64,000 nucleotides of DNA from an uncultured Elusimicrobia bacterium (lineage in GTDB: Bacteria; Elusimicrobiota; Elusimicrobia; 2-01-FULL-59-12): NCBI GenBank assembly GCA_963702895.1, contig OY969767.1:2368001-2432000 (forward strand), written 5' to 3'. Both the position numbers and the translations under genes were made by a program. Shown one piece after another: positions 1 through 64,000 of the stretch. Position 1 is the first letter of the stretch. Each line of letters begins with the position of its first letter. The notes beneath the pieces were generated by a model. The model did not search any database. It was not told where the DNA came from and saw nothing but the letters and a program-made list of their open reading frames with translations.

Positions 1-32
1 AAGGGGCCGTCCTCTACGGCACATCGGAAGAT

Positions 33-482
33 ATGACGACGGAGGCCTGGCGCGCTCTCAACGCGGGGGACTATCCGCACGCGATCCGCCAGGCGCGCGC
101 GACCGTTGAGGAATGGTCAAGCGCCGCAAAGTATCTTCAAAGGATGAAAAAGGCCGAGGTGGGCGCTCTGGTGGAGTATGCGGGCGATCCAAAAGACAAA
201 ATCAGGGTCTTTAAGTATTGGGCACTCAACGATGTCGCAGCGGCTTATTTTGTCCTCGGAAAAGCGCTCGACCACGAGAAAGATTTCATCGGCGCCTCTC
301 ATGCGTTTTCGCAAGTTGTGACGCAGTATCCTCTCGCCCAGATCTGGGACCCTCAAGGATGGTTCTGGTCCCCGGTTCAAGCCATCACCGATGACTATGT
401 GCTGGCCGACCGTAAACACTACGGCTGGGTCCTGCCTCGCGCGTTCGCCGAAGGCTCCCGTACCGGCAAAACCCCCTACTAA
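33..482 (+). CDS. Hypothetical TPR-like helical protein, possibly 5'-truncated by the window edge
   Basis: 149-aa ORF whose frame stays open back to position 3; TPR-like helices with WALNDVAAAYF and AQIWDPQGWFWSP motifs. Confidence 0.6.
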   Translation: MTTEAWRALNAGDYPHAIRQARATVEEWSSAAKYLQRMKKAEVGALVEYAGDPKDKIRVFKYWALNDVAAAYFVLGKALDHEKDFIGASHAFSQVVTQYPLAQIWDPQGWFWSPVQAITDDYVLADRKHYGWVLPRAFAEGSRTGKTPY

Positions 483-493
483 CCGCTCAGAGC

Positions 494-777
494 GGTCGGG
501 TTCCGTTCGCTCCATGGCGTTTTCTCCTCCTTCGCCAAGGCTACGGAGTACCGCCGTCTCCCTTCGGACAGGCCTCACAACTCCTCGTCCCCCAGCCCCC
601 CTATCTTTAGCGGATGGGGGACTTCGTCGGACCCCGTCCTCCTGATAAGCGCGACTGCGCGATATCGTCGGGGCCGCCCCATCCTTATACCGGTATAGGA
701 AAGTGGGGCGGACAGTTCGGCCTCGGCGTCCTCAGGGAGCCGGCTGAAAACGCCAAGTCGCTCACAGGAACCCGACC
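494..777. repeat. Composite ~285-bp inverted-repeat element with nested hairpins
   Basis: ggtcgggttcc (494-504) pairs with ggaacccgacc (767-777); ggcgttttc pairs with gaaaacgcc; internal hairpins gtccccca..tgggggac and ccgcccca..tggggcgg; lies between convergent genes. Confidence 0.6.
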
Positions 778-883
778 TGCCCTTCGCCCCTCCTTTTATC
801 ACGCTAAACGAGCGAAGACCAGCCAGGCTCTGGGAGCGAATGGTGTACTGAGCGAACAGAGCTCCGCGGTCCTGAGTGAGTGA

Positions 884-1879
884 TTATTCTTCTTCGCGCA
901 GACGCGCTTTGTACGCCTCGTCCTGATCCAGGACTTTGACTTGGGGGGTGATCACCAGGTAGGGAATGTTTTTCTTCTTGAGTTGCTCCGCCATTTCCTG
1001 CGTATGAAATCCGCCGCTGATGAGCGCTGTGTAGCCGGGCGTTTTCCCCATGCGAGCGAGGAGATTCTTCACCATGGCCGTGCTGCGGGCCTCGGCAGCC
1101 TCATAATAAGTCTCAGCGGCCTTGATTGTGGCCTGATAATCGCGTGATCCCTGCGGCGTAAGGGAGCGGTATTTGAGATAGTCCAGATACTCCTTCGGCT
1201 GAAGACGCAGAAGGAGGAGCTTGACCACATTGTCCAAGTGCGCTTTCATCACGGGCGAGGCGCCCCCGGAAAGGAATTCTCGCGTCGACTTAATTTCCGT
1301 GAGGGCTTTGTTGCGGTTGCGGTCGACGTATTTGGCCGCCCGCCAGTTTTTCCGGTAGAGCTCCGGGTCATCGATGCCCCAGAGAAGAATAGGGGAGAGG
1401 GAGACAGGTCCCGGCTGCCGGCTGGGTCGAAACCAGGATTTGACGCGGTCCCACAAAACGACGTACGACTGCTCCCACTGGGCCGCCGCTTCGGTCGCGG
1501 CGAGCTCCGCCCCCGTCAGATACGCGCGGCGCAGAAGCATCGCCTCAAAAGCACGACGGATAAAGCGCGGCAAACTGCGAAGGAGCGACACATCTCCCTC
1601 CCCTGAGGCCCCCTCCACGCAGACAATGAGGGCGGGGACCTTATTGATCTCGAGGAGCCTGTAGAGAATGGCCGCGATGTTCTTTTGGACGCCCACATTC
1701 GCATGGAGGTCTTGAATCATGACCACCATCTGCTGGGCCGAGGCTTCTGTTCCGGGGTAGAAATCGGTGATGGCTCCGTGTCGCTCGGGGACCGAAAAAG
1801 GCGGCCGGCGGGATTTGGCTGCCTGTCCTGAGGACGTTAGCATCAGCAGACAGATCAGGGCTGTGAACGGACGTTTCAT
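884..1879 (-). CDS. Secreted stand-alone homologue of the giant protein's N-terminal domain (ChaN/TraB/Tiki-like motifs)
   Basis: Signal peptide MKRPFTALICLLMLTSSGQA; motifs IQDLHANVGVQKNIA, VCVEG, LTGAE, LISGGFH and YLVITP are collinear with the 6672-aa ORF. Confidence 0.8.
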   Translation of the reverse strand: MKRPFTALICLLMLTSSGQAAKSRRPPFSVPERHGAITDFYPGTEASAQQMVVMIQDLHANVGVQKNIAAILYRLLEINKVPALIVCVEGASGEGDVSLLRSLPRFIRRAFEAMLLRRAYLTGAELAATEAAAQWEQSYVVLWDRVKSWFRPSRQPGPVSLSPILLWGIDDPELYRKNWRAAKYVDRNRNKALTEIKSTREFLSGGASPVMKAHLDNVVKLLLLRLQPKEYLDYLKYRSLTPQGSRDYQATIKAAETYYEAAEARSTAMVKNLLARMGKTPGYTALISGGFHTQEMAEQLKKKNIPYLVITPQVKVLDQDEAYKARLREEE

Positions 1880-2032
1880 GCCACGAAAGTCTAGCAAAAT
1901 CGGGAGCCTTCAAGGACACGCGAAGACCGCCCCATTAGAATGCGAGGGACTCGAAGCGGACGCCGTACGAGCGTGCGGCGGCCCTCGCGAGGATTGTCCA
2001 TCAGCAGGTGTATCCGAAGGCAGTAATTTGCT

Positions 2033-2467
2033 TTGATATTTGCTGTGGAAAGTCGAAAAGGTTTTACTTTGATTGAGCTGATGATCGTGATTCTGATCAT
2101 CGGAATTCTGGCCGCGATCGGGACAGCCCAGTACCAAAGCATGATTCGCAAATCAGCGGACGGGCTCACCAAAGGCAATCTCGGCACCATGCGGTCCTCC
2201 TTGTCCATCTACTACGGGGATAATGAAGTCATGTACCCTCGGGATAACCTGAATTGCCTCATTCAGAACAGGAAATACCTCGAAGCGATGCCCTTCACTC
2301 GCATCTTGCCGACCCACGTCGATACCACGCTGGTCACCGGCGAAACCACGCCGACGGAAACGGGCGGATGGTCCTACAACAACGATGACACAAGCACCGC
2401 CTGGGGACTCCTCAAAGTGGGCTGTTTTCACCAGGACAGCCGCAGCGAGATTTGGTCGACTTATTAA
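2033..2467 (+). CDS. Type IV pilin / GspG-like pseudopilin
   Basis: Prepilin peptidase site RKG|FTLIELMIVILIIGILAAI; start codon uncertain (TTG 2033 or GTG 2045). Confidence 0.9.
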   Translation: MIFAVESRKGFTLIELMIVILIIGILAAIGTAQYQSMIRKSADGLTKGNLGTMRSSLSIYYGDNEVMYPRDNLNCLIQNRKYLEAMPFTRILPTHVDTTLVTGETTPTETGGWSYNNDDTSTAWGLLKVGCFHQDSRSEIWSTY

Positions 2468-2513
2468 GTTCTTGAGCCAAGAGTCCGCGCCAACGCATCG
2501 CAGCAAACCTTAA

Positions 2514-2679
2514 TAACCCGGAAACTGCAGTTGCCGTCACCCCGGCGGCTGTCAGCCGGGGTCTATCATCGTCGTAAACGGATTGATGGATCCCCCACTT
2601 ACAGCCATGGGGGATGACGGCACAAATATGTCCCGACCTCTCAGTCGATAAAGAACGTTCAACAGAACTTTTCCGGATA
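2514..2679 (+). mobile_element. MITE/REPIN-like element family A, copy 1
   Basis: Starts taacccggaaactgcagttgccgtcaccccggcg; contains a CGTC-type REP doublet; ends in a degenerate inverted terminus caacagaacttttccggata; homologous to copies at 40494 and 59248. Confidence 0.75.
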
Positions 2680-2714
2680 ATTCAGAACAGGCCCCCTGGA
2701 TGAGGAACTCCCTG

Positions 2715-3410
2715 TTATTTCTTGGAAGAGGGGCGATTCGATTCGGCAACGATCTGGAGAAGGTCCTGGATGTCGTCGATTTGGTAATCGGCGATGACGT
2801 TTTGCTGGTTTTGGAGGTCGCCGTAGCGGGCAAAGACCGTGGTGAGACCCACCTTTTTGGCGCCGACCATGTCGCGCTCGGCCCAATCCCCAATCATGAT
2901 GGCTTCCTCCGGCTTCATTTTGAGGTGCGAAAGCGCCGTGAGAAAAGGCTTGGGATCGGGCTTGCGCACCCCGGTATCATCATAGGTGATGACAACGTCG
3001 AAATAATGCTGCAGTCCCAAGCCGCAGATCCGCAGCCACACGGGAAGCCGCGGCGCGTCCGAGACCACGGCCATGCGGATCCCCCGCCGGACGAGGCCCG
3101 TAAGGGTGAGCTGCACATGGGGATAGAGGGCCAGCGTCCCTTCTTTGGCGCGGCGGTAGCCGATAATGCCCGCGGCGAGGATCTTGTAGTCGATCTTGCC
3201 GAACTCTTTGAGCAGCACTTTGTCGAAGATTTGCTGGTCTTCGATGCCTTCGGCGGTGTAGACCTTGTAGATCTTTTCGATCATGGCCTCTTTCTTAAAT
3301 GGAAGGCCCGCGTCGATCATGGCGTCCACCGCGGCCTCCACCGCGGCCTTCTTCATCCGCATGAAGTCCATCAGGGTGTTGTCAAAATCAAAAATCACTG
3401 CCTTAATCAT
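2715..3410 (-). CDS. HAD-superfamily hydrolase (subfamily IA)
   Basis: MIKAVIFDFDNTL motif I, KPDPKPF, IGDWAERDMVGA; start moved to ATG 3410. Confidence 0.9.
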   Translation of the reverse strand: MIKAVIFDFDNTLMDFMRMKKAAVEAAVDAMIDAGLPFKKEAMIEKIYKVYTAEGIEDQQIFDKVLLKEFGKIDYKILAAGIIGYRRAKEGTLALYPHVQLTLTGLVRRGIRMAVVSDAPRLPVWLRICGLGLQHYFDVVITYDDTGVRKPDPKPFLTALSHLKMKPEEAIMIGDWAERDMVGAKKVGLTTVFARYGDLQNQQNVIADYQIDDIQDLLQIVAESNRPSSKK

Positions 3411-3430
3411 AAAGAGGTCCCTAGATGTGC

Positions 3431-3621
3431 GTGCGGGACCCTCACGTCCACTCCGCTCCAGCGCATCCGGACAGCCCGTCTTGTCCGCTCTCGCAGCCTG
3501 CGGAACTCGGGCTCTCCCAAGACATAGCAAGTCGGTAGCCCTCGCACAGTCCTCGGCTTGACGCGCTCAAGCGGACAATCCGCCGGATGCGAGTCGCTGC
3601 GTGGACGTGAGGGTCCCGCAC
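3431..3621. other. 191-nt rod-like inverted-repeat structure (6S-RNA-sized ncRNA candidate or MITE)
   Basis: Perfect 21-bp terminal IR gtgcgggaccctcacgtccac / gtggacgtgagggtcccgcac plus nested pairings gcatccgg/ccggatgc, ttgtccgct/agcggacaa and gggct/agccc. Confidence 0.5.
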
Positions 3622-3802
3622 CGCTACAAAACATTTCCATCCAAACGAGCCCTGACTGATATCTGAAGTGCGCATTAGCTTCCCCCAGCCGACGACGGAT
3701 GGTCCGAAATAACTCCCCGCCGAAGACGGGGGATGGGGGGTAGGACCATCCTAGGAGGCGCCAGGAAGCGCCTGCGCACGGAAGATAGCAGGCAGGGCTC
3801 GC

Positions 3803-4672
3803 TCAGCATGATATGTATTTGTTGATGAGGGGCTTCAATTTCTTCTTAGTTGCTGAGGCGATTTTTTGACGATCGGTAAGAATGGCGTACTGCAAGGCGC
3901 TCGCACATTCGCAGTGGCGCTCGCGCGTGACTTTCGCCACCACCGAACCCAGCAACTTCTTGACGTTGGCGGTGTTGGCGTTTAAATTTCCGATGACCAT
4001 CTCGATGGTCACCGGCTCTTCGTGCCAGACATCATAATCGGTCACCAGCGCCACGGAGGCGTAACAGATCTCCGCTTCCCGGGCGAGTTTGCACTCGGGC
4101 ACATTCGTCATCCCAATGACCGAAAACCCGAGCGAACGGTAAACCCTGGATTCCGCTTTGGTCGAGAATTGCGGGCCTTCGATACAAACGTAAGTCCCGC
4201 CGGGGTGAGTTTGAAACCCTAACGCGGTCGCCTGCCGGCACAATATGTTGGAGAGCTCGGGGCAGTAGGGGTTGGCCATGCCGACATGCGCCACGATCCC
4301 TTTCTCAAAGAATGTCGAGGGACGCGACTTCGTCCGATCAAAGATCTGGTCCGGAAAGACCATGTCCCGGGGCTTGAGTTCTTTCTTCAAACTGCCGCAA
4401 GCCGAAACGGAAATGATTTGCTCCACCCCCAGCGTCTTCAAAGCATAAATATTGGCCCTGTGATTGACTTCGCTCGGGTTGAGGCGGTGCCCTCGGCCGT
4501 GCCGGGGAAGAAAAACAACAGGCGTGCCACTGAGCTTGCCGAGGAGGAGCGCGTCCGAGGCAGGGCCAAAAGGCGTGCGGACCTTCACGGTCCGAACACC
4601 CTCCAGCCCCTCCATGTGATAGAGACCGCTGCCTCCGATGACGGCGAGTTTTACGTTGGTTGGATGGCCCAT
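3803..4672 (-). CDS. mtnP: S-methyl-5'-thioadenosine phosphorylase
   Basis: IGGSGLY, LPRHGRGH, SACGSL, EGPQFSTKAES, IGMT, VTDYD motifs. Confidence 0.95.
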   Translation of the reverse strand: MGHPTNVKLAVIGGSGLYHMEGLEGVRTVKVRTPFGPASDALLLGKLSGTPVVFLPRHGRGHRLNPSEVNHRANIYALKTLGVEQIISVSACGSLKKELKPRDMVFPDQIFDRTKSRPSTFFEKGIVAHVGMANPYCPELSNILCRQATALGFQTHPGGTYVCIEGPQFSTKAESRVYRSLGFSVIGMTNVPECKLAREAEICYASVALVTDYDVWHEEPVTIEMVIGNLNANTANVKKLLGSVVAKVTRERHCECASALQYAILTDRQKIASATKKKLKPLINKYISC

Positions 4673-6243
4673 AGAAAAGGGAACTCCTCTCGGGGTGTGG
4701 CTTGGGGGATGGCGACCAAGGTCTTGGGCACCTCGCCGGAGGGTGGAAGCGCCGCCGGCCAGGAAAAACCGCCGCGCTTCAGCATCACCTTCGTCGGGCT
4801 GCGCTTGCCGCGAGGCAGGATGCCTTCCACATGCCGGATTTCAAAAGCCGGCATATCAAATCCTTCCCCAAAAGGCTCCATCCGCACAAGCGCCTCCCAC
4901 CAGGAGGCGTCGGCCTCCTCAAGGCTGAGGGTCGCTTCCGGGGCGCGAGCGCATGAGGTTTTGCCAACATTTTGTTCCTCCGCCATCTTCATGAGCCCCT
5001 CGCGCAGCGCGGGAAAGTCTGACTTGCGGACGGTGAGCCCCACAGCGCCTTGGTGCCCGCCAAATTTAACCAGAAGGTCTTCGTGGCGCACGATCCACTG
5101 GAAGAGGTCCGTGTGGGCTGTCCCACGGCCGGACCCGACCAGATCATCTCCCTGCTCGACAAAGAGAAAGGCCGGCCGGCCGTACTTTTGGACAAGCGAC
5201 TGGGCCGCCAAACCCGTCACAGACGGTTCCAGGTCGCGCGCCGTGGCCACGAGAACGGGGTCTTGGTCCGGAACACATTGTTCCAGTACCGTGCGCTCAA
5301 AATGACTCAGGCTCTGGTCCTGGGCGCGACGGCGCGCGCTGTTCAACCCCAGAAGCGCGTCGATCGCTTCCTTGGCCGCGAAGGGATCTTCGGTCAGGAG
5401 AAGCTGGACCGCCCATTGCGGCTGCCCTAAACGGCCGGCAGCGTTCAGGAGCGGGATGATCTGCCAGCTGGCCTGACGCACGGTGACCGGGTTGCCTTTG
5501 ATACGGAAGAAGCGCATGAGCGCCGCCAGGCCGGTCTTGGAGGTTTTGGCCAGGCGCCGCAGTCCATGCCAAACCATGGCACGGTTCGCGCCCGTCAGAG
5601 GCACTCGGTCCGCCAGGATCCCCAGCGCCACAAGGTCCAAATGGCTGTAAAGGAAATAATCCAGCCGATCATGATCGGATGGATCGATGTAGGTGCGCCA
5701 CAGGGCTTCGGCCAGATGAAAGGCCATGACGCTCCCGCAGGGTTTCTCGTCATGATCTTCGGTCGCCACGCCGGGATGGATCCAGGCAAAGGCCTCCGGC
5801 CGGGCCTCCTGCATGCGGTGGTGGTCCGCCACGATGACTTCGATGCCCTCTCGGGCGAGCCAGGCGAGCTCTTCCTTTTCGCCCGTGCCGCAATCCACCA
5901 GAACCAGGACTCGGGCCCCGGTACGCACCAGCGTTTCCAGCACGGGACGTTCCAGACCCCTGCCTTGAAGGGGGCTTCCCCAATGGACCGGGGCACCCAA
6001 CGTCTTCAGGGAACGGGCAAGGATCGCAAGCCCGCTCAGGCCATCCACATCTCGGTCAGCATAAATCGCCACCGGCTCCTGGCTCTCGACAGCCGCACGC
6101 AAACGTCCCACAGCTTTTGCCATATCCGGCAGCGTATAGGCCCGCTGCGGCAGTTCGGGCTCAAGCAGCGTCGCAAGACTCTCCGCTGTCCGATAGCCAC
6201 GTTGGTGCAGGAATTGGAGCAAGGAAGGAGGAATATCGTTCAC
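4651..6243 (-). CDS. recJ: RecJ-like ssDNA-specific exonuclease (DHH family)
   Basis: DRDVDG, VDCG, DHH, ADRVPL, LNAAGRL, GSGR, FGGH, EPFG motifs. Confidence 0.9.
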   Translation of the reverse strand: MNDIPPSLLQFLHQRGYRTAESLATLLEPELPQRAYTLPDMAKAVGRLRAAVESQEPVAIYADRDVDGLSGLAILARSLKTLGAPVHWGSPLQGRGLERPVLETLVRTGARVLVLVDCGTGEKEELAWLAREGIEVIVADHHRMQEARPEAFAWIHPGVATEDHDEKPCGSVMAFHLAEALWRTYIDPSDHDRLDYFLYSHLDLVALGILADRVPLTGANRAMVWHGLRRLAKTSKTGLAALMRFFRIKGNPVTVRQASWQIIPLLNAAGRLGQPQWAVQLLLTEDPFAAKEAIDALLGLNSARRRAQDQSLSHFERTVLEQCVPDQDPVLVATARDLEPSVTGLAAQSLVQKYGRPAFLFVEQGDDLVGSGRGTAHTDLFQWIVRHEDLLVKFGGHQGAVGLTVRKSDFPALREGLMKMAEEQNVGKTSCARAPEATLSLEEADASWWEALVRMEPFGEGFDMPAFEIRHVEGILPRGKRSPTKVMLKRGGFSWPAALPPSGEVPKTLVAIPQATPREEFPFLWAIQPT

Positions 6244-8582
6244 GGCTTGTTTTCCACCGCGATCTCGGGCCGCGCCCGCGGGAGAATAAAGCGAAATTCG
6301 GACCCTTTTCCGCGCTCGGAATCCACCCAGACTTTTCCACGATGGCTTTCGATGATCGATTTCACGATCGCGAGCCCCAGCCCAGTCCCTTTGTGGGGGT
6401 AGCCGCTCCCCACTTTAACCTGGTAGAACTTATCAAAGATTCTTTCCTGCTCCTCCTTGGCAATACCGGAGCCTGTGTCCTTCATGGAAACCATCACATA
6501 GTCTCCTTTATCGAGCGCGCTGATCGTAATGCCCCCCTGGACCGTGAACTTGAGGGCATTGGCGAGGAGATTATCCAACACTTGTGTGAGGCGATCCGGG
6601 TCTGCCAGGACCCTCGGCAGGTCTTTCGGGAGGTGGAGCGCAAGCGTGAGATTCTGGGCCTTGACCTGAGGCGCGAAACTGATCGCGAGCCGCTCGCACA
6701 CGTCTTGAAGGTGGATGGGCCTCAGCTGCATTTTAATTTGCCCCGCCTCGATTCGCGATATGTCCAATAAGTCCGACACCAGAAGCGTCAGCCGATTGAT
6801 GGCCTTGTCCGAGGTTTCAAGGAAATGGCGCTGCTGGGAATTGAGCGGGCCGGTTTCTTCATTGAGAACGATCGAGGAAAAACCCTTGATGGTCGTCAGC
6901 GGCGTGCGCAGTTCGTGGCTCACCATGGTGATGAACTCATTTTTGAGCCGGTTGATGTGCTCCAGCTTCTCGTTGGCGGCCTTTAACCGGTCATAGAGGA
7001 TGGATCTCTCGATGGGGATGGCCGCCTGGTTGGCGAGCAGCACGGCTTGACGCTTTTTTTCCTGGGAAAAAGACCGGGGAGGGAACAACCCCAGGGCCAG
7101 AATACCGACACATCGCTGCTCGACTTTGAGTGGTAAATACAGGGCCTGTCCCAGTTTCAAAGCGCGGACCAGATCGTCTTTTTCCCATGCCGTGGTCGCG
7201 GAAGCGCGTTCATAAAAAAACTGTTCTTGCTCGTTAAAGGCCGTGGCCAGGGGCACTTTTTCGGATACCCCCAGCGTCAAGGCCTGAGGATCAAAAGAAA
7301 GCGACGAATCCCAATCCCCCCCCATCATGACCAGCGTTTCATTTTCGATGTGATGCACAAAGAAAAAGCAGAGATCCGCCGACAGGGCCCTGCGGATCAC
7401 GCGACCCAAGGCACCCACGGTATCCGACAAGACCGGCGGGCTGGGCAGCTGGGCCCCCATCTCTTGAAGAATGCTCAAGTCATAAACACGCTTGCGAAGT
7501 TCCTCATCCAGGCTAATGCGCTGCATCATATCGGTCACCCGGCCGATCAAAAGGGACACGAGGCGCACGTCGTCCTGATGGAAGAGTCCGTTCAGCTTGT
7601 TGATCGCACAAAACATGCCTTGGACGGAACCTTCGCGAAGGAGGGGCAAGGCCAAGAGCGATCGCACGCCAAGCTCACGCCAGGCCGCAGGGAGACTCTC
7701 GCTGGAATCCAGAAGGTTGAGGATTTGGGGTTGCTTGGTGACCATGAGTTCGGCGAGCCACGGACTCCCCTCGACTTTACACGCAAGACCTTGGGCCACC
7801 ACCGGATCCAGGTCAAAGGCGGGCAGAACAGGCTCGAGCGTATCGATGGAACCCCTGAGAAAGAAGAAAGCGGCCCCTTGCACCCCCACCAGATCCTTCA
7901 CACAGGACGTCATTAAGCGAACCACCTCGTCCACCGTGGTGGCCGCCGTTGTCGCCATCGCCAGTTCATAGATCGATTTGAGCTCGCGTACTTTTTGGAC
8001 GAGGTGCGTATTCGTACGGGAGAGTTCCTGGACCGTTGAGGCGACCTGGGCCTGGAGTCCTTTGTTGAAGGCCTCCAGGTCTGCCACTTTCTTATTGTTG
8101 TAAAGCGCAAGCGCGAGGCGCTCGGTGAGCGTGGAAAGTTCTTGGATCCGGTCCTCGGGGAGGCGTTTCGCTTGCTGCGAGCCAAAGAGGGCGGTTCCGA
8201 TCACCCGCCCCTCCGCTTTCAATGGAAGAAGGATCGCGGACTTGAGGCGCTGGCGCTCAAACAACGATTTCAGGACTTCCTTGTCCTCCAATTCTTCTCC
8301 TGAAGCGATCACGCGCGCTAAAGCGGAGGCATACGCCACTCCGATGGCGCCTTCCCCTTTCGCGATGCGGACGGATTGCGTGAAGGTCTGGGAAACGCCC
8401 AGCGCGTATTCGGCACGAAGAAAACCATCGTTGTTTTCAACCAAGAGGATGCACGTGGAGAACCCGTAATGATGGAAGGCGCCGGTGAGCAAACTATCGA
8501 GGCCATTTTTTAAATGGAGCGGCGCGCCCAGGAGTTTGGACGCCTCGTAAAGAAGGAGAGAAGACGTCTCGGGCGTGCTCAC
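6240..8582 (-). CDS. Cytoplasmic multi-GAF sensor histidine kinase
   Basis: Three GAF-like segments; H-box SHELRTPL, N-box NALKF, G boxes DTGSGI and GTGLGL. Confidence 0.92.
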   Translation of the reverse strand: MSTPETSSLLLYEASKLLGAPLHLKNGLDSLLTGAFHHYGFSTCILLVENNDGFLRAEYALGVSQTFTQSVRIAKGEGAIGVAYASALARVIASGEELEDKEVLKSLFERQRLKSAILLPLKAEGRVIGTALFGSQQAKRLPEDRIQELSTLTERLALALYNNKKVADLEAFNKGLQAQVASTVQELSRTNTHLVQKVRELKSIYELAMATTAATTVDEVVRLMTSCVKDLVGVQGAAFFFLRGSIDTLEPVLPAFDLDPVVAQGLACKVEGSPWLAELMVTKQPQILNLLDSSESLPAAWRELGVRSLLALPLLREGSVQGMFCAINKLNGLFHQDDVRLVSLLIGRVTDMMQRISLDEELRKRVYDLSILQEMGAQLPSPPVLSDTVGALGRVIRRALSADLCFFFVHHIENETLVMMGGDWDSSLSFDPQALTLGVSEKVPLATAFNEQEQFFYERASATTAWEKDDLVRALKLGQALYLPLKVEQRCVGILALGLFPPRSFSQEKKRQAVLLANQAAIPIERSILYDRLKAANEKLEHINRLKNEFITMVSHELRTPLTTIKGFSSIVLNEETGPLNSQQRHFLETSDKAINRLTLLVSDLLDISRIEAGQIKMQLRPIHLQDVCERLAISFAPQVKAQNLTLALHLPKDLPRVLADPDRLTQVLDNLLANALKFTVQGGITISALDKGDYVMVSMKDTGSGIAKEEQERIFDKFYQVKVGSGYPHKGTGLGLAIVKSIIESHRGKVWVDSERGKGSEFRFILPRARPEIAVENKP

Positions 8583-9310
8583 TGGCTGCCCATTTGCGGA
8601 ATCACTCGACTGAGCGAGCGCACGAGCGAGCCCACCGTGCCCTGAAGGGCGCTCTGAAGGTCCAGGCCCTCATAGCTCATACTGTCCGCCCATACGGTAT
8701 TGCCTGTCGCCGAGTCCACCAGGCGCACGATCGCGCCGACCGTGGCGCTCACCGAGACCACCTGCGCGTTGGGAACTCCCATCGCGGGCCCCTGCGGCGT
8801 CACCTCGCTTCCGCTGAGCGAGACAATCGGATTGTTCATGATGATGGTTTGTCCACCGGGGGCCATCAAGGCCGTGTCGCCCAAAAAAACCATGAGCTTG
8901 TCGCTGGGTCGGTACTCCGTCACAGAGCCCATTAGGGTGGCGTCGCCAGGGTGCTTCGCATCCGTAATTTCAAGCCTTGACCCCACCAGAATTCGAACAA
9001 ACTCATCCGAGACGGCCGCGCCGCCTATCCCGGTGAAGGGGGCCACCGAGATGCGCTTGATCTTTGAAAAATCATAGCCTTTTTTAACGGTCATACGGGG
9101 CGAAGCGCAAGCGCCGAAAAGGAAAAGAGAAAAGAGCAAAGAGAAAAGAGAGAACGCGAGCCCCCTCCTCGAAACCCCTTCTCCCAGCGCTGACGATGGG
9201 AGAAGGCGGGGAGGAGGGCACCGGCGTTTGGCCCTCACCCGTTGCCCTTTGGGCAACGCCCTCTCTCGTCTTACGCCGGGAGAGGAGATTGGTTTCAAGC
9301 GTTCCGTCAA
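8579..9310 (-). CDS. Putative lipoprotein (CsgG/LpoB-like fold possible)
   Basis: Lipobox LFGA|C after a hydrophobic stretch; TTG start overlaps the upstream stop; N-terminus carries translated palindromic repeats. Confidence 0.65.
   Translation of the reverse strand: MTERLKPISSPGVRRERALPKGQRVRAKRRCPPPRLLPSSALGEGVSRRGLAFSLFSLLFSLFLFGACASPRMTVKKGYDFSKIKRISVAPFTGIGGAAVSDEFVRILVGSRLEITDAKHPGDATLMGSVTEYRPSDKLMVFLGDTALMAPGGQTIIMNNPIVSLSGSEVTPQGPAMGVPNAQVVSVSATVGAIVRLVDSATGNTVWADSMSYEGLDLQSALQGTVGSLVRSLSRVIPQMGSQ
9163..9287. repeat. CCCTCACCC..CTCTCCC..GGGAGAGG-type palindromic repeat inside the 5' end of the lipoprotein ORF
   Basis: ccctcctc/gaggaggg enclosing ccttctccca/tgggagaagg, then gccctcaccc..cctctctcg..cgggagagg; same family as 47514-47589. 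Confidence 0.65.
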
Positions 9311-9783
9311 GGTATCTCCAAGTACTGGATATGTTTTTTCGCCACGGCTTTCAGGGATTCATCCTGGCTCAAGGAAAGGAAACGGTGCCAGGCGTCCAGC
9401 GCGCGGTCTTTGCTCCCGTTCTTTTCATAAATGAGCGCCAAGTGATAATAAGAAGCCACCGAGCTGGGGTTGACAGAGATCGATCGTTCCAGGGCCCGCA
9501 AGGCGACTTCGAGGTTGCCCATGCGGCTGGCGACCAGGCCCAGCGCCAAGGCCAATTCGGCATTGTTCTGGTCGAGGGCATAAGCGAGTTGGAGTTCCGT
9601 ATAGGCTTCGTTATAGCGCCCCAGGCGCTCATAAGCGAGACCGGTCTGGTAGTGTTGGGCGGCGGAATCAGCCGCCCACGCGAGCGGAAGAGCTGAAAAC
9701 AGAAGGGTGAAGAGCGTAGAACGCAGCACCAGGAAAATCTTTGCTCCCTTCGCCCTTCGCCCCTCTCTTTTCAAATTGGCCAT
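9307..9783 (-). CDS. Secreted TPR-repeat protein
   Basis: Signal peptide ending AWA|A followed by three TPR motifs. Confidence 0.85.
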   Translation of the reverse strand: MANLKREGRRAKGAKIFLVLRSTLFTLLFSALPLAWAADSAAQHYQTGLAYERLGRYNEAYTELQLAYALDQNNAELALALGLVASRMGNLEVALRALERSISVNPSSVASYYHLALIYEKNGSKDRALDAWHRFLSLSQDESLKAVAKKHIQYLEIP

Positions 9784-9789
9784 CTTGGT

Positions 9790-10236
9790 TCAGCGCTCCA
9801 TCTCGAGAATTTTCTTGACGCGGCGCGCGTGGCGGCCAGAGCCAAAACGCGTTTTGAGGAAAGCGCGGACGGATTGCCTCGCTTTCGGAAAGCTCATGAA
9901 ACGCGCGGGCAAACAGACAATATTGGCCCCATTGTGCTCAGAAGCAAGTGCCGCGACCCGAGGGTTCCAGGCCACCGCTGCTCGGACTCCAGGGCATTTA
10001 TTCGCCGCAATGGACATGCCAATACCTGTCCCACAAAGGAGGATCCCTTTGGACACGCGCTGTTTTGAAACGGCTTCGGCGACTTCCCGCGCGAAATCCG
10101 GATAGTCCACCGAGTCCTCAGAATCAGTCCCGACATCCAGGACCTTGTGCCTGCCTCCGCGGGGCGCCCTGAGCCACTGGATCAACTGCGATTTCAACTT
10201 CAATCCAGCGTGATCGGCGCCAATGGCCAGCTTCAT
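9790..10236 (-). CDS. rpiB: Ribose-5-phosphate isomerase B
   Basis: MKLAIGADHAG, SVDYPD, CGTGIGMSIAANK, HNGAN, GRHARRV; ATG overlaps the tpiA stop. Confidence 0.96.
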   Translation of the reverse strand: MKLAIGADHAGLKLKSQLIQWLRAPRGGRHKVLDVGTDSEDSVDYPDFAREVAEAVSKQRVSKGILLCGTGIGMSIAANKCPGVRAAVAWNPRVAALASEHNGANIVCLPARFMSFPKARQSVRAFLKTRFGSGRHARRVKKILEMER

Positions 10237-11000
10237 TTTGTGGGAACCGGAACTTGGCCGTAGAGGACGATCTTCGCAAAGGAATCCGCCTCCAGGCTTG
10301 CCCCGCCGACAAGACCGCCATCGATGTCGGCTTCCTTCATGAGGCTCGCCATGTTGTCGGGCTTGACGGACCCTCCATAGAGAATGCGTACGGCCGCGGC
10401 GGCCGCTTCGCCGTAGAGTTTGGCGAATTCCTTGCGGATAAAAGCGTGCGCTTCCTGGGCTTGGGCAGGGGTCGCTGTCTTTCCCGTCCCAATCGCCCAA
10501 ACCGGCTCGTAGGCGATCACAAGGGTGGCGGGACTCGACAGGCCTTTGAGGCCTTCACGGATCTGGCGCTCGAGGACCTTGAAAGTTTGATGGGCCTCGC
10601 GCTCCTGGAGTGTCTCGCCAATGCAGCTAATCGAAGTCAGCCCCGCTGCCTGGACCGCCAGCGTTCTTTTATTGACGGCGGTATCCGTCTCGCCGAAATA
10701 CTGGCGCCTTTCGGAGTGGCCGATGACCACGTGCGTCACGCCGATTTCCTTGAGCATCCCCACGGCGACTTCGCCCGTATAGGCGCCCTTCTCTTCCCAA
10801 TGCGCGTTCTGGGCGCCCGCGCGGATGGAGCTTCCCTTCAGCTCTTCCGCCAGCGTCCAAAGCGCCGTAAAGGGCGCGCAGAGGACGATGTCACGGTCTT
10901 TCGCTGATTCGACGAGGGATTTGAAGGCTCTGACAAACGCGCGGGTGTCCGAAGCGGTCTTAAACATCTTCCAATTGCCAGCAATAAGGGGTATTCGCAT
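10233..11000 (-). CDS. tpiA: Triosephosphate isomerase
   Basis: AGNWKM, GHSERR, AYEPVWAIGTG, LYGGSVK, GGLVGGASL. Confidence 0.98.
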   Translation of the reverse strand: MRIPLIAGNWKMFKTASDTRAFVRAFKSLVESAKDRDIVLCAPFTALWTLAEELKGSSIRAGAQNAHWEEKGAYTGEVAVGMLKEIGVTHVVIGHSERRQYFGETDTAVNKRTLAVQAAGLTSISCIGETLQEREAHQTFKVLERQIREGLKGLSSPATLVIAYEPVWAIGTGKTATPAQAQEAHAFIRKEFAKLYGEAAAAAVRILYGGSVKPDNMASLMKEADIDGGLVGGASLEADSFAKIVLYGQVPVPTK

Positions 11001-11043
11001 GGTCGAATTTTACTTTATCGGCAGCCCGCGAGTATGGTGTTGA

Positions 11044-11136
11044 CGTATCGGGGTACCGGAGTGTCGGGGTAACGGGGTATCGGAGTCACGACGTGGATAT
11101 GAAGTTGTTACTCCGTTACTCCGTTACTCCGATACG
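11044..11136. repeat. Intergenic hairpin built from 8-bp tandem units (GTATCGGR/GTAACGGR and reverse complement)
   Basis: gtatcggggtaccggagtgtcggggtaacggggtatcggagt ... actccgttactccgttactccgatac; same family as the in-frame copies at 37246, 38407 and 38633. Confidence 0.8.
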
Positions 11137-11153
11137 ATGGAAACACCCGGCGG

Positions 11154-12932
11154 CTAACGCGCTACGGGCGGGGAGACCGGTACCGGTACGGTCTCTTTGA
11201 GCGGGAGGCGGAACGTGAAGACGCTTCCTTCTTTAGGCTGGCTGTAGAGCTGGATGTGGCCGTGGTGGGCTTCCACCACCATTTTGCAGAAGGTGAGGCC
11301 AAGACCCGTGCCCGTTCTCACTTTGGCTTTCTGGCTTTCCCCCTGCACAAATTTGTCAAAGATATGAGGCTGTTCGTCCAGAGGAATTCCCTCTCCATTG
11401 TCCCGCACCTCCACCGCCAAATGCTTGCCATCGCGAAAGAGCGAGACGACCACTTCCCCGGAGGCGCGGGGCACGTAACGGAGGGCGTTCGACACCAAAT
11501 TTCCCAGGACTCTCCCCAGAAGGGCCGGGTCGCCCTCCACGGGCGGAAGATCAACCGCCAGCATCAGCTTGAGGGACTTGCTCGCTGAATCGGCCAGCGG
11601 CCGGAAATTGGAGATGACGCTCGTCGCCCAATCGGTCGGCGTGAAGAGCTCGGGGTGGAGCTTGAGCTTTCCATCTTCCATGCGGGCCACGTCCAAGAGA
11701 TTCTGAATGAGCATGAGCATCTCCTGGGCGGAGCGCCGGGCCATCTGCACAAAGGACACCTGCTGCTCCGATAAGTTTCCCATCTCCCCCATGAGCAGGT
11801 TCTCCAGGCTTGGCAGGATGGTCGAGAGGGGCATTTTTAAATCATGCACGATCATGCTGATCAGATCGCGCCGCATGCGCTCGAGGTCCCCAAGCGATCG
11901 CGTCATCTTCTCAAACGTCGCCGCCAGGTCCTCAAGCTCGTCCTGGGTGTGGATTTCGAGATGCACCTCGCGCTTGCCTTGGCCCACTTCTTCGACAGCC
12001 TCCCGCAGGAGTCGCAAGGGCTTGAGAATCCGCCAGGAAATAAACATCGCCAGGAGAAGAAAGACAACCACGGACACCAGGGTCCAGAGAATGAATTGTC
12101 GCCGCATCCGCTCCAGGGGCGCGTAAACGTGCTTTTGGGGCTGCTGAATGACGACAGCGCTCTTGAGAAGCGGAATGGGATAAGCGAGTGAGAGATACGT
12201 GTGATCTTCGTCGTCTTGGCTCGGCGTGAGCCCGGTGGGGGCCTTGGGGTTGATCATCCACTCCCGCACCACAGGCAGGGCCGCCCAGTTGGCATGGGCA
12301 AAGACCAGTTCTTCCTTCGGATGAGCGAGGAGCATCCCCTTGCCGTCCACAATAAAGGCATCTCCTGGCATGCCCGAGGAAGCCTGAGCAAGGAGCTCCC
12401 CCAGCTTGGTGAAGCTCATTTTGACCACGATCGCTCCCGATCGCTTCGGGTTTGCAAACGAACGGATCGGCACACCCAGCAAAATGGTTGGGGCCCTGTT
12501 TCCGGCAAAAAAGGCCGCCCCGACGTAGGGCTGTCGGAAATCCTCCGGCCGACGGACCAGGCGCGGAGGAGGACCGGTACGGCTCACCTTGAGCAGTTCC
12601 TGGCCCGAAGCATGGACATACATGGTTTCTTGAAAATCAGACGATTGCCGGAGCAGGTTGCGCAAGGCCTCATACTGATCCACGCGGGAGCCCGCGGAAA
12701 AGAAGGAACTGTTGGCCACCAAGGCCGCGAGGTCCTGGGCATGAGCGATTTCGCTGTTGACCTCCTCCGCCAGCCGGCGCGCGAGTTCGGTCTGATGCTG
12801 CGTGATATTGTTGAGAAGCACCCGGGAACTGATGGAGCGGTAGAGGGCCGAAATGAGGAGCGCCGGCAAGACCACCGCGGCGATGGACAAGAGCATGAGG
12901 CGAACAATCAGGGAATGGCGCCGAAGCTTCAT
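11154..12932 (-). CDS. Membrane sensor histidine kinase (Cache-like + HAMP + HisKA + HATPase)
   Basis: Two TM helices, HAMP (DELEDLAATFEKM), VHDLKMPL, NALRY, DNGEGI, GTGLGL. Confidence 0.92.
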   Translation of the reverse strand: MKLRRHSLIVRLMLLSIAAVVLPALLISALYRSISSRVLLNNITQHQTELARRLAEEVNSEIAHAQDLAALVANSSFFSAGSRVDQYEALRNLLRQSSDFQETMYVHASGQELLKVSRTGPPPRLVRRPEDFRQPYVGAAFFAGNRAPTILLGVPIRSFANPKRSGAIVVKMSFTKLGELLAQASSGMPGDAFIVDGKGMLLAHPKEELVFAHANWAALPVVREWMINPKAPTGLTPSQDDEDHTYLSLAYPIPLLKSAVVIQQPQKHVYAPLERMRRQFILWTLVSVVVFLLLAMFISWRILKPLRLLREAVEEVGQGKREVHLEIHTQDELEDLAATFEKMTRSLGDLERMRRDLISMIVHDLKMPLSTILPSLENLLMGEMGNLSEQQVSFVQMARRSAQEMLMLIQNLLDVARMEDGKLKLHPELFTPTDWATSVISNFRPLADSASKSLKLMLAVDLPPVEGDPALLGRVLGNLVSNALRYVPRASGEVVVSLFRDGKHLAVEVRDNGEGIPLDEQPHIFDKFVQGESQKAKVRTGTGLGLTFCKMVVEAHHGHIQLYSQPKEGSVFTFRLPLKETVPVPVSPPVAR

Positions 12933-13525
12933 CGTGGGGGGAGGCTCGAACCGGGCGCAAAGGGTTCCGAAGGAACAATCGTGCCCGGAGGGAGTTTCTT
13001 GGAGGGCGCCGATTTCTTATGGAGCGCGATCGGCGGCGGCTTGGGGCCAGGACCGGGGAGGTCTTTCACCATCGCGTATTCCACGCAGCGTTCTGGAAAA
13101 TAGACGCAGCGCACGCACTCCGTCCAAACCTTGTGCGGCAGGTGATCTTTGGACACATGATGGAATCCAAAACGTTCAAAAAAACCGGATCGGAGGGTCA
13201 GGGTGAAAAGCCTTCGCACGTGGAGAGACGCCGCGGTCTGGGTCACCGCCTCCAGGAGTCTCTTCCCGAGGCCCCGCCCCTGATACTTTTCGTCGACCGC
13301 CAAGGCCTTCACTTCCGCGAGGTTGTCCCAGGTGACATAGAGCGCGCAAGTCCCGATCACCTTGCCTCGGGCTTCCGCGACAAAAAACTGCTGGAGGTTC
13401 TCATAGATTTCCGCGATGGACCGCGGAAGGAGCTCGCGCTTGTCCGCGAAGCGGTTGAGGAGCTGGTGCATCGCCTGGGCATCTTCCATCCGGGCTTTAC
13501 GGATGAAAACGCCCTTTTTCTTCAT
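12929..13525 (-). CDS. GNAT N-acetyltransferase (short N-acetylglutamate synthase/ArgA-like)
   Basis: LLPRS, AEVKALAV, QGRGLG, LPHKVWTECVRC; start MKKKG at 13525. Confidence 0.85.
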   Translation of the reverse strand: MKKKGVFIRKARMEDAQAMHQLLNRFADKRELLPRSIAEIYENLQQFFVAEARGKVIGTCALYVTWDNLAEVKALAVDEKYQGRGLGKRLLEAVTQTAASLHVRRLFTLTLRSGFFERFGFHHVSKDHLPHKVWTECVRCVYFPERCVEYAMVKDLPGPGPKPPPIALHKKSAPSKKLPPGTIVPSEPFAPGSSLPPR

Positions 13526-13526
13526 C

Positions 13527-16500
13527 TTACTTGCGGACCCCGAGGCAGAAAACGGACAGACGGTGTGAGAGGTCCGGGCTGGACATCGCGGCCAGCTGAT
13601 CGACCCAGGCGCTCGCCTGCCGCCGCGCTTCACGCATTTTGGGCAGGCGCACCTCGCGGTAACCGCGGACCTGCTCGGGACAGGACAGAATGTTCACCCA
13701 ATAAGCATAGGCTTTTTGGCTCTCCGGTTCGAAATGCGCCACAAGGTCAAGGTACCAGTCCCGGAAGTCCCTCTCCGCCTGATGCCACCCCGGCAGGAGC
13801 TTTCGTAGGAACTTCATGCGCTTCACGAGATTCAACTGCCAATCTTTCGTCACCATGTCCCAGCGCACACTCCGACCGAAGAACGTCAATTCAGGCCGGT
13901 TGAGGTGCCGGTACTTCAGGCGGTCGCCGCGCGCGGGGTCCAGCCGGTAGCGCGCGAGGTCCCGCGCGCGCTTTTCCGGGCTTGTTAAAAGATGCGCCAC
14001 ATAGACCTCATCCTTGATGGCCATGACCTTGAATGCGTTTTGAATGACCGCGCGTGTGGCGGCATGCTTCCACTCTTTGCGGTCTTTCGCCGCGACGGCG
14101 CGCACAAGGGCCGCGTAGCGCGCCATCAAAGCATACCCCTCATAGTGGACGAGCTCATAGGCGCGAAGCGCGAAATCCCGGTGGGCCGCCTCATCGATAT
14201 CGATCTCAAGGACCGTCTCCCCAACGAGGACGCGCCAGGCTTCCGCGAGGGCATGTCCATAGGACTTGGACAAGATGCTGTGCTTTTCCTTGAGGAACGT
14301 TGGATAGCCAGGAGGGGCTGAAGTGATGCGCACGCTTTCCGGCCAGACCGCCAGCGCCCGCCCCAAATGAAAAGCGTTGAGGTTGACCGCCCGGTCATCT
14401 TTCGGGACAGAAGCGGCCAGGCAGGACTCCATGGTTTCCAGCGAAAAGGGCAGGCGGCCCAGCTGAAGCGCCGCGCCCAGAAGCATAATGTTGGCGTAGA
14501 GCTTGGAGCCGAAATAGGCTTCGGAAATGAGCGCCAGATCTTCCCCCCAGAAGCCGTCGGGGCGGACGTTGGAGCGCAGCATCCGTTCATAGACCGAAAG
14601 ATCGGCTTCCTCCGTCCCCAGCAGCATTCGGATCGTGGGGGTGCTCGCCGTGTTGACAACGGCAAAGGTTTTCCCGGTGCTGCCCACGCGCCAATGCGCC
14701 GCCGAATCAAGCCCGCGGGCGGCTTCCAGCAGATCAATGCCCAGGATCAAATCCGCCTTGCCGTAGGACATGAGCGGCGAGCGCACGCCCCCGGAGCGGC
14801 TCACGAGAAGCTCGGCGAAAACGCTGCCGTTTCGGACGGCCAGCCCCTTCTTCTCAGAGAAAAGAACGCGGTACCCCTGGCGGTGCGCGGCCAGGACCAG
14901 GATCGCGGTGACCACACCGGTGCCCTGTCCGCCGACGCCCGCCGTGAAGGCGGCCCAATCGTTTTCGATCTCCAGCACGCGCGGGGCCGGCAGCTTCTCG
15001 AAAGAAGGCAAGGGGCGGAAGGGCGAAGCGGCGCGTCGGCGCTGAACGATCACTTCCTCAAAAGCCGGGCAAGCTTTGACTTTCGCGCAGGCGCCATCCG
15101 ACACGCAGTGGGTGAGGTCCGTCGCGATCTTGGGACCATAGGGCGTCTGTTCGATCGTCAGGCCGGGACATCCCGTGGTCTTCGTGCACTCCAAGCAGAA
15201 TTCGCAGGCTTCCGGGGTCACATTGATGTGCCGCTCGACCGGCAAATACCCTTTGCTCCGCAGAATCTTCTTTTTTTCCCGTCGTTCACGACGCTGATAG
15301 GTGAGACCGCATTCCTTGTCGGCGATGACGATCTTCACGCCATCCTGAAGGATGGTTTCTTCCAGGAGCTCACGGTAGCTGTCCCGATAGCCGGGGTTCG
15401 TGCGATAGATCGGAAGTTGATGGCCCGCCATGCCGCGGACAATGGATTCAATATTTTGCGCGAAGGTTTTCTCCCCCATCAGGTTGAGCTCGGTGCCGGG
15501 GGTGGGCTGGTGACCGGTCATGGCCGTTGTTTTGTTGTCCAAAATGACGTACGTGATGTCCTGGCCCGCCTTGATGGAGTCCGAGATGGCCAGCATCCCG
15601 GAATGGAAGAAGGTGGAGTCCCCCAGGAAGACCACTTGCTTGTTCGTGATGAAGGGGTCCGCCCCGGCGCCGGTCCCGCCACCCAGGCCCATCCCAGAAT
15701 AGTTATGCATCAGGCCCTGATTGGGCTCGAACATGAGCATGGTGAAACACCCGGTTTCGCCGTGAAAAATGAGGTCGGTCGGCGCGCGGCGATGGACCCG
15801 CCGCATGTAAGCGGCATCAAGGAAATCTTTTTTGATGTCAAGGAAAACAGAAGAGGAATCGCGGTGCGGGCAGCCCGGGCAAAAAGCCGGCGTGCGAACA
15901 GGCAAGCGCGTGGCTGCGGCAGAGGTGGCTTCGAGAATCGCCTGTTCTGCGCGAAGCTTGGCCACGATGCCGTCATCCCCTGCGGCCTTAAGCAGGGGAT
16001 CCATCATGGAAGTATTCATGGATCCCCCGGTAACGGCCAGGGGGGATGACGTCGAGAACAAGCGAACAAAAACGGGTATCAACCTTTCCATGATCACCGA
16101 AGGGTTGAGCCCCCGCGCCTCGGGAATCCCCGCCAGACCATCCGGGAATTTCTTTCCCCAGAGAGATGGCTTTGCCCCGGCGTCATGAAGGATTTTGAGC
16201 ACTTGGGCTTCGATAAAACCGCGTTTTTCTTCGATCACCAGGATGGCGTCGACCCCGCCCGCAAGCTCCAGCACGGCCTGAGGATCGACGGGATAGGTCA
16301 GTCCCAGTTTGAGAATGGGAAAATGTCCGTTTAAGCCCAGCTCGGAAAGCGCGTGCTCCAGGTAACAGTAGGCGAGACCCGAGGCGATGAAACCCAAAGA
16401 CGTCATCCCGGCATGACGTAAGCCGTCCCCTTCCTCTGATTTTATAGGAAGGGACAGTCCCCCGGTTGTTAGGGGGACGGGATCCATCGTGTTGTTAAAC

Positions 16501-17273
16501 TTATGGATCCCCCCCTTACGACCGGGGGGGATGACGACATTCACTTTGAGACGGCGCGCCTCGCTGAGGAGCCGTTCAAAGCGTTCCGGCAAGCTCGCTT
16601 CCCGATGCCAGGTGCGCGGGGGAAGGAGGACCTGGGTGTCAAGGTTGATCTTGGAGGAATCCAACGTGACGGGGTTCAGCAGATTGGGTACGGCAGGCCT
16701 GTTACGGCGCACCCACACGGTGCCTCCCCCATCCGCCTGATGGGTCGTGATCAGATAAGTCAGATAGAGGTCCGAATGGCTGGAAAGCTCAAAGGCCGTG
16801 TGGATCCAGTCTTTGACCTCCTGAAAGGTGGCGGGCTCCAGCACCGGCATGTGCAGGTGTTGGGCGAGGAACCGGGAGTCGTTATTGATTTGCGTGGAAT
16901 CGATCCAGGGGTCGTCCCCGACCACCACGATGCTGCCGCCGGCGTTCCGCGGCTCGGAAAGATTGCCAAGGGCAAGGCCGTCCGCCGCCACATGAAGGCC
17001 TACGCTCTTCATCACCGCCATGGCGCGCGCGCCGGCCATGCGCGCGCCGTTGAGCCGCGCCACCGAGAGGGCCTCGTTGTTGGCCATTTCGGCGAGAACC
17101 CCGCGCTTCTTCAGAAGCTCCTGGTTGGCGCTCGCCGCGTCAAAAACCTCGGAGACCGGCGAGCCGGGGTAGCCGGTGATGAGCGAACAGCCCGCTTCGA
17201 GCGCCCCTTTGAGCAGGAGCTCGTTGCCGGTGAAGACTTCTGTTCCCTCTTCTTTTAGGAATCTCTCGTCCAT
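13527..17273 (-). CDS. Fused indolepyruvate:ferredoxin oxidoreductase family protein
   Basis: TGYPGSP, NEA, FCPGCPH, TPP motif GDSTFFHSG..DNKTTAMTGHQ, ferredoxin CEFCLEC..CP, AGVGGQG, KVMAIKDEVYVA; contains two in-frame REP insertions. Confidence 0.92.
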   Translation of the reverse strand: MDERFLKEEGTEVFTGNELLLKGALEAGCSLITGYPGSPVSEVFDAASANQELLKKRGVLAEMANNEALSVARLNGARMAGARAMAVMKSVGLHVAADGLALGNLSEPRNAGGSIVVVGDDPWIDSTQINNDSRFLAQHLHMPVLEPATFQEVKDWIHTAFELSSHSDLYLTYLITTHQADGGGTVWVRRNRPAVPNLLNPVTLDSSKINLDTQVLLPPRTWHREASLPERFERLLSEARRLKVNVVIPPGRKGGIHKFNNTMDPVPLTTGGLSLPIKSEEGDGLRHAGMTSLGFIASGLAYCYLEHALSELGLNGHFPILKLGLTYPVDPQAVLELAGGVDAILVIEEKRGFIEAQVLKILHDAGAKPSLWGKKFPDGLAGIPEARGLNPSVIMERLIPVFVRLFSTSSPLAVTGGSMNTSMMDPLLKAAGDDGIVAKLRAEQAILEATSAAATRLPVRTPAFCPGCPHRDSSSVFLDIKKDFLDAAYMRRVHRRAPTDLIFHGETGCFTMLMFEPNQGLMHNYSGMGLGGGTGAGADPFITNKQVVFLGDSTFFHSGMLAISDSIKAGQDITYVILDNKTTAMTGHQPTPGTELNLMGEKTFAQNIESIVRGMAGHQLPIYRTNPGYRDSYRELLEETILQDGVKIVIADKECGLTYQRRERREKKKILRSKGYLPVERHINVTPEACEFCLECTKTTGCPGLTIEQTPYGPKIATDLTHCVSDGACAKVKACPAFEEVIVQRRRAASPFRPLPSFEKLPAPRVLEIENDWAAFTAGVGGQGTGVVTAILVLAAHRQGYRVLFSEKKGLAVRNGSVFAELLVSRSGGVRSPLMSYGKADLILGIDLLEAARGLDSAAHWRVGSTGKTFAVVNTASTPTIRMLLGTEEADLSVYERMLRSNVRPDGFWGEDLALISEAYFGSKLYANIMLLGAALQLGRLPFSLETMESCLAASVPKDDRAVNLNAFHLGRALAVWPESVRITSAPPGYPTFLKEKHSILSKSYGHALAEAWRVLVGETVLEIDIDEAAHRDFALRAYELVHYEGYALMARYAALVRAVAAKDRKEWKHAATRAVIQNAFKVMAIKDEVYVAHLLTSPEKRARDLARYRLDPARGDRLKYRHLNRPELTFFGRSVRWDMVTKDWQLNLVKRMKFLRKLLPGWHQAERDFRDWYLDLVAHFEPESQKAYAYWVNILSCPEQVRGYREVRLPKMREARRQASAWVDQLAAMSSPDLSHRLSVFCLGVRK
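15971..16051. repeat. CGTC-type REP doublet inserted in-frame in the oxidoreductase gene
   Basis: cgtcatcccctgc..gcaggggatccat..atggatccccc..gggggatgacg; 81 bp. Confidence 0.85.
16401..16536. repeat. CGTC-type REP doublet with a nested 54-bp GTCCC..GGGAC element, in-frame
   Basis: cgtcatcccggcatgacgtaagcc[16425-16478]gggatccatc; matches the uninterrupted copy at 44720. Confidence 0.8.
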
Positions 17274-17433
17274 AGTTAAAAGCTGTTCTGACGCGCCACC
17301 GGCGGAAGTCCGCCCCACAAGAGGCCCCCTAGGACGCGCGCACAGGAGTATGCCGGAGAGCGCCGTACGAAGGGCTGGATGACGAATTATAACAAGTCAG
17401 GCGAATACTTGGGGAGAAGAGGTCACGGCCCCT

Positions 17434-18753
17434 TTATTCAACCCACTGATCTCTAAGGAGCAGGTCTTCCAGGGTGAGCCCGCGGACGTGAGAAGTTTCG
17501 AAGCGCTGCTTATTCACAACAAGCAGGCGGCCTTTAGGAAAGGAACGCGCAAACCAGGAAAACTCAAGAGGCGAAGCACTCCCGCGTTTAACTTCAATAA
17601 AGCAGTTTGGTTCAAACATATAATCCAGTTCATGCTCCTTGGTTTGCCAAAACGTTAAGAGTTCCGGCGTTTGGTCTCCAGCGATGGCACGCCGGCGCCA
17701 AATTTCCTGGGCCACAGCCCATTCAAGAAACATCCCTTGGACCGTTTCTGGCAAACGCTCATATTCCCCTACAGACCAGGGACGCATCGGGTGCCATGCC
17801 GCCGCGACCAGGAGATTGAGAAAGGGATATTTCGCCTGCTTCCTCGGGAGGCGAATGTGTTTGGCGCTGTCCCAGACCTGGCTCTGTCCGACACACAAAA
17901 GATCTGCCAAAAACTCTATGTAGCCGGCCGCGACCGTGTTGTTGGCGAGCGCTGCTTCCCGGGCGAGCTTGGCCTGTCCAATGGCATCTCCTCCGTGACG
18001 GGTCAAATAATCCAATACAGCAACGACCGCCGAACGCGAACGCCCGGCCGCAGCACATTCTCCATACACCCAATCACGCACAAGCTCAATCAGGTAAGGA
18101 GGGAGATTTCCTTGGGTGGCCAATTCCGTCAGCGCAATGGGGGAGCCTCCTGAAATCAGGTAGGCAGGTATCAGTTGATCTCCCATCTGATCGCCGCACT
18201 TGTCCTTGAAGGCCCGAAAGGAGATTGGCGTAAACAGGTAGGCCGTTCGGTCAAGCCGCCCTTTGCGGCCGGGGAGACGCTCAATTCCACGGCGCAGGTC
18301 ATGCGCCCTAGAACCTGTTGTGACCACCAGCACCTCTCTCAACACCCCGCTGTCCAGGAGCCTCTTTAGAACTCCTGTCCATCCCTCGATAGCCGTGACT
18401 TCATCAATAAAAAGCCGTTTGACCGGAGCCTCTTTCGCAAAAAGAGGTAATAGGGATTGAAGGGCTTCCAAAAAGTCCCGTGCGCGGGGGATCTCGTCCC
18501 CATTCAAATAGAAACAGCTCCCAGCACCAAATGCCTGGATGGTGTGACAGATTTGTTGCTCAAGCCAGGTGCTTTTTCCATACTGGCGCGCGCCGCGGAT
18601 GGTGAGCATACCCGGCTCGCGCGGGAGCTCCGGCAGGCCGAAATCAACCGTGAAGACATGCGGCGCGCGCCCCAGCTGCTCCACATGCGGAAATAGTCCC
18701 GGAACGTCCAGCCGACCTTCAGCCAAGGCTTGGTTGATCTGATTAACGTTCAT
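17434..18753 (-). CDS. AAA+ ATPase (AAA_14 / DUF4143-like)
   Basis: Walker A GARQYGKST, Walker B LFIDEV, TGS, C-terminal ELDY..IEVK nuclease-like motif. Confidence 0.85.
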   Translation of the reverse strand: MNVNQINQALAEGRLDVPGLFPHVEQLGRAPHVFTVDFGLPELPREPGMLTIRGARQYGKSTWLEQQICHTIQAFGAGSCFYLNGDEIPRARDFLEALQSLLPLFAKEAPVKRLFIDEVTAIEGWTGVLKRLLDSGVLREVLVVTTGSRAHDLRRGIERLPGRKGRLDRTAYLFTPISFRAFKDKCGDQMGDQLIPAYLISGGSPIALTELATQGNLPPYLIELVRDWVYGECAAAGRSRSAVVAVLDYLTRHGGDAIGQAKLAREAALANNTVAAGYIEFLADLLCVGQSQVWDSAKHIRLPRKQAKYPFLNLLVAAAWHPMRPWSVGEYERLPETVQGMFLEWAVAQEIWRRRAIAGDQTPELLTFWQTKEHELDYMFEPNCFIEVKRGSASPLEFSWFARSFPKGRLLVVNKQRFETSHVRGLTLEDLLLRDQWVE

Positions 18754-18788
18754 GACGTTATGGTACCTAACGTCTTGGACGTTAGCAA
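18744..18788 (-). promoter_or_regulatory. Sigma70-like promoter (leaderless) with two palindromic operators
   Basis: Minus strand TTGCTA-17 bp-TACCAT ending 6 nt before the ATG; TAACGT-N5-ACGTTA at 18744-18760 and 18768-18784. Confidence 0.6.
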
Positions 18789-18878
18789 TGGTTTTCTATT
18801 CGCCGAGGGTGTGATGCCTTTGCGCCGACTCGCCGGCTCTCCAATTCGCCGGCTCGCCTGTTCGATCCAGAAACAGCC

Positions 18879-21800
18879 TCAGGCGTTGGTAAGGAAGGCT
18901 TCGCGGAAGGAATTGAGTTCCTTGGAGAGCGAGAGGGCTTTCTTGTCGCCGGCTAGATCCGGGCGGTTGACCATGCGTTCGGCCACATGGACAAGGTCGT
19001 TGATCGTCGCGCGGCGGCGGCCCGCGCTTTGAGCGGCCTCCACGGTGCTTCCAACCGCTGCGGGCAGCTTAGCGACCTGTTCACTTCTGGCAGCCACATA
19101 GATCTCGGCGATCTTGATGATCCTCGACTCGTCTTCTTCGTTCGGGTTTAAGAGGTGCGCGAGCTCATGGCTTGCGGTCAACAACTTCATCCCGCTCGGC
19201 AGGAAAATATTAACTCTGCCCATGCGCCTAGCGGCAGCGGCATCCCCGAAATGGGTGAGTATTTTCCACCATGAAGCGGTCCGAGAGTCGCCCTCCCGAT
19301 CCTCGTAGCCGTAGGGAAGCAGGGAGATGGGATCCTGCCCCCGATCTTTCAAAATATGATTCAATCCCGCTTCAACGGCCCGCAGTTCCTTAAAAAGATG
19401 CTTCCGATGTTTCGGGGAAAGCGCCGCGCGCGCCATATTCACGGCCATCCCGGCCCAGCCCTTGACGGCCTGCCACAACCGAAAATGATCCAGAAGTTCT
19501 CCGGCGCTCAGGTGCTGGACTTCAGGCCTTGAGGAAGACGCCGCATCGTCTTGGACTGGAAGGTCGGCATCAAGATACGCGTTGACCTTGTCCAAAACCC
19601 GCTCCGCGAATTGATCCGCAGGGATCGTATTTCCTGTCGGAGGCGAACCGTCAGTAGGATAAATAACGTTATGGATGAGCCGCTGAAGCTGTCCGCTGAC
19701 TCTGGGTGCAGCTTCTCTGAGGCTCTCGCCATAGCTATCACTTCCAATGGCTCTTACAAATACGTCTTCCCAGTAATGAGAATCCTTTCCTACAAACGCG
19801 TTACGATGAAAGCGGGAGTGACCAGATGGATCACTAAGATGTGTTCTAGCGACATCCCATAAAATGTTCTCTTCCTGGGTGCGAGTGTCAGTGCGGGTGC
19901 CTGTCACGGCAGATGCGCTAGGTTTCGCCTTGGTGTCTGACACAACAGAGGCGCTAGGTTTCACCGTTGTGTCAGACGCCGGAGCAGATAGAGATCCTTT
20001 GTGATTAATCAATAAATACCCGCCTTCCACCAGCTCTATGACCTTAAATCCATTTTGCTCAAATGCGGGAAGAAGCCCTGGATGAGCATCTAGCATTCCG
20101 GTGGTCATCAGGAACCTGCCGCCATTGACTAAAATCCGCCGAATTTCTGTAGCGGCCGCTTGGTAAAAAGCCTCCGGTCCCTGATCGGCACCTCTTTGCA
20201 AGTCAAAGTATTCGTTGTTGAAAAGGGCAATGCTGATGGCAATATCGAATGAATTATCGCTAAATGGCATTTTCTGCACCTCGCCCTGAACATATGAGCT
20301 ATCTCCTCCTTTGGTTCGCCGCACGATAGGATCCAATCCAACAACCTTCACGCCAAGGCGATGCAAATAGGAGACGAGGTTCCCATCTGTTCGTGGTCCT
20401 GAGCCGATGTTCAAGATCCTGCTTTGGCGAAGACCATCGAGAGTCAATCTATTTTCTCCTGAGCTTTCGAACATGAGTTCTTCGAAAATGTCGATCTCTG
20501 TTGATTCTTCTCCAGTTTGGCGCGGCGGCAAACCGCCAAACGAGGGAGTGTCAATTCTGTCCCGATCCCCCGAACCCACTCTCGTTGTGCCAAGCACCGG
20601 TGCTTGAATCCGTCGGACGGCTGCCGGGGGGACGGTGTGGGTTGGAGTTGGCGGTTGAGTCGAAAACGCTATCATGGCAATGACGTCGTGGAGGTTCTTC
20701 CATTCCTCCCGGGTCAAGGACTGCCCTTGCGTGGCCATGCCCACGATATCGGACAACCAAAGTTGATCCACTTCGCATGCCAATCCTCCAATTCCGAGGA
20801 AGGATGGCAGATGCTCAAAAGGTGCGGAATGATAGAGAGCAGCTGGATCAATTTTCTCAGCAGAAAATTCCTCTACCTTTATCTCAAAACCATGGGCCTT
20901 AACATCCGCCCTTATTTTGTGGATAAGACTTTCGATGTCCCTTCTCGCGGATTTGTCCTTGGAGTTCGAACTTCTCACCAAAATCCGTTTAGGGGGGTGC
21001 TGGTCAAAAAAGATCGCGCGATAGACACGACCGTCAGAGAAGGTCTGGCCAATTTGAGGGGATGAAACTTTAAGGGCGTCCAATCGCGGGGAATCATTAT
21101 CAGGAAATTCAAAAACAATGTCTCCTGACTGGGAACCGAAGAGATCAAGAGGGAGCACTTCCCTTTGCGAAAAACGGATTAACCAGTCCTTATCGATTTG
21201 TGAAATTGGGCTGAATTTCATTAGACGTTTCGCCGCGTGCTTCATATTTTTCCAATCCCGTATGGCTTTCTGTGTTGTGAAGTCGATCTCGCGGAATATT
21301 TTTTCCCATCCCCTATCGCCAATGTTCTCAAGTACACTGGCCTGTTTGATCCAGGCGGCACGCAGCTGGTTCATCAAGGCGTTGTGACGTAGTACCCGTT
21401 TTGGTACAGGGACGGCGTCTCCCGACGCGGTCAGGTAGGCGGGAGTTTCGCCGCGGCGCTCACGCTCGGCTTCGGCCCGTTGATGGTCCTTGTGCGTGAG
21501 GACCTGCGCGAAATAACCAAGGGTCAGGACGGCGAGCGCGTTCGCGAGGCCGCCGAGCAGCCCCACCCAAAAACTTGAGGGGTCGGCATAGAGCCAACCG
21601 ATCACGCTCAGAACAGCCGTAGGGAGCATGATGGACCAGATGGCGATGAAGATCCTTTCTGCACCGTCACCTAGCCGTTCAGCTGCTTTTGGATATTGAT
21701 TTTGAGGAACGAACTTCTTCTCTTTCTCGTCGTAGATCTGGTGCTCGGCGACAAAGAGAAACGGCCGGACCATGAAGTTCCAGAACTCGGGAAGATAGTA

Positions 21801-24800
21801 AGGGGCAAAGTGGTGGTGGATCCAGTCGAGTTCATGATCCTTCAGCTCATTGCCCTTCCGCGTCATGTCCAGATACTTCTGATAGGTTTCAGTTGCTTCC
21901 AGCTTCGGGCGGTTCAGGCTGAAGAACCATCGCAAAAACGCCAGTCGCCCCATCCGCTTTCGGATCAATCCAGCCTTGTAGGTGTTGGGGTGCGTCAGGA
22001 AGGCAAGGCCGGGCTGCTTAGGGCCAAAGACAAGTCTCATATTTTCAAGCGGGGGACCGATGACCTTCTCATAAGCCGAACCCGCTGCCTTACGGATGTC
22101 AGCATCGGGCACGTGGGCTCTTCGCAGCGCCGTGAAAAACCGGGCGGCATCATGGATGCTCACAGGACCCGCAGACTGCGCAATCTCCCGGGCACCTAAA
22201 ATGTCACGGAGACCATCTTCACGAGCCAGAAGGCGAAAGACGGCGCTTGCGACATCGATGTGCTCTTGTTTGGCATCCGGCCCCCCGGCCTTTTTCAAGT
22301 CCTCCAGGTGCCGCAGGAGATCCCAATAAGGATTGTCCGCAAATGCCAAGCCTCCCAAATAAGCGTCCAATTCGCTTGGCAGAGAGTCGCCAGGGGCGGT
22401 TGGTCTCAAGCTTCCGACCCGATCGAGCATGTTACGCCAGAAATGGAGAAACTCATGCTCACGGACGGTTTCCCAGTGTTTTCTGGCGGCCTCACTTTGG
22501 GTGATGCCGCCAAAGGTTTCCAACAGGACATCGCGAGCGATCTTGCTATCGACGCCAAACTTGTCTTTCAGCTCCGCATCGGGCGTATCAAGCAATCTAC
22601 GGTGAGTGGTAGCCGCTACGGGAACGACCCCTTCGTCAATAATGACGGCTTGTTGGTACTGAAGCAAGAAGCCGGTGACATTTCTGCGCTGTCCACTCAC
22701 CAGGCGAGCTGGAATAACCTGCACCAGCCATCGCATGTCATCTCCGCTGATCTCAAAGAACTGGATGCGGCTCTTCTGGAACGAGTAGTAATTGACCCTC
22801 AGCGGTCCTCCCGAATTTTGCCACTCGCATACAAATCCCATACGTTCAAGGTCGTCATTCAACTGAGACATCGCCTTCCCAATCAACGTGGTTCCTTCTT
22901 TGCTATGTTTTTCCGCCCAGGCTTTCACAATATCTTTGGCGTTTTTCGGCAGCTCCTTCGCGTCTTCCAGAATTATTTTCATGTCGAAAATTCCGGTCGT
23001 ATCCGGGATTCGCTCGCTGGCTGCCGGAGGACGACCAGCCGCGGGAGCGCCATGAAACGCGTCTTGAACCGGCGACGCCGCAATCAGGAACATGCCCAGA
23101 ACCACCGGCTGCAGCAATCCCAAGAAGACCCTTGGGATGGTTCTTCTCTTGGCCTTTGGCCCGGCCGAGCCTAAAGCCGCGCTGACCGCTTGCCGCATCG
23201 TGTCGAGAGAGCAAGGTTTTTCAACCAGCTTGATGTCAGGGTGCGTGAGTGCGAATTCCACATCCTTGAGGATGTCGTTGTTCCCGGTAAATAAGATGGC
23301 GCGCATCCCCGGCTGGATGCTTCGAACCTGTTGAATGAGTTCTTCCCCGACCATGGCTGGTTGGCCTTGAGCTGAGAGATCCCTGTCGGTGATGATGAGA
23401 GAAAAATATCCCGGTCCAAAGTCTTTGAGCTTTCTTAAAGCATCTTCAGCGCTGTTGGCTGTGACGACTTCGTACCCCTGGTCCGACAGATCTTCCCCAT
23501 ACGAATCAAGGTTGCCCTTCTCATTATCCACGAGCAGAATTCTTCCCTGGGTTGCGGCCTGGGTGGTCGGGGCCGGGGCCTCACCCGGCGAAGCCGTAGA
23601 GTCAGAGGCGACGATGCTTGCTACGACTGGTGTGTTAACATCCCTTCCAATGCCCTCCCCGCTTTGAATGGGGACGATGTAAGGTCTGCGAACCAAACTT
23701 AAGACGTGATCCTGATTCTCCGGATTCACCCAGCTCACTAGACCTTGGCGAACAAAATCCGGCGGATGGGGATCAAAGAGAGGGTCACCCACGAACCAGG
23801 CTGGCGGTTTTGGCAAAGACGATCGGTAGCGTTCGAACTGGTCAAAAATAGCGGGCACTTCTTCTTTCGCCCTGACTCCTGCATCGGACAGCTTGGTGTC
23901 GAAGCTCAGCAGAGCTCCGATCATATCGCAGCGGACTTCGATCTCGTTCCTCAAGCGATCCGACAGCCCTTTATCGACGAGCAGAATGGATGTGAATGCC
24001 GCGTCCCCTTGCAGAATATGCCCCAGTTCATGGCCAATAATGAAGGCCCGCTGCGGCGGTGTCAGCGTCTTCAGAAAACCCGTGTTCAACAGAATGACCG
24101 GCATCTCGGACAACGAGGCATCATCAAACAAAACGGATCCAAAGGTTGGCGCGTCATCCGCTACGATAATGGTCGTCCTTAAAAGACGTTCCCTGATATG
24201 GGGTGGTATGTCCTGCATCTCAGCCCAGCGATCGCAAGCTCGCTTGAAAATGGCTTCCGCTTCCGCTGTCGCCGCTGGGTTGCGGCGCAGCCCGTGTAAA
24301 AACTTTCGGGCATCCGGCGGCGTGTTGTCCGCCGGCGCACTCTGGGGGGTTGCGGCGCCGGCCGGCGCGATAGCGGTAGCGACTGTTTCGGGGTTGTCCG
24401 GTTTGGTGGCGCGGAGCAGGTAGTAATCCGGGTGCGTGCCGTAGGCGGAGAGCGGGATAAGACGCACGTTCTCGAGGCCGACTTGGCGCAGATCTTCACT
24501 CACATCTTCGGGCTGATCCCCGCGATACTCATAGAACCACCCCAGCGACGAGACAGACAAGATGGAGCGCGTGCCATAGCTCGCGATAAAGATCCGGCCG
24601 CCTGGCTTTAAGACGCGCGCAGCCTCGCGCAAGGCCTGCTGGCGGTCCGGCATATGGCCGAGGCTTTCAAAGAGAAAGACCGCGTCAAATGTGTTATCAC
24701 CAAAGGGTGCCTCCCTGCCATCAGCCCGCGCAAGTCTCCCCTGCATACCATTCTTCTTTGCTTTTTGGAGCTGATGCTCTGACAGGTCAATGCCAAAGAA

Positions 24801-27800
24801 GGAAGACACGATTCCTTTTCGCTGAAGGAATTTTTTAATGAACAACTCTTTTCGACCCGTACCAACGCCGATCGAGAGCACTTTTGAGTTTGGACCGATC
24901 GACCCCCCGATGTGCGAAGCCATTTCTTCGTACTGAGACATTCGTCCTGCGAGCCGGTTGAGAAGTCCGAAGGATATGCCGTCGAGTGTGCTGAATATGA
25001 GGGTAAGACGATGCCACGGGGATGAATAGGCTCGCTGGATGCGTGCCGGAGTGCTGTCGCGGAATGGGGTGCTATGCGCGTCAGATGCTCTTGGGTTCTC
25101 CTCACTGGAGCCGCCGGACGCGGGGCTTCTGCTCCGAGTTCTCTCCCGGATATTGCGCCAACCCCGGCGGATGATCTCGGTCATTCTCGTGATTTCAGTA
25201 TCAGTCAGCATATAGACTCTCTGTACATCTGCTATTTCTTGCTTCGTCAAATCCCCGCCCCGCTGCAGAGTCTCAAGCCATCCGAGGAGCGTCCCAAGCA
25301 GTTGGCCGTATTGATCCATGAACTGCTTAAAGCAAAGTTCAATGTTCTGTCTATCTTCAGGAGAGAGGTCGTATGCTTGCAGTGTTGTTTTGACATTGGT
25401 GAGGATTCGAGCTGTCGTCGATTTTTCGCCTTGATAGGGTTTTTTAATCTCATCGGCTAAAACGCCAGCAATCGACCTTCCTTGAACTTGGATTCTGGGG
25501 TACAAGCGAGCATCAGTAAGCGCTCGCTGAATTCTTCTTTCGAGCTCAACATTCGCCGCCTCCGCTACCGCATCAAGAAGATCCCGCATTTCAAGTTTGA
25601 TCGCGCTTGGCTCCCTCGCCTCAGGCTCCGGCAGGCTCCGGCGGGCGATGGCTTCAGCGCGCTTCCGGTCACTTATGATCGCGGCCTGCTTGTTTTGTTC
25701 AAGGATTGCCTTGTGGACGAGATCCTGCTTATCGCTGGGCTTCTTGTCGGGTTCAATGAGTTTAAATCCAACACCTTGACCTTGCGCGTGAGCAATGTTC
25801 TCCTCCTGCCACGCTTGAACCACATCAAGTTGATCGAGGGCGGTATTGACGCCTTCGTCGGTATAGACCTTCACCGCCGCGTTCAGGTGGACTTGAATGC
25901 CTTCCAGGAGCAGGGAGGGAGTTGGGTTGGGGGTGTTGGGTGCGCCATTGAGCGTGGTTTGAGCTTTTACGACGGCGGCCTTAAGCTGCTCTCGCAAATC
26001 AGTAAGTTGATTTTCCGAAAGCTCGTGTCCCTTGGCAGGCACGATCGCGAAGAACACGGTATCTGGAGGACCGCGGGCGAACCAGAGTTCTCCTTGAAAA
26101 TCGGGCAGTTTTTCGAAGGCTTCCGCCAAGGCCTGATGGGTCACGGTGCGATCGGCGAGGATGACCTGGTCAAAGGCATGCGCTTTGCCCCAACTGGCGA
26201 TGCTTTTGCCTCCCATCCACACGGGCCCCTGCGGATCGGATCGGTCGATATGAACGCGCCGTCCAGTATCTGCCGGCACCCCGAGGGAGTCTCTCAGGGA
26301 ATAGTTGAATTGAATCGAGCCGATGACGAAGGGAGCCTTATAAAGGCCAAAAAAGCTCCACAGACGAATAACGATCTGCCGAAAGGGCTCCGGCAGGTAC
26401 GATTTATCCCGATGCGCGAGTTCCTGGTGGAGCTCTTCCTTAGTTCCGAAATGCACGATGCGGCCTTTTGCGGGCTGAAGCAAGGGGATCGCGGCGTTGG
26501 TCCCTTTTTGAGCCAGCAGCTCATCAATCTGATCCGCCTGCGGGTGATGGCGATTGAGGGCATCTTTCGACCCCTTTGCCGAGGGAAGCTGATCAACTTT
26601 GGGGTCATAGACGACCACGGCATCTTTGATATTGTTCTGGATAGTCTTTGCTCTTTCCAGAGCAAGTCCGGCGAGGTCGCGCGCGTGCTTGAATCGCGCT
26701 CGCGGATGATTGAGATCTTCGCGTTCGGATTCAGGTGTATTTTTTTGTCGCTCCCGAATCTCAATTTCGTAAGTACGGACATGGTTTGCCGACACAATCC
26801 CCGCCGAAACGGTCATGGGGGTCAGGTCCGGGTGGGGGTTGTTCTCATTTGAACCAAATATTCTCCGTACTTGGTTGACCTTTTTCTCTATCTCCTGAGG
26901 GGTTCCGCGGATCACGAACGCCCGTTCATCGCCACCCACCCGTCCACCCACGGCTTTCCCAAGCTCCTGCATGAGCAAGCGCTCAAAACGATCGTAATAA
27001 TCTTGGTTCACGACTGGTTTGGTCAGGAGGTCGTTTTTCTCCCTCCCAAAGTCAAAATCGAAAATGACGAAGGACCAAGAGGCCGGCTCGGGAGTCATCG
27101 CTTCCCCCAGGCGTGCTTCCATGCTCGGCGTTCGGGTCATCGCCCACACGTCGTAGCCGAGATGGATGAGACCAGCAAAGAAAGCGGCAATTACGTAAAG
27201 GAGGGGGTACTGGCCGGGAACGAAGGAAATCGCGAAATAGGGCAGGAGAAAGACAAATTGCCTGGCAAACTGCTTCAGATTTTCGCCAAGCGTCCCGCGC
27301 GGCCGGTGGGGTTCAAACTGTTGGAGAATGAGATGCAAGGCCACCCAGCCCGCCAGGACCCCCAGGAGAGCCACATGCATTGGCCCTTGATCGAACTGGA
27401 TGCTGGCGGCGAACAAGAGAGGGATCTCCGCCACCAGCCCCAACAACCCCATCTTGCGGGCGGTGGATTCCCGAACCCGGAACACCGATTTGCCCAGCCC
27501 ATAGCCGATCGCGTTGGCCCCTGGGCCACCGGTGCCGGAGGGGCGGCCGGACATATCCGTTCCATCCGGAGGGACCGTCCCCATCGGGTGAAATGGGAGG
27601 ATATGAGCTCCCACTGTTCTTGAGGAGCGTGAGGGGCTTGGTTGTTCGTGCGCGGAAGGCATCTGGATAGGTGGGGCATCACCAGCACGCCGGAAGCGAA
27701 CGTCCACTCCGGAAAGGCCGTCCAAGCCCTTTTTGAGATCTTCTGGGAAGCTCTCCCAGGCTTCGGTTTTGACGTCGACCCATAGCACGGACTTTTCAGG

Positions 27801-30800
27801 GTCGAATTGAATCCTCTGAAATGGATTTTCTTTAAGTGGATGGGGAGACCAGTCCTTATCCCCTATGAGGTCATTCGCACGCGCGAATCTGAGTTCTTTC
27901 CCCCTCTGATCCCACTCAATGAAGAGATAGCTTTCATCACGATGTTGCAACACGATGTTGGTGTTCCCGTGGGCATCCAAGTGGATATCAGGGAATTTCT
28001 TATCCTCGAGGCTTGGGACGTCGTAGACTGCGCCGTAGAAGGTTCCGCGTTTGTAGCTAGACGCCCAATCCGCGAGATTGCCGAGGATATTCACGTCACG
28101 TTTCAGTTGTTGGAACGCGAGGTCCTCGAGGAGGCGCCCGCTGGTGAGGAAATCGAACAAGCTGTGGCTGGCGGCGATCATTGCCGTCGAAGCGATGATC
28201 GCAAGAGGGGAAGGTGTCAATTGAAGAAACGGGACAGCGGGAACTGCGGCAAAACCATACAATCCAAAAATCAATGCAGGTATGATGCTCTGAACAAGGC
28301 CACGCCCAAAGGCGTTGGCCAAGCGGGGGAAAAAGCTCAAGTCATCCCGGGCACGGTAGTTCGCGATGATGGCAAGCGGCACATGCGCAAATCCCAATCC
28401 CCACAGCGCGTAGGACAGCCAGCCCAGCGGATGCAGGAGGGAGACGCCGATCAACACGGTTGCGATCGAAGCTTCCGCGAGGCCTCCCCATTTCCCCAGG
28501 CTCCGCACCCGTTCGGAGTTGGCGTCCTTTCCCCAGGCGAGCGCCAGCCACATAGGCAACGACGCCGCGCCGCTCGGACCAGAACGCACCCTTCGTCCGC
28601 GGTTTGTGTGCTCCTGTGGAGTTAAGAGGGAAGAACTGCTGATTAGATTCTCTTTAGCGACCGGCGCCGTGCTCCAGAGAGGGTTGTCTACAAAAACCGG
28701 AGTGCCTCTATCGCCCCGCACGCAGATGATTCGGCCGTACGAGAGCTCACTCTTAACTCTACTCCCCACAATTTTCTGCGGTATCCAACTCACACCTTCC
28801 GGACCAGCCGTCAGCGCGTAAACGGTTATTAACTTAACACGTCTATCCGTTTGATTGGTTGAGTACCCTAAAGCCTCGTACGCGTCCAATTTGGCAAAGG
28901 GCCGGAGTTTCGGATGCAGCATCCACTTCCCATTCCTCTGTTGCGCATCCGTAACAAAATAAACAACATGACCAATCAAGGGCTTAAGATTCTTCCACGG
29001 GATTAGCCAAGTGCCTGGCTTCTTCTCTGATTTCTTGCTGGTCGGCTTGCGCCCTTTCCTGCCGGAGCCCGGTTGTTCGTCGATCGGCGGCCCATGCACT
29101 TGGACCATCTGCCGATCCGACATGGGCTTCGCAGCAGGGTGTTTACCCACATGCCAGCCCTCCCCAAATTGAGGTGCACCCAGCTTGAGCGGGGGGGTGG
29201 GGGTGACGGAGGTAGCCGGCGCGGCGGGCCCGCCCGCCGTCAGCGCGGCGCCGTCGTTGGCGTGAGCCTCGTTGTAGAACGTGTGAGCCAAGACGTTAGC
29301 GTGGTCGCCGCCCAGGCGATGCCCAAGCCCCGCGGAGAGAGCCGTCAGGATAGCCTCAGTCAGGAGGGACAAGAGGAAGATGTCAAGGGAGAACATCGTG
29401 CCGTGAAACGATTGGCTGAAAGCCATCCCCAGAGGCAGCACCGCGAGCGCCAACCCCGCCCCCACAGCCAGGCCCGCGAGGAGCCCCTGCCGGGCGCCGG
29501 CGCGGCCGGCTGCCACAATGCCACGCATCCCCTGACCGCGGGCGCGCCGGATTCTTTGCTCCACAGCCGTGTCGTTCAGTTTCCATGAATCAGGATGCAC
29601 TTGGCGATAGGCTTGGATATCCTGCTGGCTGACCAAATGGTCGTCCACAAAATCCTGAGCGCACTGCGCATTGCGGAAATGGCGTCTTTCAAACCAAGGG
29701 GCGAAATCTTCTTCAATTTTCCGCCGCTCCTCTGGCGTGAGCTGCCACTTGATGGGCTTCATCATATCGCCAAGAACGAGGCGAGTCTCTTTCTCGATCG
29801 CGACGCGCCGGGACGTCCACCCCAGGGCGCGATAGAGGCGCCACCGCAGGTAGATTGGTTCCCCCAGCCGGTACAGGATCGCCCCCGCCAGATAGGTGTC
29901 CGGATGCGTCAGCGCGTCGCCGGCCGGCGGAGCGGGGGTGTCCTCGGTATCGCGTTTCGGGTTGGTAGCGGGCAAGGCATCAGGTGAGGTCTGCTCCAAA
30001 GACACACGAGGCCGCTCCGTTTGGTCAGACTCCTTCATCCCGACTACTTTCTTCAAATTATCTTTAAGGTTGTTGGCGTTAAGGAGATTTGCCTGAACAC
30101 GATTCCTATCTGCGATTTCGTCTTCGATATTAACGAATTCGGTCCGTGAGAGGCGGCGTTCAAGCCCGGCTATTTCCTCTTGATTCCACTTTTCCAGCAG
30201 GCTAAAGTTTTTCGGTTCTTCGCGTTTCAATTCCGAAAGCGCTTGAACTTGATGATCAGCGCTTAAGTACTTTAATAGGTTTGATAGATGGAAGAGATAT
30301 TCGTCGTTCCAATCCGGCCGCGCGTGGGTAAATTCGTCATAAATAAACGCGGGGTCAATTAATTGAATGCGGCCGGAGGCGCTGACGAAATATTGAAAAT
30401 CACCTGTGATTCGCATCCCAACAGATTCAAAACGTCGATGAATCTCCCTTAAATCATTGATCGTTTGTGGAGTTAGCTTCTTTGCCATGACCTCAGGCAT
30501 ATCGCCCGGGGTTATATCAACGACGATGTTCCATCGGCGATCGCGATCTCTGTCTTTGCCGTGCGCCTCGGGACCGACCCCCAGCCGTTGATTCAACAAT
30601 GCGCCACGAAAATCCCGCAGCAACTGTGCTTCGAGTTGATTGGGCGAAAGGGGATGCGATGGATAACTCGTAATCACGGCGACTGGCCTGCCATCAGCCA
30701 AATAACCGAGTCGAACGAGACCCCCTGAGCCGCTGTCAATCCGGCTAACCAGAAAGACATCTTTCTCCGGCATGACCACCTTGCTTTGTGGGATGTCTTC

Positions 30801-33800
30801 AAACGAAACCGGCAGCTCGGTTAAAGGCTGCATCGGACGGAGCCCTATTGGATAGGGCAGATCCTCAGTTGAAAGCGTCTCTGTGGGAAGAAACAACCCC
30901 ATTCTTCCTGTTTTCTTGCGATACCGTAGAATGCCTCCGCCAACATCAAGACCTACAGGATTGTCTGTCACATCCTTGATCAGAGACCCCCCCGGCGTTT
31001 TCCCGTGGAGCAAGCGACGGATCTTATCCCGAAAAAGCCATATCGTTGTAGCGACGGCGGCCAATCCAATCAGACCGGTCACTATCGCGGGCACCCCTAT
31101 GATGTAGGCCAGCATAAACGCGACCAACGGACCGGACTGAGCGGTCGGCGGAGAGGACGTGGCATCAACATTCGGAGAGTCATCACGCGGGGCCGACGTC
31201 CGTTGAGGCTCGGCGCCGATCACCGCCACGGTGATGTCGTCATCCGTGGCTCGGATGTTGATTTCCTTGGGAAGGCGTGAGCTCGCCCGAGCGGCCTCCG
31301 CCAGCTTCCCCGACAATTCGATGTTCCCCTTCCCAGCGTGAGCGCCCCGCTCAAGAAGGAGGCGAATTGCTTCGTCAGTCAAATTGTCATGGACACCATC
31401 CGTCATCACGAGCACTCGAGTCCCCACAGGAACGACCACACGGGACACTTGGGGATCCGGTACCGCGGGAACTTTGGCCTGAATAAAGTTCGTTACCAGT
31501 TTCCGGGAATCGAACATCTTTCTCTGCTTCTCCGTAGCAAGCTGCTCAGCGCGTGTAACGGACGAGAGGAATTCCTGCTGAGACCCCCTCAGCCGCTGAT
31601 CGATGGCTTCGAATCCGTCGAGGAATCTACCCCGGACGTTATCCACTGTCAAGACGTGGGATGCGTTGTCGGGTAGGACAGCATAGGCGCGTGAATCTCC
31701 GGCATTGAAGGTCAAAACCTCGACATGGCCGCTAGCGCCCGGATCGGGGCGAATGATCGTCAAAGTGGCCGTGCAACCTCGTTTGTCGTCGTGATTCGCT
31801 TTAAGAGTAGCGGCTGCTCGCACCAGAATGTCTTTGACTTGTTCTATCACCTTAGCCGTTGGCTCGACCAAACTCAGCTTCAAAAGTTCCTCTCTTACAA
31901 ACTCGGATACCCACTCACTGGCCAGAGCGCCATTGTTCTCTCCTGCTATTCCGTCAAAGACCGCCGCGACCTGGATGTCGCCGTCCAGCTGAAAAGCGAA
32001 GGCCCTGTCTTCATTGAGCCCGCCCCGCTTTTCATTGGCCAAAGTATAAACAGGGAGATCGCGGCGACTGTCCGACTCCTGACTCGCCGGAGTGTGACCC
32101 AACGTCGCGTTCGTTGGCGATGCGGTGTCGGGCTCCGTTGTGTCAGGCACCGATGGTCGTTGTAAGATTCTAAGCCGCACGAGAAGGGAAGTGACCAGGG
32201 CGCCAAGCCCCCCAACCATGCTTTGGCTAACCTCCGCTGAACGAATCCCATGAAGCGGAAGCGATGGATCGGCCAGGTTGAGGTACGCACCGGCCCCATA
32301 GAGGAGGCCCGCGGCGACCGCCGCTATGAGAATGACCGGGAGCGCGCGACCCAGGCTCCCAAGGAGGGATCCCGGCTCCTTTGCGCCTGGGGTGTCTGGC
32401 ACAGCAGGTGCCCTACGTTGCTCCGTTGTGTCAGGCACCGATGCTTTTGCTGTTTTGTCAGACACCGATGCATTTGCTTGAGAAGGAACTCCGATAAGTG
32501 AAATGTCCAGACCCTCAGTGAGATCAGTTAGAGTCAGGCGGCTTTGTGCTTTTAGATATTCCATTCTCGCTGGCGTGGGCATATGCGGATCCCGCGGCCC
32601 TGAATTAAAACGCTTCTTGCCGCGATATAGTACCTGCAGGTCTGGCAACTGACTCCTTGGTGCGGATGCAGCTTGTGGAGGTCGGCTTTCAATGTAACGC
32701 TCCCACACATCGGGCAGATGTTCCAAATCCTGCATGCTGAATCCCGGCTGCATCACGCGAACCATCAAGAGCCCAAATTGATCGGCATATTTTTCGTCTT
32801 GAGCGCGTTCGAAATAGTCGGTCCATTCATGCACGTACGCGAATTGGCGGGGATCGGTTCTCCGAGCAAAAACTTCCGGGGCCTCAAACACATGCCCCAT
32901 TTCATGCGCAAGACTCCAGATCAACTGAGCCGGAGAAAGAGTGTGGGCGAGAGTCGGGTCGATGAGAATAATCCCGGTCTTATCGGTCGTCAGGGCAAGG
33001 CCTGAGCCTCCCGAAGGGTGTACTAGGAACGCGGCTTTCCGGATGGCGTGCCGTTGCGCTGGGCCCATCTCGACATGACGCAGGATCGTCTTCTTTAAAT
33101 CGTGGAACGTCTTGTATTCCCGTCGATAAAGGATGCGTTGATCGTAAAAAGAGTGTCCGGCCGCCGCGCACAAGGTGACCAGCGTGTCGAGGAGGAGCTT
33201 GATCGGTTGAGACAGCAGCGGGGAAATGAAAACGGGAAGGCTGTACGCGGTGAGAACGGCCAATTGCTTGACGAAAGCCAGCGGGGTGAGTTCGGCAACG
33301 CGTTCCCCGGGCGGGGCCCGGAGCTGACGGATGAGCACAATGCCCATCGGTACCCAATGCACCAGGCCGAAGAGGACCGGGATCCAGCCAAGGACAGGCA
33401 TCAGGACCCCGGCCAGCAGTCCCGTTGCGCCCAGGACGACGCGCTCGGCTTTATACCCGATCCAGCGGTTTTGCGCCCAGCGCAAAGCCACGGCCCGATC
33501 CTTTCCCATAGCCAGTGCCATCCAATACGCCAGGGAAGCCGGAGCCCCTTTCGACGGAGTGCCATCCGACACCGATCCACCGGTGCCTGGCATTGAAAAT
33601 GCACCAGGTTGCTGCGTTGTGACAGGCACCGGCGTATTTTGCTCGCCCGTCTCGAGCAAGTGGAGGACCCTTTTTGCCGCTGCAATCTCGCCCGCACTAG
33701 CCGAGGATGGCTTCCCCGGGGACGAAAAGCGGCGCTCCAGCGCGGCGCCCAGCCGGGGATCGATGGTCCGTCCGCGCGCGATCAGCGATAACAATTCGTC

Positions 33801-36800
33801 TTCCGATACACCAGTTCCCAAATAGAGCCCATCGGCTAATTTGCGGCCAAACAAGCCTTGATCACTACGGATGAAGGGCTTGGTAATGCGAACCAGCTCC
33901 TCTTCCACATCGGGCGGCAATTCTTCAAAAAGGTAGATGGTGACGGGATCGTGCCGATCCATCCAATTGTCGAACCTCGCAGGATATTTCACCGTGACTT
34001 CGATAGAAGCTTCCACAAGATAATGATCGAGCGCTGCCACCAACTCTGGCGAAGCGTGAGCATTGATGGATATCGTGGCGATCGGCCTTTTGCCCGCAAG
34101 ACTCTTTGTTGTCAACAGCCATTCTGGAATATGGGCATGCCAATGGGGAAGCATGCCGTCGTGGAAGACCATCCCCTCGGCCGATTGAGCGGTTCGTTCC
34201 ACGACAGAGGCATCATCCTCAGTCGTTGGGGTATAAGCGCCACGCCGTATTTCTTGATAGGTGCCTTCGATCAGAGTCGTATACGGGTTATCAGAATCGA
34301 TGCGTCCTGATTCTGTGAGGTTCTGCTCTCCGACAACCCCGCGCAAACGGCGAACCTCACGGTCAACACGGTCTTGAAGAAGCTCTGCGGCCGGCGGGGC
34401 CTGGGCGTCATCCATAGCGGCAGGTGACTCGCCACTGGGGGAAGCGCCTATCTTGGCGGCCGCCTCGTTGAGCGATTGATCAATCTGAGCCAAGATCCGT
34501 GCCGCCTCTGCGGACCGGTCACCCGACCTGGCGCTCAGGTATTTTGCAAATTCATCGCGAAGCGTTCTTGCGGCGCGGAGGTCTTCCCCTGCTTTTTCGC
34601 GTTTTCCATCCGCCGTCTTCCGTTTCATTTCATCCTTCAGGGCCGCGAAAGCTTCCTGGATATTGCTCTCGAACAACCGGACGATGTTTAGCTCTTTCTT
34701 TCTCACGTAAAAGGTGTCTTCCTCCGTGGCGACATTCAGGGCGATCAAGGAATACCGTATTCTGGATAGGTTCAGTATCCAAGGCTTGAAATAACACAAG
34801 AGCTGAGCCAACTCATTTCGAAGCTCATCCAGCCGCAGTGCGTCTATCTGTGCCTCTGGTACACCGCTCTTTACCTGAACGAATTCATCATATTGGCCTC
34901 TCCAGCGCTGCAATTCGTCATCGAGGTCTTTGATCTTAGCCGCTATCTCCTGGGGTGTTAACGAATCCCTATCAACATTCACCGGACCCAGATCGCCGGC
35001 TTCGCGTGCCGCTTGTAATAGAACCTCTATGCTTTGATGGGCCTTGCCCAGGGCTTCATGCTGATGTTGAGCCGTGTCAGGGGTCGAAGCCGCAGAGGCA
35101 GGGGTCGGCCGGGCCGCAGGTTGAACGGAGCGGGGAGCTGGCGGAACGATTGGGGAAGAGGGGCGTTGAGTTCCCGGCGGAAGCGCAGGGACGGGCGCCG
35201 GCACGGCGACGGGCGGACTCGCGGCGGCTGCGGCCATAGCGCCTTCGACCAATTCGGCGGTAGGTCCAGCCAATCCTCCCTCCGCGGCCATGACCGCCTC
35301 TTCCACCACCTTCTTGGCGGCGGCAGCCGGTTCAGCGGTGGGCACGGCGGCGATGGGCGCAACCGATGGGGCCGCGGCTGGCGTCGCCGCCGGAGGCACT
35401 ACCGGGATTGGTGTTGCGGTAGGAGCCGGTGTCGGTTCAGGCGCCATCCGGCCAATGACCGTGTGATTCTCTCTTAGAACGAGTGACATCCGAGGAGTGG
35501 TGGTAATCAATCTGTACTGGTTGGCTTGAATGACATTGTTCGCCGTAGAAAGCGACTGGTCGACACCGAGAATGTTGTCCGTCATGAAGAATTGAAAAGA
35601 CTCACCGGCAGGGAGAGGAACAGAGAAACGATAGCCCCGTGTTCCTCCGGCTAAGAAATGGTACTCGCTCTCAACCGGTTTGGCATCCTTCGTGTCCCAG
35701 CGGGCTTCAGGTTTGATTTCCTCAATCGTCCTGTCTTGACGAACGATGTAGAAGTGATACGCGCTGGACGTCGGCGCAGGCGCATTGATGTAGAAGGACA
35801 CCGGCTTCGGTGTGGGGGTCTGAGATGGTGCCGCTGGAGCAACTGGCACCGGAGCCGTTCCAGCCTTTGCGTCAGGCGGCCTTCCAGTAGGTTCTTGTGC
35901 GAAAGCCTCGAGAGGGTCGTCTTCTGTCGGCTCTTCTCTCGCAGGGCGGGCCGAGGCGGCACCGTCGGCAAGCGTTATTGTCGCCGCCGGCTTTTCAGGC
36001 ACAGCTCCCGGCGCGAATTGCTCGAGAGGATTTGTCATCTCTCTCTCACGGCCGGCAGCGGCGTCAGCTACGGCAGGCGCGGTGGCCAGGGGAGGGGTGG
36101 CTGTTTCTCCTTCCGCTGTCGATGCCCTGGCCGCGCGCCGTGACCAGAGGCGATACCCCACATAGACCGTGATCAGCGCCAGCCCAACGAGGACAGCTCC
36201 GGCGAGGTAGGGATGATTGAAGATAGACAAGAGCATCTCCTGCCATAGAGAGATGTCGACCGCGGGCGGAGCGGGGATCGCTCCGGGCTGAACCACGCCC
36301 GAGAGTTCGGGGAGTGTCGGCAGGGCCGCCGTCATGGCATCGGGATGAAGCTTGAGAAATTCGGCCTGGACGGCCGCCGGCAGGCTGCTCAGGTCGATGA
36401 CGCTTCCCGCCTGGAGGCTGCCGGGAGCGACCTGCTCGTAGGCCTTTTGGATCGCAGACCAATCCATTTCCCCCTGAAACAGGCCAGCCTGCTTCATCGA
36501 CTTCAGGATTTCGAGGCCAATCTGCCCGGGGGTGTTCTGCGCCGGGTTGGCGGCGCTCCATGTTCCGACGTTGTAAAAAAGACGAGACGCTGTTCCGGCC
36601 ACCTGGACGACATGGGGAGCGACATAAGGCGCGGGCGCCGCCCCAGCGGGTCCCGCAAAGAACAAACCTAGCCCCGCGATCACCGCACTGGCGCTACCCC
36701 AACGGAGTATTCGGCTAATGGTCTGTGGACTTCTGTCTCTACCGATGGCCGAGGCGACTGCCACAGCAGATGTGTCTGGTTGCTTCGTTGTGTCAGACAC

Positions 36801-38897
36801 CGATGCTTTGGACACCGATGCTTTGGATAAAACGTCTTCCGCCAAGGCTTTGACTTGCTCTCTTCGGAAGGATGGAACATAGTTAAGTCTTTGGAGAATG
36901 TCCTCACGGGAAAGGCCCTGCCGGTGCCATCTCCGAACAACAAATTGGATGAAGCTCTTCGGCGCGATCCCAAATCCGACGGCCAGAGCCGTGCTCTCGT
37001 GCTTGAAGAAGTGGAGCCCCGCCAGCCAGGTCTTGAGCCGGGAGTCTTCGCCGCCGAGCTGGTCGGCTGCTTCAGCGATCTCCTGCGTCGTGAGCGCCTG
37101 GCCGTTTAAACGCTTGATATAGAGCGCGTGGTCGGCTTCGGTGAGCCGGTCGACCGCGGGCGTGATGACCACATAGCTCACGTTTTTCTCGCGCAGCATT
37201 TGCGTGATGGGAGAGGTGTGGAAGCCGCCGGTCACCAACACAGCAGTATCGGGGTATCGGAGTAACGGGGTATCGGGGTATCGGGGTATCGGAGTAACGG
37301 GGTTACGACTCTGACGTGACTCCGGCACTCCGGTACTCCGATACTCCGATACGGACGGAGACCCGAGCAACGCGAGGGTATGGTCCACCATCGGCCGGTT
37401 GCGCACCATCGCCATGGCATAGTAGTCGATGCTGCTTGATATGAGCTCGCGCAGTTGAGAGTTCCTGGTTTCTAGTTCCTTGTTCCTGGTTTGTGAAGGC
37501 GGGCCCGAACCAGAAACCAGGAACCCGGAACCAGGAACTGGCTTTAGCAGCGCGTCTGCTAAAGCCACAAACTGATTGAGGCGCGGCCCGAAGGTCCGGA
37601 CTTCCTTCTCAGTGGCGCGCAGGTCGGCGACTTTCACCAGCAGCTGCAGATCGTGTTCGACTTGGACTAAGTCAGAGACGAGCGATGAGGGACGAGGGAC
37701 GAGTGAAGAGGGACGGCTGGATGACGCGGCGACAGGGGCAACGGCTGACGCGGCAACGCGGGGACGCGGGGACGCGGGGGACGGCTGACGCGGCGACGCG
37801 GCGACAGGGGCAACGGCTGACGCGGCGACGCGGGGACGCGGTGAACCGTTCTCCGTGTCTGCGCGTCTGCGCGTCTGCGCGTCGGCCTCTTTGCGGGCGA
37901 TTTCCATCTTGATCATGTACGCGACGGAGGCGATATTGTCATAGAGCGCGTCGCTCTTCGACTTGCGCAGGCCGCTGATGTCGAGGTCGAGGTCCTTGGC
38001 CTCGCTTTCCAGCACGGACAGAATCCGGGCCATGCTCAGGCGCCCCTTCTCAAACTGCTCAAGCCGCCGCTCGAAGATCTTCAGGCGCCGGGAATAGGTC
38101 TTGCGCTTGAGTTCCGTTAAATCGCTTTGCATCCCCCGCAAGAGGCTCACATACCGATCGCGCTCGGCCCAAGTCTTCCGGAAGAGTTCCCGGTGAAGCT
38201 CGTAGTACGTTCCGTCTTCCACCCCCATGAGGGCGTCCGGCAGGCCGCGCATCACGGCAAAATATTCGGCGCCGGTCAGTTCCCCCTGCTTCATCAGGTA
38301 ATCCGCGGCGGCCTGCTTGATTTTCTTGTCCGGGAAAAGGGCCATGACGGAGGAGTCGATGGGACCTTGCGCTCCCTCTACCGCTAACGCGAACGGGAGC
38401 GCTGAAGTATCGGGGTATCGGGGTGTCGGGGTAACGGCAGTATCGGAGTATCGGTGTATCGGTGTATCGGTGTAACGACCTGTGTGCGACTTCGTTACTC
38501 CGTTACTCCGATACTCCGATACTCCGGTACTGATTTTTGGCAGCTTTTCCGCCAAAAATCCAAGGATTCCCGCAATATTTTTTTGCACACCGTAATGAGC
38601 GTGGAGGTCCTGGATGAGGATGACCAGGGGCCGTATCGGGGTGTCGGGGTAACGGGGTGTCGGGGTAACATCTTGCCGTGACGCCGATACACCGTTACTC
38701 CGATACTCCGTTACTGGCGCTACCCAATGGTCGACCAAGTACCCAAGCTTTGCCGGAGGCGCAAGCCGCACGCCGAGCGGCCGCTCCGGGAGCCCCGAAG
38801 CGATCTCGGCGGTGGCGCTGGAAGTCGCGACAAGAGCCAGGCATAAAGCGGTCGCCAGGCTCTGCCGAAAGAATCGCAAGAGAGTTAATGTTTTCAT
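18879..38897 (-). CDS. Giant (6672 aa) multi-domain membrane protein
   Basis: Uninterrupted 20-kb ORF; signal peptide; ChaN/TraB-like domain; HEXXH x4; PP2C motifs; kinase-like; GGDER; two SAM-MTases; REC; many TM segments. Confidence 0.9.
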   Translation of the reverse strand: MKTLTLLRFFRQSLATALCLALVATSSATAEIASGLPERPLGVRLAPPAKLGYLVDHWVAPVTEYRSNGVSASRQDVTPTPRYPDTPIRPLVILIQDLHAHYGVQKNIAGILGFLAEKLPKISTGVSEYRSNGVTKSHTGRYTDTPIHRYSDTAVTPTPRYPDTSALPFALAVEGAQGPIDSSVMALFPDKKIKQAAADYLMKQGELTGAEYFAVMRGLPDALMGVEDGTYYELHRELFRKTWAERDRYVSLLRGMQSDLTELKRKTYSRRLKIFERRLEQFEKGRLSMARILSVLESEAKDLDLDISGLRKSKSDALYDNIASVAYMIKMEIARKEADAQTRRRADTENGSPRPRVAASAVAPVAASPRQPSPASPRPRVAASAVAPVAASSSRPSSLVPRPSSLVSDLVQVEHDLQLLVKVADLRATEKEVRTFGPRLNQFVALADALLKPVPGSGFLVSGSGPPSQTRNKELETRNSQLRELISSSIDYYAMAMVRNRPMVDHTLALLGSPSVSEYRSTGVPESRQSRNPVTPIPRYPDTPLLRYPDTAVLVTGGFHTSPITQMLREKNVSYVVITPAVDRLTEADHALYIKRLNGQALTTQEIAEAADQLGGEDSRLKTWLAGLHFFKHESTALAVGFGIAPKSFIQFVVRRWHRQGLSREDILQRLNYVPSFRREQVKALAEDVLSKASVSKASVSDTTKQPDTSAVAVASAIGRDRSPQTISRILRWGSASAVIAGLGLFFAGPAGAAPAPYVAPHVVQVAGTASRLFYNVGTWSAANPAQNTPGQIGLEILKSMKQAGLFQGEMDWSAIQKAYEQVAPGSLQAGSVIDLSSLPAAVQAEFLKLHPDAMTAALPTLPELSGVVQPGAIPAPPAVDISLWQEMLLSIFNHPYLAGAVLVGLALITVYVGYRLWSRRAARASTAEGETATPPLATAPAVADAAAGREREMTNPLEQFAPGAVPEKPAATITLADGAASARPAREEPTEDDPLEAFAQEPTGRPPDAKAGTAPVPVAPAAPSQTPTPKPVSFYINAPAPTSSAYHFYIVRQDRTIEEIKPEARWDTKDAKPVESEYHFLAGGTRGYRFSVPLPAGESFQFFMTDNILGVDQSLSTANNVIQANQYRLITTTPRMSLVLRENHTVIGRMAPEPTPAPTATPIPVVPPAATPAAAPSVAPIAAVPTAEPAAAAKKVVEEAVMAAEGGLAGPTAELVEGAMAAAAASPPVAVPAPVPALPPGTQRPSSPIVPPAPRSVQPAARPTPASAASTPDTAQHQHEALGKAHQSIEVLLQAAREAGDLGPVNVDRDSLTPQEIAAKIKDLDDELQRWRGQYDEFVQVKSGVPEAQIDALRLDELRNELAQLLCYFKPWILNLSRIRYSLIALNVATEEDTFYVRKKELNIVRLFESNIQEAFAALKDEMKRKTADGKREKAGEDLRAARTLRDEFAKYLSARSGDRSAEAARILAQIDQSLNEAAAKIGASPSGESPAAMDDAQAPPAAELLQDRVDREVRRLRGVVGEQNLTESGRIDSDNPYTTLIEGTYQEIRRGAYTPTTEDDASVVERTAQSAEGMVFHDGMLPHWHAHIPEWLLTTKSLAGKRPIATISINAHASPELVAALDHYLVEASIEVTVKYPARFDNWMDRHDPVTIYLFEELPPDVEEELVRITKPFIRSDQGLFGRKLADGLYLGTGVSEDELLSLIARGRTIDPRLGAALERRFSSPGKPSSASAGEIAAAKRVLHLLETGEQNTPVPVTTQQPGAFSMPGTGGSVSDGTPSKGAPASLAYWMALAMGKDRAVALRWAQNRWIGYKAERVVLGATGLLAGVLMPVLGWIPVLFGLVHWVPMGIVLIRQLRAPPGERVAELTPLAFVKQLAVLTAYSLPVFISPLLSQPIKLLLDTLVTLCAAAGHSFYDQRILYRREYKTFHDLKKTILRHVEMGPAQRHAIRKAAFLVHPSGGSGLALTTDKTGIILIDPTLAHTLSPAQLIWSLAHEMGHVFEAPEVFARRTDPRQFAYVHEWTDYFERAQDEKYADQFGLLMVRVMQPGFSMQDLEHLPDVWERYIESRPPQAASAPRSQLPDLQVLYRGKKRFNSGPRDPHMPTPARMEYLKAQSRLTLTDLTEGLDISLIGVPSQANASVSDKTAKASVPDTTEQRRAPAVPDTPGAKEPGSLLGSLGRALPVILIAAVAAGLLYGAGAYLNLADPSLPLHGIRSAEVSQSMVGGLGALVTSLLVRLRILQRPSVPDTTEPDTASPTNATLGHTPASQESDSRRDLPVYTLANEKRGGLNEDRAFAFQLDGDIQVAAVFDGIAGENNGALASEWVSEFVREELLKLSLVEPTAKVIEQVKDILVRAAATLKANHDDKRGCTATLTIIRPDPGASGHVEVLTFNAGDSRAYAVLPDNASHVLTVDNVRGRFLDGFEAIDQRLRGSQQEFLSSVTRAEQLATEKQRKMFDSRKLVTNFIQAKVPAVPDPQVSRVVVPVGTRVLVMTDGVHDNLTDEAIRLLLERGAHAGKGNIELSGKLAEAARASSRLPKEINIRATDDDITVAVIGAEPQRTSAPRDDSPNVDATSSPPTAQSGPLVAFMLAYIIGVPAIVTGLIGLAAVATTIWLFRDKIRRLLHGKTPGGSLIKDVTDNPVGLDVGGGILRYRKKTGRMGLFLPTETLSTEDLPYPIGLRPMQPLTELPVSFEDIPQSKVVMPEKDVFLVSRIDSGSGGLVRLGYLADGRPVAVITSYPSHPLSPNQLEAQLLRDFRGALLNQRLGVGPEAHGKDRDRDRRWNIVVDITPGDMPEVMAKKLTPQTINDLREIHRRFESVGMRITGDFQYFVSASGRIQLIDPAFIYDEFTHARPDWNDEYLFHLSNLLKYLSADHQVQALSELKREEPKNFSLLEKWNQEEIAGLERRLSRTEFVNIEDEIADRNRVQANLLNANNLKDNLKKVVGMKESDQTERPRVSLEQTSPDALPATNPKRDTEDTPAPPAGDALTHPDTYLAGAILYRLGEPIYLRWRLYRALGWTSRRVAIEKETRLVLGDMMKPIKWQLTPEERRKIEEDFAPWFERRHFRNAQCAQDFVDDHLVSQQDIQAYRQVHPDSWKLNDTAVEQRIRRARGQGMRGIVAAGRAGARQGLLAGLAVGAGLALAVLPLGMAFSQSFHGTMFSLDIFLLSLLTEAILTALSAGLGHRLGGDHANVLAHTFYNEAHANDGAALTAGGPAAPATSVTPTPPLKLGAPQFGEGWHVGKHPAAKPMSDRQMVQVHGPPIDEQPGSGRKGRKPTSKKSEKKPGTWLIPWKNLKPLIGHVVYFVTDAQQRNGKWMLHPKLRPFAKLDAYEALGYSTNQTDRRVKLITVYALTAGPEGVSWIPQKIVGSRVKSELSYGRIICVRGDRGTPVFVDNPLWSTAPVAKENLISSSSLLTPQEHTNRGRRVRSGPSGAASLPMWLALAWGKDANSERVRSLGKWGGLAEASIATVLIGVSLLHPLGWLSYALWGLGFAHVPLAIIANYRARDDLSFFPRLANAFGRGLVQSIIPALIFGLYGFAAVPAVPFLQLTPSPLAIIASTAMIAASHSLFDFLTSGRLLEDLAFQQLKRDVNILGNLADWASSYKRGTFYGAVYDVPSLEDKKFPDIHLDAHGNTNIVLQHRDESYLFIEWDQRGKELRFARANDLIGDKDWSPHPLKENPFQRIQFDPEKSVLWVDVKTEAWESFPEDLKKGLDGLSGVDVRFRRAGDAPPIQMPSAHEQPSPSRSSRTVGAHILPFHPMGTVPPDGTDMSGRPSGTGGPGANAIGYGLGKSVFRVRESTARKMGLLGLVAEIPLLFAASIQFDQGPMHVALLGVLAGWVALHLILQQFEPHRPRGTLGENLKQFARQFVFLLPYFAISFVPGQYPLLYVIAAFFAGLIHLGYDVWAMTRTPSMEARLGEAMTPEPASWSFVIFDFDFGREKNDLLTKPVVNQDYYDRFERLLMQELGKAVGGRVGGDERAFVIRGTPQEIEKKVNQVRRIFGSNENNPHPDLTPMTVSAGIVSANHVRTYEIEIRERQKNTPESEREDLNHPRARFKHARDLAGLALERAKTIQNNIKDAVVVYDPKVDQLPSAKGSKDALNRHHPQADQIDELLAQKGTNAAIPLLQPAKGRIVHFGTKEELHQELAHRDKSYLPEPFRQIVIRLWSFFGLYKAPFVIGSIQFNYSLRDSLGVPADTGRRVHIDRSDPQGPVWMGGKSIASWGKAHAFDQVILADRTVTHQALAEAFEKLPDFQGELWFARGPPDTVFFAIVPAKGHELSENQLTDLREQLKAAVVKAQTTLNGAPNTPNPTPSLLLEGIQVHLNAAVKVYTDEGVNTALDQLDVVQAWQEENIAHAQGQGVGFKLIEPDKKPSDKQDLVHKAILEQNKQAAIISDRKRAEAIARRSLPEPEAREPSAIKLEMRDLLDAVAEAANVELERRIQRALTDARLYPRIQVQGRSIAGVLADEIKKPYQGEKSTTARILTNVKTTLQAYDLSPEDRQNIELCFKQFMDQYGQLLGTLLGWLETLQRGGDLTKQEIADVQRVYMLTDTEITRMTEIIRRGWRNIRERTRSRSPASGGSSEENPRASDAHSTPFRDSTPARIQRAYSSPWHRLTLIFSTLDGISFGLLNRLAGRMSQYEEMASHIGGSIGPNSKVLSIGVGTGRKELFIKKFLQRKGIVSSFFGIDLSEHQLQKAKKNGMQGRLARADGREAPFGDNTFDAVFLFESLGHMPDRQQALREAARVLKPGGRIFIASYGTRSILSVSSLGWFYEYRGDQPEDVSEDLRQVGLENVRLIPLSAYGTHPDYYLLRATKPDNPETVATAIAPAGAATPQSAPADNTPPDARKFLHGLRRNPAATAEAEAIFKRACDRWAEMQDIPPHIRERLLRTTIIVADDAPTFGSVLFDDASLSEMPVILLNTGFLKTLTPPQRAFIIGHELGHILQGDAAFTSILLVDKGLSDRLRNEIEVRCDMIGALLSFDTKLSDAGVRAKEEVPAIFDQFERYRSSLPKPPAWFVGDPLFDPHPPDFVRQGLVSWVNPENQDHVLSLVRRPYIVPIQSGEGIGRDVNTPVVASIVASDSTASPGEAPAPTTQAATQGRILLVDNEKGNLDSYGEDLSDQGYEVVTANSAEDALRKLKDFGPGYFSLIITDRDLSAQGQPAMVGEELIQQVRSIQPGMRAILFTGNNDILKDVEFALTHPDIKLVEKPCSLDTMRQAVSAALGSAGPKAKRRTIPRVFLGLLQPVVLGMFLIAASPVQDAFHGAPAAGRPPAASERIPDTTGIFDMKIILEDAKELPKNAKDIVKAWAEKHSKEGTTLIGKAMSQLNDDLERMGFVCEWQNSGGPLRVNYYSFQKSRIQFFEISGDDMRWLVQVIPARLVSGQRRNVTGFLLQYQQAVIIDEGVVPVAATTHRRLLDTPDAELKDKFGVDSKIARDVLLETFGGITQSEAARKHWETVREHEFLHFWRNMLDRVGSLRPTAPGDSLPSELDAYLGGLAFADNPYWDLLRHLEDLKKAGGPDAKQEHIDVASAVFRLLAREDGLRDILGAREIAQSAGPVSIHDAARFFTALRRAHVPDADIRKAAGSAYEKVIGPPLENMRLVFGPKQPGLAFLTHPNTYKAGLIRKRMGRLAFLRWFFSLNRPKLEATETYQKYLDMTRKGNELKDHELDWIHHHFAPYYLPEFWNFMVRPFLFVAEHQIYDEKEKKFVPQNQYPKAAERLGDGAERIFIAIWSIMLPTAVLSVIGWLYADPSSFWVGLLGGLANALAVLTLGYFAQVLTHKDHQRAEAERERRGETPAYLTASGDAVPVPKRVLRHNALMNQLRAAWIKQASVLENIGDRGWEKIFREIDFTTQKAIRDWKNMKHAAKRLMKFSPISQIDKDWLIRFSQREVLPLDLFGSQSGDIVFEFPDNDSPRLDALKVSSPQIGQTFSDGRVYRAIFFDQHPPKRILVRSSNSKDKSARRDIESLIHKIRADVKAHGFEIKVEEFSAEKIDPAALYHSAPFEHLPSFLGIGGLACEVDQLWLSDIVGMATQGQSLTREEWKNLHDVIAMIAFSTQPPTPTHTVPPAAVRRIQAPVLGTTRVGSGDRDRIDTPSFGGLPPRQTGEESTEIDIFEELMFESSGENRLTLDGLRQSRILNIGSGPRTDGNLVSYLHRLGVKVVGLDPIVRRTKGGDSSYVQGEVQKMPFSDNSFDIAISIALFNNEYFDLQRGADQGPEAFYQAAATEIRRILVNGGRFLMTTGMLDAHPGLLPAFEQNGFKVIELVEGGYLLINHKGSLSAPASDTTVKPSASVVSDTKAKPSASAVTGTRTDTRTQEENILWDVARTHLSDPSGHSRFHRNAFVGKDSHYWEDVFVRAIGSDSYGESLREAAPRVSGQLQRLIHNVIYPTDGSPPTGNTIPADQFAERVLDKVNAYLDADLPVQDDAASSSRPEVQHLSAGELLDHFRLWQAVKGWAGMAVNMARAALSPKHRKHLFKELRAVEAGLNHILKDRGQDPISLLPYGYEDREGDSRTASWWKILTHFGDAAAARRMGRVNIFLPSGMKLLTASHELAHLLNPNEEDESRIIKIAEIYVAARSEQVAKLPAAVGSTVEAAQSAGRRRATINDLVHVAERMVNRPDLAGDKKALSLSKELNSFREAFLTNA
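19932..19980. repeat. 49-bp junction unit (15-19-15 inverted repeat)
   Basis: ggtgtctgacacaac-agaggcgctaggtttcacc-gttgtgtcagacgcc; partial tandem copy at 19896-19929. Confidence 0.8.
32391..32439. repeat. 49-bp junction unit
   Basis: ggtgtctggcacagc-aggtgccctacgttgctcc-gttgtgtcaggcacc; 32421-32443 is identical to 32133-32155. Confidence 0.8.
33582..33630. repeat. 49-bp junction unit
   Basis: ggtgcctggcattga-aaatgcaccaggttgctgc-gttgtgacaggcacc. Confidence 0.75.
36753..36801. repeat. 49-bp junction unit
   Basis: ggcgactgccacagc-agatgtgtctggttgcttc-gttgtgtcagacacc, followed by a short tandem duplication of gacaccgatgctttg. Confidence 0.75.
37246..37352. repeat. In-frame octamer-tandem hairpin (GTATCGGR family)
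   Basis: Tandem gtatcggg/gtaacggg followed by inverted actccgat units; encodes SVSEYRSTG..PRYPDTPLLRYPDT. Confidence 0.85.
37460..37539. repeat. In-frame heptamer-tandem hairpin (GAACCAG family)
   Basis: agttcctggtttctagttccttgttcctggtt ... gaaccagaaaccaggaacccggaaccaggaact; encodes VPGSGFLVSGS..TRNKELETRN. Confidence 0.8.
37677..37883. repeat. In-frame heptamer (GACGAGG) and octamer (GACGCGGS / CGCGTCTG) tandem arrays
   Basis: gacgagc gatgagg gacgagg gacgagt gaagagg, then gacgcggc/gacgcggg units and inverted gcgcgtct units. Confidence 0.8.
38407..38530. repeat. In-frame octamer-tandem hairpin (GTATCGGR family)
   Basis: gtatcggggtatcggggtgtcggggtaacgg.. then ttactccgttactccgatactccgatac. 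Confidence 0.85.
38633..38714. repeat. In-frame octamer-tandem hairpin (GTATCGGR family)
   Basis: gtatcggggtgtcggggtaacggggtgtcggggtaac ... ccgatacaccgttactccgatactccgttac. Confidence 0.85.
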
Positions 38898-39227
38898 CGG
38901 AAAACTGGGAAGGATTCCCTCCCTATTTCACGCTGGAATAAGTCTACGGGATGGGCATTACGGGCAAGTTACCGAATTGTTAATTTTGTGTAAAGATTCG
39001 ACCTATTTTTTCGCGCCAAAAGGGTAGTGTTGGGGGGCCGCTTGGGTCCAGATTTGTGGGCCTGTCATCGAAATGTTCCGCGCGTTATTTCACAGAAGCT
39101 AAGCGCCACGAGATGTCCTGTCTTTCCGCGAGTTTCATTCATCCATCGGTGCATTTTCTCTCCAGATCAATCCAAAATCGCATATTGCATATATTTTGTA
39201 TATTAAATTAGATGTGTTATTAATAGC

Positions 39228-39256
39228 TTGATATATAGAGTTACTGATTCTATAAT
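39228..39256 (+). promoter_or_regulatory. Sigma70 promoter for a leaderless ATPase mRNA
   Basis: TTGATA-17 bp-TATAAT with an AT-rich upstream tract; ATG at 39264, 7 nt after the -10; no SD. Confidence 0.7.
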
Positions 39257-39263
39257 ACGACCA

Positions 39264-40439
39264 ATGCTGAAAAGAGATTGTTTGAATGAATTCAAGAGGA
39301 AGCTGGAAGGCTTTCCGATCGTGACCGTCTTGGGCCCCCGCCAATGCGGGAAGACGACTTTCGTGCGTTCTGCTCTGCCGGATTGGACCTATCTTGATTT
39401 AGAAAAGACTTCCGATGTGACGCCTTTCTTAGCGGACCCCGAACACCACCTCAAGCGCGTTGGAAAGCGCGTGATCCTGGATGAGGCGCAGCAGGTCCCC
39501 GCGCTCTTTCCCCTCTTGCGCAGCCTGGTCGACACGAGCCGCTCAGAAAACGGACAGTTTATTCTCCTGGGGTCTGCCTCGCCCTCTTTGATCCGGCGGA
39601 TCTCCGAAAGCCTGGCGGGCCGAAGCGCGTTTGTGGAGATGACACCTTTTCATTGGTCAGAGGTTCAGCCTCAGACGCCTTCCGTGACCCTTGAGGACTT
39701 GTGGTTTCGCGGGGGATTCCCCGACGCGTTCCTGAGCGCAAGCGACCTCCAGCGTTTAGACTGGATGGAAGCTTACACCAAGACCTACATTGAAAGAGAC
39801 CTGGCGGCCATCGGCATCGATGTCTCCGCGGCACTCATGCGAAAATTCTGGACGCTTTTGGCGCACCATCACAAGGGCCTCTGGAACGCTTCGGAGCTTG
39901 CCGGAGCTTTGGGCATTAATTATCACACCGCGAACCGCTATGCCGACATTCTGGAGCAGACCTTTTTGATACGTAAACTTCCTCCCTACTATGCCAACAT
40001 CGGCAAACGTCTGGTGAAGAGGCCCAAGGTCTATTTCCGGGACACGGGTCTTCTGCATTATTTCCTGGGAATACGGCACAAGGAGGTCCTGGAGACCCAC
40101 CCGGCGCAGGGCGCCAGCTGGGAAGGTTTCATTGTGGAGCAACTCCTCACAGCCTACGCCCGGCAAACGCCGGGCAGCCAAGCCTATTTCTGGAGAACCG
40201 CCGCCGGGGCGGAAGTCGATCTCCTGATGGAAGTCTCCGGACGTCTTATTCCCTACGAGATCAAGCGGCACTCCTCTCCGCAGCGGCATGATGTGCGCGG
40301 CCTGGTGGCATGCCTCCAAGACTTGAAACTTCCACGAGGCTATGTGGTCTACCCGGGGAGCAAAACGTACTCCATGGGAATGGGGCTTTCCGCCGTGCCG
40401 GCCGAAAGCCTCTTGAGAGGCGAGCTGCCGCTTGAGTGA
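39264..40439 (+). CDS. AAA+ ATPase, AAA_14 + DUF4143 family
   Basis: GPRQCGKTT, ILDEAQ, ESLAGR, GGFP, KRLVKRPKVYFRDTGLL, EVDL..YEIK. Confidence 0.92.
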   Translation: MLKRDCLNEFKRKLEGFPIVTVLGPRQCGKTTFVRSALPDWTYLDLEKTSDVTPFLADPEHHLKRVGKRVILDEAQQVPALFPLLRSLVDTSRSENGQFILLGSASPSLIRRISESLAGRSAFVEMTPFHWSEVQPQTPSVTLEDLWFRGGFPDAFLSASDLQRLDWMEAYTKTYIERDLAAIGIDVSAALMRKFWTLLAHHHKGLWNASELAGALGINYHTANRYADILEQTFLIRKLPPYYANIGKRLVKRPKVYFRDTGLLHYFLGIRHKEVLETHPAQGASWEGFIVEQLLTAYARQTPGSQAYFWRTAAGAEVDLLMEVSGRLIPYEIKRHSSPQRHDVRGLVACLQDLKLPRGYVVYPGSKTYSMGMGLSAVPAESLLRGELPLE

Positions 40440-40493
40440 ACGATCGAGGGCGGCGACAGAGCATTATCGAGCATCGGCCATGCCGGCCAATGT

Positions 40494-40645
40494 TAGCCCG
40501 AAATCTTCCATTGACCAGGTCCTGCCGTCTGAACCTGCCGCACTTTTTTGTGCCGTCACCCCGGCGAAAGCCGGGGTCCAGTTCAACGACGATGGACTGG
40601 ATCCCGGTTTTCACCGGGATGACGACAACTGCAGATTCCCGGTTA
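40494..40645 (-). mobile_element. MITE/REPIN-like element family A, copy 2 (inverted, uninterrupted)
   Basis: Reverse complement reads taaccgggaatctgcagttgtcgtcatcccgg...gacggcacaaaaaagtgcggcaggttcagacggcaggacctggtcaatggaagatttcgggcta; aligns with the 59248 copy; its terminus supplies the TAA stop of the neighbouring gene. Confidence 0.8.
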
Positions 40646-41203
40646 GCGTGTTTTCTCGAATATCACTTCGCCGGCGAAGGCCGGGATTTTCTTCAAGTGA
40701 TAGGGCTGGATGGCAAACGGTGGGGTAAAGACACCCTGCATTTTTTTGATTTCCTTGTAGCGTACCACAAGCACCCTTTCTCCCCCCTCGCGCTCTTCTG
40801 TACGAATCTTTCGGATTTCGATTTCGAAGTTGGGGGTCCCCTTTTCGCCTAAGAAAACGCCCACCACCATCTCTCGATCGAAGTCGACCTGCGGCACGCG
40901 CGCAAGTTTGGGGGAATAAGGAGTCATCGCCTGCTGCCAGAAAGACGCCCATTTGTCTTGATGGCGAAAGGCGGCCAAGCGCGGCTCTTGGACAGCGCAC
41001 CGGAGGCCGCGCCACTCTCCGTCCTTGACAACCGGCTCCGGCAGGCGCAGGCCCGCCGGCGGCTCCGGCGGCAGAACGAGCTTCGGCAGAGGAAGATCGG
41101 TGAGCTCGGGGTCGCCGTCGGCAGCCAAGACGAGGGGTGAGGGGCGAAGGGCGAAGAGCGAAAAGAGAGCCGCGAAGAAAAATTTTCGAAGATCAGACTT
41201 CAA
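40643..41203 (-). CDS. Secreted protein with PrcB C-terminal-like domain
   Basis: Signal peptide; VDFDREMVVGVFLGEK..IEI..QPYHL resembles the protease complex subunit PrcB family. Confidence 0.6.
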   Translation of the reverse strand: MKSDLRKFFFAALFSLFALRPSPLVLAADGDPELTDLPLPKLVLPPEPPAGLRLPEPVVKDGEWRGLRCAVQEPRLAAFRHQDKWASFWQQAMTPYSPKLARVPQVDFDREMVVGVFLGEKGTPNFEIEIRKIRTEEREGGERVLVVRYKEIKKMQGVFTPPFAIQPYHLKKIPAFAGEVIFEKTR

Positions 41204-41243
41204 AGAATGTTTCCCCCTTCTCTTTTCGCCCCTCGCTCTTCGA

Positions 41244-42926
41244 TCATTTGATCTTCCGAAGGAGGATCAGTTTTCCCTCCCGCATGACCAGCTCCAGCGA
41301 CCGGCCGGGACCCGCTTGCGTAAGCTGTTTCTGGACGACGTCGCTCGTGACGACCCAGGTTCCCTGGGGCATCCGCGCAAGCGCCGCGGCCGATTCGGGC
41401 TGAGGGAAAATCCACTCCGCCGCCTCTGGCGCCTTGTCCGCGCCCATCGCGAGCTCGCCCGGATCGCCGAAGATCGCGACGCGCCGTTTTAAATAAAAAG
41501 GGAGGGTCTGCGCGACGTTTTCAAAAGAGATTCCATACGTGAGCGTGCGGTCGAGGGGCTTGGAGCGGAGCCCGATCTGCCGCGCGATCGCCTTGTTGGA
41601 AAGAAAAGGGTCCACTGGGTTGGCCAAGGATGGAAGCGACCCGAAGAAAAGCACTTGGGCCATGACCAGGCCGACAAGAGCGGCCATCGTCTGCCGCATG
41701 CCCCAGACACCCACGAGAACCGTCACGATCACGCTGAGCATGAAAGAAAGCAGACCCGCGTGGGCGCGAAGGGCCTCGGCGGCCGGATCTTGAAAGAGGA
41801 CGGCGGCCTGAGGAAGCTTCAGCACGGCCACGGCGCAGGAAAAAATCACGACCAGCCCCAGGACCCCTTTTTGCACCCAGCCAGGCGCGCGGGGTTCTTC
41901 CAGGGCCTCCTCCAAAGCGTCACCGCAAAGAAGCGCCAGCGCCGGAAGCACCGGCAGAATGGAGGCGACGAGCTTGGTCTGTGAACAGGAATAAAAGAGG
42001 GTGATGATGACGCTCCACATGAAGAGCAGGGCCTTGACCGGATCTCTATTCATCTCGGCGGCGCGGTGTCTAAAAAGATGTGTGAGGACATAGGGCAGAA
42101 AGACACTCCAAGGCAAAAAGGCCGCTGCCAGGACGGGAAGATAGAAATACAGGGGGGCTTCCCGAGGATGCGCGGCCGCAAAAAAGCTCTGCAGAGGCTC
42201 CCTAACGAAAAAGGAAGATAGAAAATCCGGATGTTTGAGCGCCATCATCACATACCAGGGAGCCGACAGAAGCCCGACGCACAGAAAGATCTCCTGCCAG
42301 GGAATTTTGGACATTTGCGTCCAGAACCTGGTGTAGGCGATCACCAGTAGCAATGCCGCTATGGGAAAAGCGACCGCCACAAGCCCCTTGGTCAGCACGC
42401 CTCCGACCACCGCCAGGATGAGGAGCGAGGACCATCGGCGCACCCGTCCCGGCAGGCGCTCGGTGAGCATGCCCGCAGAGGCGTAGAGGGAAAGAACGAG
42501 CCAGAAGGTCAAGGCCATGTCCAGGACCAGGAACTGTGTCAGGGCGAAAAAAAGAACGCTCGTCGCCAAAACCACACCGGAAAGAAGCCCGACTCGCTCC
42601 CCTTTCCACCTCCGTCCCAGGAGATAAACCAAGAGGACCGTCAGCAGTCCGAAGGTCGCACACCAGAAGCGCGCAGCGAATTCCGTCTCGCCAAAAACGG
42701 CAAGGCTTGCCGCCGTCAACACGTACAAGAGGGGGGGGTGATCCCAAGAGACGACGTAGTTGAGGTGAGGGACCAGCCAGTCGCCGCGCTCAAGCATCTC
42801 CCGCGCGATTTCCGCGATGCGCCCTTCAGCAGAGTTCCAGAGGGCCCGTGATCCCAGGGGCAGATAAAAGAGGGAAGCGCAGGCCAGCAACATCACCCAA
42901 TGCAATCGCTTGGACAACCAATTCAC
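41244..42926 (-). CDS. ArnT-like glycosyltransferase family 39 (PMT_2)
   Basis: EGRIAEIAREM..DWLVPHLN, FAARF, LDMALTF, LTKG, FLPWS; many TM helices; GTG start at 42926 inferred. Confidence 0.85.
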   Translation of the reverse strand: MNWLSKRLHWVMLLACASLFYLPLGSRALWNSAEGRIAEIAREMLERGDWLVPHLNYVVSWDHPPLLYVLTAASLAVFGETEFAARFWCATFGLLTVLLVYLLGRRWKGERVGLLSGVVLATSVLFFALTQFLVLDMALTFWLVLSLYASAGMLTERLPGRVRRWSSLLILAVVGGVLTKGLVAVAFPIAALLLVIAYTRFWTQMSKIPWQEIFLCVGLLSAPWYVMMALKHPDFLSSFFVREPLQSFFAAAHPREAPLYFYLPVLAAAFLPWSVFLPYVLTHLFRHRAAEMNRDPVKALLFMWSVIITLFYSCSQTKLVASILPVLPALALLCGDALEEALEEPRAPGWVQKGVLGLVVIFSCAVAVLKLPQAAVLFQDPAAEALRAHAGLLSFMLSVIVTVLVGVWGMRQTMAALVGLVMAQVLFFGSLPSLANPVDPFLSNKAIARQIGLRSKPLDRTLTYGISFENVAQTLPFYLKRRVAIFGDPGELAMGADKAPEAAEWIFPQPESAAALARMPQGTWVVTSDVVQKQLTQAGPGRSLELVMREGKLILLRKIK

Positions 42927-43031
42927 CCCACCACCTCTTTTCGTCTCTTTGCGGCGACAGGACCGCCGCAAAGGCCAGCCAGCCAACTGGCTGGCGTTCG
43001 CGGTAGCGAACAGGCGAAAAGAGGTGGTGGG
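42927..43031. other. 105-nt four-way-junction (cloverleaf-like) structure filling the recN-GT39 spacer
   Basis: 20-bp closing IR cccaccacctcttttcgtct / aggcgaaaagaggtggtggg enclosing hairpins ctttgcggcg/cgccgcaaag, gccagccag/ctggctggc and gttcgc/gcgaac. Confidence 0.6.
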
Positions 43032-43032
43032 A

Positions 43033-44691
43033 TCATTGATTTTGAGCGAGAAGTTCTTTCGCGTGCTGGACGCTCGTGGGAGTGATCTGGCTGCCCAAAA
43101 GGCGTGCGAGCTCTTCGATACGGGTCCCTGACTCCAGGCGCTCCACCATCGCGAAGGTCCGGGACTTCGACACGCGCTTGGACACCTGGAAATGAGCGCT
43201 CGCGCAGGAAGCGATTTGGGGAAGGTGGCTCACACAAAGGATCTGGTGGTGCTGGGCCAGGTTTTTAAGCTTTTTCCCCACCGTGAGGGCCGTTTGCCCG
43301 CCCACGCCTGCGTCGATTTCATCAAAGATCAGCGTGGGCACATCATCCGCCTGAGCCAAGACCGTTTTGAGGGCGAGCATCAAGCGCGACATCTCGCCGC
43401 CCGAGGCGATCTCTTTGAGAAGCGCCGCGCGTTCGCCGGGGTTGGGCGCCCACTCAAAAGCGGCTTGGTCGATTCCTGAGGGGCCCGGCTCGGCCAGCGG
43501 ATCCAGCCGGCAACGAAAGACGGCCTCTTTGAGCCCAAGACTCGCCAGCTCCGCTTGGACGGCGGCTCCAAGCTCTTTGGCGGCACGCTTCCGCTTTAAA
43601 GAGAGATCCTCACAAGCGCTGCGAAGCTGCGCGTCGCCGAGGCGCAGTTTTTCTTGGAGTTCTTCGCGGAACCGATCGGCGTTTTCCATTCGCGAGAGCT
43701 CCCCTCGCAGGGTTTCGGCATGATGAAGGATGGCTTCGACCGTCCCGCCATATTTCTTTTTGAGTCGGCTGATGAGCTCGAGGCGGGAAAGACAATGTTC
43801 CAGCGCCTCCGGATCTGCTTCCCAGCGCTCCGTCATCTCGTGCAGGCTCCGGGCGGCGTCCTCCAAACGCGTCTTGGCTTCGCCCACTTCGTGGCTCAAG
43901 GGGTGGACGTTCGGCGCGAGCTCGGCCAGGCCTTCAAAAGCCTTGCTGGCCTGGCCGAGCCGCTCAAGAGCGCTTCCTTCTTCTTCGTAGAGGGCCCCAT
44001 AGGCTGTTCGCGCAAGCATCTGAAGCTTTTCGGCGTTCTTCAGTTCCGGCAGCCGGGCCTGAAGGGTTTCTTCCTCGCCTGGAGCCAGGGCGGCTTTTTC
44101 AATCTCCGCGAGCTGGAAACGATACACATCGATCTTTTGTAAGCGCTCCTCTTCGGAAAGCGTCTGGGCGTTTTGCTGTTCTTGCAAGTCTTTCCATGCC
44201 TGGTAGAACAAACCGATGGACTCACGTCTCGGCTCAAAGCCGCCCAAGCGGTCCAAAAGTTGAAGCTGAACGGAAGGTTTCAAAACCTGCTGATGTTCGT
44301 TTTGCCCGTGAACGTCGACGAGAAACCCTCCGAGCTCCTGGAGCGTCGCTAAGGTGACCGGTTGATCATTCAAGAAGGCTTTCGAACGGCCATCGGGGTA
44401 GCCCTCACGGCGGATTAAAAGCGTGTCCTCTTTGTCAAAGCCGCGCTCCTTCCACCACGCCAGAAAGGCCCTGTCTTTCGGAGCGCTGAAGGTCCCGTCG
44501 ATCGTGGCGCGTTGTGCCCCTTGCCGGACTTGCTCCACCTTGAAGCGGTCTCCCAGAAGAAGTCCCAAGGCATCCAACACAATGGACTTGCCCGCGCCCG
44601 TCTCCCCGGTCAGAACATTGAGCCCTGGGTCTAACTCCAGCCGCAGGTCTTCGATCAATACAAAGTTTTTAATTCCGAGTTCTTCCAACAT
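43033..44691 (-). CDS. recN: DNA repair protein RecN
   Basis: TGETGAGKS, VHGQNEHQ, ASGGEMSR, IFDEIDAGVGG, SHLPQIA. Confidence 0.97.
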   Translation of the reverse strand: MLEELGIKNFVLIEDLRLELDPGLNVLTGETGAGKSIVLDALGLLLGDRFKVEQVRQGAQRATIDGTFSAPKDRAFLAWWKERGFDKEDTLLIRREGYPDGRSKAFLNDQPVTLATLQELGGFLVDVHGQNEHQQVLKPSVQLQLLDRLGGFEPRRESIGLFYQAWKDLQEQQNAQTLSEEERLQKIDVYRFQLAEIEKAALAPGEEETLQARLPELKNAEKLQMLARTAYGALYEEEGSALERLGQASKAFEGLAELAPNVHPLSHEVGEAKTRLEDAARSLHEMTERWEADPEALEHCLSRLELISRLKKKYGGTVEAILHHAETLRGELSRMENADRFREELQEKLRLGDAQLRSACEDLSLKRKRAAKELGAAVQAELASLGLKEAVFRCRLDPLAEPGPSGIDQAAFEWAPNPGERAALLKEIASGGEMSRLMLALKTVLAQADDVPTLIFDEIDAGVGGQTALTVGKKLKNLAQHHQILCVSHLPQIASCASAHFQVSKRVSKSRTFAMVERLESGTRIEELARLLGSQITPTSVQHAKELLAQNQ

Positions 44692-44719
44692 TATGAATGT
44701 ACTCCGGGCTTGCCTTTGA

Positions 44720-44804
44720 CGTCATCCCGGCATGTTGTTAGCCGGGATCCATCATGATCTTTACGTTCATGATAGACCCCGGCTAACGATCCGCCGGGGT
44801 GACG
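44720..44804. repeat. Intergenic CGTC-type REP doublet
   Basis: cgtcatcccggc..gccgggatccatc..gatagaccccggc..gccggggtgacg. Confidence 0.85.
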
Positions 44805-44840
44805 ACAAGGGGTTCTTGTTGTGGAAAAAAGCATATCCTT

Positions 44841-45659
44841 TTAGGCGCCGCCCCATTTCAACTTCGATTGGAGGACCTGATAAAACGTTTTCTCGGCGTC
44901 CATGAGGAGCTTGACCTGGTGTTCAGAGCGCTGGAGTGCGACCTTGTCGCCGGGATGAAGGGTCCTCACCACATGACCGTCCACGCACAAGAGTGCGTCC
45001 GGACTGGGATTGAACATTTCGACTTCCACGACCTCGAAGGCGGGCATGACGAGAGGCCTCTGCATGAGCGAATGCGGGCAAATCGGGGACAAGAGCAGAA
45101 CATCCAGGTCGGGATAGACGATCGGCCCCGAGGCGGCGAGGTTATAAGCCGTGGAGCCCGTCGGCGTGGACAAAATCAGGCCATCGCCGATGTAGCTGGC
45201 GAGCGCCCGGCCGCGCACCGAGGCCACGAGGTGCAGGATTCGCCCCGAAGAACCCGAGCGGATGACAATGTCGTTGAGCCCTGTATAGGGCCCAAACTTT
45301 TTCTGGCTGGCTCGGCCACTCACCGAAATCATCGTCCGGGTCTCGATCCGGCTTTGGCCAGACAAAACGCGCGAAAGCATCCGAAAGGCGGCGCCTGCTT
45401 CAGTCGCCGCCAAAAAGCCCAGCCGGCCGACATTGACCCCGAGCACCGGCATCTCCCATGGGGCGACTTCGCGTGCGACCGAGAGCACGGTCCCATCCCC
45501 ACCCACTGCGACAATGAAATCGGAGCCCTTCATCGCCGGCGTGACGTGGGAAGAGGCCACCACGGTCAGTTTATGCTGGACCAGCCACCGCTTCAGGCGC
45601 TGCCATTCATGGCGGGCCTGGGGTTTATCGGCGTTGTAAATGAGGGCGACTTTTTTCAT
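44841..45659 (-). CDS. nadK: NAD kinase
   Basis: GGDGTVL, GVNVGRLGFL, LND, GDGLILSTPTGSTAYNLAASGP; start MKKVAL at 45659. Confidence 0.95.
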   Translation of the reverse strand: MKKVALIYNADKPQARHEWQRLKRWLVQHKLTVVASSHVTPAMKGSDFIVAVGGDGTVLSVAREVAPWEMPVLGVNVGRLGFLAATEAGAAFRMLSRVLSGQSRIETRTMISVSGRASQKKFGPYTGLNDIVIRSGSSGRILHLVASVRGRALASYIGDGLILSTPTGSTAYNLAASGPIVYPDLDVLLLSPICPHSLMQRPLVMPAFEVVEVEMFNPSPDALLCVDGHVVRTLHPGDKVALQRSEHQVKLLMDAEKTFYQVLQSKLKWGGA

Positions 45660-46995
45660 TTTTTTTCCGTCTATGGGCAAGAAAAAGGATACCAAATAAG
45701 CCCCCGTAATACAGCCCAAGCACCCAGGGAGGTGGGAGGTCCAGCGAACGCACCACCCAGGACCATCCGGCCATGCGCTCAATGAGGGTCAGCATCCATT
45801 CCACCCCTTGGCGCATGAGCCACACCAGGATCGCCGGTACGGAATGAGGGGCACAGACACCCCAGGTCCCGATCACAAGCCCCAAAACCATCAGGATCCC
45901 AGAAAGAGGAAAGAGGGTCCAGTTGGCGCAGACTCCGGCAAAGGACAGCCTGTGAAAGTAGGCGACTAAGAGCGGCCAAATCCCCATGTAGACAAACAAG
46001 CCCAGAAGCGCGGATTCCACGAGCCACCCGATCATGCGCGGCCACCACCCTTGTGGTTTGTTGTGAAAGGGATGGATCGCGTAAATACTGAGGGTCGCAG
46101 CGAAAGAGAGCTGGAAACTTGCCCCCAGAAGCGCTTCCGGCTCCCGAATGAGGATCCATGCCGCGGCCATGCATAAAGGGTAATAGGAAGGGATATCTCT
46201 GCCGAGCGCTGAGACGAGCAGCCCAACCAGCGCTGAGATGGCGGCGCGCACAACCGGCGGGTCTGAGCCCACGGCGACCGTGTAAAAAATGACGAGCGGC
46301 AAACAGATCCAAAAGGCATGGCGCCGGGGGACGGCCAGCGCCAGCAAGAGCACCAGCCCGAGGTTCACGATGAGCGACATGTTCTGGCCGGAGACCACCA
46401 TGATGTGATAGACACCCGCGCGGATACAGGCTTCTTTGAGGTCGGCTGGAAGGATCCCCCGACCACCCACCGTGACCCCCACGAGGAGCGCGGCGTGTCT
46501 TTCTGGCAAGCGCTCTTCCCAAAACGCGCGGTAGCGCCTCTGGAAGCGCCAGGCCGCGCGCGCAAGACTCCAGCGTGAGGAGCGCCGAAGGACGGTGAAA
46601 CTCTCGGCATACCAAACTTTCAGGAACGAATACACCCGACGACTCGCCCAGTAGTCGCGCGCGCGTTCCGTGGGCCTGGATAGATGGCCGCGCGCCGTGA
46701 CGCGGTCCCCGGGAGCAAGCGTGGCGTCCAACCATGGAAGCGTGACCACCACCCTTCCACCAAAAGCCTCCAGGGGGCGCGCGTGGGCCTCCATCAAAAA
46801 TCGGGTCTGCCCCCAGCGCAAGAGCGGGCTGTCCAGCACCTTTCCTTCGATCAGGACCACGGAGGCGCCTCGCAGCCTCGACAGATCATAAAGCCCCGCT
46901 CTTGGGAAGAGGCCCAGCGCGCACAGCAAGAAAATCCCCCCCATATAAAGGAGCAAAGAGCAGACCAGCGCATATCGGGATAGGGCACGGAGCAT
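45625..46995 (-). CDS. comEC: ComEC/Rec2 competence membrane domain (no C-terminal MBL domain)
   Basis: AGVYHIMVVSGQN, PVVRAA, SFQLSF, AN motifs; start uncertain (46995 or 47019). Confidence 0.85.
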   Translation of the reverse strand: MLRALSRYALVCSLLLYMGGIFLLCALGLFPRAGLYDLSRLRGASVVLIEGKVLDSPLLRWGQTRFLMEAHARPLEAFGGRVVVTLPWLDATLAPGDRVTARGHLSRPTERARDYWASRRVYSFLKVWYAESFTVLRRSSRWSLARAAWRFQRRYRAFWEERLPERHAALLVGVTVGGRGILPADLKEACIRAGVYHIMVVSGQNMSLIVNLGLVLLLALAVPRRHAFWICLPLVIFYTVAVGSDPPVVRAAISALVGLLVSALGRDIPSYYPLCMAAAWILIREPEALLGASFQLSFAATLSIYAIHPFHNKPQGWWPRMIGWLVESALLGLFVYMGIWPLLVAYFHRLSFAGVCANWTLFPLSGILMVLGLVIGTWGVCAPHSVPAILVWLMRQGVEWMLTLIERMAGWSWVVRSLDLPPPWVLGLYYGGLFGILFLAHRRKKNEKSRPHLQRR

Positions 46996-47037
46996 GGGTC
47001 GCCTATCCCTTAGATGCAAAAAGGGGGCCTTTATTCG

Positions 47038-47448
47038 CTATGAGTGAAGATTATTTTTGAGCCGTTCGAGAAGGTCCGACGGCAAACGGGCAGGACGCCA
47101 GCGCAGGTTGACCACGGCGAGCTTCACCCGCCCCTTGGCGATGAGCTTGCCCGCTTCGTCGTAGATTTCCGAGCCGAAGGTGAGATGAGCATGGCCCAGA
47201 TCGGAAAGAAAGGTGCGGACGGTTATGAGATCGTCATAGCGCGCGGCCGCCAGGTACTGGACATGCGATTCCATCGCCGGCATGAAGATCTTCCGCTTCT
47301 CTTCGAGGTCCCGGTAGCGCATCCCGATGGACCGGAGCCATTCGGTGCGGCCGCGCTCGAACAAGACAAGATAGTTGGCGTAATACATCACCCCCATCCG
47401 GTCGGTATCGGCATAAGAGATTCTGACTTCAAAATCAAAGTGTTTCAT
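47038..47448 (-). CDS. Acyl-CoA thioesterase (YbgC/FadM, 4HBT family)
   Basis: RISYADTDRMGVMYYANYLVLFERGR, ARYDD. Confidence 0.92.
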   Translation of the reverse strand: MKHFDFEVRISYADTDRMGVMYYANYLVLFERGRTEWLRSIGMRYRDLEEKRKIFMPAMESHVQYLAAARYDDLITVRTFLSDLGHAHLTFGSEIYDEAGKLIAKGRVKLAVVNLRWRPARLPSDLLERLKNNLHS

Positions 47449-47513
47449 TCCCTGTTCCTTTGCCGGATACCGCATCCCTTTCGGGTGCGGAGGAGGCGCC
47501 GTCATACGACCGC

Positions 47514-47589
47514 GCCCTCACCCTCGGCTTTCGCTACGCTCGGCCTCTCCCTCTCCCGCGTGCACGCGGGAGAGGGTGGGGGTGAGGGC
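47514..47589. repeat. Palindromic CCCTCACCC/CCCTCTCCC-type repeat
   Basis: gccctcaccc/gggtgagggc enclosing the perfect 28-bp palindrome ccctctcccgcgtgcacgcgggagaggg (47549-47576). Confidence 0.8.
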
Positions 47590-47847
47590 AGAGATACCGC
47601 AGGCCTTGTGCCTGCGGAGTTTCACTCGAGATAATTCACAAACGTCATTGATTGTAGAAAGATTCCGGGTGCTTTTGTGTTGACGTTCCTTGCGGTGCGA
47701 GCTCTGGCTTCAGGGAGCACCTGCGATGGTTTGGCTGATGCGGTAGAGGAGTTCAATCGATTTTTTTTGGCGCTGAAGGAAAGCCTTCGGGCTTGTCGGG
47801 GCATGAAAGGGCGACCGGCGGAAGAGCGCGGCAGAAAGGAGGTCCTG

Positions 47848-47979
47848 CTACTCCATGTAGGTTTCCCATATTTTCCAGCCCCGGTAATAGCCCACGATCA
47901 AGGCGATCAAGATGATGATCGGAACGGCGACGGAGGCAAACTGCAGGGCGAAGAAAAGTTCCTCGATGGGTAGGTTCAT
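47848..47979 (-). CDS. Small (43 aa) single-TM membrane protein not in the ORF track
   Basis: MNLPIEELFFALQFASVAVPIIILIALIVGYYRGWKIWETYME*; SD AGGAGA upstream of the ATG. Confidence 0.65.
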   Translation of the reverse strand: MNLPIEELFFALQFASVAVPIIILIALIVGYYRGWKIWETYME

Positions 47980-48085
47980 TTTTTTCTCCTGACATCTCCC
48001 TTGTATTCACTTTCTTTTTAACATAGAACTATTACGACCATGTTAAATCTGGATAACGAAATACGCTCCGGAAAATGCATCTAAA

Positions 48086-49243
48086 ATGAACTGCCCCGTC
48101 TGCAAATATTCCAATCCCGCCGGTGCCACCCATTGCGGCATGTGCTATGAAGTTTTTAACAGGTCCGCCGCGCAGGCCTATTTGCAAGCCATTCGTCGAG
48201 AGCGTGGCCAGGCCAACCCGGAAGAGGAAGAGCCGCGGGTCACCATCATATCCCAGCGTGTCGTGGGGAGTTCCCCTTCCTTCTGGGAGCGAGTCGACTG
48301 GAAGGGCCTGCGCGAACAGGGTCTGGCCACCCTGAAACAGTACTGGAAATGGCCTGCCCTCGGGGCGCTCGTCATGGGCGCATGGATGCTGATCAGCGCG
48401 CTCTTGAGCGCCAACCTCTGGTATCACCTTTTAGGGACGAAGCTCCGGTCGGCCTATCTTGAAAAACGCCCTCTCACTTATTTGGTCGGCATGAAGCAAA
48501 ACATCAAGGTCTGGTCGGAGCGTTCCGGGCGGCTGGACACGCCGATGGAAAGACGATCCACCGATGAAATGGGCACGGTGATCATCAAGAAACTTCCAGG
48601 CAAAAGAAATTACACCGCCAAAGTGATCGTGCGAGAATGGATCCAAATCCTCAATGATGATGCCGGCTCCTCCAGTCGCACGATCCCGAAAGATCATCCG
48701 TCGCTGGCAAGCGGAAGAATCGTGCTCGACCCACGCGGCGGCATCCTGGAGCGACGCGCTGGTAATTCTCCCCGCCTTGGCAAGGCGCTGACTTTTATGG
48801 CCGCAAAATTCCCCACCCGCTCCCTTCGCTTAGGCGACACCTGGAAAGAGTATGTGGAATGGGTGGATGACTATGAGGGCTGGCAGATCGTCTGGAGAGG
48901 CTCTTTGCAATGGACGCTGGGGGAACTCGTGCCCTGCGAAAACGCGCACTGCGCGCAGTTGAGTTCGATCGCTGAGCTTCAACCCACCCTGCGCCGCGTG
49001 CCGTCCTGGGCGCGCGGCCTCACGCAGCGCGTCACAGGCAAAGCCACCGCGCAAGGCCGCGCGCAATTTGGCACCTCACAGAAGCGGCTCAGCGCGAACC
49101 ACCTTGCCTACCAGGGCCTTCTCCGCATTCCCATCTCAAAACTCGAGCGCATCCCCATGGAATTGCGCGTTGGCCGGCGCGTCAAAGGCGCGGGCGAGAT
49201 CCTGATTTACCTCGACAATAAAGTGGACACCCGAATTCATTAG
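48086..49243 (+). CDS. Hypothetical membrane-anchored protein with N-terminal zinc ribbon
   Basis: CPVC..CGMC, one TM helix, large C-terminal domain. Confidence 0.75.
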   Translation: MNCPVCKYSNPAGATHCGMCYEVFNRSAAQAYLQAIRRERGQANPEEEEPRVTIISQRVVGSSPSFWERVDWKGLREQGLATLKQYWKWPALGALVMGAWMLISALLSANLWYHLLGTKLRSAYLEKRPLTYLVGMKQNIKVWSERSGRLDTPMERRSTDEMGTVIIKKLPGKRNYTAKVIVREWIQILNDDAGSSSRTIPKDHPSLASGRIVLDPRGGILERRAGNSPRLGKALTFMAAKFPTRSLRLGDTWKEYVEWVDDYEGWQIVWRGSLQWTLGELVPCENAHCAQLSSIAELQPTLRRVPSWARGLTQRVTGKATAQGRAQFGTSQKRLSANHLAYQGLLRIPISKLERIPMELRVGRRVKGAGEILIYLDNKVDTRIH

Positions 49244-49426
49244 CACACCCGTCTCTTTCCTATCGTCACAGATTTGACACGTTCGGCAGGCGCTTTTATA
49301 TGCTTGCTTCACTTCCTTCGTTAAGCACGATGGGATGGGAAAGCCTTATTTCAAGGAGAAGCTTAACGGGGAAGACGAGGTGCCGACACGGTGTTGGAAA
49401 CGATTTTTCGTATCCCCGTCGCATAC

Positions 49427-49480
49427 TTGACACATACTAGATATAGATGTTTGATAGCACCTGGACACCATATCTGGTAT
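49427..49480 (+). promoter_or_regulatory. Tandem NrdR boxes overlapping the nrdJ promoter
   Basis: atactagatatagatg (49434-49449) and acaccatatctggtat (49465-49480), 31 bp apart; TTGACA at 49427-49432. Confidence 0.85.
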
Positions 49481-49529
49481 CTGCAACCCAAAAATCAAAA
49501 GATGGTCATCGGTCCGGAGGGGCTTTATC

Positions 49530-52500
49530 ATGAGTGAGAATCAAAAGGGATTGTCTGTCCGGAATACGTTTTCCTCACAGGGTTGCGGGGCCCTCGAAGG
49601 CCTCCCATGGGAGGAGCGGTCTTCCGTCATTCGCAACCCGGACGGATCGGTCGTCTTTGAGATGACGCGCCTGCGCGTTCCCAAAGGCTGGTCTCAAGTC
49701 GCGACGGATATCCTCGCGCAAAAATATTTTCGCAAGGCAGGCGTTCCCGCCAAGACGAAAAAAGTGCCCGAGACAGGCATCCCGGAGTGGCTGCAAAAAT
49801 CCATCGCCGACACAGAGGCGCTCGGCGCTCTCCCCGAAGAAAAACGCTGGGGCCCGGAAACAGACGCCCAGCAGGTCTTTCACCGCCTCGCTGGTTGCTG
49901 GACCTATTGGGGATGGAAATACGGTTATTTCAAGACCGAATCCGATGCCAAGAACTATTACAACGAAATGCTTTTTATCCTCGCCAGCCAAATGGGCGCG
50001 CCGAATTCGCCGCAATGGTTTAACACCGGTCTCTATTGGGCCTACGGCATCGAAGGCCCCGCGCAGGGGCATTTCTTCGTCGATCCCGGAACCGGGGAGA
50101 TGAAGCAATCGACGAATGCCTACGAGCATCCTCAGCCGCATGCCTGCTTTATTCAATCGGTGACCGATGATCTTGTGAACCCGGGCGGCATCATGGACCT
50201 CTGGGTCCGAGAAGCACGTATCTTTAAGTATGGATCAGGGACAGGCTCCAATTTCTCCAGCATCCGTGGATCCAGTGAACCCTTATCAGGCGGCGGTAAA
50301 TCTTCAGGGCTGATGTCCTTTCTTAAAATTGGCGACCGGGCCGCGGGCGCCATCAAGTCGGGCGGCACCACTCGGCGGGCCGCCAAAATGGTGTCCCTTG
50401 ACCTCGATCACCCGGACATCGAAGACTACATCAACTGGAAGGTCAAAGAAGAGCAAAAGGTGGCGGCTTTGGTCGCTGGGTCCAAGCTCTGCAAAAAGCA
50501 TCTGAACGAAATCATCAAAGCCGTTCACGCCTGGCCGGAAACCTCCGAGAAGCTTGACCGTAAAAAGAACACGCGCCTGGCCGCCGCCATCCGGGCCGCC
50601 AGCGTCTCCATGGTCCCTCTGAATTACGTGGAGCGCGTCCTGGAGCTGGCCGCCCAAGGCGTCATCGAGATTGATTTTGACGAGTACAACACAGACTGGA
50701 CCTCGGAAGCTTACATCACGGTCTCAGGCCAAAACTCGAACAACTCGGTTCGCATCCCGAACGCCTTTATGGAAGCTCTGCTCGCGGATGGCGATTGGCC
50801 GCTCTTCTGGCGCACAGAAAAGGAAAAAGCGGCCAAGGAAAAGCGTGATCCGAAGCCCTACCGGTCCGTCAAGGCAAAAGAACTCTGGGATCAGATCTGC
50901 TACGCCGCATGGGCGTGCGCGGACCCTGGCCTGCAATTTGACACGATCATCAACGACTGGCACACCTGCCCCTCGGACGGCCGTATCAACGCTTCCAACC
51001 CCTGCGTGACAGGAGACACCCTCGTTTCCACCACGCAAGGCTATCGCAAAATCATTGATCTTGTGGGTCAGGAAGTTGAAATTGTGGCAGGCGATGGATC
51101 CTCGAAATGGATCAGCCAGGTTTTTCCCACCGGCCATCAGCCTATCTATGAATTAAAAACCGTCTCGGGCTATACCCTCCGTCTCACGGCGGACCATCGT
51201 GTTCTGACTGCCAACCGAGGGGATGTGCGAGCCTGTGAGCTGAGCCAAGACGATTGCGTGGTGTTAGGTCATGTGGGTTTTGGACCCGAATCGCTCCCCA
51301 GCGCCGTGGCGGAGGTCATTGGTCTGGCCATCGGCGACGGATGCATTAATTCCGATGGCTATCTCATGATCAACATGGACCGCCTTCAGGAACAGAGGGT
51401 TCTGGAGGCCGCCTCGCGCACCATCAACGCTCTCAAACCAAACAAATTTGGAACGGTTCACTCTGGCGGCACGACCGCGCGGGTCGCGACCTGCGCCCCT
51501 GAGATTGTGCAAGTGGCGGACCACTACGCGGTGTTGGACCAGGGATCTGCCAAGAAGCAATTTTCGGACGCCGTTTGGTCTCTCAATAAAACCAGCCAGG
51601 CCGCTCTTCTCCGAGGTTTGTTCACGTCCGACGGAACGGTGGCCCATTATGGGGAGAAGAGCCACTATGTTGCGCTGGACAGCACTTCTCTTCTCCTTCT
51701 CCAGCAAGTTCAACAGCTCCTGCTTGGCTTCGGCATCAAGGCAAAGATTTACGAAAATCGTCGTGTTGCCGGCAATACCGTTTCTCTGCTTCCGGATGGC
51801 AAAGGAGGCATCAAGCCTTACGCGGTTCAACAGATCCATTCCCTAAGAATCTCACGATCCTCTCGCCTCCTCTTTCAAAAGGAGATTGGATTCTTGCCGG
51901 ATTCCCCAAAAACGGAAAAGCTGGCCGAACTGAATCGATCGATCAGCGTGTACGCGGATGTGATGGTCGATGAAGTGGCATCGCTTGTCCCTTGCGGTTC
52001 CGCTGATGTCTTTGATCTGACAGAACCCCAAACGCATCACTTTGTTGCCAATGGACTGGTGGTTCACAACTGCTCGGAGTACATGTTTCTGGACGACACG
52101 GCCTGCAATCTGGCCTCCATCAACCTGATGAAGTTCTACGACACCACCACGGCGCGCCTGGACATTGAAGCCTATCGCCATGCCGTGCGCCTGTGGACGA
52201 TCACCCTGGAAATCTCGGTGACCATGGCCCAATTTCCTTCCTACCCCATCGCGGAAAAATCTTACCTCTATCGGACGCTCGGTCTGGGGTACGCCAACCT
52301 GGGGGCGCTCCTCATGGTTCAAGGGATCCCTTATGACTCCGACCGAGGGCGCGCGATCGCTGCGGCGCTGAGCGCCATCATGCACATGGGCGCCTATGCG
52401 ACGTCGGCCGAAATGGCTTCCGCGATCGGACCGTTCCCGCGCTTCGAGGCCAACCGAGACGCGATGTTGCGCGTGGTTCGGAACCATCGGCGCGCGGCCT

Positions 52501-54302
52501 ACCCGACGAAGCGCGAAGACTACGAAGCCTTGACGGTCACGCCGCAGCACATCCGTCCTGAACACTGTCCGGAAGATCTGCTCAAGGGTGCACGCGAGGA
52601 TGCGGACCGGGCCCTGGTGATGGGCGAACAGTTTGGGTACCGCAACGCACAGGTCACCGTCATTGCTCCGACGGGAACGATCGGCCTTTCCATGGATTGC
52701 GACACGACGGGCATCGAGCCGGATTTCGCCCTGGTGAAATTTAAGAAACTGGCTGGCGGCGGCTATCTCAAGATCATCAATCAGACGGTTCCTCCGGCCC
52801 TGAAGACGCTGGGCTACACCACCCTGCAGGTCGACGATATCGTGCGCTATTGCAAAGGAGCCGGCACCCTCAAGGGCTGTCCCCATATCAACCCGGACGC
52901 ACTCAAGACAAAGGGCTTTACCGATGAGGTGATCGCCAAAGTCGAATCCGCGCTGCCCCAAGCCTTTGAAATCGGCTTCGCGTTTAACCAGTGGACCCTG
53001 GGAGAACCCTTCTGCAAAGAAACACTGAAAATCACGGAGGAGCAACTCCATGACTGGAGGTTCTCGATCCTCAAGCACATGGGTTTTTCGCAAGACGAGA
53101 TTGCCATCGCGAACGAATACGTCTGCGGCACGATGACCCTGGAAGGAGCTCCACACCTCAAAGCCGAGCACATGCCGGTCTTTGACTGCGCCAATCGATG
53201 CGGCGCCAAAGGCAAACGCTATATCGCGCCGCTCGCCCACCTGAAGATGATGGCCGCCGCTCAACCCTTCATCTCGGGCGCCATCTCCAAGACCATCAAC
53301 CTCCCGCACGAAGCGACGCTTCGGGACATCAACGAAGCCTATGTGGAGTCCTGGCAGTTGATGCTCAAGGCGGTCGCGCTCTACCGCGATGGGTCGAAAC
53401 TCTCTCAACCGCTGAACACCACCTCGGATTCCAGCGGCGACTCCACGATCACGATGGCGGACCTCCAGGAAGGGCCGCTCAAGATATCGGAGAAGATTAT
53501 TCACCGCTATATCGCGCGGCGCCGCCGGCTTCCTTATCGACGCTCCGGCTACACCCAAAAAGCCAAGATTGGGGGCCATACCATTTACCTTCGCACGGGG
53601 GAATACGAAGACAATGCCCTCGGCGAAATCTTCATCGACATGCATAAGGAAGGCGCGGCCTTCCGGAGCCTCATGAACTGCTTTTCCATCGCGATCTCAT
53701 TGGGGCTTCAGCACGGTGTGCCGCTCGAAGAATTCGTGGAAGCCTTTGTTTTTACGCGTTTTGAGCCCAACGGGATGGTCCAGGGCAACCCGCAGATTAA
53801 GATGACAACCTCCATCATCGACTACATCTTCCGGGAGCTCGCCATTTCCTATCTCAACCGGCAAGATTTGGCCCAGGTGACCACGGAGGACCTGCGTGCT
53901 TCTTCCGTCGGCGATCCGGGCGTACAACAGCCGGACTTCTCCGAAGAAGAAGTGGTGAGCGAACGCGTGGTGGACCCCAAGGACATGGCCCAGGTCTCGC
54001 CGACGCATGTGCCCAAGTCGACCCACCTCTCGAACGTGCAGCCCACTCCTCCGGGGCAAGGCACACACGCCATACCCATCAAGAACCAGGCGTCGGCGGG
54101 GGCCTCTTCTGCCGCGTCTTCGGCCGTTTCCCCTGCCATTGGATTCCGACCCCAAATGTCCGCCTTGGCAGACAAGGCCCGCGAGGCCAAGCTCAAAGGG
54201 TATGAAGGGGATCCCTGCCGAGAATGCGGCCAATTCACAATGGTCCGCAATGGCACCTGCCTGAAATGCGATACGTGCGGCACAACATCAGGATGTTCTT
54301 AA
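49530..54302 (+). CDS. nrdJ: Class II (adenosylcobalamin-dependent) ribonucleotide reductase, intein-containing
   Basis: [53 protein letters not shown]-terminal CRECG..CDTCG. Confidence 0.95.
51003..52070 (+). mobile_element. Intein with LAGLIDADG homing endonuclease (356 aa)
   Basis: Starts CVTGDT after ASNP; block [16 protein letters not shown] and LRGLFTSDG; ends VVHN before CSEYMF. Confidence 0.95.
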
Positions 54303-54360
54303 GGTGTGCCGCACGCGGCACGACATGCGGTGTCCCAATGCCCCGCCGGAGCCCCTTTTT

Positions 54361-54627
54361 GTGAATCGATTTCTTAGGCCTCTTGGTGCTCACCGAAGAA
54401 GTTCCGTTGTTCTGGCCATCGCTGGCGTAACATTCTGTCTCGGGTGCCAGCGAAGGACCCCCGACTCTGTGGCACAGGCTCCCCAGGAACCACAGGTCCA
54501 GAACGCTTTCACCGATTACGTCGACCGTGGCGTCCATACGATGGAGAAAGCCGAGAAAGCAGCGGAGACTGCCAACGCTCGCAACGCCGAGTTGCAGCGT
54601 CAGAGTGAGTCTATCCAGGAGCCCTAA
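54361..54627 (+). CDS. Small putative lipoprotein
   Basis: Basic N-terminus, hydrophobic stretch, CLG|C; stop overlaps the next ATG; start uncertain. Confidence 0.6.
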   Translation: MNRFLRPLGAHRRSSVVLAIAGVTFCLGCQRRTPDSVAQAPQEPQVQNAFTDYVDRGVHTMEKAEKAAETANARNAELQRQSESIQEP

Positions 54628-54995
54628 TGGCACGGATCCTGATCATTGATGATGATGTCGACGTGATTGAAATCATCCGGTACACCATCGCCCAGGAAGG
54701 GCATGAACTTTTCGAGGCAAAAAATGGAAAAGAGGGCCTCGATATGTCCATACGAGAGCGCCCTGATATCATTGTGCTCGACATCATGATGCCCGTCATG
54801 GACGGGTTGACCTTGAACTCTCACCTGAGCGCTTTGCCCGCCACCAAAGACATCCCTGTCATTGTGCTCACAGCGAAAGGACGCATGAAAGATACGTTTG
54901 ACAAAGCTCCGAATGTCCGGTGCTATATGGAAAAGCCGTTCGAGCCTGTCGTGCTGCAGGAGAAGATCCGGGAGATTCTGTCCAAGAAACAATAG
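54627..54995 (+). CDS. Single-domain response regulator
   Basis: ILIIDDD, LDIMMP, LTA, EKPF. Confidence 0.95.
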   Translation: MARILIIDDDVDVIEIIRYTIAQEGHELFEAKNGKEGLDMSIRERPDIIVLDIMMPVMDGLTLNSHLSALPATKDIPVIVLTAKGRMKDTFDKAPNVRCYMEKPFEPVVLQEKIREILSKKQ

Positions 54996-55090
54996 CCAAG
55001 ATTTCGGAGTCCTCTCACCCCCGGTCGTAGGGACCCGCCTCCGACGAAATAAGCCTTGCACATTCGTGAGGCCTGCTTAGACTTACCCTA

Positions 55091-55361
55091 AGTACTGACT
55101 TTCATAGGAGCGCAGCGGGTTTGCGGGAACGATTTTGATGGCGAGACAAGGAACGAGGAGCGAGCATACCTGGAAGGTATGTAAGCGACGAGAGACGCGG
55201 TCGCAGCCCAAAAGCGTCCCGCCCTGCGGGGACGCCGATCTCGGGCGGATGCGTTGTTGCTTCTCACTCACAGACCGCTTCGGGTATGCTCGTTCGTCGC
55301 GCCTAGCCTCCGCCACGAGCTCGGCGTCCAAACCCGCTGCGATCCTATGAAAGGCAGTACT
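55091..55361. mobile_element. 271-bp MITE-like element with 33-bp terminal inverted repeats
   Basis: agtactgactttcataggagcgcagcgggtttg versus caaacccgctgcgatcctatgaaaggcagtact (2 mismatches); internal IR gagcatacc/ggtatgctc. Confidence 0.8.
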
Positions 55362-55366
55362 AAGCT

Positions 55367-57577
55367 ATGATGAGCGCTTCTCACTCTCGGGCGGTCCGCC
55401 TTGCCTTTGGTGTGACCGTTGGAGTCCTTGCCTCCATGAGCGCGGCGGCTTCCTGGAGCGCCTACGCGCTCTTCGGGTCCTTCCGGCAAGTGACGCAAGC
55501 CCAACAGGCCCTCGCCAGATTCCATCATATCGAAGCCCTCATGGAATCAGCGTTTTCTGGCGTGAGCGGCTATGCCCTCTCCGGGGAAGTGGACCGGCTG
55601 AACGCGTTTCACTACGCGAAAATAATTATTCCGCGCGAACTCGATGAGATGGTACGGCTTTCCCCCGTCCGTCGGGAAGACCTGTGGATCTCACTCCAGA
55701 ACCAGCTCAACACGCGCCTGGCGCTCATGGCGCGTGCGATCCGACTGAAAGACACGCGAGGGCAGGCGGCCAGCGCGCAGCTGTTAATCTCAGAATCCGG
55801 TTCCTCCCGGGATCAAAGGGAGCGCCTTCTCTCGGAATGCCAGCAGGCCTATCTGCAGCAGATCCAGACAAAGCACGAGGCTTTGAACAGAAGTGCCGCG
55901 CAGACCCAGGGATGGTTGGCGCTCGCGACACTCGTCAGTTTCGCTCTGGTCGGATGGACCTCCTTTCTTCTTCGTAAAGAGACTTGGCAAAGGGCACAAG
56001 CGGAAACGATCAAAGACCAGACAGAAGCGATGCTGCAATCCGTCATTGAGCGAATTCCTTACATGATTTCCGTCAAAGAGGGCCAGCACCTTCGCGTGAC
56101 CCTGGTCAATCGTGCCGCCACGGAATGGATGGGCATGCCCGCTCAAAACATCCTTGGATCTCTGGAGAGTGATCTCCGAGACCCGGAAGAAGCCGCGGCG
56201 TCCATGCAAGCGGATCGAACGGCCCTGGGGGAGGCAAGGACTCTGGAGCTCCATGAGCGCTTGTCGCGCCCAGGCCGAGAGGCGCTCCTGCTCTTCACCC
56301 AAAAGATCCCGCTCGTCGATGCCAAGGGGCGGCCCACGCATGTTCTGAGCATTTCAGAAAATATCACCCAGCGCAAACAGGCGGAACAGATGCTGGAGCT
56401 CTCCCGGGACGCCGCCGTCGAGGCGGCGCGCCTCAGGTCCGAATTCATCCGGAACATGAGCCACGAATTTCGAACACCCTTAAGCATCGTGATGGGCATG
56501 ACTTCCCTGCTGATGGACACCTCTCTGACGGACGAGCAGCGCTCCTTTGCACAGAGGATCCGGCGCTCCGCAGAAGGGCTTTCGGGGCTCACGAAGAACA
56601 TCCTCGACTTCTCAAAAATCGAAAACGGCTCTTTCACCCTCGAGAACCGTGAGATGAATGTCCTTGAGATTGCTGAAGACGTCCGTGCCATGCTGGCGGA
56701 GCAAGCCAGGGTGAAGGGTCTAGCGCTCGTGACGCTGGCTTCCCCCGCTGTTCCTCCGATCGTCCGGGGCGATGCGACGAGACTTCGCCAAGTCCTGACG
56801 CAGCTCGTGGCCAACGCCGTCAAGTTCACGGACCGAGGGCAGATCAGCATACGCTTGAGCGTCGAGAAACAAACCGATTCCCAGCTCTGGTTGCGCTATC
56901 AGGTGACCGATACCGGCATCGGGATATCGGACGATGTACAAAAATATCTTTTTGAACCCTTCCGGCAAGGCGATGGGTCATGGACCAGACGCTATGGCGG
57001 CACGGGTCTGGGCCTGGCCATGGCTAAGCGGATGGTCCAGCTCATGGGGGGACAGATGGGCTTCGAAAGCGCACTCGGCATGGGGTCCACGTTCTGGTTC
57101 ACACTGCCGGTCCACAAGCGGCACGTCCAAGGCCCGGTCGTCCAGATTTCATCCCTTCCCTGGACTCGCGCGCGCGTGATGATCGTCAGCGAAAATGAAG
57201 TGGTGCGTAAGATGATTCAGCAGCAGCTCCACGATTGTGCGGTCGCCTGCGAAATGGTTTCGAGCGGTCAAGCGGCGATGGAAATTCTTCGGCGCGAACA
57301 GAAAGCCGGCAAGAGTTTCCCTATCGTCCTTCTGGGCATGCATTTAACAGACATGGATGCCGTTCATTTCGCCAAGCTGCTTAAACAGGACCATGACTTA
57401 AAAGCGACCAAGCTGGCCTTGCTCATGCCTGAAACGGATGTGCTGGATAGCTTGACCGCCACGACGCTTGGGTTCGTCGGGGGGGTCCGTCTTCCGTGCC
57501 AGGCCCAGGAACTCTATGACCGCCTGGCCGGCTGGATCGACGCCGCCGAAATGAAGCATCCGCAAAGGGCCGCCTAA
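55367..57577 (+). CDS. Hybrid sensor histidine kinase (CHASE3-like, PAS, HisKA, HATPase, degenerate REC)
   Basis: Two TM helices, SHEFRTPL, NAVKFT, DTGIGI, YGGTGLGL; C-terminal REC with G at the phospho-Asp position. Confidence 0.9.
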   Translation: MMSASHSRAVRLAFGVTVGVLASMSAAASWSAYALFGSFRQVTQAQQALARFHHIEALMESAFSGVSGYALSGEVDRLNAFHYAKIIIPRELDEMVRLSPVRREDLWISLQNQLNTRLALMARAIRLKDTRGQAASAQLLISESGSSRDQRERLLSECQQAYLQQIQTKHEALNRSAAQTQGWLALATLVSFALVGWTSFLLRKETWQRAQAETIKDQTEAMLQSVIERIPYMISVKEGQHLRVTLVNRAATEWMGMPAQNILGSLESDLRDPEEAAASMQADRTALGEARTLELHERLSRPGREALLLFTQKIPLVDAKGRPTHVLSISENITQRKQAEQMLELSRDAAVEAARLRSEFIRNMSHEFRTPLSIVMGMTSLLMDTSLTDEQRSFAQRIRRSAEGLSGLTKNILDFSKIENGSFTLENREMNVLEIAEDVRAMLAEQARVKGLALVTLASPAVPPIVRGDATRLRQVLTQLVANAVKFTDRGQISIRLSVEKQTDSQLWLRYQVTDTGIGISDDVQKYLFEPFRQGDGSWTRRYGGTGLGLAMAKRMVQLMGGQMGFESALGMGSTFWFTLPVHKRHVQGPVVQISSLPWTRARVMIVSENEVVRKMIQQQLHDCAVACEMVSSGQAAMEILRREQKAGKSFPIVLLGMHLTDMDAVHFAKLLKQDHDLKATKLALLMPETDVLDSLTATTLGFVGGVRLPCQAQELYDRLAGWIDAAEMKHPQRAA

Positions 57578-57601
57578 AAGCCGGCGAAGGGAGGTAGGAC
57601 C

Positions 57602-57907
57602 ATGGAGCCAAGAGAAATGAGACGTTCACCAAGAGCCAAACACGATTCCGTGGTGGAGATTTTCGACGCGGAGGGACATCTCATTATCGGCATTGGACGA
57701 ATGATCAATTTTTCCAACGTCGGCATTTGCTTTTCGAGCACCCAAGTTCTTAAAAAGGGTCAGAGATTGCATGCTCGCATTCGTCTTTTAAGGGAGGGAG
57801 CGCTGGAGACATCGGCCCATATCGTTTGGGTGAAAAAGCGCCCTGCGTTTATGCTCTATGGAATCGCTTTTGATACCATACAAAAGATCCAGACCTCGGT
57901 GATTTGA
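57602..57907 (+). CDS. PilZ-domain protein
   Basis: RRSPR and NFSNVG c-di-GMP-binding motifs; SD GGAGG upstream. Confidence 0.85.
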   Translation: MEPREMRRSPRAKHDSVVEIFDAEGHLIIGIGRMINFSNVGICFSSTQVLKKGQRLHARIRLLREGALETSAHIVWVKKRPAFMLYGIAFDTIQKIQTSVI

Positions 57908-58117
57908 CTGCTCCCTGGACACTTGAAGGGGTCTGGCATCGCAGCGCAAAGACGAATATAATCGGCCGCGATGAAAGCCATCCAAGCCGGTGTTATTGAA
58001 CCTAATCGAGGATCCCATACCAAAAGCGACGAAGAATGGCTGCACAGCAGCTCCTCGTCTATCCATTCTTAGGCGAGCGATCATGCCTCCCTCGCCAGGG
58101 AACACCTGGAGAGTTTC

Positions 58118-59200
58118 GTGATCTTCAGCTCTCATGGCCTACGGAAGGCCTTCTTCGCCCTCCCTTTGATCGTCTTGAGCTCCCTCGATGCGTCCGATTC
58201 CTCCGGCAAGCGTCTTTGTGAAAAAGATTTTTCCTCCTATAAGAATCAACTCGCGAAGAACCCCTCCGATGATCTGACGTGGACAGAATTCAGGGTCTGC
58301 GCATCGGAACTTAAGAAGTGGGATGAAGCCATTCAGGTCGCGCTCCAGGCCAGACAGAAAAACAAAAACCTGCCCCAGCCTTATCTCATCCTCGGACTCG
58401 CCCAAATGCACCAGAAGAATTTTGAGAGAGCCATTGAGCATTTCGACCAAAGCATTGCCCTCAACTCCATGCAGCCCCTCGCCTACTTTCAAATGGGGAT
58501 GGCCTACCTTTTTCTCAATGAGCCGACCAAGGCGGCCCAAGCAGCAGAGCGAGCCATTGAACTCGACCCCACGAACTCCGCCTACCACAGGCAGCTGGCT
58601 TACACACGGCTCTTGCTGGACGATCTGTCGGGAGCAGAATTGTCGGCCAAGCGAGCCATCCAGTTGGACAAGGAGGACCTCGCGGCCCACAAGATCTTGG
58701 CGAAGATTTATACCAAGGCCGGCAACACCACAGGCGCGGCCTCTGAGCTCGCTTGGATCAAGTCGGCGGAGAGCGCCGCGGGGATTTCCCCGTCGGCACT
58801 TCCCACCCAAACAGAACCCTCTTCCATGAAAGCCAAGGATGACGGCGAGGACGAGGAGGAAAAGACAGGCAAACAAGAGGATTATCAGGTGATTGGGCAA
58901 TGCATCGGGCAGTGGACCCGGATGAAGAGCGCCGTTCTCCGTGGAAATTTGAACGAGTCACTGACCTATTATTCTGATTATCTCGATACGCGGGACCAAT
59001 ACCGCTCCTCTTTTGAGGCCATGGGGATGGAACGACTCAAGTCCATTTTCGGAAATTTCGGGGATCTTTACGATTGCGAAGTGGTGTTTGCCTCAGCCCA
59101 TTGCAAGGCGATGGTCCATGGTCCATCGGGCGCCGTCGTCGTCACAAAGATTCGATTTGAGAAAAATCCCGATAAAGTTTGGAGAATTCGATCTTTTTAA
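58118..59200 (+). CDS. Secreted TPR-repeat protein with C-terminal small alpha/beta domain
   Basis: Signal-like N-terminus, multiple TPR motifs, acidic linker. Confidence 0.8.
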   Translation: MIFSSHGLRKAFFALPLIVLSSLDASDSSGKRLCEKDFSSYKNQLAKNPSDDLTWTEFRVCASELKKWDEAIQVALQARQKNKNLPQPYLILGLAQMHQKNFERAIEHFDQSIALNSMQPLAYFQMGMAYLFLNEPTKAAQAAERAIELDPTNSAYHRQLAYTRLLLDDLSGAELSAKRAIQLDKEDLAAHKILAKIYTKAGNTTGAASELAWIKSAESAAGISPSALPTQTEPSSMKAKDDGEDEEEKTGKQEDYQVIGQCIGQWTRMKSAVLRGNLNESLTYYSDYLDTRDQYRSSFEAMGMERLKSIFGNFGDLYDCEVVFASAHCKAMVHGPSGAVVVTKIRFEKNPDKVWRIRSF

Positions 59201-59483
59201 AGCCGCGTCGGTCGTGCCGATACCGCGCGGCTCACCCCGTATCTGATTAACCGGGAAACTGCAGTTGCCGTCACCCCGGCGGCCGCCAGCCGGGGTCTAT
59301 CAGACGTACAAAACCTGATGGATCCCCTGCTTACTACCGCAGGGGATGACGGCACTAAAAAGTGCACTGGGTTCAGACGGAGAGAATTGGCCAACTGCAG
59401 CGTAATATGAAAGCGGGCCTCAAGAGAGTTATAAACAAGGCTGTCGGTAAAGACACCTTAATAACCCCAGGAGGCCCAAAATC

Positions 59484-60527
59484 ATGATATCCATCGGCAT
59501 TGATCATCACAAGAAGTATTGTCAGGTTGTGGCTATGAGGGAGTCTGGCGAGATTGTATGGGAAGGTCAAGTCCCCACACGGCGAGAAGGTCTTGCACAA
59601 GTTAAAGAGGCGATTCCTCCAGGAGAACCGGTGCAAAGTGTATTGGAATCTGGACGGAGCTGGGGCATTGCCTATGACATTCTGGAAGATCTCGGGATGA
59701 ATCCGGTGTTGGCCAATCCTTATAGATCACGATTGATCGCCGACTCGTTTATCAAAACAGACAAAATCGATGCAACGGCACATGCCCTGCTGCTACGTTT
59801 GGGGGTGACCCCAACAATCCACGTGCCGAGTCGAGATCGGCGGGAACAGAAAGCGCTATTGCGGCACCGACTATGGCTAGTGAAGGGACAAACGGTGATC
59901 AAGAATCGAGTTCATGATTTACTCGACCGACTTCATGTTGACGTTCCCGAACGAAGCGACTTGTTTGGAGCGCATGGCCGGGCGTGGCTGAAGGCTTTGG
60001 AGCTTCCGGAGATGCACCAGCATTTATTGAGATCCCACATGGCATTGCTCGATGAGATTCGCGTCCAAATTCGAGCGACAGAAGAATGGATTGATCGGGT
60101 TTTAAGGGATCACCCTTTGCGCGAGCTTGTCGATTCATTTCCTGGGGTCGGCAAGATCTTAAGTGCTCTGATGGCCTTGGAAATTGACACCATTGAACGG
60201 TTTCCGACGGCTGCGCGGTTTGCATCGTACTGTGGCGTGGTGTGTAGTACCTACAGTTCAGGGGGTAAGACGTATCACGGAGGATTGATCCCGTCTTGTA
60301 ACCGCTATTTACGCTACGCATTAATCGAGGCCTGTTGGACGGCTGTATCTGTATCACCGTACTTTAAAGCCTTTTATCAGCAACGAAGAATTCGAAAGCT
60401 GTCATCGGTCGCTATTGTGGCAGTGGCCAGAAAGATGGCAGAGATCATGTGGGTATGCCTGAAGAACAAGAGGAAGTATAAGGAAAAGATGTATCGATTT
60501 GGTCGAGTCGCCTTGGCGAAATCTTAA
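59484..60527 (+). CDS. IS110-family DEDD transposase/recombinase
   Basis: IGIDHHK, VLESG, KTDKIDA (RuvC-like DEDD); FPGVG, SYCG..YSSGG catalytic Ser; VAVARK. Confidence 0.95.
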   Translation: MISIGIDHHKKYCQVVAMRESGEIVWEGQVPTRREGLAQVKEAIPPGEPVQSVLESGRSWGIAYDILEDLGMNPVLANPYRSRLIADSFIKTDKIDATAHALLLRLGVTPTIHVPSRDRREQKALLRHRLWLVKGQTVIKNRVHDLLDRLHVDVPERSDLFGAHGRAWLKALELPEMHQHLLRSHMALLDEIRVQIRATEEWIDRVLRDHPLRELVDSFPGVGKILSALMALEIDTIERFPTAARFASYCGVVCSTYSSGGKTYHGGLIPSCNRYLRYALIEACWTAVSVSPYFKAFYQQRRIRKLSSVAIVAVARKMAEIMWVCLKNKRKYKEKMYRFGRVALAKS

Positions 60528-60727
60528 CGGAAGCCGCGTTTAACTGCAGCGTAAGGGACCCGGCCTCGAACCATTACAGTGTCCAGACGTCGTGGACGAA
60601 GAAAAGTGTGAGTACAGCTTAAGCATCAAGACGAGGCGACGGTAAGAAAAACGCTCAAATAGCTAGTCGCACCACGGCCTACTTCAAAGGCAAGGAGAGA
60701 CCTTTTGTCATTAAAGAATTTACTTGC
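60528..60727 (+). ncRNA. Candidate bridge/seek RNA of the IS1111-type element
   Basis: Non-coding region between the transposase stop and the right STIR; contains aactgcag (60542-60549), identical to the left target flank through the core. Confidence 0.6.
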
Positions 60728-60788
60728 GCCCGCTTTCAGAAAAGTTTTCGGGTTAACAGACCGCAAGGGTGCTTTTTTCAGGAGACGT

Positions 60789-61994
60789 CTAGCTGGAACC
60801 CCTCGGCCGAATGGCCAGAACGAGCGCGTTGGCCACGGGCCTGCCACCTTCGAAGTAACGCTCATCCGCGGGGGCTTCTCCTTGCTGCGCGAAGATCGCA
60901 CGCGACCTCCCCCCATCGAGCGCGATCGCCTCTTGAACGTTCATCTTGGAGAGCACGTAAGCCAATTGTTCATAGGACAAATTGCCGTTTGAATTTTTAT
61001 GGGCCCAAAGCAAGACGATATCACCGTTCGCTTTCTCTGCCAGGGCAACACGGTCGCGACTTTTGAGCGTATGCAAACGCTCTTGTTGCGCCGTCACTTG
61101 AATCTGGCCACGTTCGATCAGGCGCGGCCCAGCCAGAAGACCATGCACGATCTCTTGGGATGACCAGGCGGCTGGCAGCGACCAGGTGGCACGAACGAGA
61201 GCGCCACTCCTCAGGAGACTGGCACTGGCCCGCGCATCGCCGTGCAAAGCGACCACCAGGCCGTCCGGTGGGATCCGAAGGGGCCCCTGCCGAAAGTGGT
61301 CCTGGATTCGGTAGATCCCAGGCCGTGCGGGCTCGCTCTGTGCCGTGAGATAAATTGCATCACGAGGAATTCTGAGAAGTTTCCCATAGAGGGGCGTGAA
61401 AAGCGTCAGCGCGTTTTTTCCCCCAGGAATGTTGATATGGTGGACGGCGATTTTGGCCGCGCGGAAAGGCTTCCCCTTCCCTACGGCGAAGGTCTCCATC
61501 CAGACCTTCGGCATCTGACGAGGCGAGGCGATGTGGAGGCGGGCCCGCGTAAGTCCGCCCTTCGAATCGCTAAATCCGACCATGCTTCGGGTAAAGCCCT
61601 GGGGCATGTTAAAGAATTCCATTTTCCGATCACGCATGAGAAACCCGATCGGGAGCCCTGTGGCCGTATCAAAAAATCCCCCGTTAATAGCCGCAATCAC
61701 GGTCCACCGGGTCTGCGCGCTAAAACGCCGGGCGATTTCACGGATGGACTCCGTCCCCGGGCCCTGGTCCCGGTAGAAGGGCACAGGGATAAGTTCCAGG
61801 CTCTCGGATCGCGCGCTGGCTGTGACATACTTGAGCGTGAGGTCCCCTTGCCTCTTGATAATAAAGCGTCCCGTACCGTTTGAGACGAGCCCATTCTGCC
61901 AGAACGTCGGAACGGAACGCTCCGGCTGGTCGACCAAGAGGGCCGAGACCAGAGCACAACAACCCAGGAGAAGGCGTTCCTTAGAGATGTTCAT
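60789..61994 (-). CDS. Phosphodiester glycosidase (NAGPA-like) family secreted protein
   Basis: AAINGGFF, AGPRLI, AIALDGGRS, RPVANAL. Confidence 0.85.
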   Translation of the reverse strand: MNISKERLLLGCCALVSALLVDQPERSVPTFWQNGLVSNGTGRFIIKRQGDLTLKYVTASARSESLELIPVPFYRDQGPGTESIREIARRFSAQTRWTVIAAINGGFFDTATGLPIGFLMRDRKMEFFNMPQGFTRSMVGFSDSKGGLTRARLHIASPRQMPKVWMETFAVGKGKPFRAAKIAVHHINIPGGKNALTLFTPLYGKLLRIPRDAIYLTAQSEPARPGIYRIQDHFRQGPLRIPPDGLVVALHGDARASASLLRSGALVRATWSLPAAWSSQEIVHGLLAGPRLIERGQIQVTAQQERLHTLKSRDRVALAEKANGDIVLLWAHKNSNGNLSYEQLAYVLSKMNVQEAIALDGGRSRAIFAQQGEAPADERYFEGGRPVANALVLAIRPRGSS

Positions 61995-62046
61995 TCAGCC
62001 AAGCGTATCCGCAGAAAGCGATAAATTCAACCGATGGTTTTAGGCC

Positions 62047-63885
62047 CTAATGGAGCAATCTGATTTGTTTCTGAATATCACCCAAACGCTGGCTCAGCTC
62101 TTTGACCCGTGCAGGGTTTTCGTGGGTCTCAAGACGCGCCATTTCACTCAGCAAGAGTGACTCTGTGTCCTGGAGCTGCCGCAGCACCTCCTGCTTCCGT
62201 TTTTGTTCCTCTTCCAGCCGATATTTCGCCTGGCGCTGTTCCGCTTCAAGCCGCTTTTGATCTTTGGTTTTTCGTTGGGAGCCTTGCGCCTGGCGGGGCT
62301 GAGCGGGTCCCCGGGCTGGGTGAGCGTGGGGAACCAGAAACGGCTGGCGGTGGTGGGCCTGCTCAATGCGCTCTTCAGAACGGAAAAGCTCCGCTTCTTC
62401 CCCTTCTTCCTGGGCTTTTTTATGAAGAAAATAGTCATAGTCGCCGGGGTACCAGGTGACTTTGCCTTTTTGGACATGGATGACGTGATCCGCGAGCTGC
62501 CGGATGAAATAGACGTCATGGCTGATAAAGCAGAGGGTCCCTTCGAAGCTCTTCAAGGCTTCGAGGAGAACATCGACGCTCGCCATGTCTAAATGGGTGG
62601 TGGGTTCATCCAGAAGCATCAGATTGGGAGGGTCCAATAAGAGTTTCGCAAGCCCCAGCCGGCTTTTTTCACCACCGCTGAGCACCTCAATCTTTTTGAA
62701 GACGGCGTCCCCCCGAAAAAGAAAGGACCCGAGCAAGGTGCGAATGGTTTGTTCCGTGTGATGGCGCTTGGTGTGGAGCGCTTCTTCGAGGACCGTTTTG
62801 TCCGGGCGGAACATCTCTGCCCGATGCTGTGAGTAATAGCCCACCTCCACGTTATGCCCCAGTTTTGTTTCACCTCCTTGATAAGGGACGACCCCTGCCA
62901 GAAGCTTGATTAAGGTGGATTTGCCGGCACCGTTCGGCCCGACCAGCGCGATTTTTTGGCCGCGCTCCAGCGTCAAGTCGAGGCCCTCATAGACCCATGT
63001 TTTCCCGTCGTAAGACTGCCGGATGTTTTTGAGCGCCATCACATTCTGGCCGCTTCGGGCAGGTTGCGGAAAGGAAAATCCAACCGTTTTGAGCTCCTCG
63101 GGCAGTTCGATGCGCTCCATCTTTTCGAGATACTTGATTTTGGCCTGGGCCCGCGAGGCCGTGGACGCCTTCGCGCGGAATTTGTTGATGAAATCTTCCA
63201 GTTCCTTAATCTCTTTCTGCTGCCGCGTGTACGCCGCGATGAGATTTTTTTCTTCCTGCTTCTTCTGTGCCAGGTAGTCCTCAAAAGTGCCGGTGTAGAT
63301 GTTGAGCTTCTGTCCGCGGACTTCGACAATCCGATCGACCACGCTGTTGATAAATTCCCGATCATGGGAGATGAGAAAAATCGCGCCCCTGTAGTTCTGC
63401 AGGTAGTCCTGAAACCAAAGCAGAGATTCCAAATCCAAGTGGTTGGTGGGTTCGTCCAACATCAAAAGATCCGGCTCATCCAGAAGGAGCCGGGCGATTG
63501 CCACGCGCATCTGCCACCCGCCCGAGAGCTCCGAGATCGGGCGGTCGAATTCGCTCTGCCGAAATCCCAACCCCGCTAAAATCCTCTTCGCCCTCGGGAC
63601 CCGGGTCGAGTCGGCCGACTCCTGCCCCACCAACTCGTCGAGCACCCGATGGTGCGAAAACTCCGCGGTCTCTTGAGGCAGGTAGCCAAAGCTCACGCCG
63701 GTTCTGTGTTGGATGGAGCCTTCATCGGTCTCCAGGCGCCCCATGATGAGCTTGAAGAGGGTCGATTTGCCCGCACCGTTGGGCCCCACCAGAGCAAAAC
63801 GGTCCCTTTCATTGATCTGGAGGGAGGCGGACTCGAAGAGCGTCTGATCTCCGAAAGCTTTCGATATGTTTTTCAGTGTAATCAT
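62047..63885 (-). CDS. ABC-F family ATP-binding protein
   Basis: Two ABC domains (GPNGAGKST x2, LSGGW/LSGGE, LDEPT x2, ISHD x2), no TM, C-terminal coiled coil. Confidence 0.95.
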   Translation of the reverse strand: MITLKNISKAFGDQTLFESASLQINERDRFALVGPNGAGKSTLFKLIMGRLETDEGSIQHRTGVSFGYLPQETAEFSHHRVLDELVGQESADSTRVPRAKRILAGLGFRQSEFDRPISELSGGWQMRVAIARLLLDEPDLLMLDEPTNHLDLESLLWFQDYLQNYRGAIFLISHDREFINSVVDRIVEVRGQKLNIYTGTFEDYLAQKKQEEKNLIAAYTRQQKEIKELEDFINKFRAKASTASRAQAKIKYLEKMERIELPEELKTVGFSFPQPARSGQNVMALKNIRQSYDGKTWVYEGLDLTLERGQKIALVGPNGAGKSTLIKLLAGVVPYQGGETKLGHNVEVGYYSQHRAEMFRPDKTVLEEALHTKRHHTEQTIRTLLGSFLFRGDAVFKKIEVLSGGEKSRLGLAKLLLDPPNLMLLDEPTTHLDMASVDVLLEALKSFEGTLCFISHDVYFIRQLADHVIHVQKGKVTWYPGDYDYFLHKKAQEEGEEAELFRSEERIEQAHHRQPFLVPHAHPARGPAQPRQAQGSQRKTKDQKRLEAEQRQAKYRLEEEQKRKQEVLRQLQDTESLLLSEMARLETHENPARVKELSQRLGDIQKQIRLLH

Positions 63886-64000
63886 GCTCGAGATTGCTTC
63901 GCCCATAATGGTTCCAGCGAAGTCCAAGGACACAAGCGCGGATTATACCTGACCCGTGTCAGGCAGATATACTATCCTTATAAATTATGGGACGCGGTAA

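Follow-up and report, generated by a model that had tools for sequence, protein, structure and literature searches.

The window that we analysed is a 64,000-nt stretch of the genome of an uncultured Elusimicrobia bacterium, and it holds a giant modular ORF of 6,672 codons on the minus strand (18879..38897; 20,019 bp), the strand on which its units and domains given below also lie. Its aa 1-690 (36828..38897) form an N-terminal domain that is conserved in the giant family; cargo domains follow, with membrane segments and linkers between them. Among these modules are a HopA1-like region (33648..34430), a membrane module with an M48-like (HExxH) domain (aa 1782-2154, 32436..33554), a PP2C domain (31371..32033) and the methyltransferase MTase #2 (19983..20504). 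The labels PP2C and methyltransferase, given in the original prediction, are confirmed by Pfam; M48 #1 stays below the Pfam threshold (E 0.058), and the HopA1-like label, which has no Pfam match, is a weak one based on ESM Atlas neighbours with PF17914 in 11-29% of their members. A full HMMER search gives many relatives of the HopA1-like region, and a word-index protein search among shorter proteins gave no match to it or to the C-terminal regions. P0015, a protein from another public assembly, is identical to the product of the giant ORF over aa 1329-6672, which argues against an assembly artefact, though P0015 may derive from the same reads. We had considered it as a 92% relative; being identical, it offers no break points to compare.

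Four full copies of a 49-bp inverted-repeat unit lie in the linkers of this gene, at the positions and with the linker placement originally reported. Unit 1 (36753..36801, aa 699-715) comes directly after the N-terminal domain and is preceded by a 15-bp tandem duplication. Unit 2 (33582..33630, aa 1756-1772) separates the HopA1-like region from a repeated membrane module, and 75 of the 111 HopA1-like homologues that reach the end of that region stop within 15 aa of its position. Unit 3 (32391..32439, aa 2153-2169) follows the HExxH/M48-like domain, and units 2 and 3 stand at the two sides of the membrane and M48-like module. Unit 4 (19896..19980, aa 6306-6334), after MTase #2, is a three-arm composite of two overlapping units, 19932-19980 and 19896-19944, with one arm in common. 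The partial copies of the original prediction exist in a corrected form: that at 19896 is the whole second unit sharing an arm in unit 4; that at 32133-32155 is part of a derived 63-bp copy before PP2C (32089..32151), with a left arm and first 20 nt like unit 3, a longer spacer and a right arm; and that placed at about 32455-32470 is a left-arm copy at 32452..32466, derived from a 27-bp tandem duplication ahead of unit 3. Unit 3 and the 63-bp copy share 23 identical bp, 4 bp of flank included, and an upstream flank is common to units 1 and 3. A possible left half-site before MTase #2 (20584..20598, aa 6100), in the same frame as the units, scores 11.7 bits with an independent model, where 0.2-0.7 are expected by chance, and is not significant alone. 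A script finds 30 linker-like stretches in the giant ORF, 5 of which hold units and a sixth the doubtful half-site; we derive no p-value from these counts because the composition of the units itself helps define the linkers. Most junctions in the giant gene have no unit, in line with the earlier remark that not every junction has one.

Among the copies, 12 of 16 third codon positions are invariant versus 2 of 16 residues, and therefore the likeness of the units is at the DNA level; the claim that DNA is better conserved than peptide holds. With a profile made from the other three copies, each full copy scores 42-57 bits and is among the five best matches of the genome. When the profile is restricted to non-coding units, unit 1 scores 29.3, unit 2 31.4 and unit 3 49.0 bits, and the two overlapping units of unit 4 score 46.1 and 41.4 bits. 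With at most 2 mismatches, the window has 11 occurrences of the left arm, against 0.60 expected, and 10 of the 11 fall inside the giant gene; 0 of 100 shuffles reach 11. The arms are complementary at 11, 10, 12 and 14 of 15 positions in the four full copies. Copies in the giant gene are alike at 33-39 of 49 bases among themselves and at 24-34 of 49 bases when compared with intergenic copies.

The unit is also found outside the giant gene. A profile built from 8 intergenic copies alone gives 21 matches above 14 bits in the host genome and recovers 5 of 5 giant-gene copies, compared with 0-6 matches for column-shuffled matrices. A second profile, built from 35 non-coding units and used at 13 bits, gives 19 matches there: 5 in the giant gene (29-49 bits), 12 strong intergenic ones (28-52 bits, these being in the training set) and 2 weak ones. 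With three further intergenic 48-bp variants beyond these matches, the host has more intergenic than intragenic copies. Gene-less forms occur as singles, as inverted doublets of 110-133 bp and as three-arm composites. Partial copies pile up at bases 19-21, which we do not take as a fixed break point: the pile-up is inherent in the profile, and chance matches (10-36 per genome) would fall there too. Arm-like matches at G000 130519, 180878 and 1125786 lie inside ORFs at IS110 loci and were treated as chance. Among 10 genomes of the family, a strict pattern derived from the window has 0 matches, and the profile model finds the unit in 8. A class-wide sample scanned with a stricter cut-off has it only in the order of the host (7 of 10 and 1 of 1 genomes; 0 of 139 others). 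It was found in 0 of 12, 0 of 12 and 0 of 15 genomes of the families f4, f6 and f11, though giant-family genes are present there. An exact pattern scan of the GTDB collection gave 7 stretches, all labelled Elusimicrobiota, and the viral contigs searched gave 0 matches.

Scanning of 30 Y1 transposase loci from the family, with a matrix free of any transposase-flanking sequence, shows that the unit adjoins the Y1 gene at 6 loci. These encode proteins of about 220 aa, which are 6 of the 7 in a single group assigned to Pfam Y1_Tnp (PF01797), with 47-63% identity to L036. At three of them (L170, L173 and L174), an inverted pair of units surrounds the Y1 gene with outer arms outward, and one unit of the pair is at or overlaps the 3' end of the gene; at L172, L171 and L175, composite or single units lie beside it. 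In G006 and G003, Y1 genes are likewise flanked by the three-arm form seen in unit 4. Long inverted repeats flanking a Y1 gene, with a GGGGWSAS-like arm motif, are described as TIRtrons in the accessible text of Di Nocera et al. 2013 (PMC3733652), as are gene-less repeats in singles, dimers and groups. Here, GGGGWSAS is exact in the flanks in G001 and G010 and in the giant-gene copy of G001; the arms in the window are one or two bases off, with GGTG- in place of GGGG-. Aligned with Table 1 of Quentin et al. 2018 (PMC6006769), the Y1 proteins carry NH[YF]H, FQ, Y[IV]HLNP-type and serine motifs; they also have a conserved C-terminal tail of about 80 aa, in which Pfam called no HTH. According to the available portion of the same paper, most TIRYTs fall in TnpA-Y1 subclass 2.1. 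From these arrangements and motifs, the 49-bp unit is the terminal inverted repeat (TIR) of a lineage-specific TIRtron, in which a Y1/HUH gene for about 220 aa lies between two repeats, and the unit-linked Y1 genes are placed among the TIRYTs, in TnpA-Y1 subclass 2.1. A RAYT-type enzyme, which had been named among the recombinases to look for, thus adjoins the unit in relatives. We found no intact Y1 gene in the host genome; its only Y1 sequence is an 89-codon N-terminal fragment (G000:390659-390889), far from the giant gene and with no unit beside it. Since the host is without an intact cognate gene, the copies in the window are orphan TIR derivatives rather than a TIRtron.

Counting matches above 14 bits in the DNA of ORFs, we find in-frame copies to be strongly enriched in the giant-protein family and its linkers. 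The giant gene (20,019 bp) has 5, and 1,108 ordinary ORFs totalling 1.77 Mb have 1. Relatives contribute 56 family ORFs or fragments (349,377 bp), which contain 8, all within 5 ORFs and none in the other 51; this set is non-independent because L091 was fetched for its unit and some ORFs are duplicates. In fifteen further ORFs of giant type from the host genome, selected by eye and totalling 146,901 bp, there are 0 above 14 bits and 0 above 11 bits, an absence that tolerance alone does not explain. An ordinary repeat scattered over the genome was the outcome against which the original prediction was set; the repeat is indeed dispersed, with its 12 intergenic copies, yet its in-frame copies are biased to the giant-gene family. 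As also predicted, all four full units share orientation and frame: they lie on the coding strand and start at a third codon position (aa 699, 1756, 2153 and 6306). The same strand and frame are used by 7 of the 8 DNA-verified units in family ORFs of relatives, the eighth being half of an in-frame inverted doublet. Of the six frames, the used one gives peptides with the fewest hydrophobic residues (1.9 each) and the fewest Cys (0.17), which accounts for the choice of frame. Strand is explained in part only, since the matching opposite-strand frame is open in 33 of the 35 non-coding units (the used frame is stop-free in 24 of 35), being slightly more hydrophobic than the used frame. Replication-strand bias was rejected as a cause of the orientation: by hand count, 4 solo intergenic copies are leading and 3 lagging.

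The unit flanks Y1 genes in relatives, occurs gene-less and enters ORFs. Based on these findings, we propose that miniature elements derived from a TIRYT probably accumulated in permissive linkers, with the frame set by what the peptide tolerates. HUH chemistry consists of nicking and rejoining of single-stranded DNA. From this chemistry, and partly from the portion of PMC6006769 available, a cognate TIRYT, since lost from the host save for the fragment, would have nicked and re-joined single-stranded DNA at the element ends and thereby spread gene-less copies. Selection would remove copies landing in folded domains or in unfavourable frames and retain those that lie in linkers rich in Pro, Ser and Thr and are read in the least hydrophobic frame. 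Local copying inside the giant gene may then have multiplied the units, and the closer likeness of the giant-gene copies to one another could be due to it. According to this scheme, the units mark linkers because linkers tolerate them; once placed, they may serve as secondary break points, not as builders of giant genes.

This insertion model agrees with what is seen in other genes, where every testable in-frame site (5 of 5) is an insertion that leaves the gene colinear. Four of these sites lie in a LuxE-like gene (L107), an AddB-like gene (L099) and DsbD (L177, which has two); the G000 orthologues of these genes remain colinear on both sides of the unit, and the alignments show that it adds about 9-12 residues net. 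In L108, a composite unit lies exactly at the junction of TPR and the next module, and we considered it as a unit-made gene fusion. This was ruled out, as the junction is already in frame in 9 of 11 homologues from other families (of the remaining two, one is cut by a contig end and one has a short N-terminus); therefore, a unit at a domain junction need not have made the junction. Several junctions of the giant family also do without it. Of 14 partner copies of the module that follows unit 2, only 1 is preceded by a unit-like peptide. A kinase-like block common to P0001 (58%) has no unit at either end, the PP2C domain recurs in L002, the giant of G003, with no unit in front, and MTase #2 recurs in P0007 with no unit-like peptide after it. 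Thus, of the proposal that the units are recombination or insertion sites of an in-frame cassette-assembly system, the mobile-DNA site stands and the dedicated assembly system is not supported. Within the giant family, no clean empty site was found. P0007 was considered as an empty site at unit 3; its colinearity across the unit is weak (26 of 2000 shuffles reach it, and it ranks third of 3068 windows), and it was left out of the 5 insertion sites. L124 as a decayed unit found no support.

Another explanation, compatible with insertion, is that same-orientation copies drive deletions, duplications and gene conversion by passive recombination that involves no dedicated enzyme. The 23-bp identity of unit 3 and the 63-bp copy, which extends into the flank, the tandem duplications at units 1 and 3 and the lack of an intact Y1 gene in the host all favour it, as does an intergenic duplication in the host that starts and ends at element ends (G000 627481-629469 versus 633306-634053). 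The copies are, however, only 67-80% identical over 49 bp, and no deletion product is seen. A length of 49 bp at such identity is short for RecA-type exchange. We consider a role of this kind possible rather than probable; passive recombination between copies could add to insertion or to the enzyme-driven joining discussed next.

TIRYT-driven joining would mean that the Y1 enzyme makes its cut at or within the unit and attaches foreign DNA there, so that some junctions are scars of in-frame domain capture. In L135, homology to the giant gene ends at unit 1, where L135 likewise carries a unit, and the sequence beyond is unrelated, which is what joining would give; its unit and unit 1, however, agree at only 27 of 49 bases, a level that unrelated family members also reach. 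In P0006 (protein only), a membrane module occurs three times in nearly identical form; each time it stops 6-7 residues into a unit-like peptide, and unrelated cargo follows. In P0021, a unit-like peptide precedes a module of the type found after unit 2. Unit calls in P0001, P0002, P0006, P0007, P0014, P0021 and P0147 are made on the peptide only and are weak and near background, control frames giving 2-3 matches above 13 bits versus 5. The membrane and M48-like block is common to P0007 as one block (53%), and each of the two blocks shared with P0007 has a unit or half-site no more than 16 aa from either border. Whether module breakpoints fall in the unit, a check put forward with the original prediction, depends on the blocks taken: borders of blocks shared at 45% identity or more lie at units in 5 of 10 cases, or 6 of 10 counting the half-site (binomial p 0.03 or 0.006, with a 45% cut-off chosen after seeing the data), whereas of all block borders (about 21, a hand-made list) 6 lie at a unit or half-site (p 0.23). 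Joining could also produce the arrangement in a giant-gene cluster of G005, where the flanks of an intact TIRtron are duplicated and a pair of toxin-antitoxin-like genes has been inserted. The repeat-bounded duplication in G000 may be counted here too, although ordinary recombination between repeats would equally give it. Weighing these cases with the P0001 block and the 1 of 14 partner copies, and with L108, the best apparent fusion, having proved an insertion, we regard joining as unlikely. Its furthest form, in which TIRYT would be a domesticated single-stranded-DNA joining enzyme that splices foreign pieces in frame with a cut near base 21-23, the units being docking sites for cargo, we hold to be improbable.

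We also considered that the in-frame units are domesticated regulatory sites, kept as protein-binding or RNA-folding sites that tune the 20-kb transcript. The conserved synonymous positions (12 of 16) and the persistence of a unit at an equivalent position between lineages with about 50% protein identity would fit this idea, but DNA conservation is explained by recent origin, only 2 of the 4 full units fold as DNA with arms fully paired, an Rfam search of window positions 18000-41000 gave no match, and the unit is absent from most orthologues; such a role is very improbable. An integron-, shufflon- or IS110-type site-specific system within one ORF, the integron-like arrangement of the original prediction, is largely refuted by the Y1 linkage and can be given next to no credence: direct orientation, fixed spacing, junction placement and a host genome with 4 tyrosine recombinases, 13 IS110 matches and 1 resolvase would suit it, but the best match to the integron integrase TIGR02249 has 91.7 bits against a cut-off of 265, the nearest IS110 is about 21 kb from the giant gene, the unit-linked gene in relatives is a Y1 transposase, and cassettes do not carry their own site, which rarely travels with a module. 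Excised circles or joints were looked for in one low-depth contig set (run X1), whose pieces of only about 150 nt carry no information on them.

TIRtrons, orphan TIR families and in-frame palindromic inserts are already published. The elements described here share with TIRtrons and TIRYTs the inverted repeats around a Y1/HUH gene, GGGGWSAS-like arms, gene-less repeats and the protein motifs NH[YF]H, FQ and Y[IV]xLNP. They differ from them, as far as the accessible descriptions go, by a lineage-specific 49/48-bp repeat with a conserved asymmetric spacer, by in-frame copies concentrated in a giant modular family and by loss of the enzyme from the host. Intragenic REPs and Rickettsia palindromic elements are likewise small palindromes read through in frame, and the available text of PMC3733652 suggests that inserts of this kind could be neutral where linkers or loops are flexible; unlike those treated there, the window units are not GTAG- or CGTC-tagged hairpins, and they lie mostly in one giant mosaic family, with several copies per gene in one orientation. 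A classical GTAG REP or REPIN is also a poor fit, as the GTAG-like core is mid-spacer and stands before a hairpin in only 1 of 4 window copies. Integron attC arrays resemble the units as imperfect, directly oriented inverted repeats between unrelated modules; here, in contrast, there is no integron integrase, the site is not carried with the module, and copies lie inside ordinary colinear genes. The giant membrane proteins of Omnitrophota (bioRxiv 10.1101/2023.11.21.568195; 10.64898/2026.06.07.730766) are comparable in their very long ORFs with unrelated enzyme domains and membrane segments, whereas ours is an Elusimicrobiota family of 2-13 thousand aa, and the accessible text on the former describes no repeat-based assembly. 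TnpA-REP of subclass 2.1 near prochlorosin genes (bioRxiv 10.1101/2020.03.09.984088) is of the same subclass and has been put forward as a source of diversity in a host gene family, with a causal link as unproven as in the present case; no inverted repeats were found there, whereas here repeats lie inside the target genes.

The present analysis names a candidate enzyme-site pair, the 220-aa Y1 protein and the 49-bp repeat, that can be assayed. The L108 control cautions that repeats at module junctions can be later insertions. If only insertion took place, the giant gene would be a new example of in-frame palindromic elements that lengthen protein linkers. If joining took place at some copies, it would be a route of domain shuffling that we did not find in the literature searched; open-access listings and abstracts gave nothing on TIRYT repeats inside giant modular proteins. 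If the docking-site reading were true, it would provide the first sequence-defined growth route for giant mosaic proteins and the first function for subclass 2.1 Y1 transposases. Of additional note, the loops of the N-terminal domain of the giant ORF host a second in-frame repeat family, of 8-nt tandem hairpins, which we counted for tolerated insertion. At six unit-bearing loci examined with ARAGORN, a single tRNA-Val was detected, near one copy.

Inverted doublets, in which two copies of the 49-bp unit are paired, lie around genes in the host genome (G000). At one locus (L025, G000:C1:627479-634061), four doublets of the same orientation are placed between small genes, much as in a cassette array. 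The locus includes a doublet-gene-doublet block that is present twice, with duplication boundaries that coincide with element ends; an insertion sequence interrupts one of the two copies. At another locus (L024, C1:404291-409293), two 133-bp doublets that are 91% identical to each other bracket 4.7 kb containing four genes, among them those for an ankyrin protein and a DUF2846 protein.

Among the relatives, transposase genes are found next to giant-type ORFs, that is, ORFs of the kind of the modular giant gene. In G005, such ORFs stand on both sides of an intact TIRtron, a Y1/HUH transposase gene between two units (L170:5573-7475); its 3' flank is duplicated, truncated transposase ends are present, and a small gene pair, toxin-antitoxin-like as judged by eye, sits between the flank duplicates. 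In G002 (L167:747-7212), a giant-type ORF of 1,864 aa lies directly downstream of a Y1 gene from another subgroup and itself contains an arm palindrome. Medium-sized giant-type genes form an array in G008 (L093:1-16027), separated by repeated blocks of 300-600 bp, two of which have a unit at their end. In G007 (L104:1648-3965), a related arm with another tail occurs in seven copies at cassette-array-like spacing. The giant-gene fragments of G003 carry a different repeated linker peptide, seen twice (L002, aa 1118-1165; L091, aa 735-773), with one occurrence immediately preceding PP2C.

Two further features were noted in the host genome. The gene at C1:2516958-2518013 encodes a phage-type tyrosine recombinase, not an integron integrase; the unit at 2512575 lies 4.4 kb away from it. 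A second, more abundant family of intergenic hairpin repeats occupies dozens of sites, for example near C1:891950-892000.

Within the window, in-frame hairpins of 8-nt tandem repeats fall in loops of the giant gene's N-terminal domain (37220-38725); by a crude count, there are 25 such runs in 167 kb of giant-type ORFs, compared with 116 in ordinary ORFs totalling 1.77 Mb. An AAA_14 + DUF4143 ATPase gene borders the giant gene on each side (17434-18753 and 39228-40439), and the class II ribonucleotide reductase encoded at 49530-54302 contains a LAGLIDADG intein.
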